A stretch of 64,000 nucleotides of DNA, taken from NCBI GenBank assembly GCA_965197745.1, contig CBDANS010000006.1, positions 160,001-224,000 on the forward strand, written 5' to 3'. The translations under genes were made by a program, and so were the position numbers. The stretch comes from Opitutales bacterium. GTDB lineage: Bacteria; Verrucomicrobiota; Verrucomicrobiia; Opitutales; PNEW01. The notes beneath the pieces were generated by a model. That model made no database searches and was not told where the DNA came from. It was given only the letters and a program-made list of their open reading frames with translations. Positions within the stretch are counted from its first letter, which is position 1; each line of letters begins with the position of its first letter. This document shows, in pieces, positions 1 to 64,000 of this stretch.

Positions 1-914
1 TTGAGCGGTTTCTCCCCCAGCACCTTACAGCCGTGGTCCACATGATTGGGCGCGAAAATCAGGTCTCCGGCCTTCACTTCAGTCGTCGTATAACCGATCT
101 CTAAGAGGCCTCGGCCCGAAAGTATATAAAAAGCCTGCTCCCGATCATAGTGGGCATGTGTCGGCGTCCCGCCATCTGGTCCGTATTGAGACAGGCCAGA
201 CCTTACCATCAGACTGTTCGCTTTGAAATTATTCCGTCTTTCCAGGTCTTTCGGGTAATACAAGACAGAAGCCGAGAGCCGGGTATGGCCGCCCGCGCCA
301 ATAATCGTTAACCCGGTGTCTTTCTGGCGTGGCGCAGGCGCCACGGTAATGTACCCGCCCTCCCTGAAATAGTCGAACGGATTACTGGATTCAGAGCGGA
401 TGAGCGGTTTTATATTCGTGGTCGGCACGGCACCCTCCTCCATCCAGACAGCCTTCACCAGCCTTAACGGCTCCGCTCCCGTCACCTTCGCCGCAAAAGA
501 CAGTCCGGAAGGGACGAAAATCACGTCCTCTTTCACCACATCGGATTTGAAGAATCCGATTTGAATATCGGCTGTTCCTCCCGCGACGATGAGCAAAGTT
601 TCTACTTTTCCCTCTACCGCCTCTAGTAGCGCATCGCCGCCGGAAGCATATTCCAGGATAGAAACATGAGCCAGATATGAATTTCCCCGATGATCCCAAT
701 CCCGATTATCTTTCGGGGATACGAGCATCGCCATCGACTTGCCCCGCTCACCTTTCGAATCGGGAACCGCCTTCAACGGGTTCGTCTCCTCATTAAAGAT
801 CAAATGCCCCCACCCGGGGCCGTCGTCAGATTGAAGGGCTGCGGTGCAGAAGATTAGTGCCAGGACTAATGATGCGGTGACCCTGCGCGAGACCGATTTT
901 TCAACTGCTTTCAA
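1..914 (-). CDS. Secreted bicupin-domain protein, runs off the window start
   Basis: Not in the ORF track because there is no stop in the window. Manual translation from TTG at 914 gives the signal-like MKAVEKSVSRRVTASLVLALIFCTAALQS and the cupin motif THAHYDREQAFYILSGRG...VKAGDLIFAPNHVDHG. Confidence 0.75.
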   Translation of the reverse strand, partial: MKAVEKSVSRRVTASLVLALIFCTAALQSDDGPGWGHLIFNEETNPLKAVPDSKGERGKSMAMLVSPKDNRDWDHRGNSYLAHVSILEYASGGDALLEAVEGKVETLLIVAGGTADIQIGFFKSDVVKEDVIFVPSGLSFAAKVTGAEPLRLVKAVWMEEGAVPTTNIKPLIRSESSNPFDYFREGGYITVAPAPRQKDTGLTIIGAGGHTRLSASVLYYPKDLERRNNFKANSLMVRSGLSQYGPDGGTPTHAHYDREQAFYILSGRGLLEIGYTTTEVKAGDLIFAPNHVDHGCKVLGEKPL

Positions 915-1124
915 GATACGTATGATATTATGTCTCAGAAGGAATTTTTTTAGACAAGAATCTCTTTTGGATAGCTAACCCGAAGACTTCTAAGTCTGTA
1001 CGTGTTTAGCATGATTGCAAATCCCTTATTCTTTTTATCTTTTCAAGGGCTTTTCGTCGTTCAGACGAAGTAATTATCTTAGGATGACAGAATGTGTATA
1101 AATCGATATCATGGAAACCCGAAA

Positions 1125-1183
1125 GGGGTCAGGCCCTGCATTTTGGCATTTATAATTATTTGCCAGTTTGCAGGGCCTGGCCC
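1125..1183. repeat. REP/REPIN-like palindrome
   Basis: GGGTCAGGCCCTGCA-TTT-TGGCA...TGCCA-GTT-TGCAGGGCCTGGCCC. It has the same GGGTCAG foot as the repeats flanking the RAYT gene. Confidence 0.7.
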
Positions 1184-2756
1184 GAATGGCGTTAAGATAA
1201 GGGTGGTTTAGGATGATAAAAGCCTTTGTTTTTTCGTGAAGCAGAGACGGTCATCATGGCTCGTGGATGAGTCAATCGTTGGAAAGGTATAGGTCTACGT
1301 TTGAGGACTCTTGGTTCGTATCGGAAGGGACGTAGGGGGACCGATTCGAGGGCAATGAGGTGTATCATCTCGTCAATGACAGATCGTTGGGCTCTGGGAT
1401 TAAACCGGGTGGCCGCGAGCGCACTTTGATATTGGCGGAGGGTGTCAACAGCCCCCTTGAAGCTTAGCCGGGAGAGGTCGCGGTGGAAGGCACTGGCAGC
1501 TTGCTGCAAAAGAGCGCGGATGAGAGATTGTAGGCGATGGCAAACATCGCAATCTCTTTGCGCACGAGAGCGACCGAGCGAGAGCGCAGGATCTCCATCC
1601 CCATGGTGGTTTTGATGTGGCGAAAGTAAAGCTCCACTGCCCAGCGCCGATAGTATAATTCTCCGAGATCGTGGTGGGAGTATTGGTGAGGATCGCTCAA
1701 GGTAGTCACGAGGTCTACGCTATGGGCGCGGAAACCTTTGATGAAAATGAAAATCTTCACCAGCCGTACGGGGATCTCATCAGGGATTTGCCGCCACTGC
1801 TCGCGACTGAAGCCGAAGACATTTTGCGGCTTCTTCCACATGATCAGCCGGTCATACCTACCCAAGGACCTGCCCTGACGAAAGTCGCTTCTTCGTTGCT
1901 GATGCAAACGCATGACCGCTTCAGCACCGCGGCCTTTAAGCAGGGCAATATTGAGGTAAGAGCAAAATCCCCGGTCGGCAAGGACCACATCACCCTTTTG
2001 AAAAAATCCGATCATGCCCCGCAACAGCACACTGTCATGATGCCTTAGTGAGGACTCCATCCAGTGTAAAAGCGCCCCACTGGCTAAAGAAAAACAGCCC
2101 ACCAGCTTCACCACCGGAAAGCCGCAGCCGCTTCGTTGCTGCGAAGGCTGTGGGTAACACCTCTGCAAGCACGGCGTATCGGCGGTGGCGATACCCGTGC
2201 CGTCGACCACTTTTACCTCGTGACCTTTCCACCGTTGATCGTCGGTCACTCTCCCGGCCACCTCTTCACTGATCGCTTCATGGATCCCGTGCAGGTCTTG
2301 CACCAACAGCCGTTGCCTCGCCTGACAGTAGGCCGAGGCCGTTCCTTTAGCCAACTTCAGCCCCTTCATGCTGCAATAGCTCTGGAGCTTGCGCACCACT
2401 TCCCGGCAGGCAGTCCGTGGTGAGAGCACTTGGAACAAAAATGCCCAGAAGGTCACGTTTTGGCTGAACAATCTCCGCCGGCTGTTAGCCCCTCGAGGCT
2501 TCCGGTGTAAATACTTTTGCGGCACCCACTGCCCGAAGATATCCGATAGCTCGGAAAGACTTGACCGCCGTATTTCTACCAGCTTACCCTCCATCTGTGC
2601 AAGGGCTGTTCGGGGAGCACGACCGAACAGGACCTGATTAAATCCTGGAAAATAACGAGTTAAGTTTTGTTTTTGCATGCTCGTTAGGGTAGCTCTCCAA
2701 CGGTCCCTGTACAAGCATCTATTGCACTCATTCTATCCCTTATCTTAACGCCATTC
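1184..2756 (-). mobile_element. IS4-family insertion sequence
   Basis: Perfect 20-bp terminal IRs GAATGGCGTTAAGATAAGGG / CCCTTATCTTAACGCCATTC enclose a DDE transposase. No target duplication is visible. Confidence 0.92.
1192..2678 (-). pseudogene. IS4 transposase, frameshifted near 1522
   Basis: Motifs VVDGT, LADRGF, YYRRWAVELYFRHIK. An extra TC (AAT CTC TC ATC CGC) breaks YNLIRALLQQAA, and the C-terminus continues in ORF 1192..1509. Confidence 0.88.
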
Positions 2757-3803
2757 GGGTCAGACTGCGAATTCTTTGATTTTATTCAAGGTTCTGTAGG
2801 CTTTACTTCTGTTCTTCTGCTCACGCCGAAAGATACTAACATTGTGACTAACCGAATTATACTCACCCATATTCAACCTGGCTGCGATCCATCCGTTTCT
2901 GGCTGATGTATGTTCTTTCAGTGTCAGGGCGATGGCCAATTTCCATTCCGCTGATTTCCTGTCTTTCTCAATGTCAGACTTCGTCTTCTTCAGAGATCTC
3001 AGACATTCTTCCAAAGTGGTTTCCCAACCGAGCTCATTAAGCTCCTGTACTTCCCCGGCCTCCATGTGCATCAAGGAACGCGATTCCTTGAAGTCTTTAA
3101 CTAAGGCTTTCTTGTACCCTCTACTTCCTATGCACGATCCTCGGCTCAATCTCCTGCGTTGCTTCTCAAGTTTCTCATCATCAGTCGTATGAGTTTGGCG
3201 CAACAATTCCAGATACTCTCGCCATCCCGCTGCATTATCCTCAATCCTTCCCAGGTCATAAAGCCAGTCTTGCAATGAAGCACTTTCTCACGCTTTCGCT
3301 GTAGAAACTTCGGTAGACTGCTGAACGCGTAATCGCCTACATGGCCAATGCTTACGATTCCAGCCCGTACTGGGTTTAAGTGAATGTAATTTACCACCTC
3401 ACACAGGGCCGTTCCAGGCTCAACTACCAGTGACTTATAACGCCCTTGAAAGAGATGTCCATTCTCTCCTCGCAGTCGATTGAATCGATTCGCGAAGGTG
3501 GACTGCAGCCATTGCATCCCGAAGATCAGATTCCCCTTTGGCGTTGCAATCGCCAGGTGGTAATGATTGCGCATAATTACATAGGCATACAGCCACCACC
3601 CGGACTTCTCGCACGCTTCAATCAGCGTCCGTATGAAAGCTCTCTTTGTCTTCGCCGAATAGAACAGGTCCCGGCGATAGTTTCCCCGGTTGATGATGTG
3701 GTAGAGCCCGTCGTTACTTTCAATCCTTGATTTTCGAGCCATTTTCTAGCAATTCCAGTCCTCCAATAGTTTCTTATCAAACAAAGTATTCGCAGTCTGA
3801 CCC
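2757..3803 (-). mobile_element. RAYT (REP-associated Y1/HUH transposase) unit bounded by inverted repeats
   Basis: GGGTCAGACTGCGAATTCTTTG at 2757 and its inverse CAAAGTATTCGCAGTCTGACCC ending at 3803 (21/22 match). The gene's stop codon lies inside the TGACCC foot. Confidence 0.8.
2760..3742 (-). pseudogene. RAYT/Y1 transposase with C-terminal helical domain, one frameshift near 3272
   Basis: YHIINRG, MRNHYHL (HUH), GHLFQGRYKS, YIHLNPVRAG. Split into ORFs 3146..3742 and 2760..3275. Confidence 0.88.
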
Positions 3804-3811
3804 TTTTTTTC

Positions 3812-4429
3812 TGTGTCGTTGAACAAATCGGTGAATACCGCTGGAGTAGTTTAGCCTGGTATCTACAAAAGAACCGTCCTCCGCTGTTAAATATGGATGC
3901 CGTATTGTCAGCAATCGGTGGAATCAAGGATAGCCCGATAGCCCATATGCACATAAGAAGTATTTGGTTTACCTGAAGTTTCTGGCAGAGAGTGAATCAG
4001 ATCGCAAAGCGTTGGCTTTCGATGTACTCAGTAAGGGATGGTGTCAGGGATCTACGGAATTTAAAGAGGATTCGATCAAACGGTTGAAAAAAAAGGGAGC
4101 AGATCTGGAGCGTACCACATTGCTGGGAGTCCAGTCAGTAGAATTCAGTGATGTCAGAGAGATGCAATGGGATTTAATGCTCTCAAAATTGGCCAAGAAG
4201 GCGCGGATCAACCTGGTTGACCTACCTGACAAAAAATCTGCTTTTGAAAAAGTGCTGTTGGCGAGTTTGATGAAACAAACTAGCTCGGTGAGTAATGGTT
4301 GGCTGGCAGAACGTTTATCTATGGGTCAACCGTCAAGCGTAAGTCAGTTTGTGAGGCGAATGGAGTTGAAAAGGGACGAATTGTGGGTGAAGAAAGAAAA
4401 GATTTTGTCAAATGTCAAGACATGACCCC
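3812..4429 (+). pseudogene. 3' fragment of a second, divergent RAYT
   Basis: EYRWSSL..., LSKGWCQGSTEFK, SNGWLAERLSMG are homologous to the C-terminus of the first RAYT. It ends AATGTCAAGACATGACCCC with the stop in the foot; the HUH domain is missing. Confidence 0.75.
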
Positions 4430-4517
4430 ATTTGATTCCAGCTTGGTAAAAAAATCTTTCAATCAACTAATCCATCCTATACATTTGCTTGCTAATGCTC
4501 TATTCTGAACTTTAAAA

Positions 4518-4910
4518 ATGCCCGTAATAAGAACCAGCGAAAGTTCACTTAAAGGCAACAACCGACCGGAAGGATGTGATAAAACAGCAGCCGGTGTATT
4601 TTGCGTTTCAACATCAGACGGTAAATTTGATTGTCACTATCACGACTGCGACGAGTACTGGCTTATCTTTAAGGGTAAGGCAAAAATCTCCAGTGAGAAA
4701 AAAGAATATTACGTGAAATCCGGTGACATCGTTTATACCAGGACGGGAGATGAACACGATGTCCTGGAAATATATGAAGATCTGGAAGCTTTTTATTTTG
4801 AAGATGTAACTCCCGAAGGGGGAAGGGTCGGACACTTGCACAAAAGCGAAGAGAAAGCTCAAGGACACCCCGTTCCCGCGATGCCTCTACCCGCTGATTT
4901 TCCTGCGTAA
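4518..4910 (+). CDS. Cupin-domain protein
   Basis: HYHDCDEYWLIFKG and VKSGDIVYTRTGDEH cupin motifs. Confidence 0.88.
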   Translation: MPVIRTSESSLKGNNRPEGCDKTAAGVFCVSTSDGKFDCHYHDCDEYWLIFKGKAKISSEKKEYYVKSGDIVYTRTGDEHDVLEIYEDLEAFYFEDVTPEGGRVGHLHKSEEKAQGHPVPAMPLPADFPA

Positions 4911-4943
4911 TATTTCTTTTTTACGCATGTTCATAGTTTTATC

Positions 4944-6011
4944 ATGATGGGTAAACAACTGCGTTATATTATTGTAGGAATTGGCGACATGGGCACGTCT
5001 TGGTGTAAATTAACGCTGCCTCGTCTTGCTGACTTAGGGAAAGCAATACCCGCAGCCGCTGTCGATGTCGACGCGGACCGTCTTCAAAATGCAAAAGAGC
5101 ATTTGGGGCTGTCGACAGACCTTTGTTTTACCGATATTAATACCGCATTCGACAAAGTAAGAGCGGACTTCGCGATTGTTGTCACCCCACCTGTTTTTCA
5201 TGAGGCGGTTGTCGATGCGGCACTCGCCCATGATATGGACATCCTCTCGGAAAAACCAATAGCTGATAGTATTGAAACCTGTTGCCGTATTTATAAGAAA
5301 GTCACATCCGCCGGAAAAAAAATGGCGGTGACCATGACCCACCGATTCGACCAGGATAAACAATCATTAGAAGCCGCGGTGCAAAGCGGCGAATATGGGC
5401 ACCTGGATTATGCCGTGGGGCGTTTCACCATGGCCTTTAGAAAATATGGTGCTTGGGGTGCAACATTTCGAAATGAAATGCCCGACCCACTTCTTATCGA
5501 AGGCACCGTGCACCATTTTGATATCTTTCGCGGTTTGGCAAGATCAGACTGTGAGACCGTTTACACGGTCAGCTGGAATCCCACATGGGGCGAATACGCT
5601 GGCGATAGCCAGGCTCTCATCACGATGAAAATGACTAATGGCGTGAAATGCTTCTGGGAGGGAGCGAAATGCAATGCCGTAACCCTGAACGGGTGGACTA
5701 AGGATTACTTACGCGTTGAATGCGAAAGCGGCACGCTTGAACTCGATGCCCGGAGGTTGAGGATGCTTGATCCTCGTATTGATGGAGAGATTACCGGAAA
5801 GGAATTGCCCCTGGCCAGCGGTGAAGTCTGGAAAAACGAGTTGCTTGCGGAGATGTTTTGCGATTGGCTGTCAGGAGAAAGAGAAGAGCATCCTACTCGA
5901 TTGGAAGACAATATACAATGCGCCGCACTACTCTACGCAGCTGTTGAATCCGCGCATACCGGACAGCCGGTAAATGTTCAGCATTTCCTGCAACAATATA
6001 TGAATGCTTAA
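4944..6011 (+). CDS. Gfo/Idh/MocA family NAD(P)-dependent oxidoreductase
   Basis: GIGDMG, VVTPPVFH, LSEKP, EGTVHHFD. Confidence 0.93.
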   Translation: MMGKQLRYIIVGIGDMGTSWCKLTLPRLADLGKAIPAAAVDVDADRLQNAKEHLGLSTDLCFTDINTAFDKVRADFAIVVTPPVFHEAVVDAALAHDMDILSEKPIADSIETCCRIYKKVTSAGKKMAVTMTHRFDQDKQSLEAAVQSGEYGHLDYAVGRFTMAFRKYGAWGATFRNEMPDPLLIEGTVHHFDIFRGLARSDCETVYTVSWNPTWGEYAGDSQALITMKMTNGVKCFWEGAKCNAVTLNGWTKDYLRVECESGTLELDARRLRMLDPRIDGEITGKELPLASGEVWKNELLAEMFCDWLSGEREEHPTRLEDNIQCAALLYAAVESAHTGQPVNVQHFLQQYMNA

Positions 6012-6234
6012 GCACATCACCTTTGTTAATACCCCAATCCTGATTAAGGTGATGTAAGAAAGTGTCTACCCAGGTACCGACGGTTGAAGATCCTCGTCTG
6101 TTTGCGAACAAGGTAGGGGATACTGATTAGATAACAGCGCTTATAGGTATACTACCTGTCAGATCAAATTCCCTATGATCTAAATGAAAAACTGGACAGC
6201 TTTTTCATTCAAAGGCACTGTCATCACAGATCCA

Positions 6235-8796
6235 ATGAATCGTCTATTAATAATTCTGTTATCTTTTGTCGTTAGTCTATTTTTTACGGGGTGCAGTGAA
6301 AGTGAAGCCCCGAAATCGGAAGCCATCACTTGGGAGGAACTACCCGAGCTTCCGAAAACGATTGGTCTGGGAGGCGCATTTGCCGGTGTCAGCAACGGCG
6401 CACTGATCGTCGCTGGTGGGGCGAATTTTCCCGTTGAACCAGAGTGGGAGAATGGAACAAAAGTCTGGTTTGACGCGATCTATGTTTTAACTCCTGAAAA
6501 TAAAGAGAAGGAGTGGTTAACTGGATTCAAACTTAATCAACCCCTCGCTTACGGTGCCTCGGTAAGCATGGAAGAAAGCCTGATCCTTATCGGTGGCAGT
6601 GATGCAGAGCGCAATTACGATGTGGTCACTCAACTCACATGGATTCCAGAAACCCAGAAGATTGAGCAAGAATCTCTGCCTTCTCTACCGCAACCGATAT
6701 CCCATACCGGTGCAGCGATAATAGGTAAGACCTTATATGTTGTCGGTGGCCAGGTCGACGAAGAAAGTGAAGGATTAACTAATGTATTCTGGTCTCTTAA
6801 CTTGAGCGACAAGGATGCAGAGTGGGAAGTATTAAAGCCTTGGGATGGTCCTGCCCGGAGAAAATCGATCGTAGCTGTCCAAAATATGGGTGATAGAATT
6901 TATTTATACATTTTAGGAGGTGAGGGAAAGCTAAATTTTATTCCTTTGACCGATGGCTATCGTTACTCGTTAAGGTTTAAGCAATGGGCGCGTATTGCTG
7001 ATGTACCGCATCCCGTAATGGCAGCTCCCGGGTTAGCCTACGGCCAATCGCACATCCTGGTATTCGGTGGAGCGACAGGTGATTATCTCGGTCAGATTCT
7101 AAGGGATGACTACCCTGGATTTTCCCCCGATCTGCTCGTATATCACACGATCACCGACACCTGGCTAATCAAAGAAGAAACACCATTAAGTGTGGTCACC
7201 TCGAATGCCGTGTCCTGGGGAGGTGGTATTGTGTTAACGAGCGGTGAGATTCGACCGAGCAGAAGAACACCCAAAGTCCAGCTTATGATCCATGACACCG
7301 GTGCGCGCGCCACCTTTGGCATTACCAATTACCTCTTTCTCATTATCTATATAATAAGCCTGGTATACATGGGCCTCTATTTTTCAAAACGGGAGAAGGG
7401 AACGGATGATTACTTCCTCGCCGGTCGCCGTGTTCCCTGGTGGGCCTCAGGGCTCAGTGTCTTAGGGACAGGGCTTAGCGCTCTCACTTATATTTCCCTC
7501 CCTGCATTAGTTTATGGCACGGACTGGTTCCCATATCCCGGGGAAATCGCGCTCATTATCGTCCCCATCATCACTATCTACTTTTATCTACCTTTCTTCA
7601 GAAGGCTCAACCTCGTCTCCGCTTTTGAATACCTTGAAAAACGTTTTAACCTCCCGGTACGCTTATACGGTAGCGCACAGTTTATCATTTTTCAATTGGT
7701 CCGAATCAGTATCGTGATGTATTTACCCGCCATCGTACTCTCCACGATCACCGGTATAAACATTTATATGTGCATACTATCGATGGGACTGCTGAGTACC
7801 TTTTATACTGTACTTGGTGGTATTGAAGCGGTTGTTTGGACTGATGTTTTTCAAGTTATTATTTTCTTTGGTGGAATCATCATGGCCCTGGTTATTATTC
7901 CCTTTCATATCGATGGCGGTGTTATGGAGATGTTCAAAACCGGGATGGCTGATGATAAATTCCGCATTCTTTACCTGGAATGGGATATAACTGCGACAAC
8001 CTTTTGGGCAGTCGTTATTGGTGGTGGGTTTGGCACCTTAATTCAGTATACCGCGGATCAGTCGATGATCCAAAGGTATCTCACAACAAAGGATGAAAAA
8101 GCGGCCGCTAAAGGTTTATGGTTAAACGTAGCGATAGCTATCCCTACCGGATTATTATTTTACTTCATGGGAACAGCATTATACGTCTATTACAAATCTC
8201 ACCCTTCAAACCTTAATATGGGCATGCAGAATGATGCGATCTTACCTTTATTTATTTCACAGAAAATACCCGTGGGTCTTGCCGGATTTGTCATAGCCGC
8301 AATTTTTTCCGCCGCGATGTCCAGCCTGGACAGCGGCATGAACTCGATGGCCACGGCCTTCGTCACCGACTTTTACCGTCGATTCAATCCAGCAGCCTCA
8401 GAACATAGCTGTTTAAATCTCGCGCGATGGGCCACTTTGATTATCGGAGTATTTGCTACCTCGGTTGCCTTAATCATGGTAACCTTTGACATCAAGTCAG
8501 CTGCTCTCTTTTTTACATCTGTGCTAGGCTTATTCAGCAGTGGTCTGGCGGGGCTATTCGCCCTGGGAATATTTACGCGACGGTCAAATGGGATCGGCGC
8601 TTTTATTGGAGCGATCACGAGCGCGCTCGTCCTGTTTATTATAAAATACTATACTGAAATTAATTTTTACTATTACGCATTTCTTGGATTTGTCGTTTGT
8701 TTCATCGTGGGTTACTTCGCCAGTCTGATAATTCCAGAGAGAAAAAAATCCATGGAAGGACTCACCCTCTATACCGCTTTCCCTAGAGTGAATTAA
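6235..8796 (+). CDS. Kelch/NanM-like mutarotase fused to a sodium:solute symporter (SiaT-like), probable sialic/sugar-acid uptake
   Basis: Lipobox-like FFTGC, Kelch repeats (LIVAGGANFP, LYVVGG, ILVFGG, SGEIRPS), then SSS motifs DDYFLAGRRVPWW, GGIEAVVWTD, DQSMIQRYL, AAMSSLDSG. The ORF-track start is 6184. Confidence 0.9.
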   Translation: MNRLLIILLSFVVSLFFTGCSESEAPKSEAITWEELPELPKTIGLGGAFAGVSNGALIVAGGANFPVEPEWENGTKVWFDAIYVLTPENKEKEWLTGFKLNQPLAYGASVSMEESLILIGGSDAERNYDVVTQLTWIPETQKIEQESLPSLPQPISHTGAAIIGKTLYVVGGQVDEESEGLTNVFWSLNLSDKDAEWEVLKPWDGPARRKSIVAVQNMGDRIYLYILGGEGKLNFIPLTDGYRYSLRFKQWARIADVPHPVMAAPGLAYGQSHILVFGGATGDYLGQILRDDYPGFSPDLLVYHTITDTWLIKEETPLSVVTSNAVSWGGGIVLTSGEIRPSRRTPKVQLMIHDTGARATFGITNYLFLIIYIISLVYMGLYFSKREKGTDDYFLAGRRVPWWASGLSVLGTGLSALTYISLPALVYGTDWFPYPGEIALIIVPIITIYFYLPFFRRLNLVSAFEYLEKRFNLPVRLYGSAQFIIFQLVRISIVMYLPAIVLSTITGINIYMCILSMGLLSTFYTVLGGIEAVVWTDVFQVIIFFGGIIMALVIIPFHIDGGVMEMFKTGMADDKFRILYLEWDITATTFWAVVIGGGFGTLIQYTADQSMIQRYLTTKDEKAAAKGLWLNVAIAIPTGLLFYFMGTALYVYYKSHPSNLNMGMQNDAILPLFISQKIPVGLAGFVIAAIFSAAMSSLDSGMNSMATAFVTDFYRRFNPAASEHSCLNLARWATLIIGVFATSVALIMVTFDIKSAALFFTSVLGLFSSGLAGLFALGIFTRRSNGIGAFIGAITSALVLFIIKYYTEINFYYYAFLGFVVCFIVGYFASLIIPERKKSMEGLTLYTAFPRVN

Positions 8797-8911
8797 AGAA
8801 GTAAACAGTAATCAGTCACCGTTTTCCACTTCAGTGAAATTAAAGCTGCTCATGTTTGGATCCTCTCTTGACATTGCGAGGCGCAATGACAATAAGGTGG
8901 AACGCGCTGAA

Positions 8912-9034
8912 ACAATTGCGGATTTCGGATTTTTCCTAACGGTTTTCAAACTGAAACCTGCATTCTGCGCCATCTACCCCTATGACCTTTCACTGTATCC
9001 AATCCGCAATCCGAGATCCGAAATCTGCAATTGT
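8912..9034. repeat. Inverted heptamer-type repeat (AATCCGM units) between convergent genes
   Basis: ACAATTGCGGATTTCGGAT (8912-8930) versus ATCCGAAATCTGCAATTGT (9016-9034), 18/19 match, with tandem AATCCGC/AATCCGA/GATCCGA units. Confidence 0.6.
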
Positions 9035-9035
9035 A

Positions 9036-11248
9036 TCATTCAATCGTGAGTTCTTCGGTAGCCACCGTAACTTCATCACCATCTTCATTGGCAAAGGAGG
9101 CATCAATGCTCAGTGTCGGTTGAGGGGTGTTGTTGGACTTGAAGTTGTTCTGCGTGATCAGGGTTTCAAACCCGGTGGTTGTTGAACCACTTTCCGCGAC
9201 TACGACCGCAACGCCGTTTGTCTGCAACAGGTCACCTCCGGTGATCCGTAACCCGGGATTGCCCGCGGGTACCGTAAAGGACCCTTCTCCGAACAAGAGG
9301 TGAGGTACCGCATCGCCATCAGCATCAATGTCGCCGACGGTTAATCGTACCGCGATGGGGACTCCGCGCGCATCCACGCCGGTCTTCCCGGTGCTTCCGC
9401 TGAAGACGGTATTCGACAGCTGCATGCCTCCCATTCCCGTCGAGTTGATCACTTCTACAAGGGTCACGTCAGCTTGGGCATCATAGACCTGTCCCTCGGG
9501 GAACAGCGCCTGGTTCACGGCATTGATCGATCCCACGGTGAAGATACTGAAGAAAGTGCTGGAGTCGGCTCCATCGATGACCACGCTCGGCTTACCCGTC
9601 ACGTACTCGACGGTCTGGTTGTAGCGTGGGGGAATGGCCGGGGGCAGGAAAGTGGCCGGGTCGAGGGTAACGGTAAAGGTCCCGGCGCCTGAAAACTCAA
9701 CCTGAACAATTTCCTCGGTTTCGTCCATGAAGGAGACCCTTGTAATTTGTCCCGGTCTGGCTTGGAGCTGAATGGACTCTCCAGTTAACAAAATCTGGTC
9801 AAATACGTTGCCATTAGGATGCTGGATATTCTCACCTGCGATATCTCCTGAGCCGTCGAGGACGAGGGGCACAGAGGGAGCTGCTACCGTAATAACCGCG
9901 GTATCACTGTCAGCACTACCGCTGGCGTTGGTTATCTGTGCCCAGTAGTTCGTACTCGCGGTGAATGCACCAGTAGTTAGCGTGCTGCCAGTGGCGCCTG
10001 CGACGGGGTTGGCCGTGTCACCGCTGTTGCCGGTATACCACTGGTATGTAAGATCATCACCGCTTGCCACTACAGATAAAACGACAGCCGTGCCGGACTG
10101 CACTTCCTGGCTTGCGGGTTGGGTGGTGATGGATGGACCTGTTGCGGGGGGCGGTTCGCCGCCGCCGTCGAAACCGGGGGTTCCAATAGGGGTAAATCCG
10201 AAGTCGTCGATAGCCGTTACACTGAATAATGGATTTACATCTTCTTTATCACTTAAAGTAATTCTAGCAATGCCACCCACAGCTCCCAATTCACTGGCAA
10301 GAAATGTATAAGGCGGAACTCCTGATCCCTGCAGGATATTCGACTGCAGGTCTACTTCCACGGCGATTAAATTATCTTCAGTATCATATACCTCAATAGT
10401 ACCATCGGATTCGCCGCCACTGCTAGCTGATGCCGTGATGGTTCCGGCAAAAAATTGCACCCGCGCAGCCGGTGTTTCAAAAGTGATCGTTGCGGTTTTG
10501 CCATTCTGGACTCTCCAGTGACTAGGAAGTGAGCGGATTTTTTCGATCTCGAAAAAATCCTGTTCCGAGGATATATCTGCGCCTGATAAGGTGGCGGAAA
10601 AAGGCGATGTTCCAACGATAATATCATCACTAGTGGTTGTGAATTCTGAAAAGAAAGTAAATACCGTGTTGTTCCTTGGCCCATCAATGAGGGTATAACC
10701 CACATCGTCGATGACTAATTTACCCGATGCATTCAGGAATTTAATTTCATTCATACCGTCAAAGTAATTGAGATCTGTTTCGTCGAGGAAACTGCCACTG
10801 AAACCCACGATTCTTTGCAGCGCAGGATTGGAATCAGGATTGATACTGGTTGGAAAACCCGTAAAAACGCCCTGCGAAGTTAATGCAAATTCTAATTGAC
10901 CTAAAGAAGTTGCAATAAGTTCTCGAACCTCGATCTTGCCCGCGCCCGTGGTTTCAGCCACGTAGAATTCGATTTCAGCAATCCCTTTAGTTGTGAAGAT
11001 CTTCCCTTCCTGGCCGGGCCCCAGGGATAATGCTTTCGTTCCCGAGTGCAGCAGACTTGAGTCCTCCAGCGTTTCTACGGTAAACCCGATAAATTGGATA
11101 TCATTTGGCGGATTACCGAGTAAAAAGTCTCCCGAACCTTCGGCATTTTCAAAATCTAAAAATTTTCCTGGTCTTGAGGAAGAGCTCGGAGAAGAAGAGG
11201 AAAATACAGTGAAATTAGCGATACGAGAACAATATTTTTAAAACGCAT
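9036..11248 (-). pseudogene. Secreted/surface protein with Ig-like domain and Opitutae-type C-terminal domain; frameshift right after the signal peptide
   Basis: ATG 11248 gives MRFKNIVLVSLISLYFPLLLRALPQDQENF*. One more T in the T5 run (11158-11162) joins it to the long frame LDFENAEG...MAETTG. Ig-like PSITTQPASQ...LTYQWY and C-terminal HPNGNVFDQILLTG...IVQVEFSGAG. Confidence 0.78.
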
Positions 11249-11447
11249 TTAGACCCCCTAAATTTGATTTAACCCTAAATCCCAGTTTATTCGACTGCTC
11301 TTTTTAGATAAATAACGTTAAAAGATATTGGTTTCAACAAATATATGTAATTTTGTTATATTTATTCAGTGATTAATCTTCGATTTGTTATGCAGACGCT
11401 ATGACACGAGTCGCCCCCATCGCGATTGCGGGGCTATGGGTGTATAT

Positions 11448-12013
11448 TTAATTTTGATAAAAACCAAGTCGACGTTTCTTCTTAGGTGAAGAAGGTTGCA
11501 GTAGTTTTTGCATGGCCTCTACAATTTCCACCAATAATTTATCATGTTTATCGATACGTTGTTCAAGTTGATTGAGCTTAATTGTAAGCTTACGGCTACT
11601 GGAAACCAATTCACGCAGCTTTATGAAAGCACGAACCACATAGACACTCATTCGGACAGCCTTTTCGCTGTGAAGTATATTCGCTGCCATAATGGCACCA
11701 TGTTCGGTAAACGCGAAGGGTAACGTGCGCCTGCCACCGTAACTTGAAGTCGCATATTGCGACTTCAAGTTTGTAAGCTCCTGGCGATCAATCTTAAACA
11801 AAAAATCATCGGGAAAGCGATCGCTGTTTCTTTTTACCGCTTCGTTAAAACTCCATAAAGATCTGCAAGATCACTATCTAATATAACACGATGTTTGCGC
11901 ATGACGAATATCATACGTTCAATCGATACAATTTGAACATCAGTGGTCCTATTTTTAGCAGTCCCCTTCATTATCTTTATTTTCTTTTTCTCGGCAGTAA
12001 TCTTCTCTGTCAT
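11448..12013 (-). pseudogene. ORF6N-domain DNA-binding protein, frameshifted
   Basis: RVILDSDLADLYGV and NEAVKRNSDRFPDDFLF...PFAFTEHGAIMAANIL lie in different frames; small deletion near 11845. Confidence 0.85.
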
Positions 12014-12172
12014 CGCCTTATCTTTAATAATGGAAGGATGGAAAAATGGATGAAACCCGAAGGTATATCCCACTCATCCAATTATCCACTCCACTGATTA
12101 CTGTTCACTGATCACATTTATTTTCTGATCATTAGCTTGGCGATCTCCGCGTCTCTGCGGTGCATATTGATT

Positions 12173-12655
12173 TTAAATTCTAGGGGGCGCATTTGCTTCA
12201 CGTTTGATCGCGCCACTGGGGGTGACCATGGTGGGGTTCTGATAGAGTGAGCCGGCTTCAACACTGTCATATTGCTGACGGGCGGGCGACCCTCCCGGGC
12301 TGATCAGATTGGCGGTGACAAAGATAAGGAGATTTCTTTTTTGCGTGGTCTCTCCCTTCGATCTGAAAAGTCGTCCCAACAGGGGCACATCCCCCAGGAT
12401 GGGGACTTTATCTTCGACACTTTTTATTTCCTCACGGGTCAATCCCCCCATGACAACGGTCGCACCATCCCATACCGTCACCTCGGTGCGAACGCGCAGC
12501 ACGGAAAAAATAGGCTGAAAGAACCCTGAAGGCACCGTCACCGTAGTCCCTCCGGAAATACCGATACTGGGTCCGCCATACTCGACGAAACCTTCAAATT
12601 CTGTGACCTTCGGTTCGAGTAAGAGACTTATGCTGTTGTCATCTTCAACGGTTGC
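12173..12655 (-). pseudogene. C-terminal fragment of a type II/III secretion secretin (GspD/PilQ family), 5' part missing
   Basis: TVEDDNSISLLLEPKVTEFEGF...DGATVVMGGL...KVPILGDVPLLGRLFRS...RNLLIFVTA. Homology stops at about 12655. Confidence 0.85.
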
Positions 12656-12741
12656 CAGTTCAAAATCTCTATACTTTCTCTCTTCGCTTTAGAGGCGGGG
12701 GGAGCAGTCGCGAAATTACAAGCGACAAGGAGAGAGGCATT

Positions 12742-13461
12742 ATGGGGAAAAAACATGAATATGCCTCAGCAAGAGAAAGTATTAAGAAAAGATATCCAGA
12801 ACGATATGAAACGGGCGCTGATGAGATAGGTGTTGCCAGTGACTACATAAGTGACATTAGGAGTCTAAAACCGGGTCAGCGTGTCGTTACTTACTGCCGG
12901 GTCTCTTCGTGTGCTCAAGAACATTTTAAAAACCTCAGCGATCAGAATGAGAATTTAAAGCGCGAGTTAGAGCAGCGGGGATGCACTGTAATCGGATCCT
13001 TTCAAGAAGTGAGGTCAGGTTGGAGGGAAGGCCGTGAGGCGCTCATGGATGCCGCAAGGCATGCCCTTGATAATGATGCCATTGTCGTTGCGGAATCTGT
13101 GACACGCTTCATTCGAAGCAGGGATTTCAATAGTAAGACAAACTGGAAAGTAACACCCAATAAAGCTGAGTATCGACGCTTACAACTTGATACGCAGGGA
13201 GTAAAACTTGTGACCTTACTTGATCCTGATGCCTCAGCAGAAGAGATAAGATCTAATGAGACTAAGCGAGGTAAGAAATTGAAAGGTAATCCAGGTGGTC
13301 GTCCCAAGAAATGTTGTCCCGGATACAAAAAACGTGAAAGAGAGCAGTCTTTGCCAAAAGTATTAGCTCTGTATAAAGAGGGAATAACTATTGCGGCCAT
13401 TGCTCGGAGCATGAAATTAAATTACAATACTGTATATAGCTGGATTAAGAAAAACGATTAA
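12742..13461 (+). CDS. Serine recombinase (resolvase/invertase type) with C-terminal HTH
   Basis: YCRVSS catalytic motif, EVRSG, VAESVTRFIRS, GGRPK linker, HTH IAAIARSMKLNYNTVYSWI. AGGAG lies upstream of ATG 12742. Confidence 0.87.
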   Translation: MGKKHEYASARESIKKRYPERYETGADEIGVASDYISDIRSLKPGQRVVTYCRVSSCAQEHFKNLSDQNENLKRELEQRGCTVIGSFQEVRSGWREGREALMDAARHALDNDAIVVAESVTRFIRSRDFNSKTNWKVTPNKAEYRRLQLDTQGVKLVTLLDPDASAEEIRSNETKRGKKLKGNPGGRPKKCCPGYKKREREQSLPKVLALYKEGITIAAIARSMKLNYNTVYSWIKKND

Positions 13462-13868
13462 ATCTTTATTTTTTTATGACTATTAAGATATATAACCTTG
13501 TTATCATGTTGGATACGAAATGGATACAGTACGTTGCTCGTTGTTGTAGCTCGAATGAAAGGGTTACTACATGTACTAAGTAAGAATACGGTCTATAAGA
13601 ACCAGGATTTCTGATATGGTATGGTGAAATGATTTATAATAATGAGCTTAAGCATTAACAGAACTTTAATACCTATAATTCCTATAAAACATATTTAGTT
13701 GTCAGTACTTAGTAGATCTTGGGAGAGTTTACTGTATAGAACGGTAAGAGTTACTACATACCATAGAGGAAACAAAGCTAATTAAGATAGTATTTAACCT
13801 GGAATGTACAGAGTCGTATCCCTGTTGCGATTCTAGATAGTTTAGACAAGTTGCTCTTAAATCTTATT

Positions 13869-14240
13869 ATGTCCGTAATCTCATACACCGATTTGTATAA
13901 ATTATCATACTTAGCTGAGGAAATTAAGTTCTTAACAACCCAACACAAAGAAACAACAAGACAACTACTCAAGTTTGTTCTAAAAAACTACGTTACTGCT
14001 GAAGAAATAAAGGGCTTTAAGAACATTGAGATGTTGTGGACAAGACGGGGTAGTCCCTATCATCTAAAAGGCAAAGGAATAAGGTCGTCACAAATAGGGA
14101 TAAAAGATAGAATGAAGCGCATATGTTTGCTCATGAGTTTAGACATCCTTTTTTTGTATAAAATTAGATCCAAGATCTACCCTCAGCTTGAGCAGACCCA
14201 TAAGCCAAAATTTCGCTTACAAAGCGTTTTGATGGCATGA
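13869..14240 (+). CDS. Hypothetical protein
   Basis: Open frame of about 120 codons in AT-rich DNA; no motif recognised. Confidence 0.3.
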   Translation: MSVISYTDLYKLSYLAEEIKFLTTQHKETTRQLLKFVLKNYVTAEEIKGFKNIEMLWTRRGSPYHLKGKGIRSSQIGIKDRMKRICLLMSLDILFLYKIRSKIYPQLEQTHKPKFRLQSVLMA

Positions 14241-14862
14241 GGTATAAACTTATATGCCCTTACCCCTCAAAAGCGATTGTGGGCGATTGTATGCGCTCAC
14301 AAGCCCTAATCTCTACTAGCAACAGCATGGCTTTTTGCCACGCTCAATTGTATTATTTAAAGTTTCAATATAAGTCCGCGGGGGGTTGAGTTTCGGAGAC
14401 GAACGGCACAACTTCGAGTTCGGAGAACATCTTTTGTAAATGCTCTAGCAGAATACCCTTGGATAGCCTGTCATGCCGTTGAGCACAGTCGATAACACCT
14501 CATTGGACCAAGACCACTTATTGACATACAAGCCGTATGTTTGGAGGTAGTTATTAATTTTAATTTTGAGCATCATTTTCCCTTTCTCCCGTCCAGGTCA
14601 ATTAGTCTACGTCAGTAAAATAAATATCATCACTCTTGCCTATGGTGATGATGTCTTTTACCTTTCCACTACTCCACTGGGGGAAAATTTCACGTAGACG
14701 CCCTCCCTTTAACCTCCCGACCCCAAATCTCATTTAAAATGATTCTTTTTCAAAACCCTTATCAAAAACACCTCAATCTATCTCAACATGTTCAAACTGC
14801 ATCAGGGCAGTAGATCATTATTAACTTTATTACTTAGCGGGCTCTTTCGTTCTAAAAGTTCT

Positions 14863-16213
14863 TGATCGGACCCCGTATTTCGTATCAAATTTTAAGTGAG
14901 AGAACTACCGGGTGTTAATGGTTTTAGGATTGATGTATATGAGAGATCTTGGCGCAGTGAGGGCGTAGCCCGAACGCGGCCAAGAGCGGAAAGGAATGTG
15001 ACAAACTCTTGTGGGCTTTTAAAGCCTAATCGACTGTGGGGATGTTCATTGTTATAGGTCTGACGCCATTGTTCTATTACAACTTGTGCTTCAGCCACGC
15101 TGAGCAACACTTCACGGTTCAAACACTCATCGCGTAAGCGGTTGTGAAACGACTCGATGAAACCGTTTTGCCAGGGACTGCCCGGATCGATATATATCGC
15201 CTTGATCTTTTTGTCGGACAACCACTGCTGCACCTGATGAGCAATGAATGGCTTCGCATGTCGTCGCTTCGCTCCTCGGAACACTGCCGTTGTCACTGCG
15301 GATATAGCTAGGAACTCCCTCTTCATCGATGGTTTCGCTGAGTACCGAGAGAACATCGGTTGAGGTGAGCTGTCGAGCTACCCGGATGCGTAAACATTTA
15401 CGCGTATATGTCTTCGCTTCGCTTGAGTGTCGTCGCTTTCAGCTCCTCGGTACATCGATCAAGGTCATCATCTTTAGCATACCGCCATTGTCTGTACGAT
15501 CATGGACAAAGTCCCAGGACCAGACGTGATTGCGACCGGTTGCTTTAGTAGGGAGCCCAGTAGAGATCCCCTGACGGTGTCTACGCTTTTTCGGGGGCTT
15601 TACCTGTAAGCCCGAAGAACGTCGCACTGCCTGTACAAATTTCCTGCTTGCCGCCCAACCTTCTTTCACCAGCAAGGCACGAATGCGCCGGTAACCGTAA
15701 CGGGGATGTTCCCAGGACAAGGTCAAAATCCGCTCGGCCAATTGCTGAGCCTTCTTACTGGCCTGCTTGGGTCGGTAGCTGTACGTTGACCAACTGAGGC
15801 TGAGATAAGCACAAGCCCTCTAAAACGAGCACAGCCCCTTCTCAGCCGCATCTTTTACTGCTCGCTTCTTCTGCTTTGGGCTCACCATTTTTTTGAGAGC
15901 GTTTCCTCCAACACCCGAAGCTTGAGCATTTGATCAGCGAGCATCTTCTTCAGCTCCGTATTCTCCTTTTCCAGCTCTTTAAATCGCTTCGCATCAGCCA
16001 GCTCCAAGTTGCCATACTTTTTGCCCCAGCGATAGAAGGTCTGTTCACTTAGGTTGTTGCCGTGGCAGACTTCCTGCACGGTTTTGCCCGTATCGGGCTG
16101 CCGCAGTATTGCTATGATCTGTTCTGTTGTATATCTTTTTCTTTTCATTGAGGTTATCTGTTTATCCCGATAACCTCTCTCTGTTAATGATACCATTTTT
16201 GGGGGTCACTCCA
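14863..16213 (-). mobile_element. IS3-family element, type A copy 1 (inactive-looking)
   Basis: IRL TGGAGTGACCCCCAAAAATGG, IRR TGATCGGACCCCG. orfA MKRKRYTTEQII; orfB has WSWDF, SDNG, PWQNGFIESF, a TAG early in the frame and two micro-insertions. Confidence 0.93.
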
Positions 16214-17559
16214 AATCATGGAGGAGATTGAGGGCATAGCGATCGAGGTTATGAAGAATCTCAAGAATCTGAGCATAGTGACTGGAATCCTTGTGGATAA
16301 AGGGCGCTTACTCTTGGGTGAAGCGCCGAGGCATACAGAGCACATCAAGGGTGACACGCTGGGTGATGCGGCATCAGTGATCGAGTCTCTCCCGTCCGGG
16401 CCTGTGATTGAAGCGGACACCGCGTCCGGTGATCGACCTTGTAAGTAATGGGGCGTGGGTTAATTTTATCAAACCTGATAATGGATAACGAGCAATTAAT
16501 AGATAATACCTTTGTTCTCAGAGATAGACCCCTGCTTGAGCTATTCGATGCTGTGGAGCTTATACAGGGAGTTGTGGAGAGAGCAGTTTTTTGCGAAAAT
16601 TTTAGATCGAAACATTTCTTTTTGACGGACAATATCTGGAAACATCAAAGGCGAATTTACCCATCAAATGTCGGTATGCTCATTGAAAACAGATGTGCAA
16701 ATGCATTGACCGACTTTTACATGTGAGTCTTCATACGGATTCCAGAAAGTCCGCTGTTTAAGCTTCCCTGTAGACACACTTAAAAAAAGAACATGTCTGT
16801 CGAGCCAGCATAAACACACTTTACTGATCACAGCATGACAACCTCTCCCACCCGTTAGTCCAGAAGACCGTTATCGGCGCCAGTGTGTGGTAGACAAAAA
16901 GGGGAGTGCCGATCAGTAAGATCTGCAGTGACTGTGTTCCCGAACTGGCTCCCGGGTTCATCTGGACAGAAGATCGAAGTCTGTGAACCGCACAACACTT
17001 ATTATGTCCAGTTGATTTTTAAGTGATTGATATTCAACATATTAATTTTAAAGCCTAAATTCCTAACGGTCATAAAACAACATAAACTAAGGAGTAGCCC
17101 TTAATTAACTGCCGTAGTTTCAGTCGAGATTAAACCCTTATTGTGACATTAAAAGCTGTCCCGATATAGGGTGTTGTGCAAGTTCATTCCTGCAAGATGT
17201 CCGGGTCTGCATCATAACGATTCATCCACCTGGGATTCGTTCCGCATTGCCCGTCCGTCTTTGTAGGTCGCCGAGTCAACCAGTCAAATTAGTCTACTGA
17301 GTCAACCGAGTCGGAGCGGTATACAGCACAAGCATAACCCCGAAACGTAAGGCAAAGGGGGGCGGGGGGGGCCGCCGCCGAAGGCGGCCGACCCTGATCT
17401 ATCGGTCTGCAACGCGAAAAATATTTTTACAAAAGGAAACGTTTAGAAGCAAAATAATAAAACAAAACCTTATTAATTTGCTCTAGAAAGAACGAGCATC
17501 CTTCGTTATGAAATCAACCCTGTCCTGAGATCCAAACGCCCTTTCTCGAGGCGCTCAAG

Positions 17560-17674
17560 TACCTTGAATGGTGGCACAACAACAAGCTACAATCCCCACA
17601 TCTTTCCCGATATGTTGTGTCGGATCATGAATACGGGCAAACTCACTTATCAGTGACTGGTCAAAGCCGCGTGA
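17560..17674 (+). pseudogene. Possible IS1595 transposase C-terminal remnant
   Basis: Degenerate LEWWHNN..NPHIFPDMLCRIMNTGKLTYQ*LVKAA resembles IS1595 C-termini. Confidence 0.35.
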
Positions 17675-18357
17675 TATCCTGTAAGAAAATTGGAGTAGTA
17701 GCATAACTAGGAATTTCCTCCATCATCAATTGACTGCATAATATTCCTTGCCGTTTGCAGGTCACCTGTTTGAGATCATGTGGACAGTTTTTTAAAATAT
17801 CGGTGCCAGATTTCGCGTTTATCGAGGAGATGAGGGTTAAATTCTTCCAAACCAGGAAAATCGATACCTAACTTTCTATGTGCGGCGAGTAGATCTGTGA
17901 TCTTAAGGTAATCGTCGGGCCTGAGTCACCATCCTGAGCCGAGCATCATAACGATCCATCCACCTGGGGTTCGTTCCGCATTGCCCGTTCGTCTTTGAAA
18001 ACAAGCATTATCCATGCGCAAATAAAAAAGTAACACCCGTAACGTTAGGCGGGAGGGGCAAGCCGTAGCCTAACATGTGTAATCGATTTCACCTCAGAAA
18101 ATAAATTTTATATAAGCCGTTTACTCGAAAGAAAATTCTGAATAACCTTTTAACTAAGACACATAATATTGCCATGAATGTCGTCGGATAATAGCCTTTA
18201 AAATGGGAATGATATACTTCAAACCACATAGAGCAAAACAGCCTACACCATGACAGGACTCTCAAGTGTTCCCCTGTAAAGTTTATGAGACCCTTTCGTG
18301 TCATCCCCCCACAGGGCAACCGCTCTTACTATGTGTTCTGCGCGAGCTTTGCCCGCT

Positions 18358-19335
18358 CTACGGTCCCTCCTCTATATCCTCCGGATAATAGCCGGCGCCG
18401 ATCAGAATCGGCAGTCCAAAGGACACAACCCTCTTGACGAATGACACCTTGCGCTCCTCCATCTCACTCGACGGATTGCGCTTCGTGTAATACAGGAAGC
18501 TCTCTCCGAAGGCGTCCGCAACGCTCACAAGATCCTGGTCTTCGACCGGTCCTACCAACTCGGACATTATATCATCCGGCTCGCTGTATGAATCGCCACT
18601 GAACAGAGTGTAGCCATAAGTATCGATGGCAAACAAGTAGATTGATCCGTGTTTCCATCGCGGTTCCGTGGTCAAAGTGTTGATCGCAAAGTAGCCTTTC
18701 ATTTCAAGTTCCATCGCAGCGCAACGGACATACTCCTTCAGTCTCTCGTTGGAAGGATCGCTATCGAGCAACATGGCATTGACCTCTTCACTTGTGCACG
18801 CTCCGGGAATATCTCGGAGGTAGATCCCCGCACCGATCGCGGCCGGAGTCCCGTCCCAGTCGATGTTCTTGATGTAGGAAGCCTTCGGCTCATCCCTGCC
18901 TGTCGCTGGATTTGGGAACGAGTAATAGAGCCAGCCTTCATCGACGATACTCAGGATGCGCTGCCCTTCACTGAAGAATTCGTTGCCGAAGGCATCGATC
19001 AGCGGTCCCAACGGTTTCCCTTCCCTCGAGGGGTCGGGTGGGAAGACGACCAATCGCTGAGTCATGTCTGTCGCATCGGCGACAAAGACATAGATTTGGC
19101 CGTATCTCCAGCGCTCGTCTTCGTGGAAGGCCCTGCGTGCCTCGCTGAAGCCCTTTGCGCGGACATACTCGTAGGCACACTGAACGAACGCCTGTATGTC
19201 TTCAGGAGTGCGCACCGCGCGGGCGGCGATGGAGTGCTCCGTGCAAGACACAACTTCATGAGCGCCAAACATCGGCAGCACAACGAACGTTGAGATTAAG
19301 GAAATCAAGAATGGGCAGAGCTTGTGTTTCATCAT
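18358..19335 (-). CDS. Secreted stand-alone protein with two single-Cache domains (copy 1)
   Basis: Signal peptide, then two repeats of AFVQCA...W.YG.IY.F...GW.YY...NP.T...EPK.SY.K...IGAG.Y. No TM or output domain. Confidence 0.8.
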   Translation of the reverse strand: MMKHKLCPFLISLISTFVVLPMFGAHEVVSCTEHSIAARAVRTPEDIQAFVQCAYEYVRAKGFSEARRAFHEDERWRYGQIYVFVADATDMTQRLVVFPPDPSREGKPLGPLIDAFGNEFFSEGQRILSIVDEGWLYYSFPNPATGRDEPKASYIKNIDWDGTPAAIGAGIYLRDIPGACTSEEVNAMLLDSDPSNERLKEYVRCAAMELEMKGYFAINTLTTEPRWKHGSIYLFAIDTYGYTLFSGDSYSEPDDIMSELVGPVEDQDLVSVADAFGESFLYYTKRNPSSEMEERKVSFVKRVVSFGLPILIGAGYYPEDIEEGP

Positions 19336-19582
19336 TTTTAAATGTTCGGGATTCTTTGCTATTGGAATTTAGGAAAGTAAAGTTTGCGTTGGTAGCCTTC
19401 CCCTCTTGTCCGCCCCAGGTATTCAATGGCTCGTTCTTTGGTTCGGGAAGACTCAAATAGTTCAATTATACTCATCATAAGCAACTCTACTTCATTCGGA
19501 GCACAAGTTTATGAGTCCCTTTATGTCATCCCCCACAAGGACAGGTGCTCCTACCATGTGTTCTGCGCGAGCTTTGCCCGGC

Positions 19583-20557
19583 TTATGGACTCTCCTCCAG
19601 ATAATAGCCGGCGCCAATCAGAATTGGCAGTCCAAAGGACACTACCCTCTTGACGAATGACACCTTGCGCTCCTCCATTTCACTCGACGGATTGCGCTTC
19701 GTGTAATACAGGAAGCTCTCTCCGAAGGCGTCCGCAACGCTCACAAGATCCTGGTCTTCGACCGGTCCTACCAACTCGGACATTATATCATCCGGCTCGC
19801 TGTATGAATCGCCACTGAACAGAGTGTAGCCATAAGTATCGATGGCAAACAAGTAGATTGATCCGTGTTTCCATCGCGGTTCCGTGGTCAAAGTGTTGAT
19901 CGCAAAGTAGCCTTTCATTTCAAGTTCCATCGCAGCGCAACGGACAAACTCCTTGAGCCTCTCGTTGGAAGGATCGTCATCGAGCAACATGGCATTGACC
20001 TCTTCGCTGTTGCACGTACCCGGGATGTCGCGGCGGTAGATCCCCGCACCGATCCCGGCATGAGTCCCGTCCCAGTCGATGCTCTTGACGTAAGAAGCCT
20101 TCGGCTCGTTCCTGTCCGTCGCTGGGTTTTTGAAGGAGTAGTAAACCCAACCCTCCCCGAAGCTACCCACGACGCGGGTAAATTCCTTGACGATATCGTT
20201 TCCGTACACATCGATCAGCAGTCCCCAAGACACTCCTTCCCGCGAAGGGTCGGGTGGGTAGACGAACGCTCGCGACATATCGGACATGGCGGGCAATTCG
20301 TCCACGAATACGTAGATCGGGCCGTGTTTCCAGCGCTCGTCCTCGTTAAAGGCCCTGCGTGCCTCCACGAAGCCCTCTTCCAGGACATACTCGTAGGCGC
20401 ATTGAACGAAAGCCTCTACGTCCTCTAGGGTGCGCACCGCGCTGGCCATGATGGAGTGCTCCGCGCAAGACGGAGGCTCAGCAGCACCGAACATCGGCAG
20501 CACGGTGCACATTGAGATTAAGGGGATCAGCAATGGGCAGAGGTGGTGCTTCATCAT
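19583..20557 (-). CDS. Secreted stand-alone protein with two single-Cache domains (copy 2)
   Basis: Tandem paralogue of 18358..19335; the second domain is almost identical. Confidence 0.8.
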   Translation of the reverse strand: MMKHHLCPLLIPLISMCTVLPMFGAAEPPSCAEHSIMASAVRTLEDVEAFVQCAYEYVLEEGFVEARRAFNEDERWKHGPIYVFVDELPAMSDMSRAFVYPPDPSREGVSWGLLIDVYGNDIVKEFTRVVGSFGEGWVYYSFKNPATDRNEPKASYVKSIDWDGTHAGIGAGIYRRDIPGTCNSEEVNAMLLDDDPSNERLKEFVRCAAMELEMKGYFAINTLTTEPRWKHGSIYLFAIDTYGYTLFSGDSYSEPDDIMSELVGPVEDQDLVSVADAFGESFLYYTKRNPSSEMEERKVSFVKRVVSFGLPILIGAGYYLEESP

Positions 20558-21290
20558 TTGTAAATATTCGGGATTCTTTGCTTTTGAAATGGTGGAAAGG
20601 TCAAATTGTGTATAGTATTAATCAGATTGTCAATAATCTCAATAAGAGAATGCTATACATTGCTTGAGTACCCTTAACGCTTTTTCTTAGTCAACAATAA
20701 CAATGATGTTTCAAAAGGTAGAGTATTCAAAGAAACGGTTTATCCTCCACCAGACGCGTAATCAATACGTGATAAATAAAGGAAATTATATTTGTTACGA
20801 TAAGCAGCCATCGACTTTTCGCCTCAACTTCCAGTAGCGGCTTGAGATCCATCATCTGTTCTTCAAATACAGCGGCTAAGCACGCAAATATAAATGAGTA
20901 ATTCTTAAGGTTGAGAGGACCTTGCAGTTATTGAAGAGCGCATAGATAAAGACAAGCGTTTTTCGATTGGACGGAGATGGCTCTTTCTATCTTATCCTTT
21001 ACCGAAGACACCTTTGGCTAGCAATGTATATCATACCCAAAAGATTGGCTATTTCTTATGAATGGCTTTATCCTTCCGAGATCGACTTGCATATGTATTG
21101 TGTTCGGCGTTCAGGTCAAAGGCAGTGGTTCAAAAGTTATTATTATGAGAAAAATGATTCCACGTTATCGGCGTTACTATTGTAATATTTATTGTAACTT
21201 ACAATTAAAATATATGTAACTAATTGATAAACAATATATATAGTATAGTATAATTAGAACAGTTAATATCACACATTGAGATCAAGCGAC

Positions 21291-21456
21291 ATCTGCTCCC
21301 CCTATGCGCCCCACTTTTTGCTATTTAACGCTATATACTACTATTTAGTTTCTCTGGACATAAGCTATAAACTGATTCATAAGTGCTTATAAATTAATAT
21401 AAAACGTTGATTTATAAGGGGTACCAAGGAGGAGAGTTGAACTCTCTATTAAAGGC
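21291..21456 (+). repeat. att-like repeat copy 1 (arm-type repeats, IHF-like site, tRNA-Leu-like 3' end)
   Basis: TGCTCCCCCTATGCGCCCCA; minus-strand AATCAACGTTTTA (WATCAANNNNTTR) and GAGTTCAACTCTCCTCCTTGGTACC. Homologous to 34685-34840 and 36850-37011. Confidence 0.7.
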
Positions 21457-22602
21457 CTGTGTGGTCTTTGAGTATTATAATCAAGCCGCCAGGCTTCAAG
21501 TTTTTCTTTCGCTTGCACCAGCGTACAAAATAGCTCGGTGTTAAGAAGTTCATCGCGTAAGCGTCCATTGAAGCTCTCAATATAACCATTCTCTACGGGT
21601 TTGCCTGGGCGGATAAAATCCAGCTCGATGCCGTGACCATAAGCCCACTCATCCAGTACTTTGCCGGCAAACTCGGGACCATTATCGACGGTAATGGTTT
21701 GGGGAAGACCGATTCCTGCAGCGGCTTTCATAAGTGCGGCAGCGACTTTGCACCCACCGATGGACGTATCGACCAGAAGCAGTGGGCAAGCTCGGGTGTA
21801 TTGATCGACAACGGTGAGAATGCGGAAGGGGCGGCCGTTGACCAGCCGATCGCTCATAAAGTCCATCGACCAGCGCTCCTGGGCTGCTGAAGCCGCGGGC
21901 AGTGAGACCCGCCTTTGCGCGGCACGCTTCTTTCGTTTCTTCGTGCGCACTTCCAGCCCTTCGGCCTTGTAGATACGATAAACGCGTTTCTTTCCTACCG
22001 TCCAGCCTTCCCGCTTTAATAACACCGTTATTCGCCGATACCCGTAGCGCACGCGCGCGGCGGCGAGGTCACCGATGCGCATGATCAGCGCACGTTCGTC
22101 CTTCTTCACCGGCTGGTAGTTATAACTCGACCAATACAACTGCATCAACCTGCACGCCCGGCGTTTGCTAACCTCATAGGCTTCCACTAACCACTCACCT
22201 TCTTGCGCACAGGCTTTACAACTTTTTTGAGATAACTTCCTGCAGCATATGCTTGTCCAGGCTCAGATCAGCTACCAGCTTCTTCAAACTAGTGTTCTCT
22301 TCGTCGCGTTGCTTCAGCCGTCTTAATTCACTGATTCCCATGCCCGCGTATTTACTCTTCCAACGGTGGTAGGTCTGTTCGCTTACCCCTAACTCTCCAC
22401 ACACTTCGGCGATCCTTCGTCCGCCTTCAACCTGCCTTAGGGCATAGATGATTTGTTCTTTATTATAGCGTTTGTCAGGCCTTCTCGGCTGTGCCTCGTG
22501 AACCTTTGCTTTTCATGGGTCGTTCTTTCTCCTATTTTTTATTAGCTTTTTCACCCATGCCAGACTAAATCTTCGCTGGTCCAGTTTTACGGGGTCCGAT
22601 CA
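21457..22602 (-). mobile_element. IS3-family element type C, truncated at the RPH motif
   Basis: IRL TGATCGGACCCCGTAAAACTGGACCAG. orfA is interrupted by a 34-bp insertion; orfB has [21 protein letters not shown] and ends NTQRPH at the att-like repeat. Confidence 0.9.
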
Positions 22603-22721
22603 CTTTTGATGGGCAAGCCTATCCTGGTTTTGTGTATGCCTTAATCCCTACAAAGGCTTTGTTTAGTTTTTGAATATCATTTCATTTACAGAACATTACT
22701 CAATGTATTGACTAGGGCATT

Positions 22722-22925
22722 ATGAAAGACATAGCACGCCTTGAAGATAAATACAAAATAGCAGAATATAAAACAGTTGCTAGTTCATCTTCCCAAGGGC
22801 TCGACTAGGAAGTAAATGAGCTTATACAAAATGGATGGGAAGTATGGGGCAAACCTTACTGTATAATAAGAGCTCAGACAGTAGCCCAACAGGTAATGGT
22901 CAAGTTGATAGAAAGAGTTGATTAA
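22722..22925 (+). pseudogene. Small DUF1737-like protein with internal TAG
   Basis: EYKTVASSSSQGLD*EVNELIQNGWEVWGKP...QQVMVK. Confidence 0.55.
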
Positions 22926-23185
22926 CGATGGGCAATCATCCTTTTTACGCCTGAAATCTCAAAGAGTAGTTTAAAAGGAGCTTTTATTTCTTCCTTAATT
23001 GTATTAAAATTTCTAGTGAATACCTTTTCGATTTCCTTTTTACCCCGATATGTTCCATCAGAAAAAATAAAATATGCATCTTCATGAATGAGGTCTTCGA
23101 CTGACTTCCAGCTTTGAAGAGCTAATCGTTTTTCGTATTCTTTCAGCAATTCAATGTGTTTCTGGATCGCGGGCATAAGCTTCAT
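22922..23185 (-). pseudogene. NTF2/SnoaL-like protein, 3'-truncated
   Basis: YEKRLALQSWKSVEDLIHEDAYFIFSDGTYRGKKEIEKVF; too short for the full fold. Confidence 0.6.
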
Positions 23186-23340
23186 CTAAATCTAAACTTG
23201 TTCTACAGTGTCTGATCTAGGATTTTCTATTAGTTCAAAATAATTAACCAAAAACTCAAAGTCATCTTCTGGATCATTAAAGTATTCCCATGTCTAATTA
23301 TATGAAGCTCCATATGGGCATGATTCTTTTTTACTTTTCA

Positions 23341-23793
23341 CTAGAAGGAATTACCTGTAGTGCTTGGGTCACTATACCGCGGTGATCTGCCCTCTTCTGC
23401 ATCATGCACATCAAAGGCAGTCTGAATATAATCACAACCTTCTTTTCCTAGTCTTTTCTTTTCATCCACTACCCAATCAGATATGTCGTCCCGAAGACCT
23501 CGCTTTTCCATAAAGTGATTGAAAATCATAATCTCTTCATCATTTGGTTTCCTAGCTGCTTTAAAACACCAATCGAGGATTTCTTCATCAGACTTTTCAC
23601 TTCTTACTTTCTTTATTAAATCTTCATATTCTATTCCTAAAAAACGAACAATTCGTTCATCAAGGCCGTGACCAAGATTGTAATCTGGAGGTAGACTCCC
23701 TTCTTCGTTTAAACGTATTTTATCTAATGTTCTCCCAAAAAACACCAATCCACCAATTTTTTCGTAACCTGATCTCGGGATCTTATTTTTCAT
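23341..23793 (-). CDS. DUF5069-like protein
   Basis: PRSGYEKIGGLVFFGRTLDKIRL...LPPDY...LD...RFLGIEYEDL...SDEEILDWCF. Confidence 0.75.
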   Translation of the reverse strand: MKNKIPRSGYEKIGGLVFFGRTLDKIRLNEEGSLPPDYNLGHGLDERIVRFLGIEYEDLIKKVRSEKSDEEILDWCFKAARKPNDEEIMIFNHFMEKRGLRDDISDWVVDEKKRLGKEGCDYIQTAFDVHDAEEGRSPRYSDPSTTGNSF

Positions 23794-23949
23794 TTCGCTT
23801 CTAACCCCAACATATTGCTTACCGCTTCACTTGCACAACACATTTGTATAACTGCACCAGATAGTAGTAGAGCGATAATATTTCTTAGGATAAATCTAAG
23901 CACATAAGAATTGCTGACTCTGGGCACAGTTCTTTAAACTCTTGTGTAA

Positions 23950-24438
23950 AGTTCAATTCGTGAGATTGAATCAATTACAGGTCTGCCGTTCGATCATGGC
24001 AACGTCGCCGAGTTTCTTGGTAACCAGATTTTCAACATAGAACTAGCACCACCAAAGCAAAAGGGGTTTGATGGTTGGTTCAAATCCGGTATGTTCAAAG
24101 CCAAACCGCTCAAGGGTAAAACGGTCAATGTGAAGTGGTATATGAGGGTGGATAAATATCACCTCGACATGACCAAAGCTAAGCCCCAGCCAGATTATTA
24201 TCTTGTTTTCAAGGGGCCTAAAAAAGAATTGCTGGGATGGTATATCAATTATGTTTTTATATTCCATACCGAGACCTTAAGGGGACTGCTCAAATCTAGA
24301 GGCAGAAAAGTTGGAACATCCAGTAGCGTCAAAAAGGGGGATTGGGGGGAAGCTCAAATTTACCCCTCTTTACCTAATTCCCCAATGAAACTAAACCAAA
24401 ATCAGGAATCCAAGCTTAGGATTTTTAAACATGAGTAA
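23950..24438 (+). pseudogene. Putative PD-(D/E)XK-type nuclease, 5' end decayed
   Basis: The frame extends upstream of 24091: GNVAEFLGNQIFNIELA..QKGFDG...TVNVKWY...PDYYLV. In-frame TAA at 23947. Confidence 0.45.
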
Positions 24439-25118
24439 ATAGAACTTTTTTAAAATCAAAATAAAGACAAATAAAAATGACAAAAGAACCAGAATTGCCA
24501 GACAATGAGATTGGCCGGTCACAGCGTTATATAGACGGACCGGCCAACATGGCAGACATAACTTTGATCCCAGAAGGCGAACTTAAGAAAAAAGAGAGAG
24601 AAAAACGAGCGGCCAAAGAATTAGAGACTGATTAAGGAGATTTAAAAATATTGTTAAAAACAACTCCCAGAAAATAGAACTTCTCAAATTATCAGGCATA
24701 TAGAACATCTAACAGAAAATCGAAGTTTTTAAAATCGAGAAGCCCGCAAGATCATCGACGTTTAACGGTCGAGGTCCGGCCTATACCTATTCTATAGGAT
24801 GAAATACCATAGGCAGTTGCAAAGCCAGGCAACCCCATTGAAACTAAAATTTGATTAGACTCTTAAGTGAATAGGAAGTATTTTAAGAAATAGAACTTCT
24901 TGAGTAAAAAAGGTAATTAGGGAAGTCGTTACAGAAAGGGCATAAGGTAAAATGCCAAACAACAATAGCCCTCAAAAGAGAGTAATAACCCCACTATCTC
25001 ATTACTACGTATTTAAAGATTTATAAAAAAAGGAACTTTTAGAACGAAAGAGGCCGCTAAGTAATAAAGTTAATAACGATCTACTGCCCTGATGCAGTTT
25101 GAACTTGTTGAGATGGAT

Positions 25119-26467
25119 TGATCGGACCCCGTTATTCGTACCAGTTTAAGTGAGAGAGTTACCGGGTAATAATGGTTTTAGGATTGATGTATAGGATAGA
25201 TCCTGGTGAAGTGAGGGCGTAGCCCGAACGCGGCCAGGATCTGAAAGGAATGTGACAAACTCTTGTGGGCTTTTAAAGCCTAATCGACTGTGGGGATGTT
25301 CATTGTTATAGGTCTGACGCCATTGTTCTATTACAACTTGTGCTTCAGCCACGCTGAGCAACACTTCACGGTTCAAACACTCATCGCGTAAGCGGTTGTG
25401 AAACGACTCGATGAAACCGTTTTGCCAGGGACTGCCCGGATCGATATATATCGCCTTGATCTTTTTGTCGGACAACCACTGCTGCACCTGATGAGCAATG
25501 AATGGCTTCGCATGTCGTCGCTTCGCTCCTCGGAACACTGCCGTTGTCACTGCGGATATAGCTAGGAACTCCCTCTTCATCGATGGTTTCGCTGAGTACC
25601 GAGAGAACATCGGTTGAGGTGAGCTGTCGAGCTACCCGGATGCGTAAACATTTACGCGTATATGTCTTCGCTTCGCTTGAGTGTCGTCGCTTTCAGCTCC
25701 TCGGTACATCGATCAAGGTCATCATCTTTAGCATACCGCCATTGTCTGTACGATCATGGACAAAGTCCCAGGACCAGACGTGATTGCGACCGGTTGCTTT
25801 AGTAGGGAGCCCAGTAGAGATCCCCTGACGGTGTCTACGCTTTTTCGGGGGCTTTACCTGTAAGCCCGAAGAACGTCGCACTGCCTGTACAAATTTCCTG
25901 CTTGCCGCCCAACCTTCTTTCACCAGCAAGGCACGAATGCGCCGGTAACCGTAACGGGGATGTTCCCAGGACAAGGTCAAAATCCGCTCGGCCAATTGCT
26001 GAGCCTTCTTACTGGCCTGCTTGGGTCGGTAGCTGTACGTTGACCAACTGAGGCTGAGATAAGCACAAGCCCTCTAAAACGAGCACAGCCCCTTCTCAGC
26101 CGCATCTTTTACTGCTCGCTTCTTCTGCTTTGGGCTCACCATTTTTTTGAGAGCGTTTCCTCCAACACCCGAAGCTTGAGCATTTGATCAGCGAGCATCT
26201 TCTTCAGCTCCGTATTCTCCTTTTCCAGCTCTTTAAATCGCTTCGCATCAGCCAGCTCCAAGTTGCCATACTTTTTGCCCCAGCGATAGAAGGTCTGTTC
26301 ACTTAGGTTGTTGCCGTGGCAGACTTCCTGCACGGTTTTGCCCGTATCGGGCTGCCGCAGTATTGCTATGATCTGTTCTGTTGTATATCTTTTTCTTTTC
26401 ATTGAGGTTATCTGTTTATCCCGATAACCTCTCTCTGTTAATGATACCATTTTTGGGGGTCACTCCA
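25119..26467 (-). mobile_element. IS3-family element, type A copy 2
   Basis: Matches copy 1, including its lesions, except for the last ~130 bp at the IRR. Confidence 0.93.
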
Positions 26468-26958
26468 CGAAGACTATTGGAGAATTATCAAAAACCAAAA
26501 AGCTTCAGTTAGAATGGTGGAAATTTTTTTCTGATGAGTTATTAAAAAAGAAAGTAATACCTTCGGTCCGTAAACCACTACCTCAGTCATGGTACGATGT
26601 TCCTCTAGGAAGGAGTGGAATCCATATCTCAAATATTGCTAATACTTATGATCGTAAAATTAAAGTCCGAGTTTATCTGAGGACAAGCTCAAATGCTGAT
26701 GCTGCTCTTGTTCAGCTATTAGATCAACGAGAGGAGATCGAAGCAGAACTGGGGACTAAATTAATTTGGAATCCTTATCCAGAAAATCAAGATAAAACAA
26801 TTTGTGTTTATCATGATGCGGATATTTCTAAACGTGAAAAATGGCAGGAATACTGTGATTGGATGATTGATATGACTAAAAATTTTAGAGAGGTCTTCAT
26901 CCCGAGAGTGCGTGAACTTAATCTGAGTATTGAGCGTGAGGTTGAACCTGATAATTAA
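26468..26958 (+). pseudogene. DUF4268-like domain, 5'-truncated by the IS
   Basis: Not in the ORF track. LQLEWWKFF...RKPLPQSWYDVPLGRSGIHIS...REEIEAELGTKLIW...WMIDMTKNFREVFIPRV. Confidence 0.75.
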
Positions 26959-27013
26959 AGCTTGTGACTACTCAAAATTATTTTCTAAGGAACCATTGGC
27001 ATTACAATTTATA

Positions 27014-27240
27014 TTAAAACCCACTTCTTTAATCAAGCGTCAAGCAGTCTTTCCGATCTTTAAACCTATCTTTTGTAATGTAGAAATAGCTGGCTCTTTT
27101 GCACCCCGTTCAAGGTCATCAATATTGTTCTTACTAAGGCTGACTAACTAGGCGAATTTCTTCTAAGACAGGTCTAATTCAATCCTGTGTTTACGGATTG
27201 CTTTGCCAAGACTAGCGGCAACAGGAGATTTAGTTAGGAG
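27014..27240 (-). pseudogene. XRE-family HTH regulator with several nonsense codons
   Basis: LGKAIRKHRIELDLS*KKFA*LVSLSKNNIDDLERGAKEPAISTLQKIG. Confidence 0.7.
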
Positions 27241-27304
27241 TGGTTAAGTCGGCGGACAAATGTGGGCCACATACTCTTAAATAAGCTTTAAATTATCGAC
27301 CAAC

Positions 27305-27357
27305 TATCCCGATAGTCTTTCCCTTTAAATGATACGATTATTTTGGGGGTCACTCCA
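27305..27357 (-). mobile_element. Solo left end of a type A-related IS3
   Basis: TATCCCGATA...ATGATAC...TTTTGGGGGTCACTCCA matches the type A IRL and supplies the TGA of the 174-aa gene. Confidence 0.75.
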
Positions 27358-27874
27358 ATATATTATTTAAATCAGTAGCACCTATTTCCATAGATCTGTT
27401 TAATAATGCATTCCAAGCCTCTTCTCTAAATTGATCAGGGTTCTTGGAATATAATCTTTTTACTATTATGTAGGGATTACGAACTAACACAAAACTACGA
27501 GGACCAGATGGACCAGATTTCACGTCGATAAATCCAAGTCCTTTCAAAATATCGATTCTTTGCGACCACGTTTGGAGAGCACGTTGACCAGAAAACCCGG
27601 ATGAAAACGCCATCTCCTGCTGTTTCCCAGATAGGTTTAAAAATGAGGTATCATACATTCTGCACCAAAGATCTAAATAGGTAGATGATACTGGCTTCCC
27701 GTTAGAAAAATTATCCATTATGCGCATAAAGTAGGGTAGAGTACGCGGAATAGTGGTAAATCCTTTTTTCTTTTTTCGGTTCCATAAATCGTCTTCCTTT
27801 AGATCAGGCCATAGCTGATCTCGAAGGAGCAATTGCTTTTCTTCAATTTTCTTTTTTATAATAGTACTATTCAT
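27350..27874 (-). CDS. Island-associated hypothetical protein, possibly winged-helix DNA-binding
   Basis: 174 aa; GFTTIPRTLP...STYLDLWCR...EMAFSSGFSGQRA..TW..RI..L..LGFI. Confidence 0.65.
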   Translation of the reverse strand: MNSTIIKKKIEEKQLLLRDQLWPDLKEDDLWNRKKKKGFTTIPRTLPYFMRIMDNFSNGKPVSSTYLDLWCRMYDTSFLNLSGKQQEMAFSSGFSGQRALQTWSQRIDILKGLGFIDVKSGPSGPRSFVLVRNPYIIVKRLYSKNPDQFREEAWNALLNRSMEIGATDLNNILE

Positions 27875-27946
27875 TATTGTAATTTATTGTTTATGGATTA
27901 AATCTAAAACGAAGCAGGGTTTGGACCCCTGCTCCTTAACATTGAC

Positions 27947-28006
27947 TTATTATTGGATGATTAGTAATGAGAAGTTTGGACCTTCGTGATCCAATAATTA
28001 TTGGAT
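27947..28006. promoter_or_regulatory. Operator-like palindrome and extra half site
   Basis: Perfect 18-bp palindrome ATCCAATAATTATTGGAT (27989-28006) and a further TTATTGGATG near 27950, upstream of the 27874 gene. Confidence 0.5.
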
Positions 28007-28113
28007 GTTTGAGTAAACATAGCACGTAATTGTTTGAGTGTCAATGATTTATATAATATAAATGAATGTATGAGGATGCATAAAGTGTGCATTGTTATTT
28101 ATAATATTGCAAT

Positions 28114-29431
28114 TGGTCGTGACCACGAAAACTGGTACACTTGAAAAGTTAGTCTGGGTAACCTAGAAAGGACTCAGACAATGAAAGGCAAAAGATACAC
28201 AACTGAAGAGAAAATACGGATGCTGCGGCAGGCGGACAAAGGGAAAACGATCCTGGAAGCATGCCGCGAGAACAACATTAGCGAACAGACTTTCCACCGC
28301 TGGAAGCGTGAGTTTGGGATGATTGATGTCGACCAGGCCAAGCGGATGAAGGAACTCTTTGAAGGAGAACGCGCGGTTAAAACGGATGCTGGCGGACAAG
28401 ATGCTGGGGATAGAGATCCTGCAGGAGACCCTCGAAAAAAAACTGTAAGCCCTGGGCACAAGCGGCAAGTGGCAGAGAGACTTGTGGCTCGGGGCCAGTG
28501 TTCGATGCGAGCGGGGTGCCGGTACTTTCGGCTGCACCGTTCCACCTATGCGTATAAGGCGAAGCATCCGGATGCTTGGTTAATGAAACTGAAGGCGGCA
28601 GTAAGGCGGTTATCACGGCAATATGCCAGGTGGGGCTATCCGAAGATCACGAAGCTGTTGAAAGACGAAGGCTGGGAGGTGGGTAAACGTCTCGTGCAAG
28701 GTCTACGACGCGAACTGGGCTTGGCGATCCCCCAACGCAAGCCAAGACGTCGGGGCAGGGGTGTTTCCACCGGGCTGCCGACCAAGGCCGAACATCCCGG
28801 CCATGTTTGGACCTGGGATTTTATCCACGATAAGACGGTCCGCGGTGGCAGTTTAAAAATGTTGACCGTGCTCGATGAGTACACCCGCGAGTGTCGAGTG
28901 ATCCATGTTGATCGCCATATCAATGCGGAAACGGTGCGCGGTATCATGCAAAAACTGCTTGCCCGTCATGGGCCGCCACAATATATTCGCAGTGACAACG
29001 GTTCCGTTCCGAGGAGCGAAGCGACGACATGCGAAGCCATTCATTGAAAAGGAATTGAGAGCCTGGCTAACTGCGATGAAAATCAAAACCCTCTATATCG
29101 AACCAGGAAGCCCTTGGCAGAACGGATACATCGAATCGTTGCATGCCCGTTTTCGCGAGGAGTGTTTAAACCGTGAACAGCTATGGACTTTGACCGAAGC
29201 CCGCGTGGTGATCGAGGACTGGCGCTGGCTTTACAATAATGTCCGACCCCACCGCAGCCTCGGCAATATCACCCCACGGTGCTTCGCTGAAGACATTAAT
29301 ACCGAAGGCTTGGGCTCCATTCGGGCTACGCCCTCATTGCGCCCAAGCCTTGACTTCCTCTACCAACTTAACTTCAACATTAACCTCTCCAGACTAACTC
29401 TCTCGGTGGACCAGTTTACGTAACCCGATCA
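28114..29431 (+). mobile_element. IS3-family element, type B copy 1
   Basis: IRL TGGTCGTGACCACGAAAACTGG, IRR ...CCAGTTTACGTAACCCGATCA, 1318 bp. Extra T in orfA and a micro-insertion at SDNGS-E-F. Confidence 0.93.
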
Positions 29432-29511
29432 TACACAACTCGCACATTATAAATTCAGAAAAGACAGCATATTTACTCTTACTCATTGATTGTGTCGACG
29501 ATTGCTTAAAT

Positions 29512-30740
29512 TATACTAGTTACGCTAAGATCTGAGAGAAGAAAGAGAAGGGGAACTCTGTGTGGGAAGTTAAACAACAATAGTCTCCTGAGGGGGGCTG
29601 ACCCAAACAGGAGTAACCCAAATGAGAATAAACGAAAGAATCATCAGAAATAAAGTAGGATTATTAAATCTGGCTGAAGATCTGTGAAATGTATCAAAAC
29701 CTGTCAGGTGGTGGGCTTCAGCCGTGATACCTTTTAGCGGTATAAAGCGGCCGTAGAGGAAGGGGGGATCGAGAATCTGCTGAATAAAAGTCGCAGTCAG
29801 CCGAACCTCAGAAATCGCGTCGACGAGAGTATTGAAAAGCGGGGTGATCACGCTAGCGCAGAAGAATCCTGTGATGGGGCAGCAGCGGGTGGCCAATGAG
29901 CTGAGAAAATAAGGGTTGATAATATCTCCGGGAAGGGTGCGTTGCGTGTGGATGAGGCATCAACTGCAAACCTTCCCGCTACGCTTAAAGTCCTTGGAGA
30001 AGAAAGTGACCGAAGAGGGCCTGGTATTGACCGAGAGCCAGTTGGCGGCCCTGGAGAAGAAGAAAGAGTGCGATCAGTTACACGGAGAGATTGAGATCCG
30101 CCCATCTAGGCCATCTGGGCGCCCAGGACACCTCCTATGTGGGCACACTCAAAGGGGTGAGACGCATCTATCAGCAAACCTTCATTGACACCTATGCGAA
30201 GGTAGCTTTCACGAAGTTGTATACGATGAAAACTCCGCTCACTGCCGTGGAACTGCTTAACGATCAGGTCTTGCCCCTCTTCGAGGAGCACGCGATGGGA
30301 CTGTTACATGTGCTTACCGATCGTGGAACCGAGTATTGCGGCCGCCAAGACAGCCACGCTTACGAACTGTAACTGGCGATCAATAATATTGATCACACTA
30401 AAACCAAAGCGAAGCATCCCCAGACCAACGACATCTGTGAGCGCTTCCACAAAACGGTGCTCCAGAAGTTTTATCAGGTAACCTTCCGTAAGAAGATCTT
30501 CCGCACTTTAGAGCAGTTACAGAATGATCTCCACCAGTGGCTGTATCACTATAGCCATGAACGCACTCACTAGGGTAAAATGTGCTGTAGGCCTACCTCC
30601 ATGCAGACCTTCCTTGTGGACAAGGTGCTTTGGAGGCAAAAAATTGATGAACTTAACCAGGAGAATTAACAACCAATAGCTAGCTGACACTTTATGCTTC
30701 CTCACAGCGTAACCTGTAAGATCAAGTCCGCGTTAGTACA
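29512..30740 (+). mobile_element. IS481-family element, degenerate
   Basis: IIRNKVGLLNLAE, QDTSYVGTLKGVRRIYQQTFIDTY, LTDRGTEYCG, PQTNDICERFHKT, with many stops. Right end TGTAAGATCAAGTCCGCGTTAGTACA. Confidence 0.85.
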
Positions 30741-30746
30741 CTTATA

Positions 30747-31007
30747 TCGTGAGCAGTTATGGACGTTGACCGAGGTTGACGTGGTTATCGAAGATTGGCG
30801 CTGGCTTTATAACACTGTCCGTCCACACCGCAGTCTCGGTAATATTACTCCGAGGTGCTTTGCCTAGAATGCCTGTAAACAAGGTTTGGGCTCCACTCGG
30901 GCTACTCCTCATTCCGCCCAAACCTTGACTTCCTCTACCAACTTAACTATCAACTTAAACCTCTCCAGACTAACTCTCCCAGTGGACCAGTTTGCGTAAC
31001 CTGACCA
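30747..31007 (+). mobile_element. Right-end fragment of a type B-related IS3
   Basis: REQLWTLTEVDVVIEDWRWLYNTVRPHRSLG, then IRR CCAGTTTGCGTAACCTGACCA. Confidence 0.85.
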
Positions 31008-31068
31008 TACTCATTCTCAGGATCCGAAGCGAGCTCAGCGAGTGAAACAATCAAGGCAACGATATCGA

Positions 31069-32169
31069 TTAAGCGGTAATGAAAATTTTTTGCTCTGCGT
31101 CGTAATAAGTTAAAAGCATACCTATTGACTTAATAAAAGTAATCTCCGAAGGCTTTGGTTTCTTTCCAATGACTATTTCCAGTTGTGCCTTCTTATTGTT
31201 GGTATGTCGATATTCTAGCAGTTGCCCAATGGCTGCTCGAATGGCGTAACGAGTTTCTACATTGTCCGTCGGCTTTATCTCGGCAAAGATTGTTTTGCCA
31301 TTCAATTTGTATTGGACATCAACGAAGTTGCAGTTTTCGTGTGGTTCGATGCCTTTATTTTTTAGGTAATCAATGAACTGGGCCTGTAACCGAGAATGTA
31401 GCGGCTCTGCAATTCATTTACCTTCAACCCAGTATTGATAGCGTTTGTCAGTCGGCGCATTGCTGTTTTGCAACCACTGACGTCGTTTCACATTGCCGGA
31501 CTTGTCGCTCTGGCTATTTAACCCCTCTGGTTGCTCAAAGTCACCAAACGATAGCCAGTCGCGGATCGCGGTATTTGACTTGGGCAGATCAGCATCAATT
31601 ATGTCTAATAGAATTTCTGGTGAGATGTGCGTGAATCTGCCGTGATACATGGCCAGCTTTTTCTCATTAGTGATCCGTTCAGGGTTAAGTGGAACAGGTT
31701 TTGGAAACCAATAATAGTGATCGGGGGGACATTTCCAGGGAATTGAATCATAATGTTTACTCCAGTGGTCGAGGAATTCTTGTTTATTGTTAAAAGCACT
31801 CTGAACCGTACCGAGTTTCCATACCTGATTGGATTCATTCTCCACGCCCACTGTGTTGGCAATTGATTTCTTTACAACGATGTCCTCATTGGCAGAGACG
31901 TTAGTTGCTACACCCAAGGCGAAAGCTGTGCTTCCGTGAGACGCAATCATGACCATCCCAAGACACCCGTTACGTGCGGCGTTAATGAGTTTATCGGGAC
32001 TATTCGTATAAAAGACTTTGTACCCTTTCCAGGTCCACTGAGGATTTCCATTCCATTCTTCATGGCCATATCCGTATTTGTGAGTGTAGCCCGCTGTGCT
32101 GGGACAACCGGCGGGTCGCTGATAGCCTTGGTCGTTCCACATGATCGGTTTGAGTACTGTTAACTTCAT
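31069..32169 (-). pseudogene. Two-domain protein with C-terminal PD-(D/E)XK-like nuclease; single in-frame TGA at 31414-31416
   Basis: ORFs 31414..32169 and 31069..31305 are in the same frame. Read-through gives LHSRLQAQF...E...VDV...FAEIK...AIRAAIGQLLEY. Confidence 0.7.
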
Positions 32170-33087
32170 TACATAATCTTGTCACTATAATGGGTAAAGT
32201 GAGGAGTCCTAGCAAGGTGTTTACATTGATGGACCAGAGATTTTCAGTCGAAATTTCATATATCTTAATGAAATGCACGTTTTGCGTTTCGCGGGTGGTC
32301 GCACTGTAAGCAATTTCGAGTAGTTCCCTCGATCGCGATTAGGGATGATGGATCAGAGGCTCGATGCCGCCGAGTTGAGTAGCTTAAGGATTACCTGAAA
32401 ACCCCTCTCTCAAATACCAGTTAGTATATTCGACTATTAACTGGGCTCAGTAACGTCTAATAAGTTACTTGTTAATAAAGAGTTAAACTTAAAATAGCTA
32501 TGCATAAATAATTTATATTTTCCTCTGATTTCACGACCTTTCCTCAATGCGTTTGGCAGGAATCATACTTATTTGGTGATCTTCAGCCAAGAGGTTGTGA
32601 GTGGATTTAATGTCAATTAAGTGCCCTTTGTGATAAAACACAATAAATTTGGGGGATGATATATATTGCTAGTCAACTTTACCTCTTTTCTTAGTCTTAT
32701 TAAGTTTCTGTCTTCTGAATTACCCGCTACCGAAAATCAAAAGAAAAAAAGACGATGAACCACAATCTAAAGACAATGCAGAACCCGAGTCGAGATTTGG
32801 AGAAGTTACTTTAAAAACTAGTACGGTCTTTGAAAGACGGCGACTAAGAAAATAACATTAATATTGCCTGTGAATCACGTTCTCAGTCTTCTATACTGGC
32901 AATATTAATTTTAGTATACCCTTGAAACTAAAAATCGTTTAGATTTCGACTGAATAATATATTATGTTTAAGTCGATTGAAATCACTCTTAAAAAGACAT
33001 ACGATGATGATTCAGGTGAGCGGTTGCGTGCAGATAATAGCTACTGGATCAGGTCTTCCTTCTTTTTCTTATATTCCCTGCCTAAAA

Positions 33088-34287
33088 TCATCGTATTGAT
33101 TCATATCCTCCAAGAATACCTCCTTTGGAGAAAACTACCTGCCATAAATTAATACTGCGCGCGCGAAAAGCACCGGCACACTTCAAAAGATAGTAATTCC
33201 ACATTCGATAAAATCTCTCGTTATATCGATCCTTAAGTTGATCCCAATTCTTGGTAAAATTTTCATGCCATGCCATGAGTGTTTTATCGTAATGCGGTCC
33301 GAAATTATGCCAATCTTCCATTATGAACAAACCTTCGGCAACTTTAGAAATCTGCTGTATCGATGGAAGATGCCCATGGGGAAAAATATACTTAAGAATC
33401 CAGGGATTCCCCGGTGTCCAAAGAGAAGTATTTCTTCCTATCGTATGTAAAAGAAAGATCCCTTCATCTTTAAGGCTTCGATAAGTCAGTTCCATCAGTG
33501 TTTTATAGTTTTTATATCCGACATGTTCAAAAAATCCTACGTTCACCACTCGATCATAGATACCCTTTGCTTCTCGGTAATCTGCTTCTACAATAGTTAC
33601 CGGGAATCCCTCACAAGCTTTTCTTGCATATTTAACCTGCTCTTTCGATATATTATAACTTACCACATTACATTTGTATTCTTTAGCCATAAATCGTGCC
33701 AAAGTACCAAAACCCCCTCCTAATTCTAATATATCCATCTCCGGTTTAAGCTGCATCTTTTTACAAATAAGGTGAGCTTTGTTTATTTGTGCCTGATCAA
33801 GGCTGTCTGTATCTTTCCAATAGGCACAGGTGTATTGCATATTTTTAGAGAGCATAAGCTCAAAAAGATCATTACCCAGGGCGTAATGCTTTTTCGCCAC
33901 CTCGGTTGATCGCTTTTCTGACTGCATGTTTGCCAATTTATATTTCAAGTTCTTGAAGAACTGAACGAGAGAACTTAATTTTATGTCTAATTCAGATCTT
34001 TCAATTTGATAAAAAAATTGGTCCAAAGCGTCACAACTCCACCACCCATCCATGTAGGATTCTCCCAAAGCAAGAGAACCTCTTTTCAAAATTCTTTTAT
34101 ATAGTCCCTGATCATGGACTTGAATGTCCCATGGCCGATCTCCGTTGATTTTGATGTCAGCGAGTTCGAATATATCTTGAATAACTTGTTTCATCTGAGA
34201 TGTCCCATATAAACATTCACAATCATCAAAAAGTCGCATTTTTTTGATATTTCGATGTAATGTTCTGATTTCATTGTGATTTGGCAA
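33088..34287 (-). CDS. cfa: Cyclopropane-fatty-acyl-phospholipid synthase
   Basis: GSLALGESYMDGWW, HYALGNDLF, MQYTCAYW, LELGGGFG, FEHVGYKNY, YIFPHGHLPS, RFYRMWNYYL. The true start is possibly MKQVIQ. Confidence 0.93.
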   Translation of the reverse strand: MPNHNEIRTLHRNIKKMRLFDDCECLYGTSQMKQVIQDIFELADIKINGDRPWDIQVHDQGLYKRILKRGSLALGESYMDGWWSCDALDQFFYQIERSELDIKLSSLVQFFKNLKYKLANMQSEKRSTEVAKKHYALGNDLFELMLSKNMQYTCAYWKDTDSLDQAQINKAHLICKKMQLKPEMDILELGGGFGTLARFMAKEYKCNVVSYNISKEQVKYARKACEGFPVTIVEADYREAKGIYDRVVNVGFFEHVGYKNYKTLMELTYRSLKDEGIFLLHTIGRNTSLWTPGNPWILKYIFPHGHLPSIQQISKVAEGLFIMEDWHNFGPHYDKTLMAWHENFTKNWDQLKDRYNERFYRMWNYYLLKCAGAFRARSINLWQVVFSKGGILGGYESIR

Positions 34288-34384
34288 TCTTATCCTTCGT
34301 TATTTGATATACAAATCGGCAGAATTTAACAATTATTGCTGATCTTCCCTTTGCTCGGTAAAATCAGGGAAAGATCTTTGCTTC

Positions 34385-34564
34385 TGTTACCAGCGCATGA
34401 AGTTACGCAGCTTGTAGGCTAAGGCGAAGAGATCAAGCCAAACGGCATTGTCCTGAAAGTCATGGCAGGACAATCGGGTCCAGTGAATGGAGCATCTTTG
34501 CCCTCATTGATCCACTACTCTTTGATGACCCGATGGTAGTAAAATTACACTGCCTTCTTGGGGT
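34385..34564 (-). pseudogene. IS1380 transposase remnant
   Basis: FYYHR..KE*WINEGKDA..HWTRLSCHDFQDNAVWLDLFALAYKLRNFMR. Confidence 0.7.
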
Positions 34565-34685
34565 TGACCTGCTCTCGTTTACTGAACCAGAGCCAGTGTT
34601 AGTTCCGGCAGGGTGGCAAGGGCTTTCGAGTGGTAAGGGTTTTCATTTGCTTAGACATAGCTCTCTGGGCTATGTGGTCTTTGAG
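34565..34685 (-). mobile_element. IS3 right-end fragment, probably the missing end of the type C element
   Basis: The minus strand reads CTCAAAGACCACATAGC (QRPHS)...CTGGTTCAGTAAACGAGAGCAGGTCA, an imperfect inverse of the type C IRL. Confidence 0.65.
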
Positions 34686-34840
34686 CCTTTAGTTTGGAGT
34701 TCAACTCTCTCCACTGTAATCGATTGTTAATCAACGATTTATATTAAAAATTAAGCACTTACAAATCAGTATATCGCCTAAGTCAAGAGAAATTAAATAA
34801 TAATAAATAGCGAAAAATGGGGAGCATTGGGGGAGCAGAT
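34685..34840 (-). repeat. att-like repeat copy 2
   Basis: GCCTTT-N6-GAGTTCAACTCTC, AATCAACGATTTA (IHF-like), TGGGGAGCATTGGGGGAGCA. Confidence 0.7.
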
Positions 34841-35390
34841 TCACCCACTCTCATTATATTTTTTTAACTACACTTATTGCCTACATAAGCAAATCAAGTC
34901 TGAAAATAATGAAGATGCAACTAAAGGTTCGATTCACAGATGATCGAGTCTAATATTTTACAAACACATCTCTGACTCTAAATCCAGAGATGACCGCATT
35001 TTTTGCTCATTGATTGTGACTGCGATTGCTGCCCCTATTGTAATCCTGTCGTCGAATCACTCATTGCACCGTCATTACCCGACTGCCGTACGGATCTTAA
35101 GACATGGCTTGCGAAATTCAATACACGCGACGAGGCAAACCATTCAGTCCTATCGTTTCGAGTCCCCCATCGCCGGGTTGGGCTTAAATCATCAAGCTTT
35201 ACCCAGATGATCTTGTCATCGACGAAGCGAGCGACTTTATCGGATCCGATCTTGACAAGCCCCTGAAGGACTGTGGCGTCAATACTCTTCTTATCGAGGG
35301 TTTCAGCACAACTACGGGGTACTCTTCCTCCGTGATGGAACTGGTCCACAAGGAACAAAAGAGTTTCCAGATACCAAATATGAGCCATTC

Positions 35391-36708
35391 TGATCGGGTT
35401 ACGTAAACTGGTCCACCGAGAGAGTTAGTCTGGAGAGGTTAATGTTGAAGTTAAGTTGGTAGAGGAAGTCAAGGCTTGGGCGCAATGAGGGCGTAGCCCG
35501 AATGGAGCCCAAGCCTTCGGTATTAATGTCTTCAGCGAAGCACCGTGGGGTGATATTGCCGAGGCTGCGGTGGGGTCGGACATTATTGTAAAGCCAGCGC
35601 CAGTCCTCGATCACCACGCGGGCTTCGGTCAAAGTCCATAGCTGTTCACGGTTTAAACACTCCTCGCGAAAACGGGCATGCAACGATTCGATGTATCCGT
35701 TCTGCCAAGGGCTTCCTGGTTCGATATAGAGGGTTTTGATTTTCATCGCAGTTAGCCAGGCTCTCAATTCCTTTTCAATGAATGGCTTCGCATGTCGTCG
35801 CTTCGCTCCTCGGAACGGAACCGTTGTCACTGCGAATATATTGTGGCGGCCCATGACGGGCAAGCAGTTTTTGCATGATACCGCGCACCGTTTCCGCATT
35901 GATATGGCGATCAACATGGATCACTCGACACTCGCGGGTGTACTCATCGAGCACGGTCAACATTTTTAAACTGCCACCGCGGACCGTCTTATCGTGGATA
36001 AAATCCCAGGTCCAAACATGGCCGGGATGTTCGGCCTTGGTCGGCAGCCCGGTGGAAACACCCCTGCCCCGACGTCTTGGCTTGCGTTGGGGGATCGCCA
36101 AGCCCAGTTCGCGTCGTAGACCTTGCACGAGACGTTTACCCACCTCCCAGCCTTCGTCTTTCAACAGCTTCGTGATCTTCGGATAGCCCCACCTGGCATA
36201 TTGCCGTGATAACCGCCTTACTGCCGCCTTCAGTTTCATTAACCAGGCATCCGGATGCTTCGCCTTATACGCATAGGTGGAACGGTGCAGCCGAAAGTAC
36301 CGGCACCCCGCTCGCATCGAACACTGGCCCCGAGCCACAAGTCTCTCTGCCACTTGCCGCTTGTGCCCAGGGCTTACAGTTTTTTTTCGAGGGTCTCCTG
36401 CAGGATCTCTATCCCCAGCATCTTGTCCGCCAGCATCCGTTTTAACCGCGCGTTCTCCTTCAAAGAGTTCCTTCATCCGCTTGGCCTGGTCGACATCAAT
36501 CATCCCAAACTCACGCTTCCAGCGGTGGAAAGTCTGTTCGCTAATGTTGTTCTCGCGGCATGCTTCCAGGATCGTTTTCCCTTTGTCCGCCTGCCGCAGC
36601 ATCCGTATTTTCTCTTCAGTTGTGTATCTTTTGCCTTTCATTGTCTGAGTCCTTTCTAGGTTACCCAGACTAACTTTTCAAGTGTACCAGTTTTCGTGGT
36701 CACGACCA
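35391..36708 (-). mobile_element. IS3-family element, type B copy 2 (inverted relative to copy 1)
   Basis: 1318 bp, nearly identical to 28114-29431 with the same lesions. Confidence 0.93.
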
Positions 36709-36849
36709 TGTAGGTAAAATCGGCAAAATCTTGGGCTCGATCACCTGGGAATCGAATTAGAAATTGTATCTTCATAATGTTCAGGACTTACATAATAGTT
36801 GTTGTCTCTTCTAACAATTAATAACATGCAATGAGATCATGCGACTCTC

Positions 36850-37011
36850 GCTCCCCGAATGCTCCCCACTTTTCGCTATTGCACGCTATATGCTACTATT
36901 TAATTTTACGGGGAACAAGTGAAATATTGATTCATAAGTACTTAATAATTAATATATAGTGTTAATTAATAGGTAGTTATATATTGGAGAGTTGAACTCC
37001 GTAACAAAGGC
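36850..37011 (+). repeat. att-like repeat copy 3
   Basis: GCTCCCCGAATGCTCCCCA...TGATTCATAAGTACTTA...GGAGAGTTGAACTC-N6-AAAGGC. Confidence 0.7.
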
Positions 37012-37172
37012 TTTAAAAGCCCACAAGAGTTTATCACATTCCTTTCCGCTCTTGCCCGCGTTCGGGCTACGCCCTCACTTCGCCAAGATCTCTCATATAC
37101 ATCAATCCTAAAACCATTAATACCCGGGAACTCTCTCACTTAATAATTGGTACGAAAAACGGGGTCCGATCA
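37008..37172 (+). mobile_element. Right-end fragment of a type A IS3
   Basis: AGGCTTTAAAAGCCCACAAGAG (GFKSPQEF)...CGGGGTCCGATCA. Confidence 0.85.
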
Positions 37173-37624
37173 TGGGGAATAAATTATTACACTAAAAGCT
37201 TATAATTCTTTGGATTTTTAAACCTCCACTTCACAGGCTTAAGTAAACTTACTATCGGCAATAAGGGCAATAAGCCTTTAGATGACTAACCTCCATAGTG
37301 TTTCATCAGTAGTGGAATCATATTAGATATTGACCGGATTCTATAATTAATTTCTCGGTTTATATATGCCAATTTACTATACAATAAGAAGATGGCGACT
37401 CCTTGTAATATACTCAATTATAGGCGGTCTTTTTTCATTGATAGATATTAACTTAATCTTTCTGACGCAAATTATGATGAATTGATTAAATTATATTACT
37501 GTCTCTTTTCCGTTGGAATTATAATTGTCAACCAAATATCTAGAGTTATACTTTATCATTTCAGATTTATTTTAACCTATCCCCCATTTATAATATCAGT
37601 AATCGTTGCGCTGCTTATTACCCT

Positions 37625-38954
37625 TGGTCGTATCCACGAAAACTGGGGCACTTGAAAAGTTAGTCTGGTCAACTTAGAAAGGACTAAGACGATGAAAGGG
37701 AAAAGATACGGGTATTGCGGAAAGCAAACAGAGGGAAATCGATCCAGGAAGTGTGCCGCGAGAGAAATATCAGCGAGCAGACGTTTCACCGATGGAAACG
37801 AGAGTTCGGGATGATTGATGTGAATCAGGCCAAACAGCTGAAAGAGCTGAAGTTGGAGAACGCACGGTTAAAGCGGATGCTGGCGGACAAGCCGCTGGGC
37901 ATGGAGATTCTACTGGAGACTCATGAAAAAAAACGGTAAGCCTTGAGCATAAGCGTCAATTGGCAGAGAGATTTGTAGTTTGGGGCCGGTGTTCGATGCG
38001 AGAGGTGTGCCGATATTTTCGCCTGCACCGTTCCCCCTATGCGTATAAGGTTGGGTAACCGGACGCGTAGTTGATGAAGTTGAAAGCGGCCATACGACGA
38101 CTATCACGGCAATACGCCAGCTGGGGCTATCCAAAGATCACGAAGCTGTTGAAAGACGATGGATGGCAGGTGGGTAACCGTCTTGTGCAACGCTTGCGTA
38201 ACGAACTGGACTTAGCAATCCCGCAGCGCAAACCGAAACGCCGGTGCAGGGGCGTCTCCACAGGATTATCTACGGTTGCCGATCATCCCAACCACGTATT
38301 TACCTGGGACTTCATCCACGATAAGACGATTCGTGGTGGCAGTCTTAAGATGCTGACGATACTCGATGTCCCGAGGAGCTGAAAGCAAGGACACTCGAGC
38401 GAAGCGAAGACATGTACGCGTGAATACCTGCTGATTCATGTCGACCGTCATATTAATGCACGGTGCGTACGCACCACCATGCAGAAACTGATCGACCGAC
38501 ATGGACTTCCGCAATGCATTCGTAGTGACAGCGATTCGGTTCCGAGGAGCAAAGCGACGACATGCAAGGCCATTTATTGAAAGCGAATTAAGAGCTTGGC
38601 TGGCGTTCGTGAACATCAAAACCATCTACATTGAACCAGGGAGTCCTTGGCAAAACGGCTACATCGAATCATTCCACGCCCGTTTTCGAGAAGAGTCTTT
38701 AAATCGTGAGCAGTTATGGACGTTGACTGAGGCTCGCGTGGTTATCGAAGATTGACTCTGGCTCTATTACACTGTCCGCACAAACCTTAGTCTCAATAAT
38801 ATTACTCCGAGGTGCTTTGCCGAGGATGCCTATAAACAAGGCTCGGGCTCCACTCGGGCTTACGCCTCGTTGCGGCCAAGCCCTGTACTTCCTCTACCAA
38901 CTTAAACCTCTCCAGACTAACTTTCTAGGTGGACCAGTTTGCGTATCCTGACCA
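37625..38954 (+). mobile_element. IS3-family element, divergent type B' copy, degenerate
   Basis: IRL TGGTCGTATCCACGAAAACTGG, IRR CCAGTTTGCGTATCCTGACCA. Several stops and both micro-insertions. Confidence 0.9.
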
Positions 38955-39019
38955 ATTATTCTTGATTAATAAAACGCACGCATAGGCTTGTTCAGGGAAT
39001 TACCCGGGCATTTACATAA

Positions 39020-39050
39020 TTGACAATTCGCAAGTAAGACGTCATCTTAC
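39020..39050 (+). promoter_or_regulatory. vapBC promoter/operator
   Basis: TTGACA followed by the inverted repeat GTAAGA-CGTCA-TCTTAC just before the antitoxin ATG. Confidence 0.6.
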
Positions 39051-39055
39051 TTACA

Positions 39056-39289
39056 ATGAAAACTGTCATCTCATCGGAAGGTCAAATCGTCATTCCAGTC
39101 GCGTTTCGCGATCAAGACAAAATCGAACCTGGTCAAGCGTTTGATATTGAACGGGTAGATAGAGGCGAATATCGTTTGGCTGTAGCTGACCCCCCGAAGA
39201 ACCAGGGACTGTTGAGTATGCTCCTTGCATGTCCTGTTAAGGGTTGGTTTGTGCCGATCGAATCGGAGTCTACTGACTCACTCGGCTAA
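39056..39289 (+). CDS. vapB: AbrB/MazE/SpoVT-family antitoxin
   Basis: MKTVISSEGQIVIPVAFRDQDKIEPGQ, directly upstream of a PIN toxin. Confidence 0.85.
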   Translation: MKTVISSEGQIVIPVAFRDQDKIEPGQAFDIERVDRGEYRLAVADPPKNQGLLSMLLACPVKGWFVPIESESTDSLG

Positions 39290-39294
39290 CCCTC

Positions 39295-39702
39295 ATGGCG
39301 TGTCTCGTTGATGCCAACGTGCTGTGCGAAGCGACTAAACCGAGCCCTGATTTGAGGGTTATCGAGTGGTTGACGCGTAACGAACGCGACTTGGCAATTG
39401 ATCCAGTGATCCTGGGTGAAGTTCGCTTCGGGGTCCTTCTTCTTCCCTCTGGGCAACGGCGACAAGATCTCGAACGTTGGTTCGACGAGATTGCCCGTCG
39501 CATTCACTGTGTACCGTGGAATGCCGAGACAGGGTTGCGCTGGGCCGAACTCCTAGCGCATCTGCGTTCTCTCGGGAAACCGATGCCAATAAAGGACAGC
39601 CTTATTGCCGCAACGGCTCTCGCTAACGGATTCCAGTTAGCTACACGAAATCGTCGAGATTTCGAAGCCAGTGGCGTAGAACTCGTCGCTCCATTTGTTT
39701 GA
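39295..39702 (+). CDS. vapC: PIN-domain toxin
   Basis: LVDANVLCE, ILGEVRFG, DSLIAATAL, LATRNRRDF. Confidence 0.92.
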   Translation: MACLVDANVLCEATKPSPDLRVIEWLTRNERDLAIDPVILGEVRFGVLLLPSGQRRQDLERWFDEIARRIHCVPWNAETGLRWAELLAHLRSLGKPMPIKDSLIAATALANGFQLATRNRRDFEASGVELVAPFV

Positions 39703-39845
39703 AGGCGACGGTGAGTAAGTTTCGATTGGGACCCCAACCAAATCAGGATCAGCATAACGAGCTGAAATAGGGGATTATCATTGACCAGCTTTTGCCTATT
39801 TTAGGAAGCAGACTCCACACTAAAAATAAAGAGGAGTGGCACATA

Positions 39846-40120
39846 ATGATAGCAGAGGATAAGATAAGCCCAACTCCACCTATAGAGAGGTTGCAGATCA
39901 AGTTCTTCAATGAAATGGGAAGTAGCCAGAACGCTTTGGCGAAGGTGATTAAGGTACTTTCTTCAAGGGGCGGCGGATGGTAACGGTAGATACGGAAATG
40001 CAGCTTGGACTTTATTTCGGGACAACCGCTGTGGTGCCGATGGACTTGCAGACTAATGACTATTTGCGCCCGGCGCTAATGATTAGGATGGTGCGATTGG
40101 ATACCAGCGCAGTGCCGTAA
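39846..40120 (+). pseudogene. HigA-like antitoxin remnant
   Basis: MGSSQNALAKVIKV...DTEMQLGLYFGTTA..MDLQ, in broken frames. Confidence 0.6.
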
Positions 40121-40990
40121 GGAAGGTGGAAATAAGATTTTACTTTAATGTGTTGCCTATAAGCAACACAGGTACGATAATGGTCGCGACGCTGACGAAG
40201 AACAGGTTGCCACCCACTGGCTCAGACGAACTGGTGCAACAGGAAATGCCGAGCACAACGATCAAGGAGGTACGGATATTAACAAGCTGGAGCGACAGAT
40301 TACCGTATTAATGGGTGTTCTCCGAGAATGAGTAGTAGATATCTCCTAATCCGACATTGCCGCTATGCGTATGCACATTGATGTGCAGAGTTACCAGGTC
40401 CATACTACTATTTACAACGGTGCAGGCGAAGGTTTGCGGTTCGGTCGATGCGAACAGGTTGCGAAGACTCTCGATGCTGTCTAGTTCGGCGTCAGCAGAC
40501 TGAAAATAGGCGCGAATTTCATCGAACGATTTATCGCAGTAGTCACCGCGGGTATTGCAGCGGCGTCTTCGGATAAGATCAGACGCAGTTAGGTTTCGAC
40601 ATCCATAAACACCGTATTCTGGTTTCTCCAATCGACCGACAAGCTTGCCTTTATGCGGGAGGATCTTGAGTTTTCTGAGCGGTGATGCTGTCCAGTCGAA
40701 GGGTTTAATGGTTATTGGAACGCCACGCACGTAACCAGCCTTGTGCCGCTCAAGCGCCCACGCCAATTCTTTTTTTTAGCAATAATGGGAAGCAATAAAG
40801 TCTGGGCTGACCAATGGAAGGAAGAGATAGCAAGATTCGAGTTGTTATGGAATTTCTTGATTGAGGTCCCCACCTGCCAAGATTTCTCGGTCAAACCATT
40901 CGATGAATCTGCCCTAGCGGCGGAGCATCGCGAGATGCATGTGAAGGCGATCCAGAACCTTATCGGCTTTGTGCGACTATGAGATGGACT
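40100..40990 (-). pseudogene. TIR-domain protein with several nonsense and frameshift lesions (3' end approximate)
   Basis: SHKADKVLDRLHMHLAMLRR*GRFIEWFDREILAGG...FLPLVSPDFIASHYC*KKELAWALERHKAG...PFDW. Confidence 0.78.
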
Positions 40991-41406
40991 GTACTAGTTA
41001 CGATAAGATCTGGCAGCGAATCATTGTACAGGAAAGTGAACAGTTCATACAAATTAACGGCAGTGAATTAGCGTACTCGACATATGGGGCAGTGCTCATT
41101 CTAGGTCGCAAAAATTAAAATATATTCCAAAGATCCATTTCCGAGAATCAAGTGGATTGATTCCTCTAGAAAATACCAGGCTCGTACGGGATCTGCACGG
41201 CCCATCGTATATTTATGCAGTTTTAATGGATCACCATATCTGGCTGGAGAATTGAAGCATGTAAAGGCCGTATTACCAAAATATATCGCTGGTTGCTTAC
41301 ATCCTATGCGCTCAATATTCCTCGCGTGTTTGATGTGGCGAAAAGCTTGTCGTCGGTTAATATTAACTAAAATCGTTAATACACCAAACCGTCAAATTGA
41401 CCTTCG

Positions 41407-42042
41407 ATGATACTTGATATCACTAACCTAATGAAGGGCTTATCTTCAGAGCGCCCAATCTTTCATACAGAAGCAGACTTCCAACACGCACTCGCGTGGT
41501 ATATTCACAAGAAGATGCCAGATTGTCAGCTTCGCTTGGAGTTAAAGCCTTTCAAGAATGAAAGGAAGTACTTGGATATTTGGCTTCGGGGCATGGGAAT
41601 CGCGATTGAACTGAAGTACAAAACTAAAAAACTGGTGTACTGTGGTGATGAGCCCTTTGCTCTCCGCAATCAATATGCTCAAGACTTCGGCCGATACGAC
41701 TTCATCAAGGATATTTGCCGGCTGGAGCAAGTAGTAACTCATTTTGAGACAGCCAAGGTCGCGTTCGCGATATTGCTAACAAACGATTCGTCCTATTGGG
41801 AACTATCGAAACCAGATCTCGAGGATGCTGCCTTCCATCTCAACAATGGGACGAAGATTATGGGCAAAAGGGAATGGTCCATGAAGGCCGACCTAGAAAA
41901 GAAGAAAGGCAGAAAAATGCCGTTATGTCTAGAAGGGGCCTATGATTGTGTCTGGCGAAATTACTCATCCCCTAAATTCGTGGAAGGAAAGAACCGGCAG
42001 TTCCAATATCTAATGGTAAAAGTGCCATGTCCAGGAACGTAA
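41407..42042 (+). CDS. Hypothetical protein, putative PD-(D/E)XK nuclease fold
   Basis: FHTEADFQHALAW...LDIW...IAIELKYKT...RYDFIKDICRLE. Confidence 0.6.
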   Translation: MILDITNLMKGLSSERPIFHTEADFQHALAWYIHKKMPDCQLRLELKPFKNERKYLDIWLRGMGIAIELKYKTKKLVYCGDEPFALRNQYAQDFGRYDFIKDICRLEQVVTHFETAKVAFAILLTNDSSYWELSKPDLEDAAFHLNNGTKIMGKREWSMKADLEKKKGRKMPLCLEGAYDCVWRNYSSPKFVEGKNRQFQYLMVKVPCPGT

Positions 42043-42357
42043 CGCTACAGACACCTATTTAGTCGCCGAGCCATCGGAAGTGGTGGAGTTGTGAAAGTCG
42101 CCCACAGATCCTATCGCAGTTTTAAGGGAATGTCGGTCTCGGCCAATGCAAGCTCTTGCAACTAAATTATCTCTTCTTTCTCGATGAGATAACGAGATTA
42201 TCTTTTCAATCTTTAAGACGTGAATTCGTTTAGGTGTCCTATGACGATAATATGAATCATTCCACCACCTTCTCAGCTAACACCTTTTTTCTACTGTAAC
42301 CCCACCCCTATAGATGATCAACCCGGCTGCACGCAGAGCGGGTCGTTACCCAATTCA

Positions 42358-43609
42358 GAGCTTCAACTTGCGGGGCACGACCTATCATGCCATACCAGCG
42401 GCTTACCAGTGGTAGAATCAAGGACGCAATCGTGTAATCTGGGCGGATTATTCAGGTCGGCGCAAGCTTGATTCAGTTGCTTCTGAGTTAGCCCTTTAAC
42501 TGGCGATTTGTTTCCATTGCCAGGATAACACAGCTTCGCACCGGATAGATTCGATTTAAAAGATTTGCCCCAGAAAGGTCTGCGTTCTTTAGAAACGCTT
42601 CGGATAAATTTGCCATCACAAGTTCTGAATCACACAGCTTCGCGTTAGCAAGGTTTGCACCCTCTAGAAACGCACCAGACAGATTCACCCCCACAAGGCC
42701 CGAACAGTAAAATTTTGCGCTCTGGCATTGTGCGTTAGACAAGTTGGAGCCCCAAAGATCTGTGTGTGAAAGACTCGCCTCCCTGAAGTTCGCACTGGAC
42801 AGATCTGCGTCCTTGAGCATCAACCCATGTAAATTAGCAGAGCTAAAATCCAAGTTAAACCTCTCTTTATTTTCGAGATCAATACCTTCTTTACTGCGAT
42901 CTCCGATAGCTTCCATAATTGCCTGAATATCTTTACCGAGGAGGAGGTCGGTAGCCTCTCTGGATATGGGTGGATTGCATACAAAGGCACAGAACTGACG
43001 CATGATCTGAATGTGATATTGCTCGAGATATTCCCTGGCTAGGTATTGCAACACGTAAATGCCGTTTAAACGCTCCAAGAGAACAGGGCTGAGCATTAAT
43101 TTTGTACCCTCCTGAGGTGTGTCTATCGAGGTCTCGCTACCGCCCATTTATGCAATCTCGTCGGGCTTGGCTATATCAGTCGAGCTACCTCGTCTCAAGT
43201 ATACTGTATTCTTTTCGAGTTTACCAAATTTGGTAGTGAGGTAAACGGGGCGCTTCTGGACCGCTATCGAAATGACTCCAATTTTGTCGCCGTTAATTAA
43301 GTGGGTATGGTATGAGAACTTAATTGACCGCTGAATTTTAGAGTTAACAAATTGCTGGAGCTGTGAGTCGTCCAGATCTTTTGAGATACCAACAACCTTA
43401 CTCCGCCCGCCTTTTCTCTCCTCCACACCGATCAGAACGTACGCAGTTTTATCGCGCTAGGCATTAGTGAAAGCGAGGATATCCTTGAGTAACTCACTTC
43501 TGGCATTCTTATCCGCTCCTTCGAACGGATACCGAGAACTCTTAAAGTCAAGGGTAATCCCTTCATCCTCATGGAGTAGCTGCTCAATGAAATTAGGATC
43601 TAAGGGCAT
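42358..43609 (-). pseudogene. AlbA_2 (Schlafen-like) domain fused to pentapeptide repeats
   Basis: From ATG 43609: EDEGITLDFKS...ELLKDILAFTNA*...YVLIGVEE...YLRRGSST..PDEIA*MG, then in frame A(N/D)LS repeats. Frameshift near 42555. Confidence 0.8.
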
Positions 43610-43670
43610 CAGTTAAATTCTATATGATTTATGAACTGGCTTATAGGTCTTTCCATCTTCCCTGTCAAGG

Positions 43671-45026
43671 TGATCGGGTTAGGCAAACTGGTCCACCGGG
43701 AGAGTTAGTCTGGAGAAGTTAATGTTGAAGTTAAGTTGGTAGAGGAAGTCAAGGGTTGGGCGCAATGAGGGCGTAGCCCGAATGGAGCCCGAGCCTTCGG
43801 TCTTGAGGTTTTCAGCGAAGCGCTGTGGGGTGATGTTGCCGAGACTGCGGTGGGGGCGGACATTATTGTAAAGCCAGCGCCAATCCTCGATCACTACACG
43901 TGCTTCGGTTAAAGTCCATAGCTGTTCACGGTTTAAGTACTCCTCACGGAAACGGGCATGGAACGACTCGATGAAACCGTTTTGCCAGGGACTGCCCGGA
44001 TCGATATATATCGCCTTGATCTTTTTGTCGGACAACGACTGCTGCACTTGATGAGCAATGAATGGCTTCGCATGTCGTCGCTTCGCTCCTCGGAACACTG
44101 CCGTTGTCACTACGGATATAGCTGGGAGCTCCCTCCTTTTCAATGGCCTCGCTAAGCACAGAGAGGACATCCGATGAGGGGAGTTCACGAGCGACCCGGA
44201 TATCCAGACATTCACGCGTATATGTCTTCGCTTCGCTTGAGTGTCGTCGCTTTCAGCTCCTCGGTACATCGATCAGAGTCATCATCTTTAATGGACCGCC
44301 ATGGTCTGTGCGATCATGGACAAAGTCCCAGGACCAAAGGTGATTGCGACCGGTTGCTTTAGTAGGCGACCCCGTAGAGACCCCTTGACGGTGTCTACGC
44401 TTTTTAGGTGGCTTTACCTGCAACCCTTCTGAACGTCGTACCGCCTGAACAAACTTCCTGTTTGTTGTCCAGCCTTCCTTTACGAGCAAGGCACGGATGC
44501 GCCGGTAACCGTAGCAGGGATGTTCCCAGGACAGGGTTATAATCCGCTCGGCCAACCGCTGAGCTTTCTTACTGGCCTGCTTGGGCTGGTAGCTGAAAGT
44601 TGACCAACTGAGGCTGAGGTAGGAACAAGCCCTTCGCAACGAGCACAGCCCTCTCTCAGCCGCATCTTTTACTACTCGCTTCTTCTGCTTGGGGCTCACC
44701 ACTTTTTTGACAGCGTTTCCTCCATTACCTGATTCTTAAGCATTTGATCAGCGAGCATCTTCTTCAACTCGGTGTTTTCTTTTTCCAGCTCTTTAAATCG
44801 CTTCGCATCGGCTAGTTCCAAATTGCCATACTTTTTACCCCAGCGATAGAAGGTCTGTTCACTCACGTTGTTGCCTCGGCAGATTTCCTCTACCGTTTTT
44901 CCGGTATCGGCTTGCCGCAGTATTGCGATGATCTGTTCTGTTGTGTATCTTTTTCTTTTCATGAGGTTATCTGTTTATCCCGATAACCTCTCTCTGTTAA
45001 TGATACCATTTTTGGGGGTCACTCCA
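43671..45026 (-). mobile_element. Chimeric IS3: type A left part, type B right part
   Basis: Type A IRL, orfA and orfB up to GFIESFH, then type B ARFREE.LNREQLW and the type B IRR. Carries both micro-insertions. Confidence 0.9.
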
Positions 45027-45102
45027 CCGGTATAAAAAATAAGGTGATAAAAATTATTAATGAGGGAAACAAAGATTGGCCTGCGAACATCGAATCTCTG
45101 CA

Positions 45103-45780
45103 TTAACTATTCTCACGCGCCATCACGGCGCGGGCATTTTCACTGGCATGCAGCGAGCGAACGGCCCCCGCCCGGAGCAAGGCAATATCATGCTCCGCGA
45201 GTTGGAATTCAATTCCATCCACGGTAAGGTCAATCGTTCCCTCCAACACATTCCAGTGTTCGTTCAGATTCAGCCTGGCTTCATCGAACTTTTCCCCATC
45301 GGCAAAATTAACAGCCCGCAATTCACTCAGTGGACAGCGTGATCCCGGATCGGCTATGGGCCCGTGGTTTTTTTCGCCGTTAACGACGAATCCGTCCACG
45401 GTCGGCTCCGGCGTACCGTCCTCTGAGACGAGAATATGGATGGGTCTTTTCTTGCGTTCCATGGGAGTGACAATGGCGGTGTTTTCCCCGTGGGAAAACA
45501 TCTGAAAGCGATGAATGACACCCATCGGGGTATAGACCATGGTATTCGGTGTAATATCATAGCGCTGGTCGTTCAGCCAGACCTCACCATGCCCCTTGCT
45601 GAAGAGCCAGATTTCGTCACAGTCGTGGTAATGCGGCTCGACGCCGAGCCCCGAGAACATATCGGGAAATGCTCTGAAACAATTAATCGCGGACCAGTCA
45701 GGAAATTCACCCAGTTCCCAATATATGAGGTCATTCGAATTCTTAGAAATGGTCGTATAATTTTTGCCCGTGATTTTCAT
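45103..45780 (-). CDS. Bicupin protein
   Basis: PHYHDCDEIWLFSKG...YTPMGVIH and a second repeat EHWNVLEG...DIALLRAG. Confidence 0.82.
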   Translation of the reverse strand: MKITGKNYTTISKNSNDLIYWELGEFPDWSAINCFRAFPDMFSGLGVEPHYHDCDEIWLFSKGHGEVWLNDQRYDITPNTMVYTPMGVIHRFQMFSHGENTAIVTPMERKKRPIHILVSEDGTPEPTVDGFVVNGEKNHGPIADPGSRCPLSELRAVNFADGEKFDEARLNLNEHWNVLEGTIDLTVDGIEFQLAEHDIALLRAGAVRSLHASENARAVMARENS

Positions 45781-45998
45781 CCTTTAACCTCCCGTTGGAT
45801 ACGCATTTAATTCCGCATGCACGCAGCTTGAATAGGATCGGACCATATTTCAGATAACGGCATAGGGATTGTTTATTTAAGTTGATTTTATTGTTTTTAT
45901 AAATGTAGACACTGTTTGTCGAAATTCGATTTACAATTTCCCATTGCGCACAGCTAATCGCAACCTGATCATCAACTTTAAACTGGAGCCCCTGTATA

Positions 45999-46931
45999 AT
46001 GCTGACCCTTGATAATTTAAAAGGAATATTTGCCGCCATCCCCATTGCAGCACGACCCGACGGAAGCTATATTGAAGAAGATTACCGTGCGGATATTCGC
46101 ACGGTTTGCGAGACTGGCACCCACGGCGCTTATACGACGGGAACTACGGGGGAATGGTACGCCATGGACGATAAAGAGTTTGCCTGGATGGTTGAGGTAT
46201 TTCTCGAGGAAACAAGCGGTCATCCCACCTTAACCCAGATAGGCTGTGGCGGTCTGAGCACAAAAGCCACCCTCGATCGAATCAGAATCGCGATAAAAGG
46301 ACCGCACCAGCCCGATGGATTGCAAATTCTCCTGCCCCCCTGGCAGCCGTTAACCAATGCCGAAGTTCTTGATTATTTTAAAGCGGTGGCTGATGCCGCC
46401 GAGGGAATTCCTATAATCCACTACAATACCATCAGGAGCAAACGCCTGTTATTGGAAAAGGAATATGAAGAAATTCTCTCGTCCGTTCCCACCCTGATTG
46501 GTTCGAAATCAGCCGTTTCTTCATACCCTGATATCGTAAATCTGCTCCGCGCCGGTCTTCCCATGAATCATTTTGTTGGTGGAGAATACAACCTCGTGCC
46601 GATGACGATCCTGGGCAGCAAGGGTGTTTACAGCGACTTCATCAGTTACTGGCCCCGGGCCTGTCTTAAGCTGTATGAATTATGCCAGGAGAGGCAATGG
46701 GAAGAGGCCATTGCCCTTCAGGAGAATTTTATCGCCTTTAACCTCGAAGGGCAAAAACCGTTGGAAACCCGCGGGTACACCGACTCCGGATGGGATAAGG
46801 GAAAGACCGAAGCCGCCGGATTTTTAAGATGCAAACGCTTTATCCGACCGCCGCATCATGCGATGAAAGAAGAAGACATCAAGCATTTGAGAAAAATCGG
46901 GCAGAAGTATTTCCAGGACTGGATCGGATAG
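45999..46931 (+). CDS. Dihydrodipicolinate synthase / NanA-like class I aldolase family protein
   Basis: GTTGE, IIHYN, IGSKS (Schiff-base Lys). Confidence 0.88.
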   Translation: MLTLDNLKGIFAAIPIAARPDGSYIEEDYRADIRTVCETGTHGAYTTGTTGEWYAMDDKEFAWMVEVFLEETSGHPTLTQIGCGGLSTKATLDRIRIAIKGPHQPDGLQILLPPWQPLTNAEVLDYFKAVADAAEGIPIIHYNTIRSKRLLLEKEYEEILSSVPTLIGSKSAVSSYPDIVNLLRAGLPMNHFVGGEYNLVPMTILGSKGVYSDFISYWPRACLKLYELCQERQWEEAIALQENFIAFNLEGQKPLETRGYTDSGWDKGKTEAAGFLRCKRFIRPPHHAMKEEDIKHLRKIGQKYFQDWIG

Positions 46932-46959
46932 GGAGTAAATGATTTCAAAAATCTCGCCG

Positions 46960-48309
46960 TCACGATGAGGCAAATTTTTCCTGGGGATTATCTATTTTAA
47001 AAGATAACAATAATAGTATGAGGGAAAAGCTCATACAAAATAACGCCGCCGCGCCATAGCTGCTGGTGTATTTATTAGAGAGACTGAAGACGATGGTTCC
47101 AAGCGCGGCTATAACGATGCTTAAAGAGTAAGCCAGGCTGCTGATAGTGCCCAGATGACGCAGCCCGAAATATCGAGGCCACATCACGCTGAAGAGCGCT
47201 ATAAAAAATCCTCCCACGGTGCCCTGGCAGAAGATAAACATAATCAAGCCAAGCGATGATGGTGTTAGAAGCAATCCCGTCATGGCAAGGATTTGCATCG
47301 CGGCAAAAGCAATCTGCAGGTACTTCAATTTTACCCGATCACTGAGCCAACTCAGGAAAAATCCGCTTGATACATTAAAAACAGCAATAGGTATAAAAAG
47401 CCCAAGCGATTGATTTCTCCCCAGACCCATTTCAGCGCCAATGGAAACAAGGTTAAAGGAAATCCCGGAAAACATGAAAGAAGTCATCGTAAAAGTCAGG
47501 GCATGAACCCAAAAAGCCAATGTCTTAACGGCTTCCTTCAAAGAAAACTCATGATGGGTAATAAATTTACTATCTAATGCAGTCTTGGAAGGATTTGGCT
47601 CCACCGGCGCGTTATCCATCCGCAACCCACATTCTTCGGGATTATCACGGTAAAAGAACCAGGCAATTGAAGTAAAGCCAAGGCAAATGAAGAACCCTGT
47701 AATGAACCATGTAGACTGCCAACCTATTAGTCCGATACAATAATTAAAGAACATCGGTGAACCGGCAAAAAAGGCAGCAGTGGTAGACCCGCTGATACCC
47801 ATCACTAACCCGCGCTTCTTATTGAACCACTTTGAAATCATGACGCGGGAAATAGTCTGCATGACACCGTGACTGAATATCCGCAATCCGACAAACCCGG
47901 TGATGATGACACAAAAAGCCATGGCCGAGGAGGTGGATAGATCAAATGCCAGCACAAGCATAGTTGTTATCCATTCACTCGCAGAAAGAAAAATAAGATG
48001 CGTTCCAATGGCGATGGAGCAAATGATACCGATGAGGCGAGCCCCGTATTTATCGAGCAGATAACCCATCCAGGGCAGGACAAAGGCTACGGGAATCGTC
48101 CCTATAAAATAGGCGCTGCTTAATTGTACACGCGACACTCCCAATGATTTTATAAGGGGGTCTATAAAAGCGCTGAATCCCATGGGATGGCCAGGGATCG
48201 ACATCAGGGCACCTACCGTTCCAATGACAAGGATTATCCATCCGTAATAGATAAAGCACCGGGCAGGATTTATAGGAAAGTCAGGCTGCAGAATACGGGG
48301 TGATGTCAT
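46960..48309 (-). CDS. MFS transporter
   Basis: About 12 hydrophobic segments, GYLLDKYGAR motif A, WFNKKRGL, RYFGLRHLG. Confidence 0.92.
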   Translation of the reverse strand: MTSPRILQPDFPINPARCFIYYGWIILVIGTVGALMSIPGHPMGFSAFIDPLIKSLGVSRVQLSSAYFIGTIPVAFVLPWMGYLLDKYGARLIGIICSIAIGTHLIFLSASEWITTMLVLAFDLSTSSAMAFCVIITGFVGLRIFSHGVMQTISRVMISKWFNKKRGLVMGISGSTTAAFFAGSPMFFNYCIGLIGWQSTWFITGFFICLGFTSIAWFFYRDNPEECGLRMDNAPVEPNPSKTALDSKFITHHEFSLKEAVKTLAFWVHALTFTMTSFMFSGISFNLVSIGAEMGLGRNQSLGLFIPIAVFNVSSGFFLSWLSDRVKLKYLQIAFAAMQILAMTGLLLTPSSLGLIMFIFCQGTVGGFFIALFSVMWPRYFGLRHLGTISSLAYSLSIVIAALGTIVFSLSNKYTSSYGAAALFCMSFSLILLLLSFKIDNPQEKFASS

Positions 48310-48390
48310 TAAATTAAAAAATTAATACTTATACCCAAGGGAATAGTCGACGCGGTAAAGAGTAAATAGCGATCACCCTGCCCGGTCGAA

Positions 48391-49224
48391 CTAAGTAGCA
48401 ATCGCTCCACTCCTCTCCCCATCAGCAATTTTGCCCTCGACGCGTTTAGATACGAGCAAGGCCATCTCATAGAGGAAACTCATTGGAACTGCCAGGAGGA
48501 GAAAAGTAAAAGGATCCGTGGTCGGTGTTATGACCGCGGCAAGACCTAGGAACGCGATAATACTGTAGGGGCGGAATGATCGCAGTTTCTCGACATTAAG
48601 AATCCCAATATAAACAAGGAGGATAACAATAAGCGGAAATTCAAAACTGATTCCGATTCCCAAAACCATCCACATGAGCAATCCATAATAACGATCGGCG
48701 GTCCAGAGAACCTCAAACCCAAACAAATGGTTAAAGAATATGGATGCTTTTAATGAAGCCGGCACGAGGGCAAAGAAACTGAATAGCGCGCCGATTAAAA
48801 ATAAAGAGAAAGCCAGAATACAGCCCGGTTTGAGAACTTTAAGTTCCTTTTCCGTTAAACCGGGCGCGACAAAGCTGGTGATAAAATATAAGATGAAAGG
48901 TAGTGCCAGGGCAAATCCACCGAGAAAAGATACTTGTAAGATGACTGAAAAAACAGCCATGGGAGATGTGGTAATTAACCCCTCTTCCGCATGTTGCCCG
49001 AGCGCCATTCGCAGTGGCCAATTGAGCAAACCCGCGAAGTACTTGAGAAAGCCCATGACCAGCATGCAGGAGACAATGAGCGTAACAATACAGCGAATAA
49101 GCGTGCCCCGTAAGTCTTCGAGGTGTTCTAAAAAACTCATTTCGCCCTTTTCAGGCTTCGAATTTTCCCCATCTATAGGGCTATTGTCTTCCATCGAAGG
49201 CCCCTCTGGTTTATCGTCCGGCAT
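48391..49224 (-). CDS. tatC: Twin-arginine translocase subunit TatC
   Basis: MSFLEHLEDLR, FVAPGL..KE, FEFP, AAVITPTTDP, LYE. Confidence 0.96.
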   Translation of the reverse strand: MPDDKPEGPSMEDNSPIDGENSKPEKGEMSFLEHLEDLRGTLIRCIVTLIVSCMLVMGFLKYFAGLLNWPLRMALGQHAEEGLITTSPMAVFSVILQVSFLGGFALALPFILYFITSFVAPGLTEKELKVLKPGCILAFSLFLIGALFSFFALVPASLKASIFFNHLFGFEVLWTADRYYGLLMWMVLGIGISFEFPLIVILLVYIGILNVEKLRSFRPYSIIAFLGLAAVITPTTDPFTFLLLAVPMSFLYEMALLVSKRVEGKIADGERSGAIAT

Positions 49225-49463
49225 GGAGTAATTTTATAGGTTTAAAAAGGTCGAATATAATTGGTTACGGTTTTAAGAAAAGGTTAATCGCTAACTCTAC
49301 GCGCTTGCTCACAGCTATTCGCTGAATATTATTACTCCATTTAATAATTTGTTCCATTGACACAATTGGTGAAATAATCTTTTTACCTTTCTTCACGTTG
49401 ATTACGCCGCAATAAGTCTAAATACTTAAAATAACGAAATTAAATTTAAATTAATCCAAGAGG

Positions 49464-52220
49464 ATGCCTACAAAAACCAGTCGAAAAAAAATGACAAAAC
49501 CCAGTCCGGCTGTTTCACGAAAAAAGAAAGTGAAGTACATTTATAATTTTGGCAAAAAAACGGATGGCAACGTAAAGTTAAAAAACCTGCTTGGCGGGAA
49601 GGGAGCCAATCTTGCCGAAATGGCGCGCATCGGGCTGCCTGTGCCCCCGGGGTTTACGATTACGACAGAAGTCTGCACCTATTTTTATAAGAACAGAAGA
49701 AACTACCCTCCTTCTTTAGTCACAGACACGAAAGCGGCGGTCGTCTCAGTTGAAAAGCAGATGGGCAAAATATTCGGGGACCCGAACGACCCCCTCCTGT
49801 TCTCCGTTCGTTCAGGCGCCCGCGAATCCATGCCGGGAATGATGGACACCATCCTTAATCTTGGACTCAATGATAGGACGGTTGTCGGCCTGACAAATTT
49901 AACCGGTAATCCGCGATTCGCCTATGATTGTTATCGGCGCTTTATCCAGATGTATGGCGATGTCGTGATGGGAGTACAACCGCGCAATGAAAAAGAGCCG
50001 GAGCCTTTCGATGCGATCATGGAAAAACTTAAGGAAAAAAAGTCGATTGTCGATGACACCGATTTAACCGCCGATGACCTGAAAGAATTGATCAGGCTTT
50101 TTCAAAAACTGATCAAGGAGCGAACCGGTAAAAGCTTCCCCCAGGATGTTTACGCCCAACTCTGGGGCTCGATCGGAGCGGTATTTGGTTCCTGGCAAAA
50201 TGACCGCGCTATGGTCTACCGGCAGAAATACAATATCCCTGTTGAGTGGGGAACAGCGGTCAATGTGCAGACCATGGTCTTCGGTAATATGGGCGACACT
50301 TCAGCAACCGGGGTCGCATTCACGCGCGACCCGGCCAACGGAGAAAAAGTATTTTACGGAGAGTATCTCATCAATGCGCAAGGGGAAGATGTAGTCGCCG
50401 GCATACGCACCCCTAAGCCGATCGCTCAACTTAAAAAAGAGATGCCAAAGGCCCATGCTGAACTTGAAACAGTGCGCAGGACTCTGGAAAAACATTTCAA
50501 GGACATGCAGGACTTTGAGTTCACGGTGGAGGAAGGAAAACTCTACATGTTACAAACGCGTAACGGTAAACGCACCGGTCTCGCCGCTGTCCGCATCGCC
50601 GTAGAAATGGTCGTAGAAGGACTCATGAAAAAACAGACGGCACTTAATAAAATCCCCGCTGATTCCATCTCCAGTCTGCTCGTTCCGGTATTCGACGCGC
50701 AGAGTCGTAAAAGCGCCAAGATCATCGCCACCGGTCTTCCCGCCGGTCCCGGCGCGGCATCGGGGAGGGTGGTATTTACGGCCAGCACGGCTGAGAGATT
50801 AGAGCGGCAGGGGGTCAAAGTAGTCCTCTGCCGAGTGGAGACGACACCTGAAGATCTTCGCGGGATGATCGCGTCGGAAGGTATTTTAACTTCACGCGGA
50901 GGAGTCAGTTCCCACGCCGCGCTCGTCGCCCGTCAGATGGGAAAAGTATGCGTATGCGGCGCCCACGAAATAGTTATCGATTATGAAAAGCGAACGCTTA
51001 CGGCAGGGAAGACGGTGCTCAATGACGGTGATGCCATATCAGTTGACGGCACTACGGGGGAAGTATTCTCCGGACATGTAGACACCGCTCCATCGGAGGT
51101 AAATCAGGTTCTTGCGGGTAAACTTAAACCGAAAAAAAGCTACACCTTCAAATTATTTGCGCAGGTAATGGAGTGGGCCGACCATCATAGAAAGTTAAAG
51201 GTTAGAACCAACGCCGACACTCCCGCCCAGGCAAAAATGGCCGTCGCTCTTGGCGCCCAGGGCATCGGATTGTGCCGGACGGAACACATGTTTTTCGAGG
51301 GGGATCGCATTACTTTCATGAGACAAATGATACTGGCCAGCAACGAAGAAGAGCGCCGCGCCGCATTGAAAAAGCTGCTCCCCTTCCAGCGAAACGATTT
51401 CGTCGGGTTATTTAAAGCCATGGAGGGCCGCCCGGTTACGATTCGACTGCTTGATCCCCCGCTGAATGAATTCCTTCCGATGGACACAGCTTCCCGCAGT
51501 GCCCTTGCCGAAGAACTTAATGTTTCTACCGAAGTGATCGCCGATCGTGTTAAAAGCCTGCACGAACAGAATCCCATGCTCGGGCACCGTGGTTGCCGTT
51601 TAGGGGTCTCTTACCCGGAGATCACCGAAATGCAGGCGAGGGCAATATTTGAAGCGGCCGCGCAATTAGTGAATGGAAAGAAGCCCGTGCCGGTAGAACC
51701 TGAAATTATGGTTCCCCTGATAGGTTTCACCGGTGAATTGAAAAACCAGGTAGACATCATTCACCGTATTGCCGATGAGGTGATGAAAAAGAAAAAGGTA
51801 AAGTTGCATTACCTGGTCGGAACAATGATTGAAATTCCGAGAGCCGCATTGATGGCCGAGCAGATAGCAGAGATGGCGGAATTTTTCAGTTATGGGACCA
51901 ATGATCTGACGCAGACAACACTTGGCATGAGTCGAGACGATTCCGGAAGTTTTCTTCCCGAATATAAAGATCTGGAAATTCTTGCACAGAACCCATTTGC
52001 CACTATTGACCAGGAGGGCGTTGGACAACTCGTCGAAATTGCTTCGGTAAATGGCCGGAAATCACGTAAAAATATTAAACTGGGAATCTGTGGTGAACAT
52101 GGCGGCGATCCCGATTCCGTAAAATTTTTCCATCGTGTCGGGCTCGATTATGTAAGCTGTTCACCTCCTCGCGTGCCTGTAGCGCGACTGGCTGCAGCCC
52201 AGGCAGCATTGGGTGATTAG
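49464..52220 (+). CDS. ppdK: Pyruvate, phosphate dikinase
   Basis: [27 protein letters not shown] (phospho-His), [18 protein letters not shown]. Confidence 0.98.
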
Positions 52221-52296
52221 CCGGGAAGATTTACACAACGGCTTTGTCTCTATCTCCATAAAGCGGCATAAAACAGATTTTTCTCTTTCTTAAAAT

Positions 52297-52326
52297 CAGG
52301 GGTTACGATTGCAAAGCCCCTTTTTC
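52297..52326 (+). terminator. Possible rho-independent terminator after ppdK
   Basis: AGGGGTT...AGCCCC stem followed by a T run. Confidence 0.4.
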
Positions 52327-52452
52327 CAGAAAAGAGTAAAACCATGAAAACATTCAAAGGCAGTCTATTCTTCGTAATCAGTTTATTGCTGTTTAATCCC
52401 GCAGGTTATGCAGGCGCCGTGGCTATAACGGGAGATACCAGTCCCCCTCGAA

Positions 52453-52484
52453 TTGACTAAAAGTCATATTTCATATATTATACT
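52453..52484 (+). promoter_or_regulatory. sigma70-like promoter for hflX
   Basis: TTGACT-17 bp-TATTAT. Confidence 0.45.
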
Positions 52485-52542
52485 TCTCAAAATTTGCGAA
52501 ATGATCGTACCCTTATTGTGAGACGAAACACGGGACCGTTGT

Positions 52543-53889
52543 ATGTTTGAGGTAGAGGAAAAACCAAAATTAGTAGAACTCGCTTTTCTTGTTGGTGTGG
52601 AATATCCGGGTGACAAACCCAGCGATACGGAATCATTGCTTGATGAACTTCGGGATCTTGTAGAAACCCTTCAAATTAATGTCGGGGGAAGAGAAGTTGT
52701 ACGGATAAAAAAACCCAAAAACAAATTCCTTCTCGGAACGGGTAAAACCGAGGAAATAATTAACCTCGCTAAAAAATCGGGGTGCGACTGCATAATTTTC
52801 GATGTGGAGCTATCTCCCGGTCAACAGCGTAACTGGGAGCGCGAGAGCAAAATCTGCGTAATCGATCGCCAGGAAGTCATTCTCGATATTTTCGCTGAAC
52901 GCGCTCAAACAAAGGATGCGGTTCTGCAGGTGGAACTCGCGCGCATGGAATATTCTCTTCCACGATTAAAACGCGCCTGGACCCATCTCAGCAGACAGCG
53001 AGGGGGCGGTGTCACTCAGCGTGGTGAAGGTGAAGCGCAACTGGAACTCGACCAGCGCATGGTACGCACCCGCATCGCGCATTTAAAGCGTGAGCTTACC
53101 AATGTAGTCAGGCACCGGACTCTGCAGCGCAAACGCAGGCAGAAAGTGCCGGTGCCCACTGCGGCTATTGTCGGTTACACCAACGCGGGGAAGTCATCTC
53201 TTTTAAATCGTTTGACCGGAGCTTCCGTTTTGGTTGAAGACAAACTTTTTGCCACTCTTGACCCGACCACCCGATACCTTGTTCTTCCTTCCGGGCAGAA
53301 ATTACTGTTGACCGATACTGTCGGATTTGTCCAAAAATTGCCTCACCATCTTGTCGACGCATTTAAAGCCACTCTTGAAGAAGCGGTGGTATCCGATTTT
53401 CTTATCCACGTAATCGACATCACCAGTTCCCAGAAAGTGCAGCATCGGGATACAACCTTGAGTGTTCTTAAGGAACTGGGCGCTGATGAAAAAAAGATTA
53501 TAACCGTCTATAATAAAATTGATCTTCAGCCCTCTGAGCAGGATAGAGCCATAATACCTAAGTCAGGCCCTAACACCTGTTGTCTCAGCGCACATACGGG
53601 AGCGGGAATAGAAAATCTTATCAACCGCATGGAAGGATTACTCGAAGACGGTATTACACCCATGGCGCTTATCATCCCGCACCAGCGGTATGACCTTGTT
53701 TCACAACTTCATAAATGTGGTGCCGTGAAAAAAGAATATTCACGCGAGGATGGTGTTTTTATTCAAGGGAATATTCCCCGTCAAATGCTCAAACAATTTA
53801 AACCCTACAGCATACGGGCGTACAACGGTTCATTCACCCATGTGAATGGAGAGAATATCGATATCGAGGATAAATCTCGAAAATTATAA
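52543..53889 (+). CDS. hflX: GTPase HflX
   Basis: GYTNAGKS, LFATLDPT, DTVGF, NKID. Confidence 0.97.
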   Translation: MFEVEEKPKLVELAFLVGVEYPGDKPSDTESLLDELRDLVETLQINVGGREVVRIKKPKNKFLLGTGKTEEIINLAKKSGCDCIIFDVELSPGQQRNWERESKICVIDRQEVILDIFAERAQTKDAVLQVELARMEYSLPRLKRAWTHLSRQRGGGVTQRGEGEAQLELDQRMVRTRIAHLKRELTNVVRHRTLQRKRRQKVPVPTAAIVGYTNAGKSSLLNRLTGASVLVEDKLFATLDPTTRYLVLPSGQKLLLTDTVGFVQKLPHHLVDAFKATLEEAVVSDFLIHVIDITSSQKVQHRDTTLSVLKELGADEKKIITVYNKIDLQPSEQDRAIIPKSGPNTCCLSAHTGAGIENLINRMEGLLEDGITPMALIIPHQRYDLVSQLHKCGAVKKEYSREDGVFIQGNIPRQMLKQFKPYSIRAYNGSFTHVNGENIDIEDKSRKL

Positions 53890-53964
53890 CGGTATTAAGA
53901 TAGGCGCAATGCTTTGTCTTGGTTTTCGGCCCTGAGTAAATTTCAATTTAATTTGTTTGTTTTA

Positions 53965-54715
53965 AGGACGAAGACGAAGAGTCTTCTTATTATAAAATAA
54001 TCCTTCTTTCTGGAGGGCCACGCGTTGTCGTGGCCGTGAATAGGTATGGGCTATCTATTGCAGATTATTGGACGAAGAGATAGATGTAGACGAAGACGAA
54101 GAGTAATTACGTATTATGATAATCCCCTATCTTCGTCTTGGTCCTCGTCTTCGTCCACGTTGAAGGGGATTAAGGTTTGGGCGATCTTCCACAATTATAT
54201 AATGTATCTATGAATTAATTGATTGCTCGATATGAGAACGGCCACGACGACGCGTGGCCCTCCGGAGATTAGGATGGAAGCGGGAAAGGGTGAATGCGTA
54301 GAAGCGATCATGTGTGAATATATATAAGCGAGAATGCTTGGATTAAATAACGGGAGGGCCACGCGTTGTCGTGGCCGCGAAATAGGGATGGGCTATCTAT
54401 TACAGATTATTAGACGAAAAGATAGACGTGGACGAAGACGAAGAGTAATTACCTATTAAGATAATCCCCTATCTTCGTCTTGGTCTTCGTCTTCGTCATA
54501 ATTTGCATGGGATTAAGGTAAGGGCGATTTTTGACATTTATTATGTGTATCTCAGTGTCTATTGATTGCTCGATCCGATAACGGACGCGACGGAGCGCGT
54601 CCCTCCCAATTTACCCTCTTTCCGGAGGGCCACGCGTTGTCGTGGCCGCGAAAAAGTTATGGGCTATCGGCTAAGATTATTGGACGAAGAGATAGACCAA
54701 GACGTAGACGAAGAG
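53965..54715. repeat. Composite REP (BIME/REPIN-like) array between convergent hflX and queF
   Basis: GGAGGGCCACGCGTTGTCGTGGCCG near 54012, 54353 and 54623, inverse copies near 54239 and 54582, interleaved with GACGAA-hexamer hairpins. Confidence 0.85.
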
Positions 54716-54746
54716 TTGTCTAATTCTTATAAAACTTTACGTGTGC

Positions 54747-55136
54747 TTAAATAAGCTCCCCCGAAAATGGGGGAATATCTGCGCCTTCATAATCGGGCAT
54801 TGTATGTTCGGCAACGACAACGGTTCGAATGCCTCCTCTACCCTTCCAGATTGACTCCACGCGCATCCAACGCGGTTGGCAGGCACTTAGCAGATCGTCC
54901 AAAATTTTATTGGTTAAAGCCTCATAGAATATACCTTCTGAACGATATTCCTGAAGATATAATTTATAGGCTTTTAATTCGATACATTGTTTATCCGGAA
55001 TATAGGTAAGGACAATCGACCCAAAGTCCGGATTCCCGGTTAAGGGGCATAATGAGGTAAACTCCGAAGCAACATGACGAATGGTGTAATCCCGATTCGG
55101 ATAAGCATTTTCAAATGTTTCTATTTTAGCTGCCAT
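54747..55136 (-). CDS. queF: NADPH-dependent preQ0 reductase
   Basis: EFTSLCPLTGNPDFG, IELKAYKLY, RGGI. The ATG at 55136 follows the queE stop. Confidence 0.93.
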   Translation of the reverse strand: MAAKIETFENAYPNRDYTIRHVASEFTSLCPLTGNPDFGSIVLTYIPDKQCIELKAYKLYLQEYRSEGIFYEALTNKILDDLLSACQPRWMRVESIWKGRGGIRTVVVAEHTMPDYEGADIPPFSGELI

Positions 55137-55140
55137 TTTA

Positions 55141-55821
55141 CTAATAACTATTCTCAATCTTACCCCCCAGTGGAGCAGGTGGCTTGGCGTTTGGATCCAT
55201 GATGTCCACATTATATAATTTGTGCATTTGATAACCCGCGCGAAAGGGACTGCCGTACTTTTTTATGGTCATTGAGATACTCTTGAGAACTTCAGCGTTA
55301 TTCCGTTGTGTCCACTCCGGATTAAGCCAGACATGCTCGGTATTGATGAAATCACTTATTTCATCCATCCATCGCTCAATTGTGGTCTCATCTTCAACGA
55401 TAATTTTAATCTCATCTGCCTTTTCAATGTTCTCTTTGAGTGGCATCTTCCACCATTTCGGACTGACGGTAATCCAGGCAAAATCACCTTTAATTTCATA
55501 CCCACCGCTGGTCTCCAAATGAGAATCGAGCCCGGCTTTATTTAAGGCCGCAGTCAGTGGTTTTAAATTATGTATTGCCGGTTCTCCGCCGGTGATAAGA
55601 ACAAACTCGCAGGGGTACTGTTGCGCTTTTTCCACCAGTTCTTGCGGTGAGAATTTGTCGACTTTTTCCGGTACGTAATCCGGGTGCCATGTTCCCGCGG
55701 AATCACACCAGGGACATTTTACCGGGCACCCGAAAGTTCTAATAAAGTAGGCGGCTTTTCCGACGTGAAATCCCTCACCCTGCCAGGTATAAAAACATTC
55801 GTGAATCGGCAGTAATTTCAT
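55141..55821 (-). CDS. queE: 7-carboxy-7-deazaguanine synthase (radical SAM)
   Basis: FYTWQGEG, GCPVKCPWCDS, ITGGEP, TVSPK, QMHK. Confidence 0.93.
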   Translation of the reverse strand: MKLLPIHECFYTWQGEGFHVGKAAYFIRTFGCPVKCPWCDSAGTWHPDYVPEKVDKFSPQELVEKAQQYPCEFVLITGGEPAIHNLKPLTAALNKAGLDSHLETSGGYEIKGDFAWITVSPKWWKMPLKENIEKADEIKIIVEDETTIERWMDEISDFINTEHVWLNPEWTQRNNAEVLKSISMTIKKYGSPFRAGYQMHKLYNVDIMDPNAKPPAPLGGKIENSY

Positions 55822-55832
55822 CCTTAAATTAA

Positions 55833-56540
55833 TTAAGATACCCGTTTCCAACTATTATTAACCATTTCGCCTACCGAAGGCGCTGATGACTCATAGGATG
55901 TTGGATCACTAATCCCGGCGAGGTAAAAAGCTTCCCGTCTTTCAATGCAAGTGCCGCAACGTCCACAGTGGTGTTCCCCTCCTATATAACAGGACCAGGT
56001 CTTTTCAAAAGGCACTTTAAGTTTTGCTCCCAGTTTTATAATGTCCGCCTTGCTCATGTCTACAAAAGGACGATGAAGCGACACGCAATGCCAGTCAGCC
56101 AGTTGAATGGTCTTGTCTAAGGCTTGCGCGAATTCTTCGCGGCAATCGGGATATATAGCATGATCACCTCCGTGCGCGGCATAAGATACGTTGTCGTATT
56201 TATGAGAAATGGCCCATCCTACGGCAACGGACAGCATAATCATGTTACGATTGGGAACTATGGTTTGTTTCATGCAATCCTCCTCGTAGTGCCCTTCGGG
56301 GACAGCGAGTTCGGGTGAGGTAAGACTACTGCCGGCAAGCAAATGAGTAATCCCTCTCAAATCCGCAACTTCATGCTCCACACCTGCATTATGAGCGATG
56401 TCTTTGGCACAATCGATTTCTATACAATGGCGCTGTCCGTAATCAACGGACAGGGCTTTAACGTCATGCCCTTCGTCTAACAAATGATAGAGCAAGGTTG
56501 TAGAATCTATCCCTCCGGAATAAATCAGCACTGTCTGCAT
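55833..56540 (-). CDS. queC: 7-cyano-7-deazaguanine synthase
   Basis: SGGIDS, YGQRH, VPNRN, YPDCR, TWSCY, CGRCGTC. Confidence 0.96.
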
Positions 56541-56662
56541 AGCTTAAAATAAAGTATTTTTACTTTAGTTATATTTTAATAAATCTTTACACAGGGCCCC
56601 ATAAGTTGTCAATGAGCGCGCTTATGTATTGGATCATCGTTATAGATTTGCCCCAATATTTT

Positions 56663-59600
56663 CTAATTATTCTTCAGGTTATTAAAATATTTGATTTTCA
56701 ATTCAGCGATTGAACAGTAGAGAACAGGGACAACTAAAACGGTAATGATCGCCAGGATCATGCCACCGAATGTCGGAATGGCCATGGGCACAATAACATC
56801 TGATCCTCTCCCTGTTGATGTAAGTACAGGAAGAAGTGCTAAAATGGTAGTTCCCGCCGTCATCATCGCTGGCCGGATTCTTCTCACCCCGGCGAAGACC
56901 GTGGCTTTTCTTACCGCTTCAATATCGCCGGGTTTATTTTCTTCAAAAACCTGCTGAAGATAAGTCCCTATAATTACCCCATCGTCCGTGGCGATGCCAA
57001 AGAGAGCGAGAAAGCCTACCCAGACCGCAACGCTTAGATTAATCGGATGAATCTGGAAAAGTTCCCGCATACCCGTCCCAAAAAGTGAAAAGTTGAGAAA
57101 CCAATCCTGGTTATAGAGCCAGATCATGATAAAACCACCCGACCACGCCACGATGATGCCTGAGAAAACCATGAGCGTTGTCGCAACGGTCTTAAACCGA
57201 AAGTAGATAATTAGAAAAATTGCCAATAGGGCTATGGGTAATATCAGCCGCAGTTTTTTTTCCGCTCTTACCTGGTTCTCATAACTCCCGGTAAATTTAT
57301 AACTCGCACCCGGGGGAATGAAAAGTTCACCTGAAATTCTTTTCTCATCGAGGTAAGTACGAGCTTGTTCAACGACGTCTACTTCAGCAAAGCCCGGTTT
57401 TTTATCGAAAATTACGTAGCCAACAAGAAAATTATCTTCACTTTTAATCACCTGTGGGCCGCGCAAATAATGAATACTTGCCAGTTGCCCGAGGGGGATC
57501 TGCGCACCAGTCGCAGCGGGCACCAGAATTTTCGTAATACTCTCTATATCATCGCGTAATTCACGCAGATAACGTATGCGAATAGGATACCGTTCACGCC
57601 CTTCCACCGAAGTCGTTATTTTCTTTCCCCCAATAGCCACCTCAATAACATCCTGCACCTGGCGAATGCTCATTCCATAGCGGGCAATAGCCTCGCGATC
57701 GATCTGGATCTCGAGGTATGGTTTTCCGACGACACGATCCGCAAAAACGGTGGCAGGTTCAATAGAGGGAACGTTATGGAGCAGTTTTTCTATATCAAAA
57801 CCGATTTTCTCAAGCGTTTGCAAATCCTGACCGTAGATCTTGAGACCCATAGGGGCTCGCATACCGCTTTGGAGCATAACTATGCGTGCGGCAATAGGTT
57901 GGAGCTTTGATGCTGATGTTGTCCCCGGCACGGCAGAGACTTTCACAATTTCATTCCAAATGTCATCCGCTGATTTAATTTCATCACGCCACTGTCTGAA
58001 GGGCCTGCCATTTCTATCCTCGATAAGTTCACCCTTAGCATTGCGCATATAGGTTCGCGTTTTATTGTCGTATTTAAATTTCAGCCATCTCCCATCATCA
58101 CCAACAATATATTCAGGTTTATAGTTTACAACCGTCTCCACCATGGAAATCGGAGCGGGATCGAGGGAGCTTTCAACCCGACCTATTTTCCCCACGACAC
58201 TGTCGATTTCAGGAATTGAGCGTATGGCCATATCCTGGATTTGAAGGACATCGAGAGATTCACCCAGAGAAGCGTGGGGCATGGTCATTGGCATAAAAAG
58301 GTAAGACCCTTCATCAAGAGGAGGCATGAACTCTTTTCCCAACCCAGGGAAGGTATGCTGCACTGCAATCCAGGGTTTAGTATTTTTTATAAATCCAGGG
58401 GTAAATCCAAAAACGGTTCCAAAACCCAGCCAGATAATTCCACCGCAAAGGACAATACTCACTACGAGCAGAAGAAATGCGCTCTTATAATTAAGAATAT
58501 ACTGAAGGATGAGGGCATAACTCCTTATAAAGAGATAGAATAATCCCAGGAGCACGCTGATTATGAGGATGACAAAAAAAACGTTGAGGACTCCTTTTTC
58601 TGGACCGAGCGGCGACCAGAAAAAGGCGAGATAAACTGAAACGATAAGCGCGATTACATAATTTAATCCCTGTGACAGGGCCCCATGAAATTTTTCAGGT
58701 ATATAATCCTCTGCCAGGTTAAGAACGCCAATGACAATACAGATTCCACCAGACCACCAGGGCATCATCTGAATAAAAATGGGCAAGATAAATCCGAGAA
58801 GAATGAGCCCTGAATAAAAACTTTTTTTCAACCAATCCGAACGCAATCGTCCAGACATAAGTGAATGGGCAAGAGGAGGAATAATGGTCAGGGCAATAAT
58901 AATTGAAGCGATAAGGGCAAATGTTTTGGTATAAGCCAAAGGTTTAAAAAGTTTTCCTTCCGCTCCTTCCATCGCAAAGACCGGTAAGAAGCTGACCACC
59001 GTAGTGAGCACCGCGGTCATTATTGCTCCCCCTACTTCCGAGCTAGCCCTGAAAATGACTTCTAACCGGTTTTCATCAGGTTCGGCACGGTCCAAATTTT
59101 TTAGAATATTTTCACTCATTACGATACCCATATCGACAATCGATCCAATGGCGATAGCGATACCGGACAAGGCAACGACATTGGCATCTACTCCAAAAAG
59201 TTTCATGCCGATGAAAGTGAAGAGCACCGCAATCGGCAATACCACGGAAATCATGAATGAACTGCGTAAATGCATAATCATGACCACGACCACGATAATG
59301 GTAATTAGTATCTGCTGGCTGACCGCTGTTTCCAAAGTGCCCAGAGTCTCATTGATTAGACCAGTGCGATCATAGAAAGGGACAATTACCAGTTTACTGA
59401 CAGTTCCATCGGCCAGAACTTTTTCGGGAAGGCCATGAGAGATCGATTGAATTTTTTCTTTTATACGTTTGATAACAGCCAGGGGATTTTCCCCAAAACG
59501 AATCACGGCAACACCGCCAACGGCTTCCACCCCTTCCTTGTCAAGAACCCCACGCCGAATGGCAGGACCCAGTCCAATCTCTGCGATCTGTTCAAGCGTT

Positions 59601-60448
59601 ATGGGAACATTATCATATACTTTAACTACGGTTTTACGCAGGTCATCAATTCCTTTCACAAACCCCAAACCCCGTATGACATATTCAACTTTATTCAGTT
59701 CAAGGGTGCGCGCTCCAACATCGATGTTGGAACTGCGAACAGCATGGTAGACCTGGCCCAGGGTAACACCGTGTGCGCGCATCGCGTTGGGATCGACATC
59801 GATCTGATACTCCTTGACAAAACCTCCAATAGAAGCCACCTCCGCTACACCGTCCACACCTTGCAGGCCATAGCGAACATACCAGTCCTGAACACTACGC
59901 CGTTCCTGTAAGTCCCAACCTCCAGCGGGATTACCCTTTTCATCGCGACCTTCAAGGGTATACCAGAAGACCTGTCCTAATGCTGTTGCATCGGGTCCAA
60001 GCGTCGGTTGCACACCTTCGGGTAGCATGCCTGCTGGAAGGCTGTTTAATTTTTCCAGAATACGACTGCGTGTCCAATAATACTCTGCCCGTTCCCGGAA
60101 TATGATATAGACAGTGGAAAATCCAAAGTTGGAGAAGCTGCGAATGGTCTTAACTTCCGGCAATCCGAGAAGAGCGGTAGTAAGGGGATAAGTAATCTGG
60201 TCTTCCACATCTTGAGGTGAGCGCCCATGCCATTCAGTATAGACAATCTGTTGATTTTCACCGATGTCAGGTATGGCATCTACGGGGACTGGAGAGCGGA
60301 TTAATCCGGGTATATCCCAATCAAAAGGTGCTACCAGGATTCCCCAGGCAATCAGAAACAAGGTAGCGAGAAAGACGACCAGCTTATTTTCCAGACAGTA
60401 ACGTATTATCCTGTTTACAGGTGACAGTGGTTTTTCTCCATTTGCCAT
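56663..60448 (-). CDS. cusA: CusA/CzcA-family heavy-metal efflux RND permease
   Basis: DAIPDIGENQ, GPDATALG, GIAIAIGSIVD, FMPPLDEG, RIRPAMMT. Confidence 0.93.
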   Translation of the reverse strand: MANGEKPLSPVNRIIRYCLENKLVVFLATLFLIAWGILVAPFDWDIPGLIRSPVPVDAIPDIGENQQIVYTEWHGRSPQDVEDQITYPLTTALLGLPEVKTIRSFSNFGFSTVYIIFRERAEYYWTRSRILEKLNSLPAGMLPEGVQPTLGPDATALGQVFWYTLEGRDEKGNPAGGWDLQERRSVQDWYVRYGLQGVDGVAEVASIGGFVKEYQIDVDPNAMRAHGVTLGQVYHAVRSSNIDVGARTLELNKVEYVIRGLGFVKGIDDLRKTVVKVYDNVPITLEQIAEIGLGPAIRRGVLDKEGVEAVGGVAVIRFGENPLAVIKRIKEKIQSISHGLPEKVLADGTVSKLVIVPFYDRTGLINETLGTLETAVSQQILITIIVVVVMIMHLRSSFMISVVLPIAVLFTFIGMKLFGVDANVVALSGIAIAIGSIVDMGIVMSENILKNLDRAEPDENRLEVIFRASSEVGGAIMTAVLTTVVSFLPVFAMEGAEGKLFKPLAYTKTFALIASIIIALTIIPPLAHSLMSGRLRSDWLKKSFYSGLILLGFILPIFIQMMPWWSGGICIVIGVLNLAEDYIPEKFHGALSQGLNYVIALIVSVYLAFFWSPLGPEKGVLNVFFVILIISVLLGLFYLFIRSYALILQYILNYKSAFLLLVVSIVLCGGIIWLGFGTVFGFTPGFIKNTKPWIAVQHTFPGLGKEFMPPLDEGSYLFMPMTMPHASLGESLDVLQIQDMAIRSIPEIDSVVGKIGRVESSLDPAPISMVETVVNYKPEYIVGDDGRWLKFKYDNKTRTYMRNAKGELIEDRNGRPFRQWRDEIKSADDIWNEIVKVSAVPGTTSASKLQPIAARIVMLQSGMRAPMGLKIYGQDLQTLEKIGFDIEKLLHNVPSIEPATVFADRVVGKPYLEIQIDREAIARYGMSIRQVQDVIEVAIGGKKITTSVEGRERYPIRIRYLRELRDDIESITKILVPAATGAQIPLGQLASIHYLRGPQVIKSEDNFLVGYVIFDKKPGFAEVDVVEQARTYLDEKRISGELFIPPGASYKFTGSYENQVRAEKKLRLILPIALLAIFLIIYFRFKTVATTLMVFSGIIVAWSGGFIMIWLYNQDWFLNFSLFGTGMRELFQIHPINLSVAVWVGFLALFGIATDDGVIIGTYLQQVFEENKPGDIEAVRKATVFAGVRRIRPAMMTAGTTILALLPVLTSTGRGSDVIVPMAIPTFGGMILAIITVLVVPVLYCSIAELKIKYFNNLKNN

Positions 60449-60508
60449 AATGATGCCTTACCCCAGTTAGTTTTGATTACGGTTTGTCTTTAAGTTCGAG
60501 TGATCACT

Positions 60509-61969
60509 TCAGTGGTCGTGACCCGGCATGGGACTCCCGCCTTCAGGATTCATCATGCTCGTTTTGGCTTGGATCTGCAGGGCACTGTCAATTTTGAAGT
60601 TACCGTTAACAACGACACGTTCTCCTGCCATAAGCCCTTCTTTTACGATGAATACATCATCCGCCCGTGACCCGAGAGTAATTTCACGTCCCTCATAAGT
60701 TGGTTTATCCAGGTCCGGTAACTCTACATAAACAATGGCCCGTTTGCCGGTTCGCAGAACAGCTTGTGTGGGCACGACAAGGGGAGCCGTGACATTCTCT
60801 TTTGCTTCAATATAGCCGAGCGCTTCAGCTCTAACGAGAGGCATCCCACATATGTCGCAATTGCCCGGCCCCTCTTTTACAATTTCCGGATGCATGGGAC
60901 CTATCCATTTATTGGCAAGATCCATACTTACGACCTTACCCCCATCAGCAATACTTGAATTGACAGAGGCGCGAACAAACATTCCGGGTTTTAGTCGACC
61001 ATCTTCATTTGTAACATTAACCCTTACTTTGATAGTACGCGTATCACGATCCATCACGGGATTGATAAAAGCAATTATGCCATGAAAAGTTTCCCCCGGA
61101 TAGGCCTCAACCTCGAACTCAACTTTCTGGCCATACCGAATCCATGCAATGTCAGACTCATAAGCGTCGAGGAAAACCCAGAGCTTAGCCAGGTCGGCAA
61201 TTTTAAAGAAACCTGTTCCCGTTTGCAGGTAATCCCCTTCTTTGACATTTTTTTCTATGACAATACCCTCCAGGGGTGCATTGATCTGAACTTGATCAGA
61301 TGCATTACCACGCTCTTCTATTTCTATAATTTGTTGCGCTGATAATCCCCAAAGTCTCAATTTCTCACGGGCCACTTGAGTTGACGCTCCCTCGGGATCA
61401 TATTTTAGTGCGGCGAGCAGCTCACTTTGTGCCGTTAACAGTTCCGGGCTGTAAACAAGAGCAAGATGGTCCCCAATATTAACGCTAATCCCTTCATAAT
61501 CTACATAAAGCCGGTCAACCCGGGCCGGAAAGCGAGCGGTGATTGATCTTAATCGGGATTCATCATATTCAATCATGCCGACCATACTGATTTTCGCTGT
61601 AGGGTAACGTCTCTCAACCGCTATGGTTTCAATTCTAGCTAATTTTTTTGCGGCTCCGGATAAAGTAAGGGTACTGAGAATTTCTTCAGAATCATCAGCG
61701 GTCGTAACGGGAATTAATTCCATTCCACAGATAGGACAGTTTCCAGGATTGGGCTGACTAATTTGCGGGTGCATCGCACAGGACCATGTCGTTTCGGCTT
61801 TCGCGACTTCATGCTTAGCCGTTTCATCATGGAGGTGGGTAGTTTCAATTACATCATCGTGTTCATCAGACAACCGACCCATGATATAGCCTCCTATGAC
61901 AAGAGCTATTATGGCCCCTGTCTTCCAATAGATGCTTTTCTCTCTTAAAAATAGTTTATTAATTTTCAT
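60509..61969 (-). CDS. cusB: CusB-like RND periplasmic adaptor with two heavy-metal-binding motifs
   Basis: CAMHP...CPICGMEL and PMHP...CDICGMPL; YSPELLTAQ, LKPGMF. Confidence 0.9.
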   Translation of the reverse strand: MKINKLFLREKSIYWKTGAIIALVIGGYIMGRLSDEHDDVIETTHLHDETAKHEVAKAETTWSCAMHPQISQPNPGNCPICGMELIPVTTADDSEEILSTLTLSGAAKKLARIETIAVERRYPTAKISMVGMIEYDESRLRSITARFPARVDRLYVDYEGISVNIGDHLALVYSPELLTAQSELLAALKYDPEGASTQVAREKLRLWGLSAQQIIEIEERGNASDQVQINAPLEGIVIEKNVKEGDYLQTGTGFFKIADLAKLWVFLDAYESDIAWIRYGQKVEFEVEAYPGETFHGIIAFINPVMDRDTRTIKVRVNVTNEDGRLKPGMFVRASVNSSIADGGKVVSMDLANKWIGPMHPEIVKEGPGNCDICGMPLVRAEALGYIEAKENVTAPLVVPTQAVLRTGKRAIVYVELPDLDKPTYEGREITLGSRADDVFIVKEGLMAGERVVVNGNFKIDSALQIQAKTSMMNPEGGSPMPGHDH

Positions 61970-63348
61970 TGAATTTCTCCTCCATAAATAGCTTCCATAC
62001 GCGCCAGGTTTTGTTGATAGTCAGCTACCGCTCTCCAGTAGGTAGTTTCCAGTTCCAGGAGTGTCCGCTGGCTGTCGATATAATCAAGGATCGAGGCTTG
62101 TCCCGACTGATAGGCGGTCTCGGTAACGGCAATCGCCTGTCGCGCTGTAGGCAACAAGGTTTCAGAAAATATCTCAGCCCTATTCCTTGCTTCTATCGAT
62201 CTTTGAAAGAATGCCGTAAACGCTGCCTCAATTTGATTCTGTTTTTGTATGCTTGTTGACTCCAGGAATCGCTTCTCATTCAAAGCTTCATTTTGAGCGG
62301 CACGATTTTTTGCCCACCATAAGGGAATATTAAAAGAAAAGGTAACTGACCAGGGATCTTCACCGCTTCCTAAAGTCGTGGGACTCAAGGCCGTGCCTGT
62401 ATTAATATAATTAAACCCAACGGTGATATCAGGAAATCGCTGAAGCTCGGCGACACGCTTACGACTTTCCTGTGCATTAATACGCTCTTGAATGCTTTGC
62501 AGTTCAGGATTATTTTTCTCAATATTTTCAGTATGGCTTCCCTCTAAAAGCGGGTGAAATTCGACCTTACTTAATTCTGGCCAAGGTAGTATAACATTGT
62601 AATCACGGTTAATCAGGGCGTTTAACCGCGCACTGATTATGGGCTGCAGCTGCTGCAAACTATTAAGATAGTCTTCGAGGCGGCCGATTTCAACCTGAAG
62701 TCGCAGCAACTGATTAAGCCCACCCCCAGCCTTAACTTTTTCCTGAACAACGGGCTCTACCTTTTTTAGAAGTTTAAGGTTTTCCCCCGTAAGTTTAGTA
62801 GCTTTACCGAGGTGGGCATATTCATAATATTCTACTTTTATGTCTCTTTCAACAGCCAGTTTCCTGGCCTCAAAGAGAGACCATAGTGCTTCCGCTTCTC
62901 CCTGGGCCGCTTCTTTTTTGTGATGCAGTTTTCCCAACCAGGGTATAGTCTGGGATAGAGCCAGTTGGTTTTCTTGCGGTCCTGTGCGCGTCTGCACTTC
63001 TTCGACAGCTTGAGAAATATTCAGCCGCGGGTCGGGTAGCGCTTTTGCCAGAGTGACTCTTTCAACCGCCGCCCGGTAGCGCTCGTAGGCCGCTTTGAGA
63101 TCCGGATTATTTATTAATGCCAGGGAAATGTAATCTTCTAATAATGGTTCACCGGGTAATTTTGGAATGACATCTGGAAAATCAACCGTACGGTTATCGT
63201 CACTTGAATTAATTGACGCATCTGCCCCAAGAGGTCCGAAAATACCCATTACCAGGAGTAAACCGGGAGCCATGAGAGAAGTATTCACCCTGTGAATTTC
63301 GTATATATTTAAAGACAATAATAATTTTAGGAATTTAATAAAATGCAT
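61966..63348 (-). CDS. TolC-family outer membrane efflux protein
   Basis: ALINNPDL, LPDP, SQTIPWLGK, AYQSGQASILD; overlaps the adaptor start. Confidence 0.9.
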   Translation of the reverse strand: MHFIKFLKLLLSLNIYEIHRVNTSLMAPGLLLVMGIFGPLGADASINSSDDNRTVDFPDVIPKLPGEPLLEDYISLALINNPDLKAAYERYRAAVERVTLAKALPDPRLNISQAVEEVQTRTGPQENQLALSQTIPWLGKLHHKKEAAQGEAEALWSLFEARKLAVERDIKVEYYEYAHLGKATKLTGENLKLLKKVEPVVQEKVKAGGGLNQLLRLQVEIGRLEDYLNSLQQLQPIISARLNALINRDYNVILPWPELSKVEFHPLLEGSHTENIEKNNPELQSIQERINAQESRKRVAELQRFPDITVGFNYINTGTALSPTTLGSGEDPWSVTFSFNIPLWWAKNRAAQNEALNEKRFLESTSIQKQNQIEAAFTAFFQRSIEARNRAEIFSETLLPTARQAIAVTETAYQSGQASILDYIDSQRTLLELETTYWRAVADYQQNLARMEAIYGGEIQ

Positions 63349-63483
63349 GTTTAATTTTACCGGGCTGAAAACAGGTATGAGACACCTGTTTAGTTAATTA
63401 TTGAGATAGAGATGTACCCAAACCGCCGCTGAGGACATTAAGTTCACAGCAAGACGGCTTTAATTATTCAACACCCGGTAATA

Positions 63484-63867
63484 TTACAATAAGTAGACAC
63501 AATGCACCTGTAATAGGGGTGGCGCATTTGGCTCACTATTTAAGTGTCTCCCTGTGTATACAGGGGTGGGTGCTAATTGGTTATTAAATGATAGCTTGTA
63601 AACAGGCGCAAATACGGGTGATTGCAGATTAGCCTGGCTTTTATCAATAACCAGAAACTCGTTAAGCAGTTTCTTTAAATTTTTGTGATCGCAATCGTTT
63701 TCATTTCCCTGGTTATTGCGATCGGCATCAGAAGGAGTTATGGGGCAGCAGTCACGCGCCTCTTCAGCGGCCTTTTCAAATTCAAGTGCTCCAGTTCCCC
63801 AGCAACAACAAAGAGGAATGATAATAGAAAAAGTAAGAAAAAGCGTTATCGCTTTAGTGTAATACAT
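63484..63867 (-). CDS. Small Cys-rich exported protein upstream of the metal efflux operon
   Basis: Hydrophobic N-terminus ending LCCCW, DCC, CDH, C-terminal NAPPLLQVHCVYLL. Confidence 0.65.
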   Translation of the reverse strand: MYYTKAITLFLTFSIIIPLCCCWGTGALEFEKAAEEARDCCPITPSDADRNNQGNENDCDHKNLKKLLNEFLVIDKSQANLQSPVFAPVYKLSFNNQLAPTPVYTGRHLNSEPNAPPLLQVHCVYLL

Positions 63868-64000
63868 ATCAAAATATGATGATCTGATTAATAATATATT
63901 CCACAACTCTATAAGTATTCAAGTTACAAAACGCGAATTTACGTGCATTATACATTCACTTTACCTGACCTGATCCATATATCAGGTACTTGTAGCTGGT

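What the first reader, a model, noticed from the sequence alone, without database searches (positions are those of the whole stretch)
15250..44266. Shared hairpin micro-insertions split a Glu codon at two conserved integrase motifs in different IS3 types
Seen: at SDNGS-E-F the GAA codon can be read as G[TTCCGAGGAGCGAAGCGACGAC]A[TGCGAAGCC]A (+31 nt). This occurs in six copies (15250-15281, 25504-25535, 29007-29038, 35784-35815, variant 38540-38571, 44064-44095) belonging to types A and B, whose flanking nucleotides differ. At ID-E-YTR a related insert G[TACCGAGGAGCTGAAAGCGACGAC]A[CTCAAGCGAAGCGAAGAC]A (+42 nt, in frame, containing TGA) occurs in four copies (15410-15452, 25664-25706, variant 38369-38411, 44224-44266). 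Homologous sites with another codon (GAG in B1/B2 at site 1, CAA/GAG in type C) are uninserted. The nested parsing that restores GAA is my alignment and is not unique. Established: d(GCGAAGC) is an unusually stable GNA-triloop mini-hairpin and GA/GA steps form sheared pairs in ssDNA. Inference: either a tiny site-specific element that homes into and silences IS3 transposases (possibly moved by a HUH enzyme such as RAYT, or spread by gene conversion), or a removable or bypassed segment acting as a switch.
Basis: partly seen in the sequence, partly recalled or inferred. Interest (0 to 1): 0.85.

Follow-up and report, generated by a model that had tools for sequence, protein, structure and literature searches.

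The report
Tiny hairpin inserts disabling IS3 transposases
Very small (32-43 base) hairpin-forming DNA elements, relatives of bacterial REP repeats, sit at three fixed spots inside most copies of a jumping gene in this marine bacterium and break its enzyme gene, which looks like a parasite riding on, and disabling, another parasite.

Summary
All ten inserts lie at the stated coordinates (chance expectation 0). Genome-wide, 71 of 76 full-length IS3 copies of types A, B and D carry at least one insert.

Each replaces the last two bases of G-A-R-T with the element plus A.

The "Glu codon" rule is a by-product. G-A-R-T is rare in these IS, and 5 of 6 such sites in orfB are in-frame Glu codons.

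The inserts belong to a wider module family found in 22 of 201 Opitutales genomes and in other phyla. The same module splits T-loops (G^AAT) of partial tRNA copies behind tRNA genes, including in this genome. Its core matches a TGTC-headed, CCA-tailed REP family that flanks small GIY-YIG nuclease genes.

Empty and filled copies coexist among near-identical IS. Inserts are far more conserved than their flanks. Gamma sits at different sites in different IS lineages.

I found no sign of RNA removal or a consistent bypass signal. Best reading: REP-like micro-elements that home to G^ART, knock out transposases and hitch-hike on IS3. The enzyme is unknown.

The parts
14868..16226 (-). IS3-family copy, type A (cluster 3), carrying alpha and beta inserts
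   Evidence: Repeat limits and clustering. After in-silico excision, orfA (107 aa) and orfB (284 aa open) are continuous.
15250..15281 (-). alpha insert (32 nt, net +31) at SDNGS-E-F (site 1)
15410..15452 (-). beta insert (43 nt, net +42, in-frame TGA) at LID-E-YTR (site 2)
25124..26468 (-). IS3 type A copy (cluster 3)
25504..25535 (-). alpha insert, site 1
25664..25706 (-). beta insert, site 2
28102..29438 (+). IS3 type B copy (cluster 20). It has the fused orfAB variant, which is 415 aa open after in-silico excision.
29007..29038 (+). alpha insert, site 1
35391..36708 (-). IS3 type B copy (cluster 20)
35784..35815 (-). alpha insert, site 1
37616..38954 (+). Degenerate IS3 copy of a third lineage (type D, cluster 28) with decayed beta and alpha inserts
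38369..38411 (+). beta insert, variant (2 mismatches in the core)
38540..38571 (+). alpha insert, variant (hairpin GCAAAGC)
43661..45029 (-). IS3 copy (cluster 15). It is type A up to beyond site 1 and type B-like at its 3' part, so it is a chimera.
44064..44095 (-). alpha insert, site 1
44224..44266 (-). beta insert, site 2
21387..22187 (-). orfB of a different IS3 lineage (type C, DNGP-GAG-TTT). It is uninserted here. Its relative in genome G114 carries a gamma-type insert at this codon.
3146..3742 (-). RAYT-like Y1 (HUH) transposase gene. It is the only PF01797 hit in the genome and is a candidate, unproven, mobilising enzyme.

Best explanation
The inserts are ultra-small, non-coding, REP-like hairpin elements, which I call X.

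Anatomy. X has a conserved left module: T(T/A/C)CC-GAGGA-[GNA-triloop mini-hairpin]-GACGAC-A. A second, variable mini-hairpin follows, and the element ends in a C-C-A-like tail. X enters DNA at the word G^ART. The two bases AR are replaced by X plus A, always in the sense orientation of the host gene.

Inferred mechanism. The element acts as folded single-stranded DNA. It is cut or copied in trans by a hairpin-specific ssDNA enzyme. Candidates in this genome are the small GIY-YIG (Ssn-like) nucleases flanked by the related R1 repeat, and the single RAYT-like Y1 transposase. Entry may be a short templated copy from a donor G-X-A-T into a nicked G-A-R-T. This step is not shown.

Shown consequences. 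Every insert breaks orfB of the IS3 transposase inside the catalytic core, through a frameshift of +31 or +35 nt or an in-frame TGA. Inserted copies can therefore encode only truncated proteins.

Inferred spread. Inserted copies multiply as non-autonomous passengers of the few intact IS3 copies. The inserts also move between IS lineages by recombination at or next to the insert. X is thus a hyperparasite of IS3. As a side effect it leaves most IS3 copies in the genome unable to make transposase.
For: Shown:
- The element family exists outside IS3. The module (up to 1 mismatch) is in 22 of 201 Opitutales genomes and 18 of 104 genera, with reversed-pattern control 0 in the genomes listed. It also occurs in Woeseiaceae, Spirochaetia and other MAGs.
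- In the window's own genome the module splits the T-loop (GGTTCG^ATCC) of partial tRNA copies. Two units follow tRNA-Asn (C6:355392-355466) and one follows tRNA-Gln (C5:236387-236460). The same is seen in other genomes.
- The target word is G^ART at all three IS3 sites and in the T-loop. Type A IS has only 8 GART on the coding strand, and s1-s3 are 3 of them.
- The same 36-nt gamma type sits at site 3 in this genome but at site 1 in a marine metagenome IS3 (L222) and in G114 (L004). This points to independent insertions.
- Presence/absence varies within one IS cluster of at least 97% identity: 9 filled and 4 empty copies. A linked indel marker occurs in all four combinations with the insert state.
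- All four s1/s2 combinations occur in relatives.
- The minimum number of state changes on a 121-copy tree is 9, 7 and 7 for s1, s2 and s3.
- Insert identity far exceeds flank identity: 32/32 against 93/178 for type A versus B (P about 1e-9), and 43/43 against 168/198 between genera.
- A/B chimeras have their junction exactly at alpha in two genomes (cl5 and L131).
- Intact helper copies exist: 4 empty type B copies, 2 of them with an uninterrupted 415-aa orfAB, and L167 in G060.
- G060 holds 32 near-identical copies carrying only beta.
- The hairpin covaries (GCGNAGC, ACGTAGT, ACGAAGT).
- The core is about 18/19 identical, by my eye alignment of the sequences, to the inner part of R1. R1 is a TGTC-headed, AT-stemmed, CCA-tailed repeat that flanks three small GIY-YIG genes in inverted orientation.

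From the literature:
- REPs of the CGTC/TGTC type with CCA tails are known to sit inside genes, most numerous in Opitutus terrae (PMC3733652; abstract and sections 6 and 17 read, passages of section 15).
- Ssn GIY-YIG nucleases bind and cut such hairpins only as ssDNA (PMC11893778; part 1 of the Results, Methods section 17 and passages read).
Against: - No enzyme is linked to X. No module lies within 1.5 kb of six RAYT-like genes. The R1 repeat is not next to the window's RAYT.
- The published SRM search motif matches neither R1 nor X and is not enriched here (16 vs 19 in the control).
- In this genome each subtype is confined to one site. Apart from three tRNA-linked units there are no free copies. 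Recent mobility could therefore be nil.
- The one-base loss at every site is unexplained by any known transposition chemistry.
- No type A copy free of inserts and otherwise intact is in this assembly (92% complete), yet type A clusters have 13 and 9 near-identical copies. Their inverted repeats differ from type B's.
- After in-silico excision the ORFs are complete in 13/13, 8/9, 15/16 and 13/13 copies of the four large clusters. Shared within-cluster variants are 17 synonymous to 12 non-synonymous, against 77% non-synonymous expected. This would also fit copies that still need to code.
Confidence: 0.5

Rival explanations
1. Inherited lesions only. Three (or a few) old, accidental insertions of REP-like DNA became fixed in ancestral IS3 copies. 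Everything seen today comes from IS3 transposition in trans plus homologous recombination and gene conversion among IS copies. X itself no longer moves and has no targeting.
For: - In this genome alpha occurs only at site 1, beta only at site 2 and gamma only at site 3.
- Old, decayed IS copies carry decayed inserts (cl28, cl16, cl10).
- Mosaic IS copies and A/B chimeras show that recombination is frequent.
- In cluster 22 the filled allele differs from the empty one in the adjoining codon too (A TTC vs AG TTT), as in co-conversion.
- Insert-free copies with open reading frames exist that could act as helpers: four type B copies in this genome and L167 in G060.
Against: - Alpha is 32/32 identical in types A, B and D, whose flanks are 52-57% identical right up to the junction. 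Only 8-13 nt of shared flank is available for conversion.
- Gamma occupies two different sites in different IS lineages.
- The same module splits tRNA T-loop copies at the same 4-nt word, in several phyla.
Confidence: 0.25
2. Functional switch. The inserts are long-kept parts of the IS. Filled copies still make transposase because X is skipped by the ribosome (hop, frameshift or read-through), or is removed from RNA or DNA in a fraction of molecules.
For: - Inserts are conserved far above synonymous sites: between clusters 3 and 6 dS is 0.37 and dN/dS 0.15, while alpha and beta are identical.
- X is the only lesion in 49 of 51 copies of the four large clusters and in L222.
- 32 copies in G060 have orfB open except for the one TGA of beta.
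- No intact type A copy is in this assembly.
- The downstream frame is open across alpha and gamma, and beta holds an SD-like GAGGAG just before its TGA (my reading).
- A mobile element that encodes ribosomal bypass is on record for phage T4 gene 60 relatives (bioRxiv 10.1101/2022.08.31.505936; search listing and start of abstract only).
Against: - Three different recoding events would be needed: +1, stop read-through or hop, and -1.
- No matched take-off/landing codons exist for gamma.
- Contiguous removal of X cannot restore the frame with Glu.
- RNA-library contigs (X18) cross the filled site 1. The empty joints in X18 and X20 read G-AG-TTC, an allele that also exists as DNA and cannot derive from G-X-A-TTC.
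- No reverse transcriptase gene was found.
- The mini-hairpin d(GCGAAGC) is exceptionally stable as DNA (recalled, Hirao and co-workers), which points to a DNA-level role.
- The selection signals are confounded by recombination with lineages that evolved while intact.
Confidence: 0.12
3. Chance or assembly artefact.
For: None.
Against: The expectation from shuffles is 0. The same inserts occur in two complete genomes of another genus and in contigs of four independent runs.
Confidence: 0.01

Closest known systems
CGTC/TGTC-tagged REP repeats, including intragenic REPs of Opitutus terrae and the Rickettsia palindromic elements (Di Nocera et al. 2013, PMC3733652; abstract and sections 6 and 17 read, passages of section 15)
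   Same: Both are 20-40 nt hairpin repeats with an unpaired head, an unpaired CCA-like tail and variable loops. Both occur in several phyla, are sometimes found inside protein genes, and have no dedicated transposase known. The genome's R1 family fits the description (TGTC head, AT-start stem, CCA tail) and shares its inner core with X.
   Different: X lacks the 8-9 bp outer stem and the CGTC head. It has two mini-hairpins. It replaces two bases at a fixed 4-nt word. It is not kept in frame, so it destroys the host gene. In this genome it is confined to IS3 transposase genes and tRNA T-loop copies.
Ssn nucleases and their NTS/SRM hairpin repeats (Chenal et al. 2025, PMC11893778; part 1 of the Results, Methods section 17 and passages read)
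   Same: Small single-domain GIY-YIG genes are flanked on both sides by an oriented hairpin repeat, with many dispersed copies. The enzyme family acts only on folded ssDNA, which fits GNA-triloop DNA hairpins and the strand-specific insertion.
   Different: The published SRM motif matches neither R1 nor X. Homology of the G000 proteins to SsnA itself was not tested; the only PDB relative is UPF0213. The parts of the paper that I read describe Ssn as a nuclease and do not mention insertion of repeats.
REPIN/RAYT systems (PMC3116915 and PMC3337134, search listings and abstracts only; PMC2817692, listing only)
   Same: Non-autonomous hairpin repeats are mobilised in trans by a single-copy Y1 HUH transposase. 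One RAYT-like gene is present, and it lies in the window.
   Different: No GTAG head. No repeats flank the RAYT gene. The NCBIfam score is below cut-off (66 vs 80 bits). The window copy is shorter than its roughly 330-aa relatives.
Small dispersed repeats (SDR) of Nostocaceae (Elhai et al. 2008, Genome Res 18:1484; not held; known from a passage in PMC5861425 and from recall)
   Same: Mobile-looking repeats of only about 21-27 nt (size recalled) that nest inside other repeats and use a specific short target (HIP1 for SDR5).
   Different: Different phylum, sequence and target. No reported preference for transposase genes (recalled).
Partial tRNA 3'-end copies split in the T-loop by small hairpin repeats (earlier notes of this scan), and the RtT repeats behind E. 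coli tyrT (as named in those notes)
   Same: The same layout exists in this genome behind tRNA-Asn and tRNA-Gln, with X as the plug.
   Different: Those notes did not link the plug to insertions in transposase genes or to a 4-nt target word.
Programmed translational bypass inserts (T4 gene 60 type, bioRxiv 10.1101/2022.08.31.505936, listing only; mitochondrial 'byps', recalled)
   Same: Short non-coding inserts inside conserved coding sequence that spread as mobile DNA.
   Different: No matched take-off/landing codons common to the three sites, and no evidence of full-length product.

Membership tests
IS3 family (host element) | orfA with an HTH domain and orfB with an rve (DDE) core in the -1 frame, with a slippery A-run | tested here: met
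   For the empty copy L290, orfA matches HTH_Tnp_1 and orfB matches HTH_21, rve and rve_3. orfB is in the -1 frame, with A AAA AAA at the overlap.
IS3 family (host element) | Terminal inverted repeats of the form TG...CA | tested here: met
   Type A reads TGGAGTGACC...GGTCCGATCA and type B reads TGGTCGTGACC...AACCCGACCA. Target duplications were not resolved.
CGTC-tagged REP superfamily | Unpaired CGTC (or TGTC/CCTC) head next to the stem | tested here: inconclusive
   R1 has a TGTC head. X has G-T-(T/A/C)-C-C, and only the rare GTCC variant resembles the head.
CGTC-tagged REP superfamily | Stem of 8-9 bp starting with A-T pairs and a loop of 4-5 nt | tested here: not met
   X has no outer stem. 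It has only 2-3 bp mini-hairpins with GNA loops, flanked by GAGGA/GACGA. R1 has an ATTGC/GCAAT stem, but with a long structured interior.
CGTC-tagged REP superfamily | Short unpaired tail fitting CCA | tested here: met
   X ends ...GCC-A...GAC-A...CTC-A or ...CCC-A. R1 ends GCAAT-CCA.
Ssn/SRM system | Single-domain GIY-YIG gene of about 90-100 aa flanked 5' and 3' by the repeat | tested here: met
   This holds for R1. The genes at C7:1541977-1542282, C7:1545599-1545904 and C7:483586-483879 have R1 heads on both sides in inverted orientation. It was not seen for X.
Ssn/SRM system | The repeat matches the published degenerate SRM sequence and is enriched over shuffles | tested here: not met
   There are 16 matches against 19 in the reversed-sequence control. 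Neither R1 nor X in context matches.
Ssn/SRM system | The enzyme cuts ssDNA a few nt 5' of the repeat | not testable with these tools
   This needs protein and oligonucleotide assays.
REPIN/RAYT | RAYT gene flanked by its REPs, and REPs with a GTAG head | tested here: not met
   No R1 or X lies near the window's gene or near six homologues. No GTAG head is present.
IS200/IS605-type ssDNA transposition (PATE-like) | Insertion 3' of a fixed 4-5 nt target without gain or loss of bases, with subterminal hairpins at both ends | tested here: inconclusive
   There are two hairpins and a fixed target word. However, one base is lost at every IS3 site.
Self-splicing or protein-spliced intervening sequence (group I/II intron, intein) | Size and conserved catalytic structure, or an in-frame intein | tested here: not met
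   The inserts are 32-43 nt. There is no Rfam hit in the window. Frames are broken. No RVT_1 is in the genome.
Programmed translational bypass | Matched take-off and landing codons with a stop or hungry codon after take-off | tested here: not met
   AGC...AGC can be drawn for beta and GCG...GCG for alpha, but nothing can be drawn for gamma (my reading of the sequences). No product evidence exists.

The most novel reading that the evidence does not exclude
X elements are an undescribed class of the smallest homing DNA known (32-44 nt, with no gene of their own). They are folded-ssDNA hairpins that a hairpin-specific ssDNA nuclease (Ssn-type GIY-YIG or RAYT-like) copies into the word G^ART wherever it is exposed as single strand. 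Two kinds of host sequence tolerate the hit: dead tRNA T-loop copies and the catalytic-core codons of IS3 transposases. The REP/nuclease pair would then act as a genome-wide brake on IS3, a domesticated 'anti-transposon'. An even bolder variant is that filled copies stay functional because X is skipped or removed.
Probability: 0.2. Interest if true: 0.85.

Novelty: new variant of a known kind. Interest (0 to 1): 0.62.

Why it matters
REP-type hairpin repeats are among the commonest unexplained sequences in bacteria. How they spread and what they do is still open, and CGTC-type REPs have no known mobilising enzyme.

This case offers unusually clean material:
- exact empty and filled alleles in near-identical copies;
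- a defined 4-nt target;
- three subtypes;
- a second, unrelated target (tRNA T-loop copies) that shares the same word;
- candidate ssDNA enzymes in the same genome.

It ties together three observations so far treated apart: intragenic REPs, hairpin-plugged tRNA end copies, and Ssn/REP cassettes. It also suggests that such elements can switch off most copies of an insertion sequence, which bears on how IS-rich symbiont genomes keep transposition in check.

If the minority reading (skipping or removal) were true, it would be a new form of gene interruption in bacteria.

Tried and rejected
- Folding of the insert regions as RNA or DNA on both strands gave no fold better than shuffles. The energy model does not include the special GNA mini-hairpin.
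- The window has no Rfam family and no tRNA gene. Among the module loci searched, Rfam reported above its gathering scores only the ordinary tRNA genes next to the units; no RtT match was listed.
- Read laying used contigs only. There was no joint that a precise excision would give. Cover gaps and depths are not interpretable.
- RAYT link: there are no modules next to RAYT-like genes.
- Integrase link: there are no integrase or phage genes within about 6 kb of the tRNA-Asn and tRNA-Gln units.
- No Y2 (IS91-type) transposase match was found, but that search rang in none of the 14 control genomes, so it says nothing about absence. No RVT_1 match was found in this 92%-complete genome.
- The metagenome pattern scan was too loose. 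Only 1 of 120 loci (L222) was a true case and the rest were chance.
- The search for the same IS insertion at orthologous loci in G032, G060 and G000, to catch gain or loss in place, gave no clean pair.
- Within-cluster syn/non-syn counts and between-cluster dN/dS cannot separate 'still coding' from 'variation imported by recombination'.
- An internal restart in alpha (GAGGAG ... ATG) is rejected because the ATG is in the wrong frame (my reading).
- I considered TG...CA termini, 2-nt duplications (TT..TT, TA..TA) and integron-like G^TT crossover. None fits all sites.
- Elhai 2008 could not be read.
- Papers describing hairpin micro-inserts in transposase genes were not found with the searches. 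This is not proof that none exist.

Full report
**1. Observation**

None appeared in 100 shuffles.

The window is C6:160001-224000 of a 4.45-Mb, 7-contig bacterial genome. Earlier notes of this scan call it an uncultured Opitutales bacterium, probably a sponge symbiont (not tested here).

Genome-wide, the site-1 core is present 64 times exactly (92 with up to 3 mismatches) and the site-2 core 30 times (32 with up to 3 mismatches).

**2. Hosts**

BLAST found 131 IS3-like loci, of which 76 are full length. At 97% identity they form four large clusters plus singletons:
- two type A clusters (cl3 with 13 copies, cl6 with 9);
- two type B clusters (cl20 with 16 copies, cl22 with 13).

An empty type B copy has orfA (HTH_Tnp_1) and orfB (HTH_21, rve, rve_3) in the -1 frame with an A-run. 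This is a standard IS3.

Of the 76 full-length copies, 71 carry at least one insert.

**3. Anatomy**

Cluster 22 holds 9 filled and 4 empty copies that are otherwise almost identical. This gives the exact change: TCC G-AG-TTT becomes TCC G-[32 nt]-A-TTC.

Empty and filled alleles of the other sites show the same rule. At each of the three sites G-A-R-T becomes G-X-A-T:

| Site | Motif | Element | Length of X | Net change |
|---|---|---|---|---|
| 1 | SDNGS-E-F | alpha | 32 nt | +31 |
| 2 | LID-E-YTR | beta | 43 nt | +42, with in-frame TGA |
| 3 | LRD-E-CLN | gamma | 36 nt | +35 |

X has the following build:
- a start T(T/A/C)CC;
- then GAGGA, a mini-hairpin and GACGAC-A;
- then a second mini-hairpin;
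- an end in C before the retained A.

Hairpin 1 varies as GCGNAGC (all four N), GCT-GAA-AGC, ACGTAGT and ACGAAGT. The last two change both sides of the closing pair (the loci had been selected with GCGNAGC fixed). Standard folding sees nothing significant. The hairpin claim therefore rests on this covariation and on the recalled stability of d(GCGAAGC).

No contiguous deletion restores Glu. The nested parsing G[..]A[..]A is formally possible at every site, but empty alleles read GAG at least as often as GAA.

**4. Why Glu**

After in-silico excision, a type A copy has only 8 GART words on the coding strand. Six lie in orfB, and five of those are in-frame Glu codons. Sites 1-3 are three of them. 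Type B has 6 GART words, 5 of them in orfB, all in frame.

The codon coincidence therefore follows from a 4-nt target and needs no translational logic. The type C IS3 in the window (21387-22187) has GAGT only at site 1 and is empty there. Its relative in genome G114 is filled at that codon.

**5. The family outside IS3**

- The module (up to 1 mismatch) occurs in 22 of 201 sampled Opitutales genomes (18 of 104 genera), with reversed-pattern control 0 in the genomes listed.
- An exact-pattern scan of species genomes also returned it in Woeseiaceae, Spirochaetia/Treponema, Puniceicoccaceae and others. Many high-GC hits look like chance coding matches.
- In several loci it lies just downstream of a real tRNA gene, inside a partial copy of that tRNA's T-arm and 3' end. 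It is inserted in the T-loop at TTCG^AATCC, sometimes in tandem units of 110-123 nt.
- The same holds in the window's own genome: two units behind tRNA-Asn and one behind tRNA-Gln. Each unit has a left arm complementary to that tRNA's own T-stem. No integrase is nearby.
- This scan has noted hairpin-plugged tRNA end copies before, in many other genomes. So that part of the finding was found before on other DNA. The link to transposase genes is new here.
- Outside IS3 loci, the permissive pattern found in this genome only the three tRNA-linked units, one gamma copy in an IS3 fragment that my locus list had missed, and one odd copy.

**6. Mobility or inheritance**

For movement or homing:
- Gamma is at site 3 here but at site 1 in L222 and L004.
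- A linked indel marker occurs in all four combinations with filled or empty state in cluster 22.
- All four s1/s2 combinations exist among close relatives in G032 and G060.
- The minimum number of changes on a 121-copy tree built with inserts masked is 9, 7 and 7.
- Alpha is 32/32 identical between types A and B, whose 200 flanking bases are 52% identical (P about 1e-9).
- Beta is 43/43 identical between genera, against 85% in the flanks.
- Two A/B chimeras, in two genomes, switch type exactly at alpha. The window's own chimera switches further downstream.

For mere inheritance:
- Each subtype is tied to one site in this genome.
- Decayed IS copies have decayed inserts.
- The cluster 22 filled allele also differs in the next codon, as in co-conversion.

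**7. Are filled copies functional?**

In-silico excision restores complete frames in 13/13, 8/9, 15/16 and 13/13 copies of the large clusters and in L222. Clusters 3 and 6 differ by dS 0.37 with dN/dS 0.15. Shared within-cluster variants are 17 synonymous to 12 non-synonymous. G060 has 32 near-identical copies in which the TGA of beta is the only break in orfB.

This could mean that coding capacity is still under selection. But intact helpers exist:
- four empty type B copies, two of them with an uninterrupted 415-aa fused orfAB;
- an insert-free relative in G060 with similar ends.

Recombination can also import variation that was selected in intact lineages. Type A has no intact copy in this 92%-complete assembly, and its ends differ from type B's. 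This remains unexplained.

Contigs of two metatranscriptome runs hold filled site 1 and a gamma-filled allele. Their empty joints read G-AG-TTC, which cannot be derived from G-X-A-TTC. Two other runs of unknown kind also hold empty alleles: G-AG-TTC at a type A copy in one, and a TCC-TAG-TTC form at a type B copy in the other. These are contigs only, so rare joints could be missed.

The three sites would each need a different recoding event, and no common signal exists.

**8. Candidate machinery**

- The only PF01797 gene in the genome lies in the window (3146-3742). It scores best as a REP-associated tyrosine transposase, below cut-off. Relatives are about 330 aa. No module or R1 repeat lies beside it.
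- A lead from earlier notes made me look for GIY-YIG genes, and eight hits were found. Three small ones are flanked on both sides, in inverted orientation, by the abundant R1 repeat (about 150 hits).
- R1's head (TGTC), AT-start stem and CCA tail fit the CGTC-tagged REPs of Di Nocera et al. (PMC3733652). That paper also reports that intragenic REPs are most numerous in Opitutus terrae.
- The gene-between-repeats layout is that of the Ssn nucleases, which cut such hairpins only as single-stranded DNA (PMC11893778).
- R1's inner core is nearly identical to X's left module.
- However, the published SRM motif matches neither R1 nor X.
- Co-occurrence of the module with these genes is positive but confounded.
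- No reverse transcriptase match was found. The IS91-type search rang in no control genome and so says nothing.

**9. Verdict**

The finding is real, statistically solid and odd. The most likely reading is a REP/SRM-related micro-element that enters G^ART as folded ssDNA, destroys the IS3 transposase frame, and is then amplified by IS3 itself and shuffled by recombination.

The steps 'ssDNA enzyme', 'templated copy with loss of one base' and 'trans-mobilisation of filled copies' are inferred, not shown. The switch or bypass reading is not excluded but has no positive evidence.

Noticed in passing
genome C7:1541977-1542282, C7:1545599-1545904, C7:483586-483879 (outside the window): Small GIY-YIG genes (about 100 aa) are each flanked by inverted copies of the abundant R1 repeat (TGTC head, ATTGC...GCAAT stem, CCA tail). 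This is the same layout as the Ssn nuclease/NTS cassettes described in 2025. Many solitary R1 copies are followed by what looks like the 3' end of such a gene.
   Followed up: partly
genome C6:355392-355700 and C5:236387-236620 (outside the window): tRNA-Asn is followed by two short units and tRNA-Gln by one. Each unit is made of the complement and a copy of the tRNA's own T-stem and 3' end, with the X module in the T-loop. No integrase is nearby.
   Followed up: partly
window 28102-29438 and 35391-36708; genome clusters 20 and 22: A 1-nt indel (TTT versus GA, about 250 nt into the element) fuses orfA and orfB into one 415-codon frame that needs no ribosomal frameshift. 14 of 16 cluster 20 copies and 6 of 13 cluster 22 copies have it, including two insert-free copies that should make full-length transposase constitutively.
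   Followed up: partly
window 3146-3742 (-) and 2760-3275 (-): The RAYT-like Y1 transposase gene is 198 aa against about 330 aa in relatives. The overlapping 171-aa frame downstream may be its displaced C-terminal part.
   Followed up: no
window 1464-2714 (-): An IS4-type DDE transposase (DDE_Tnp_1, Nterm_IS4) lies next to the RAYT-like gene.
   Followed up: no
genome-wide R1 copies, e.g. C6:123729, C6:916420: Many R1 repeats read GGC-TACCGAG-[variable hairpin]-GACATCTTCC-ATTCCAGG where others read GGC-AATCCAGG. This looks like a second nested hairpin module of the same style inside the repeat.
   Followed up: no
window 18358-19335 (-) and 19583-20557 (-): Two adjacent paralogous dCache/sCache sensor-domain genes lie between IS3 copies.
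   Followed up: no
genome type C IS3 copies, e.g. C6:1196723-1197471, C6:671633-672381, C7:976747-977495: Some type C orfB copies align over 749 nt to 731 nt of the window copy, so they hold about 18 extra bases. I did not look at them.
   Followed up: no
genome C7:982391-982645: A 128-aa GIY-YIG gene lies directly beside the end of a type B IS3 in a region crowded with IS3 fragments.
   Followed up: no
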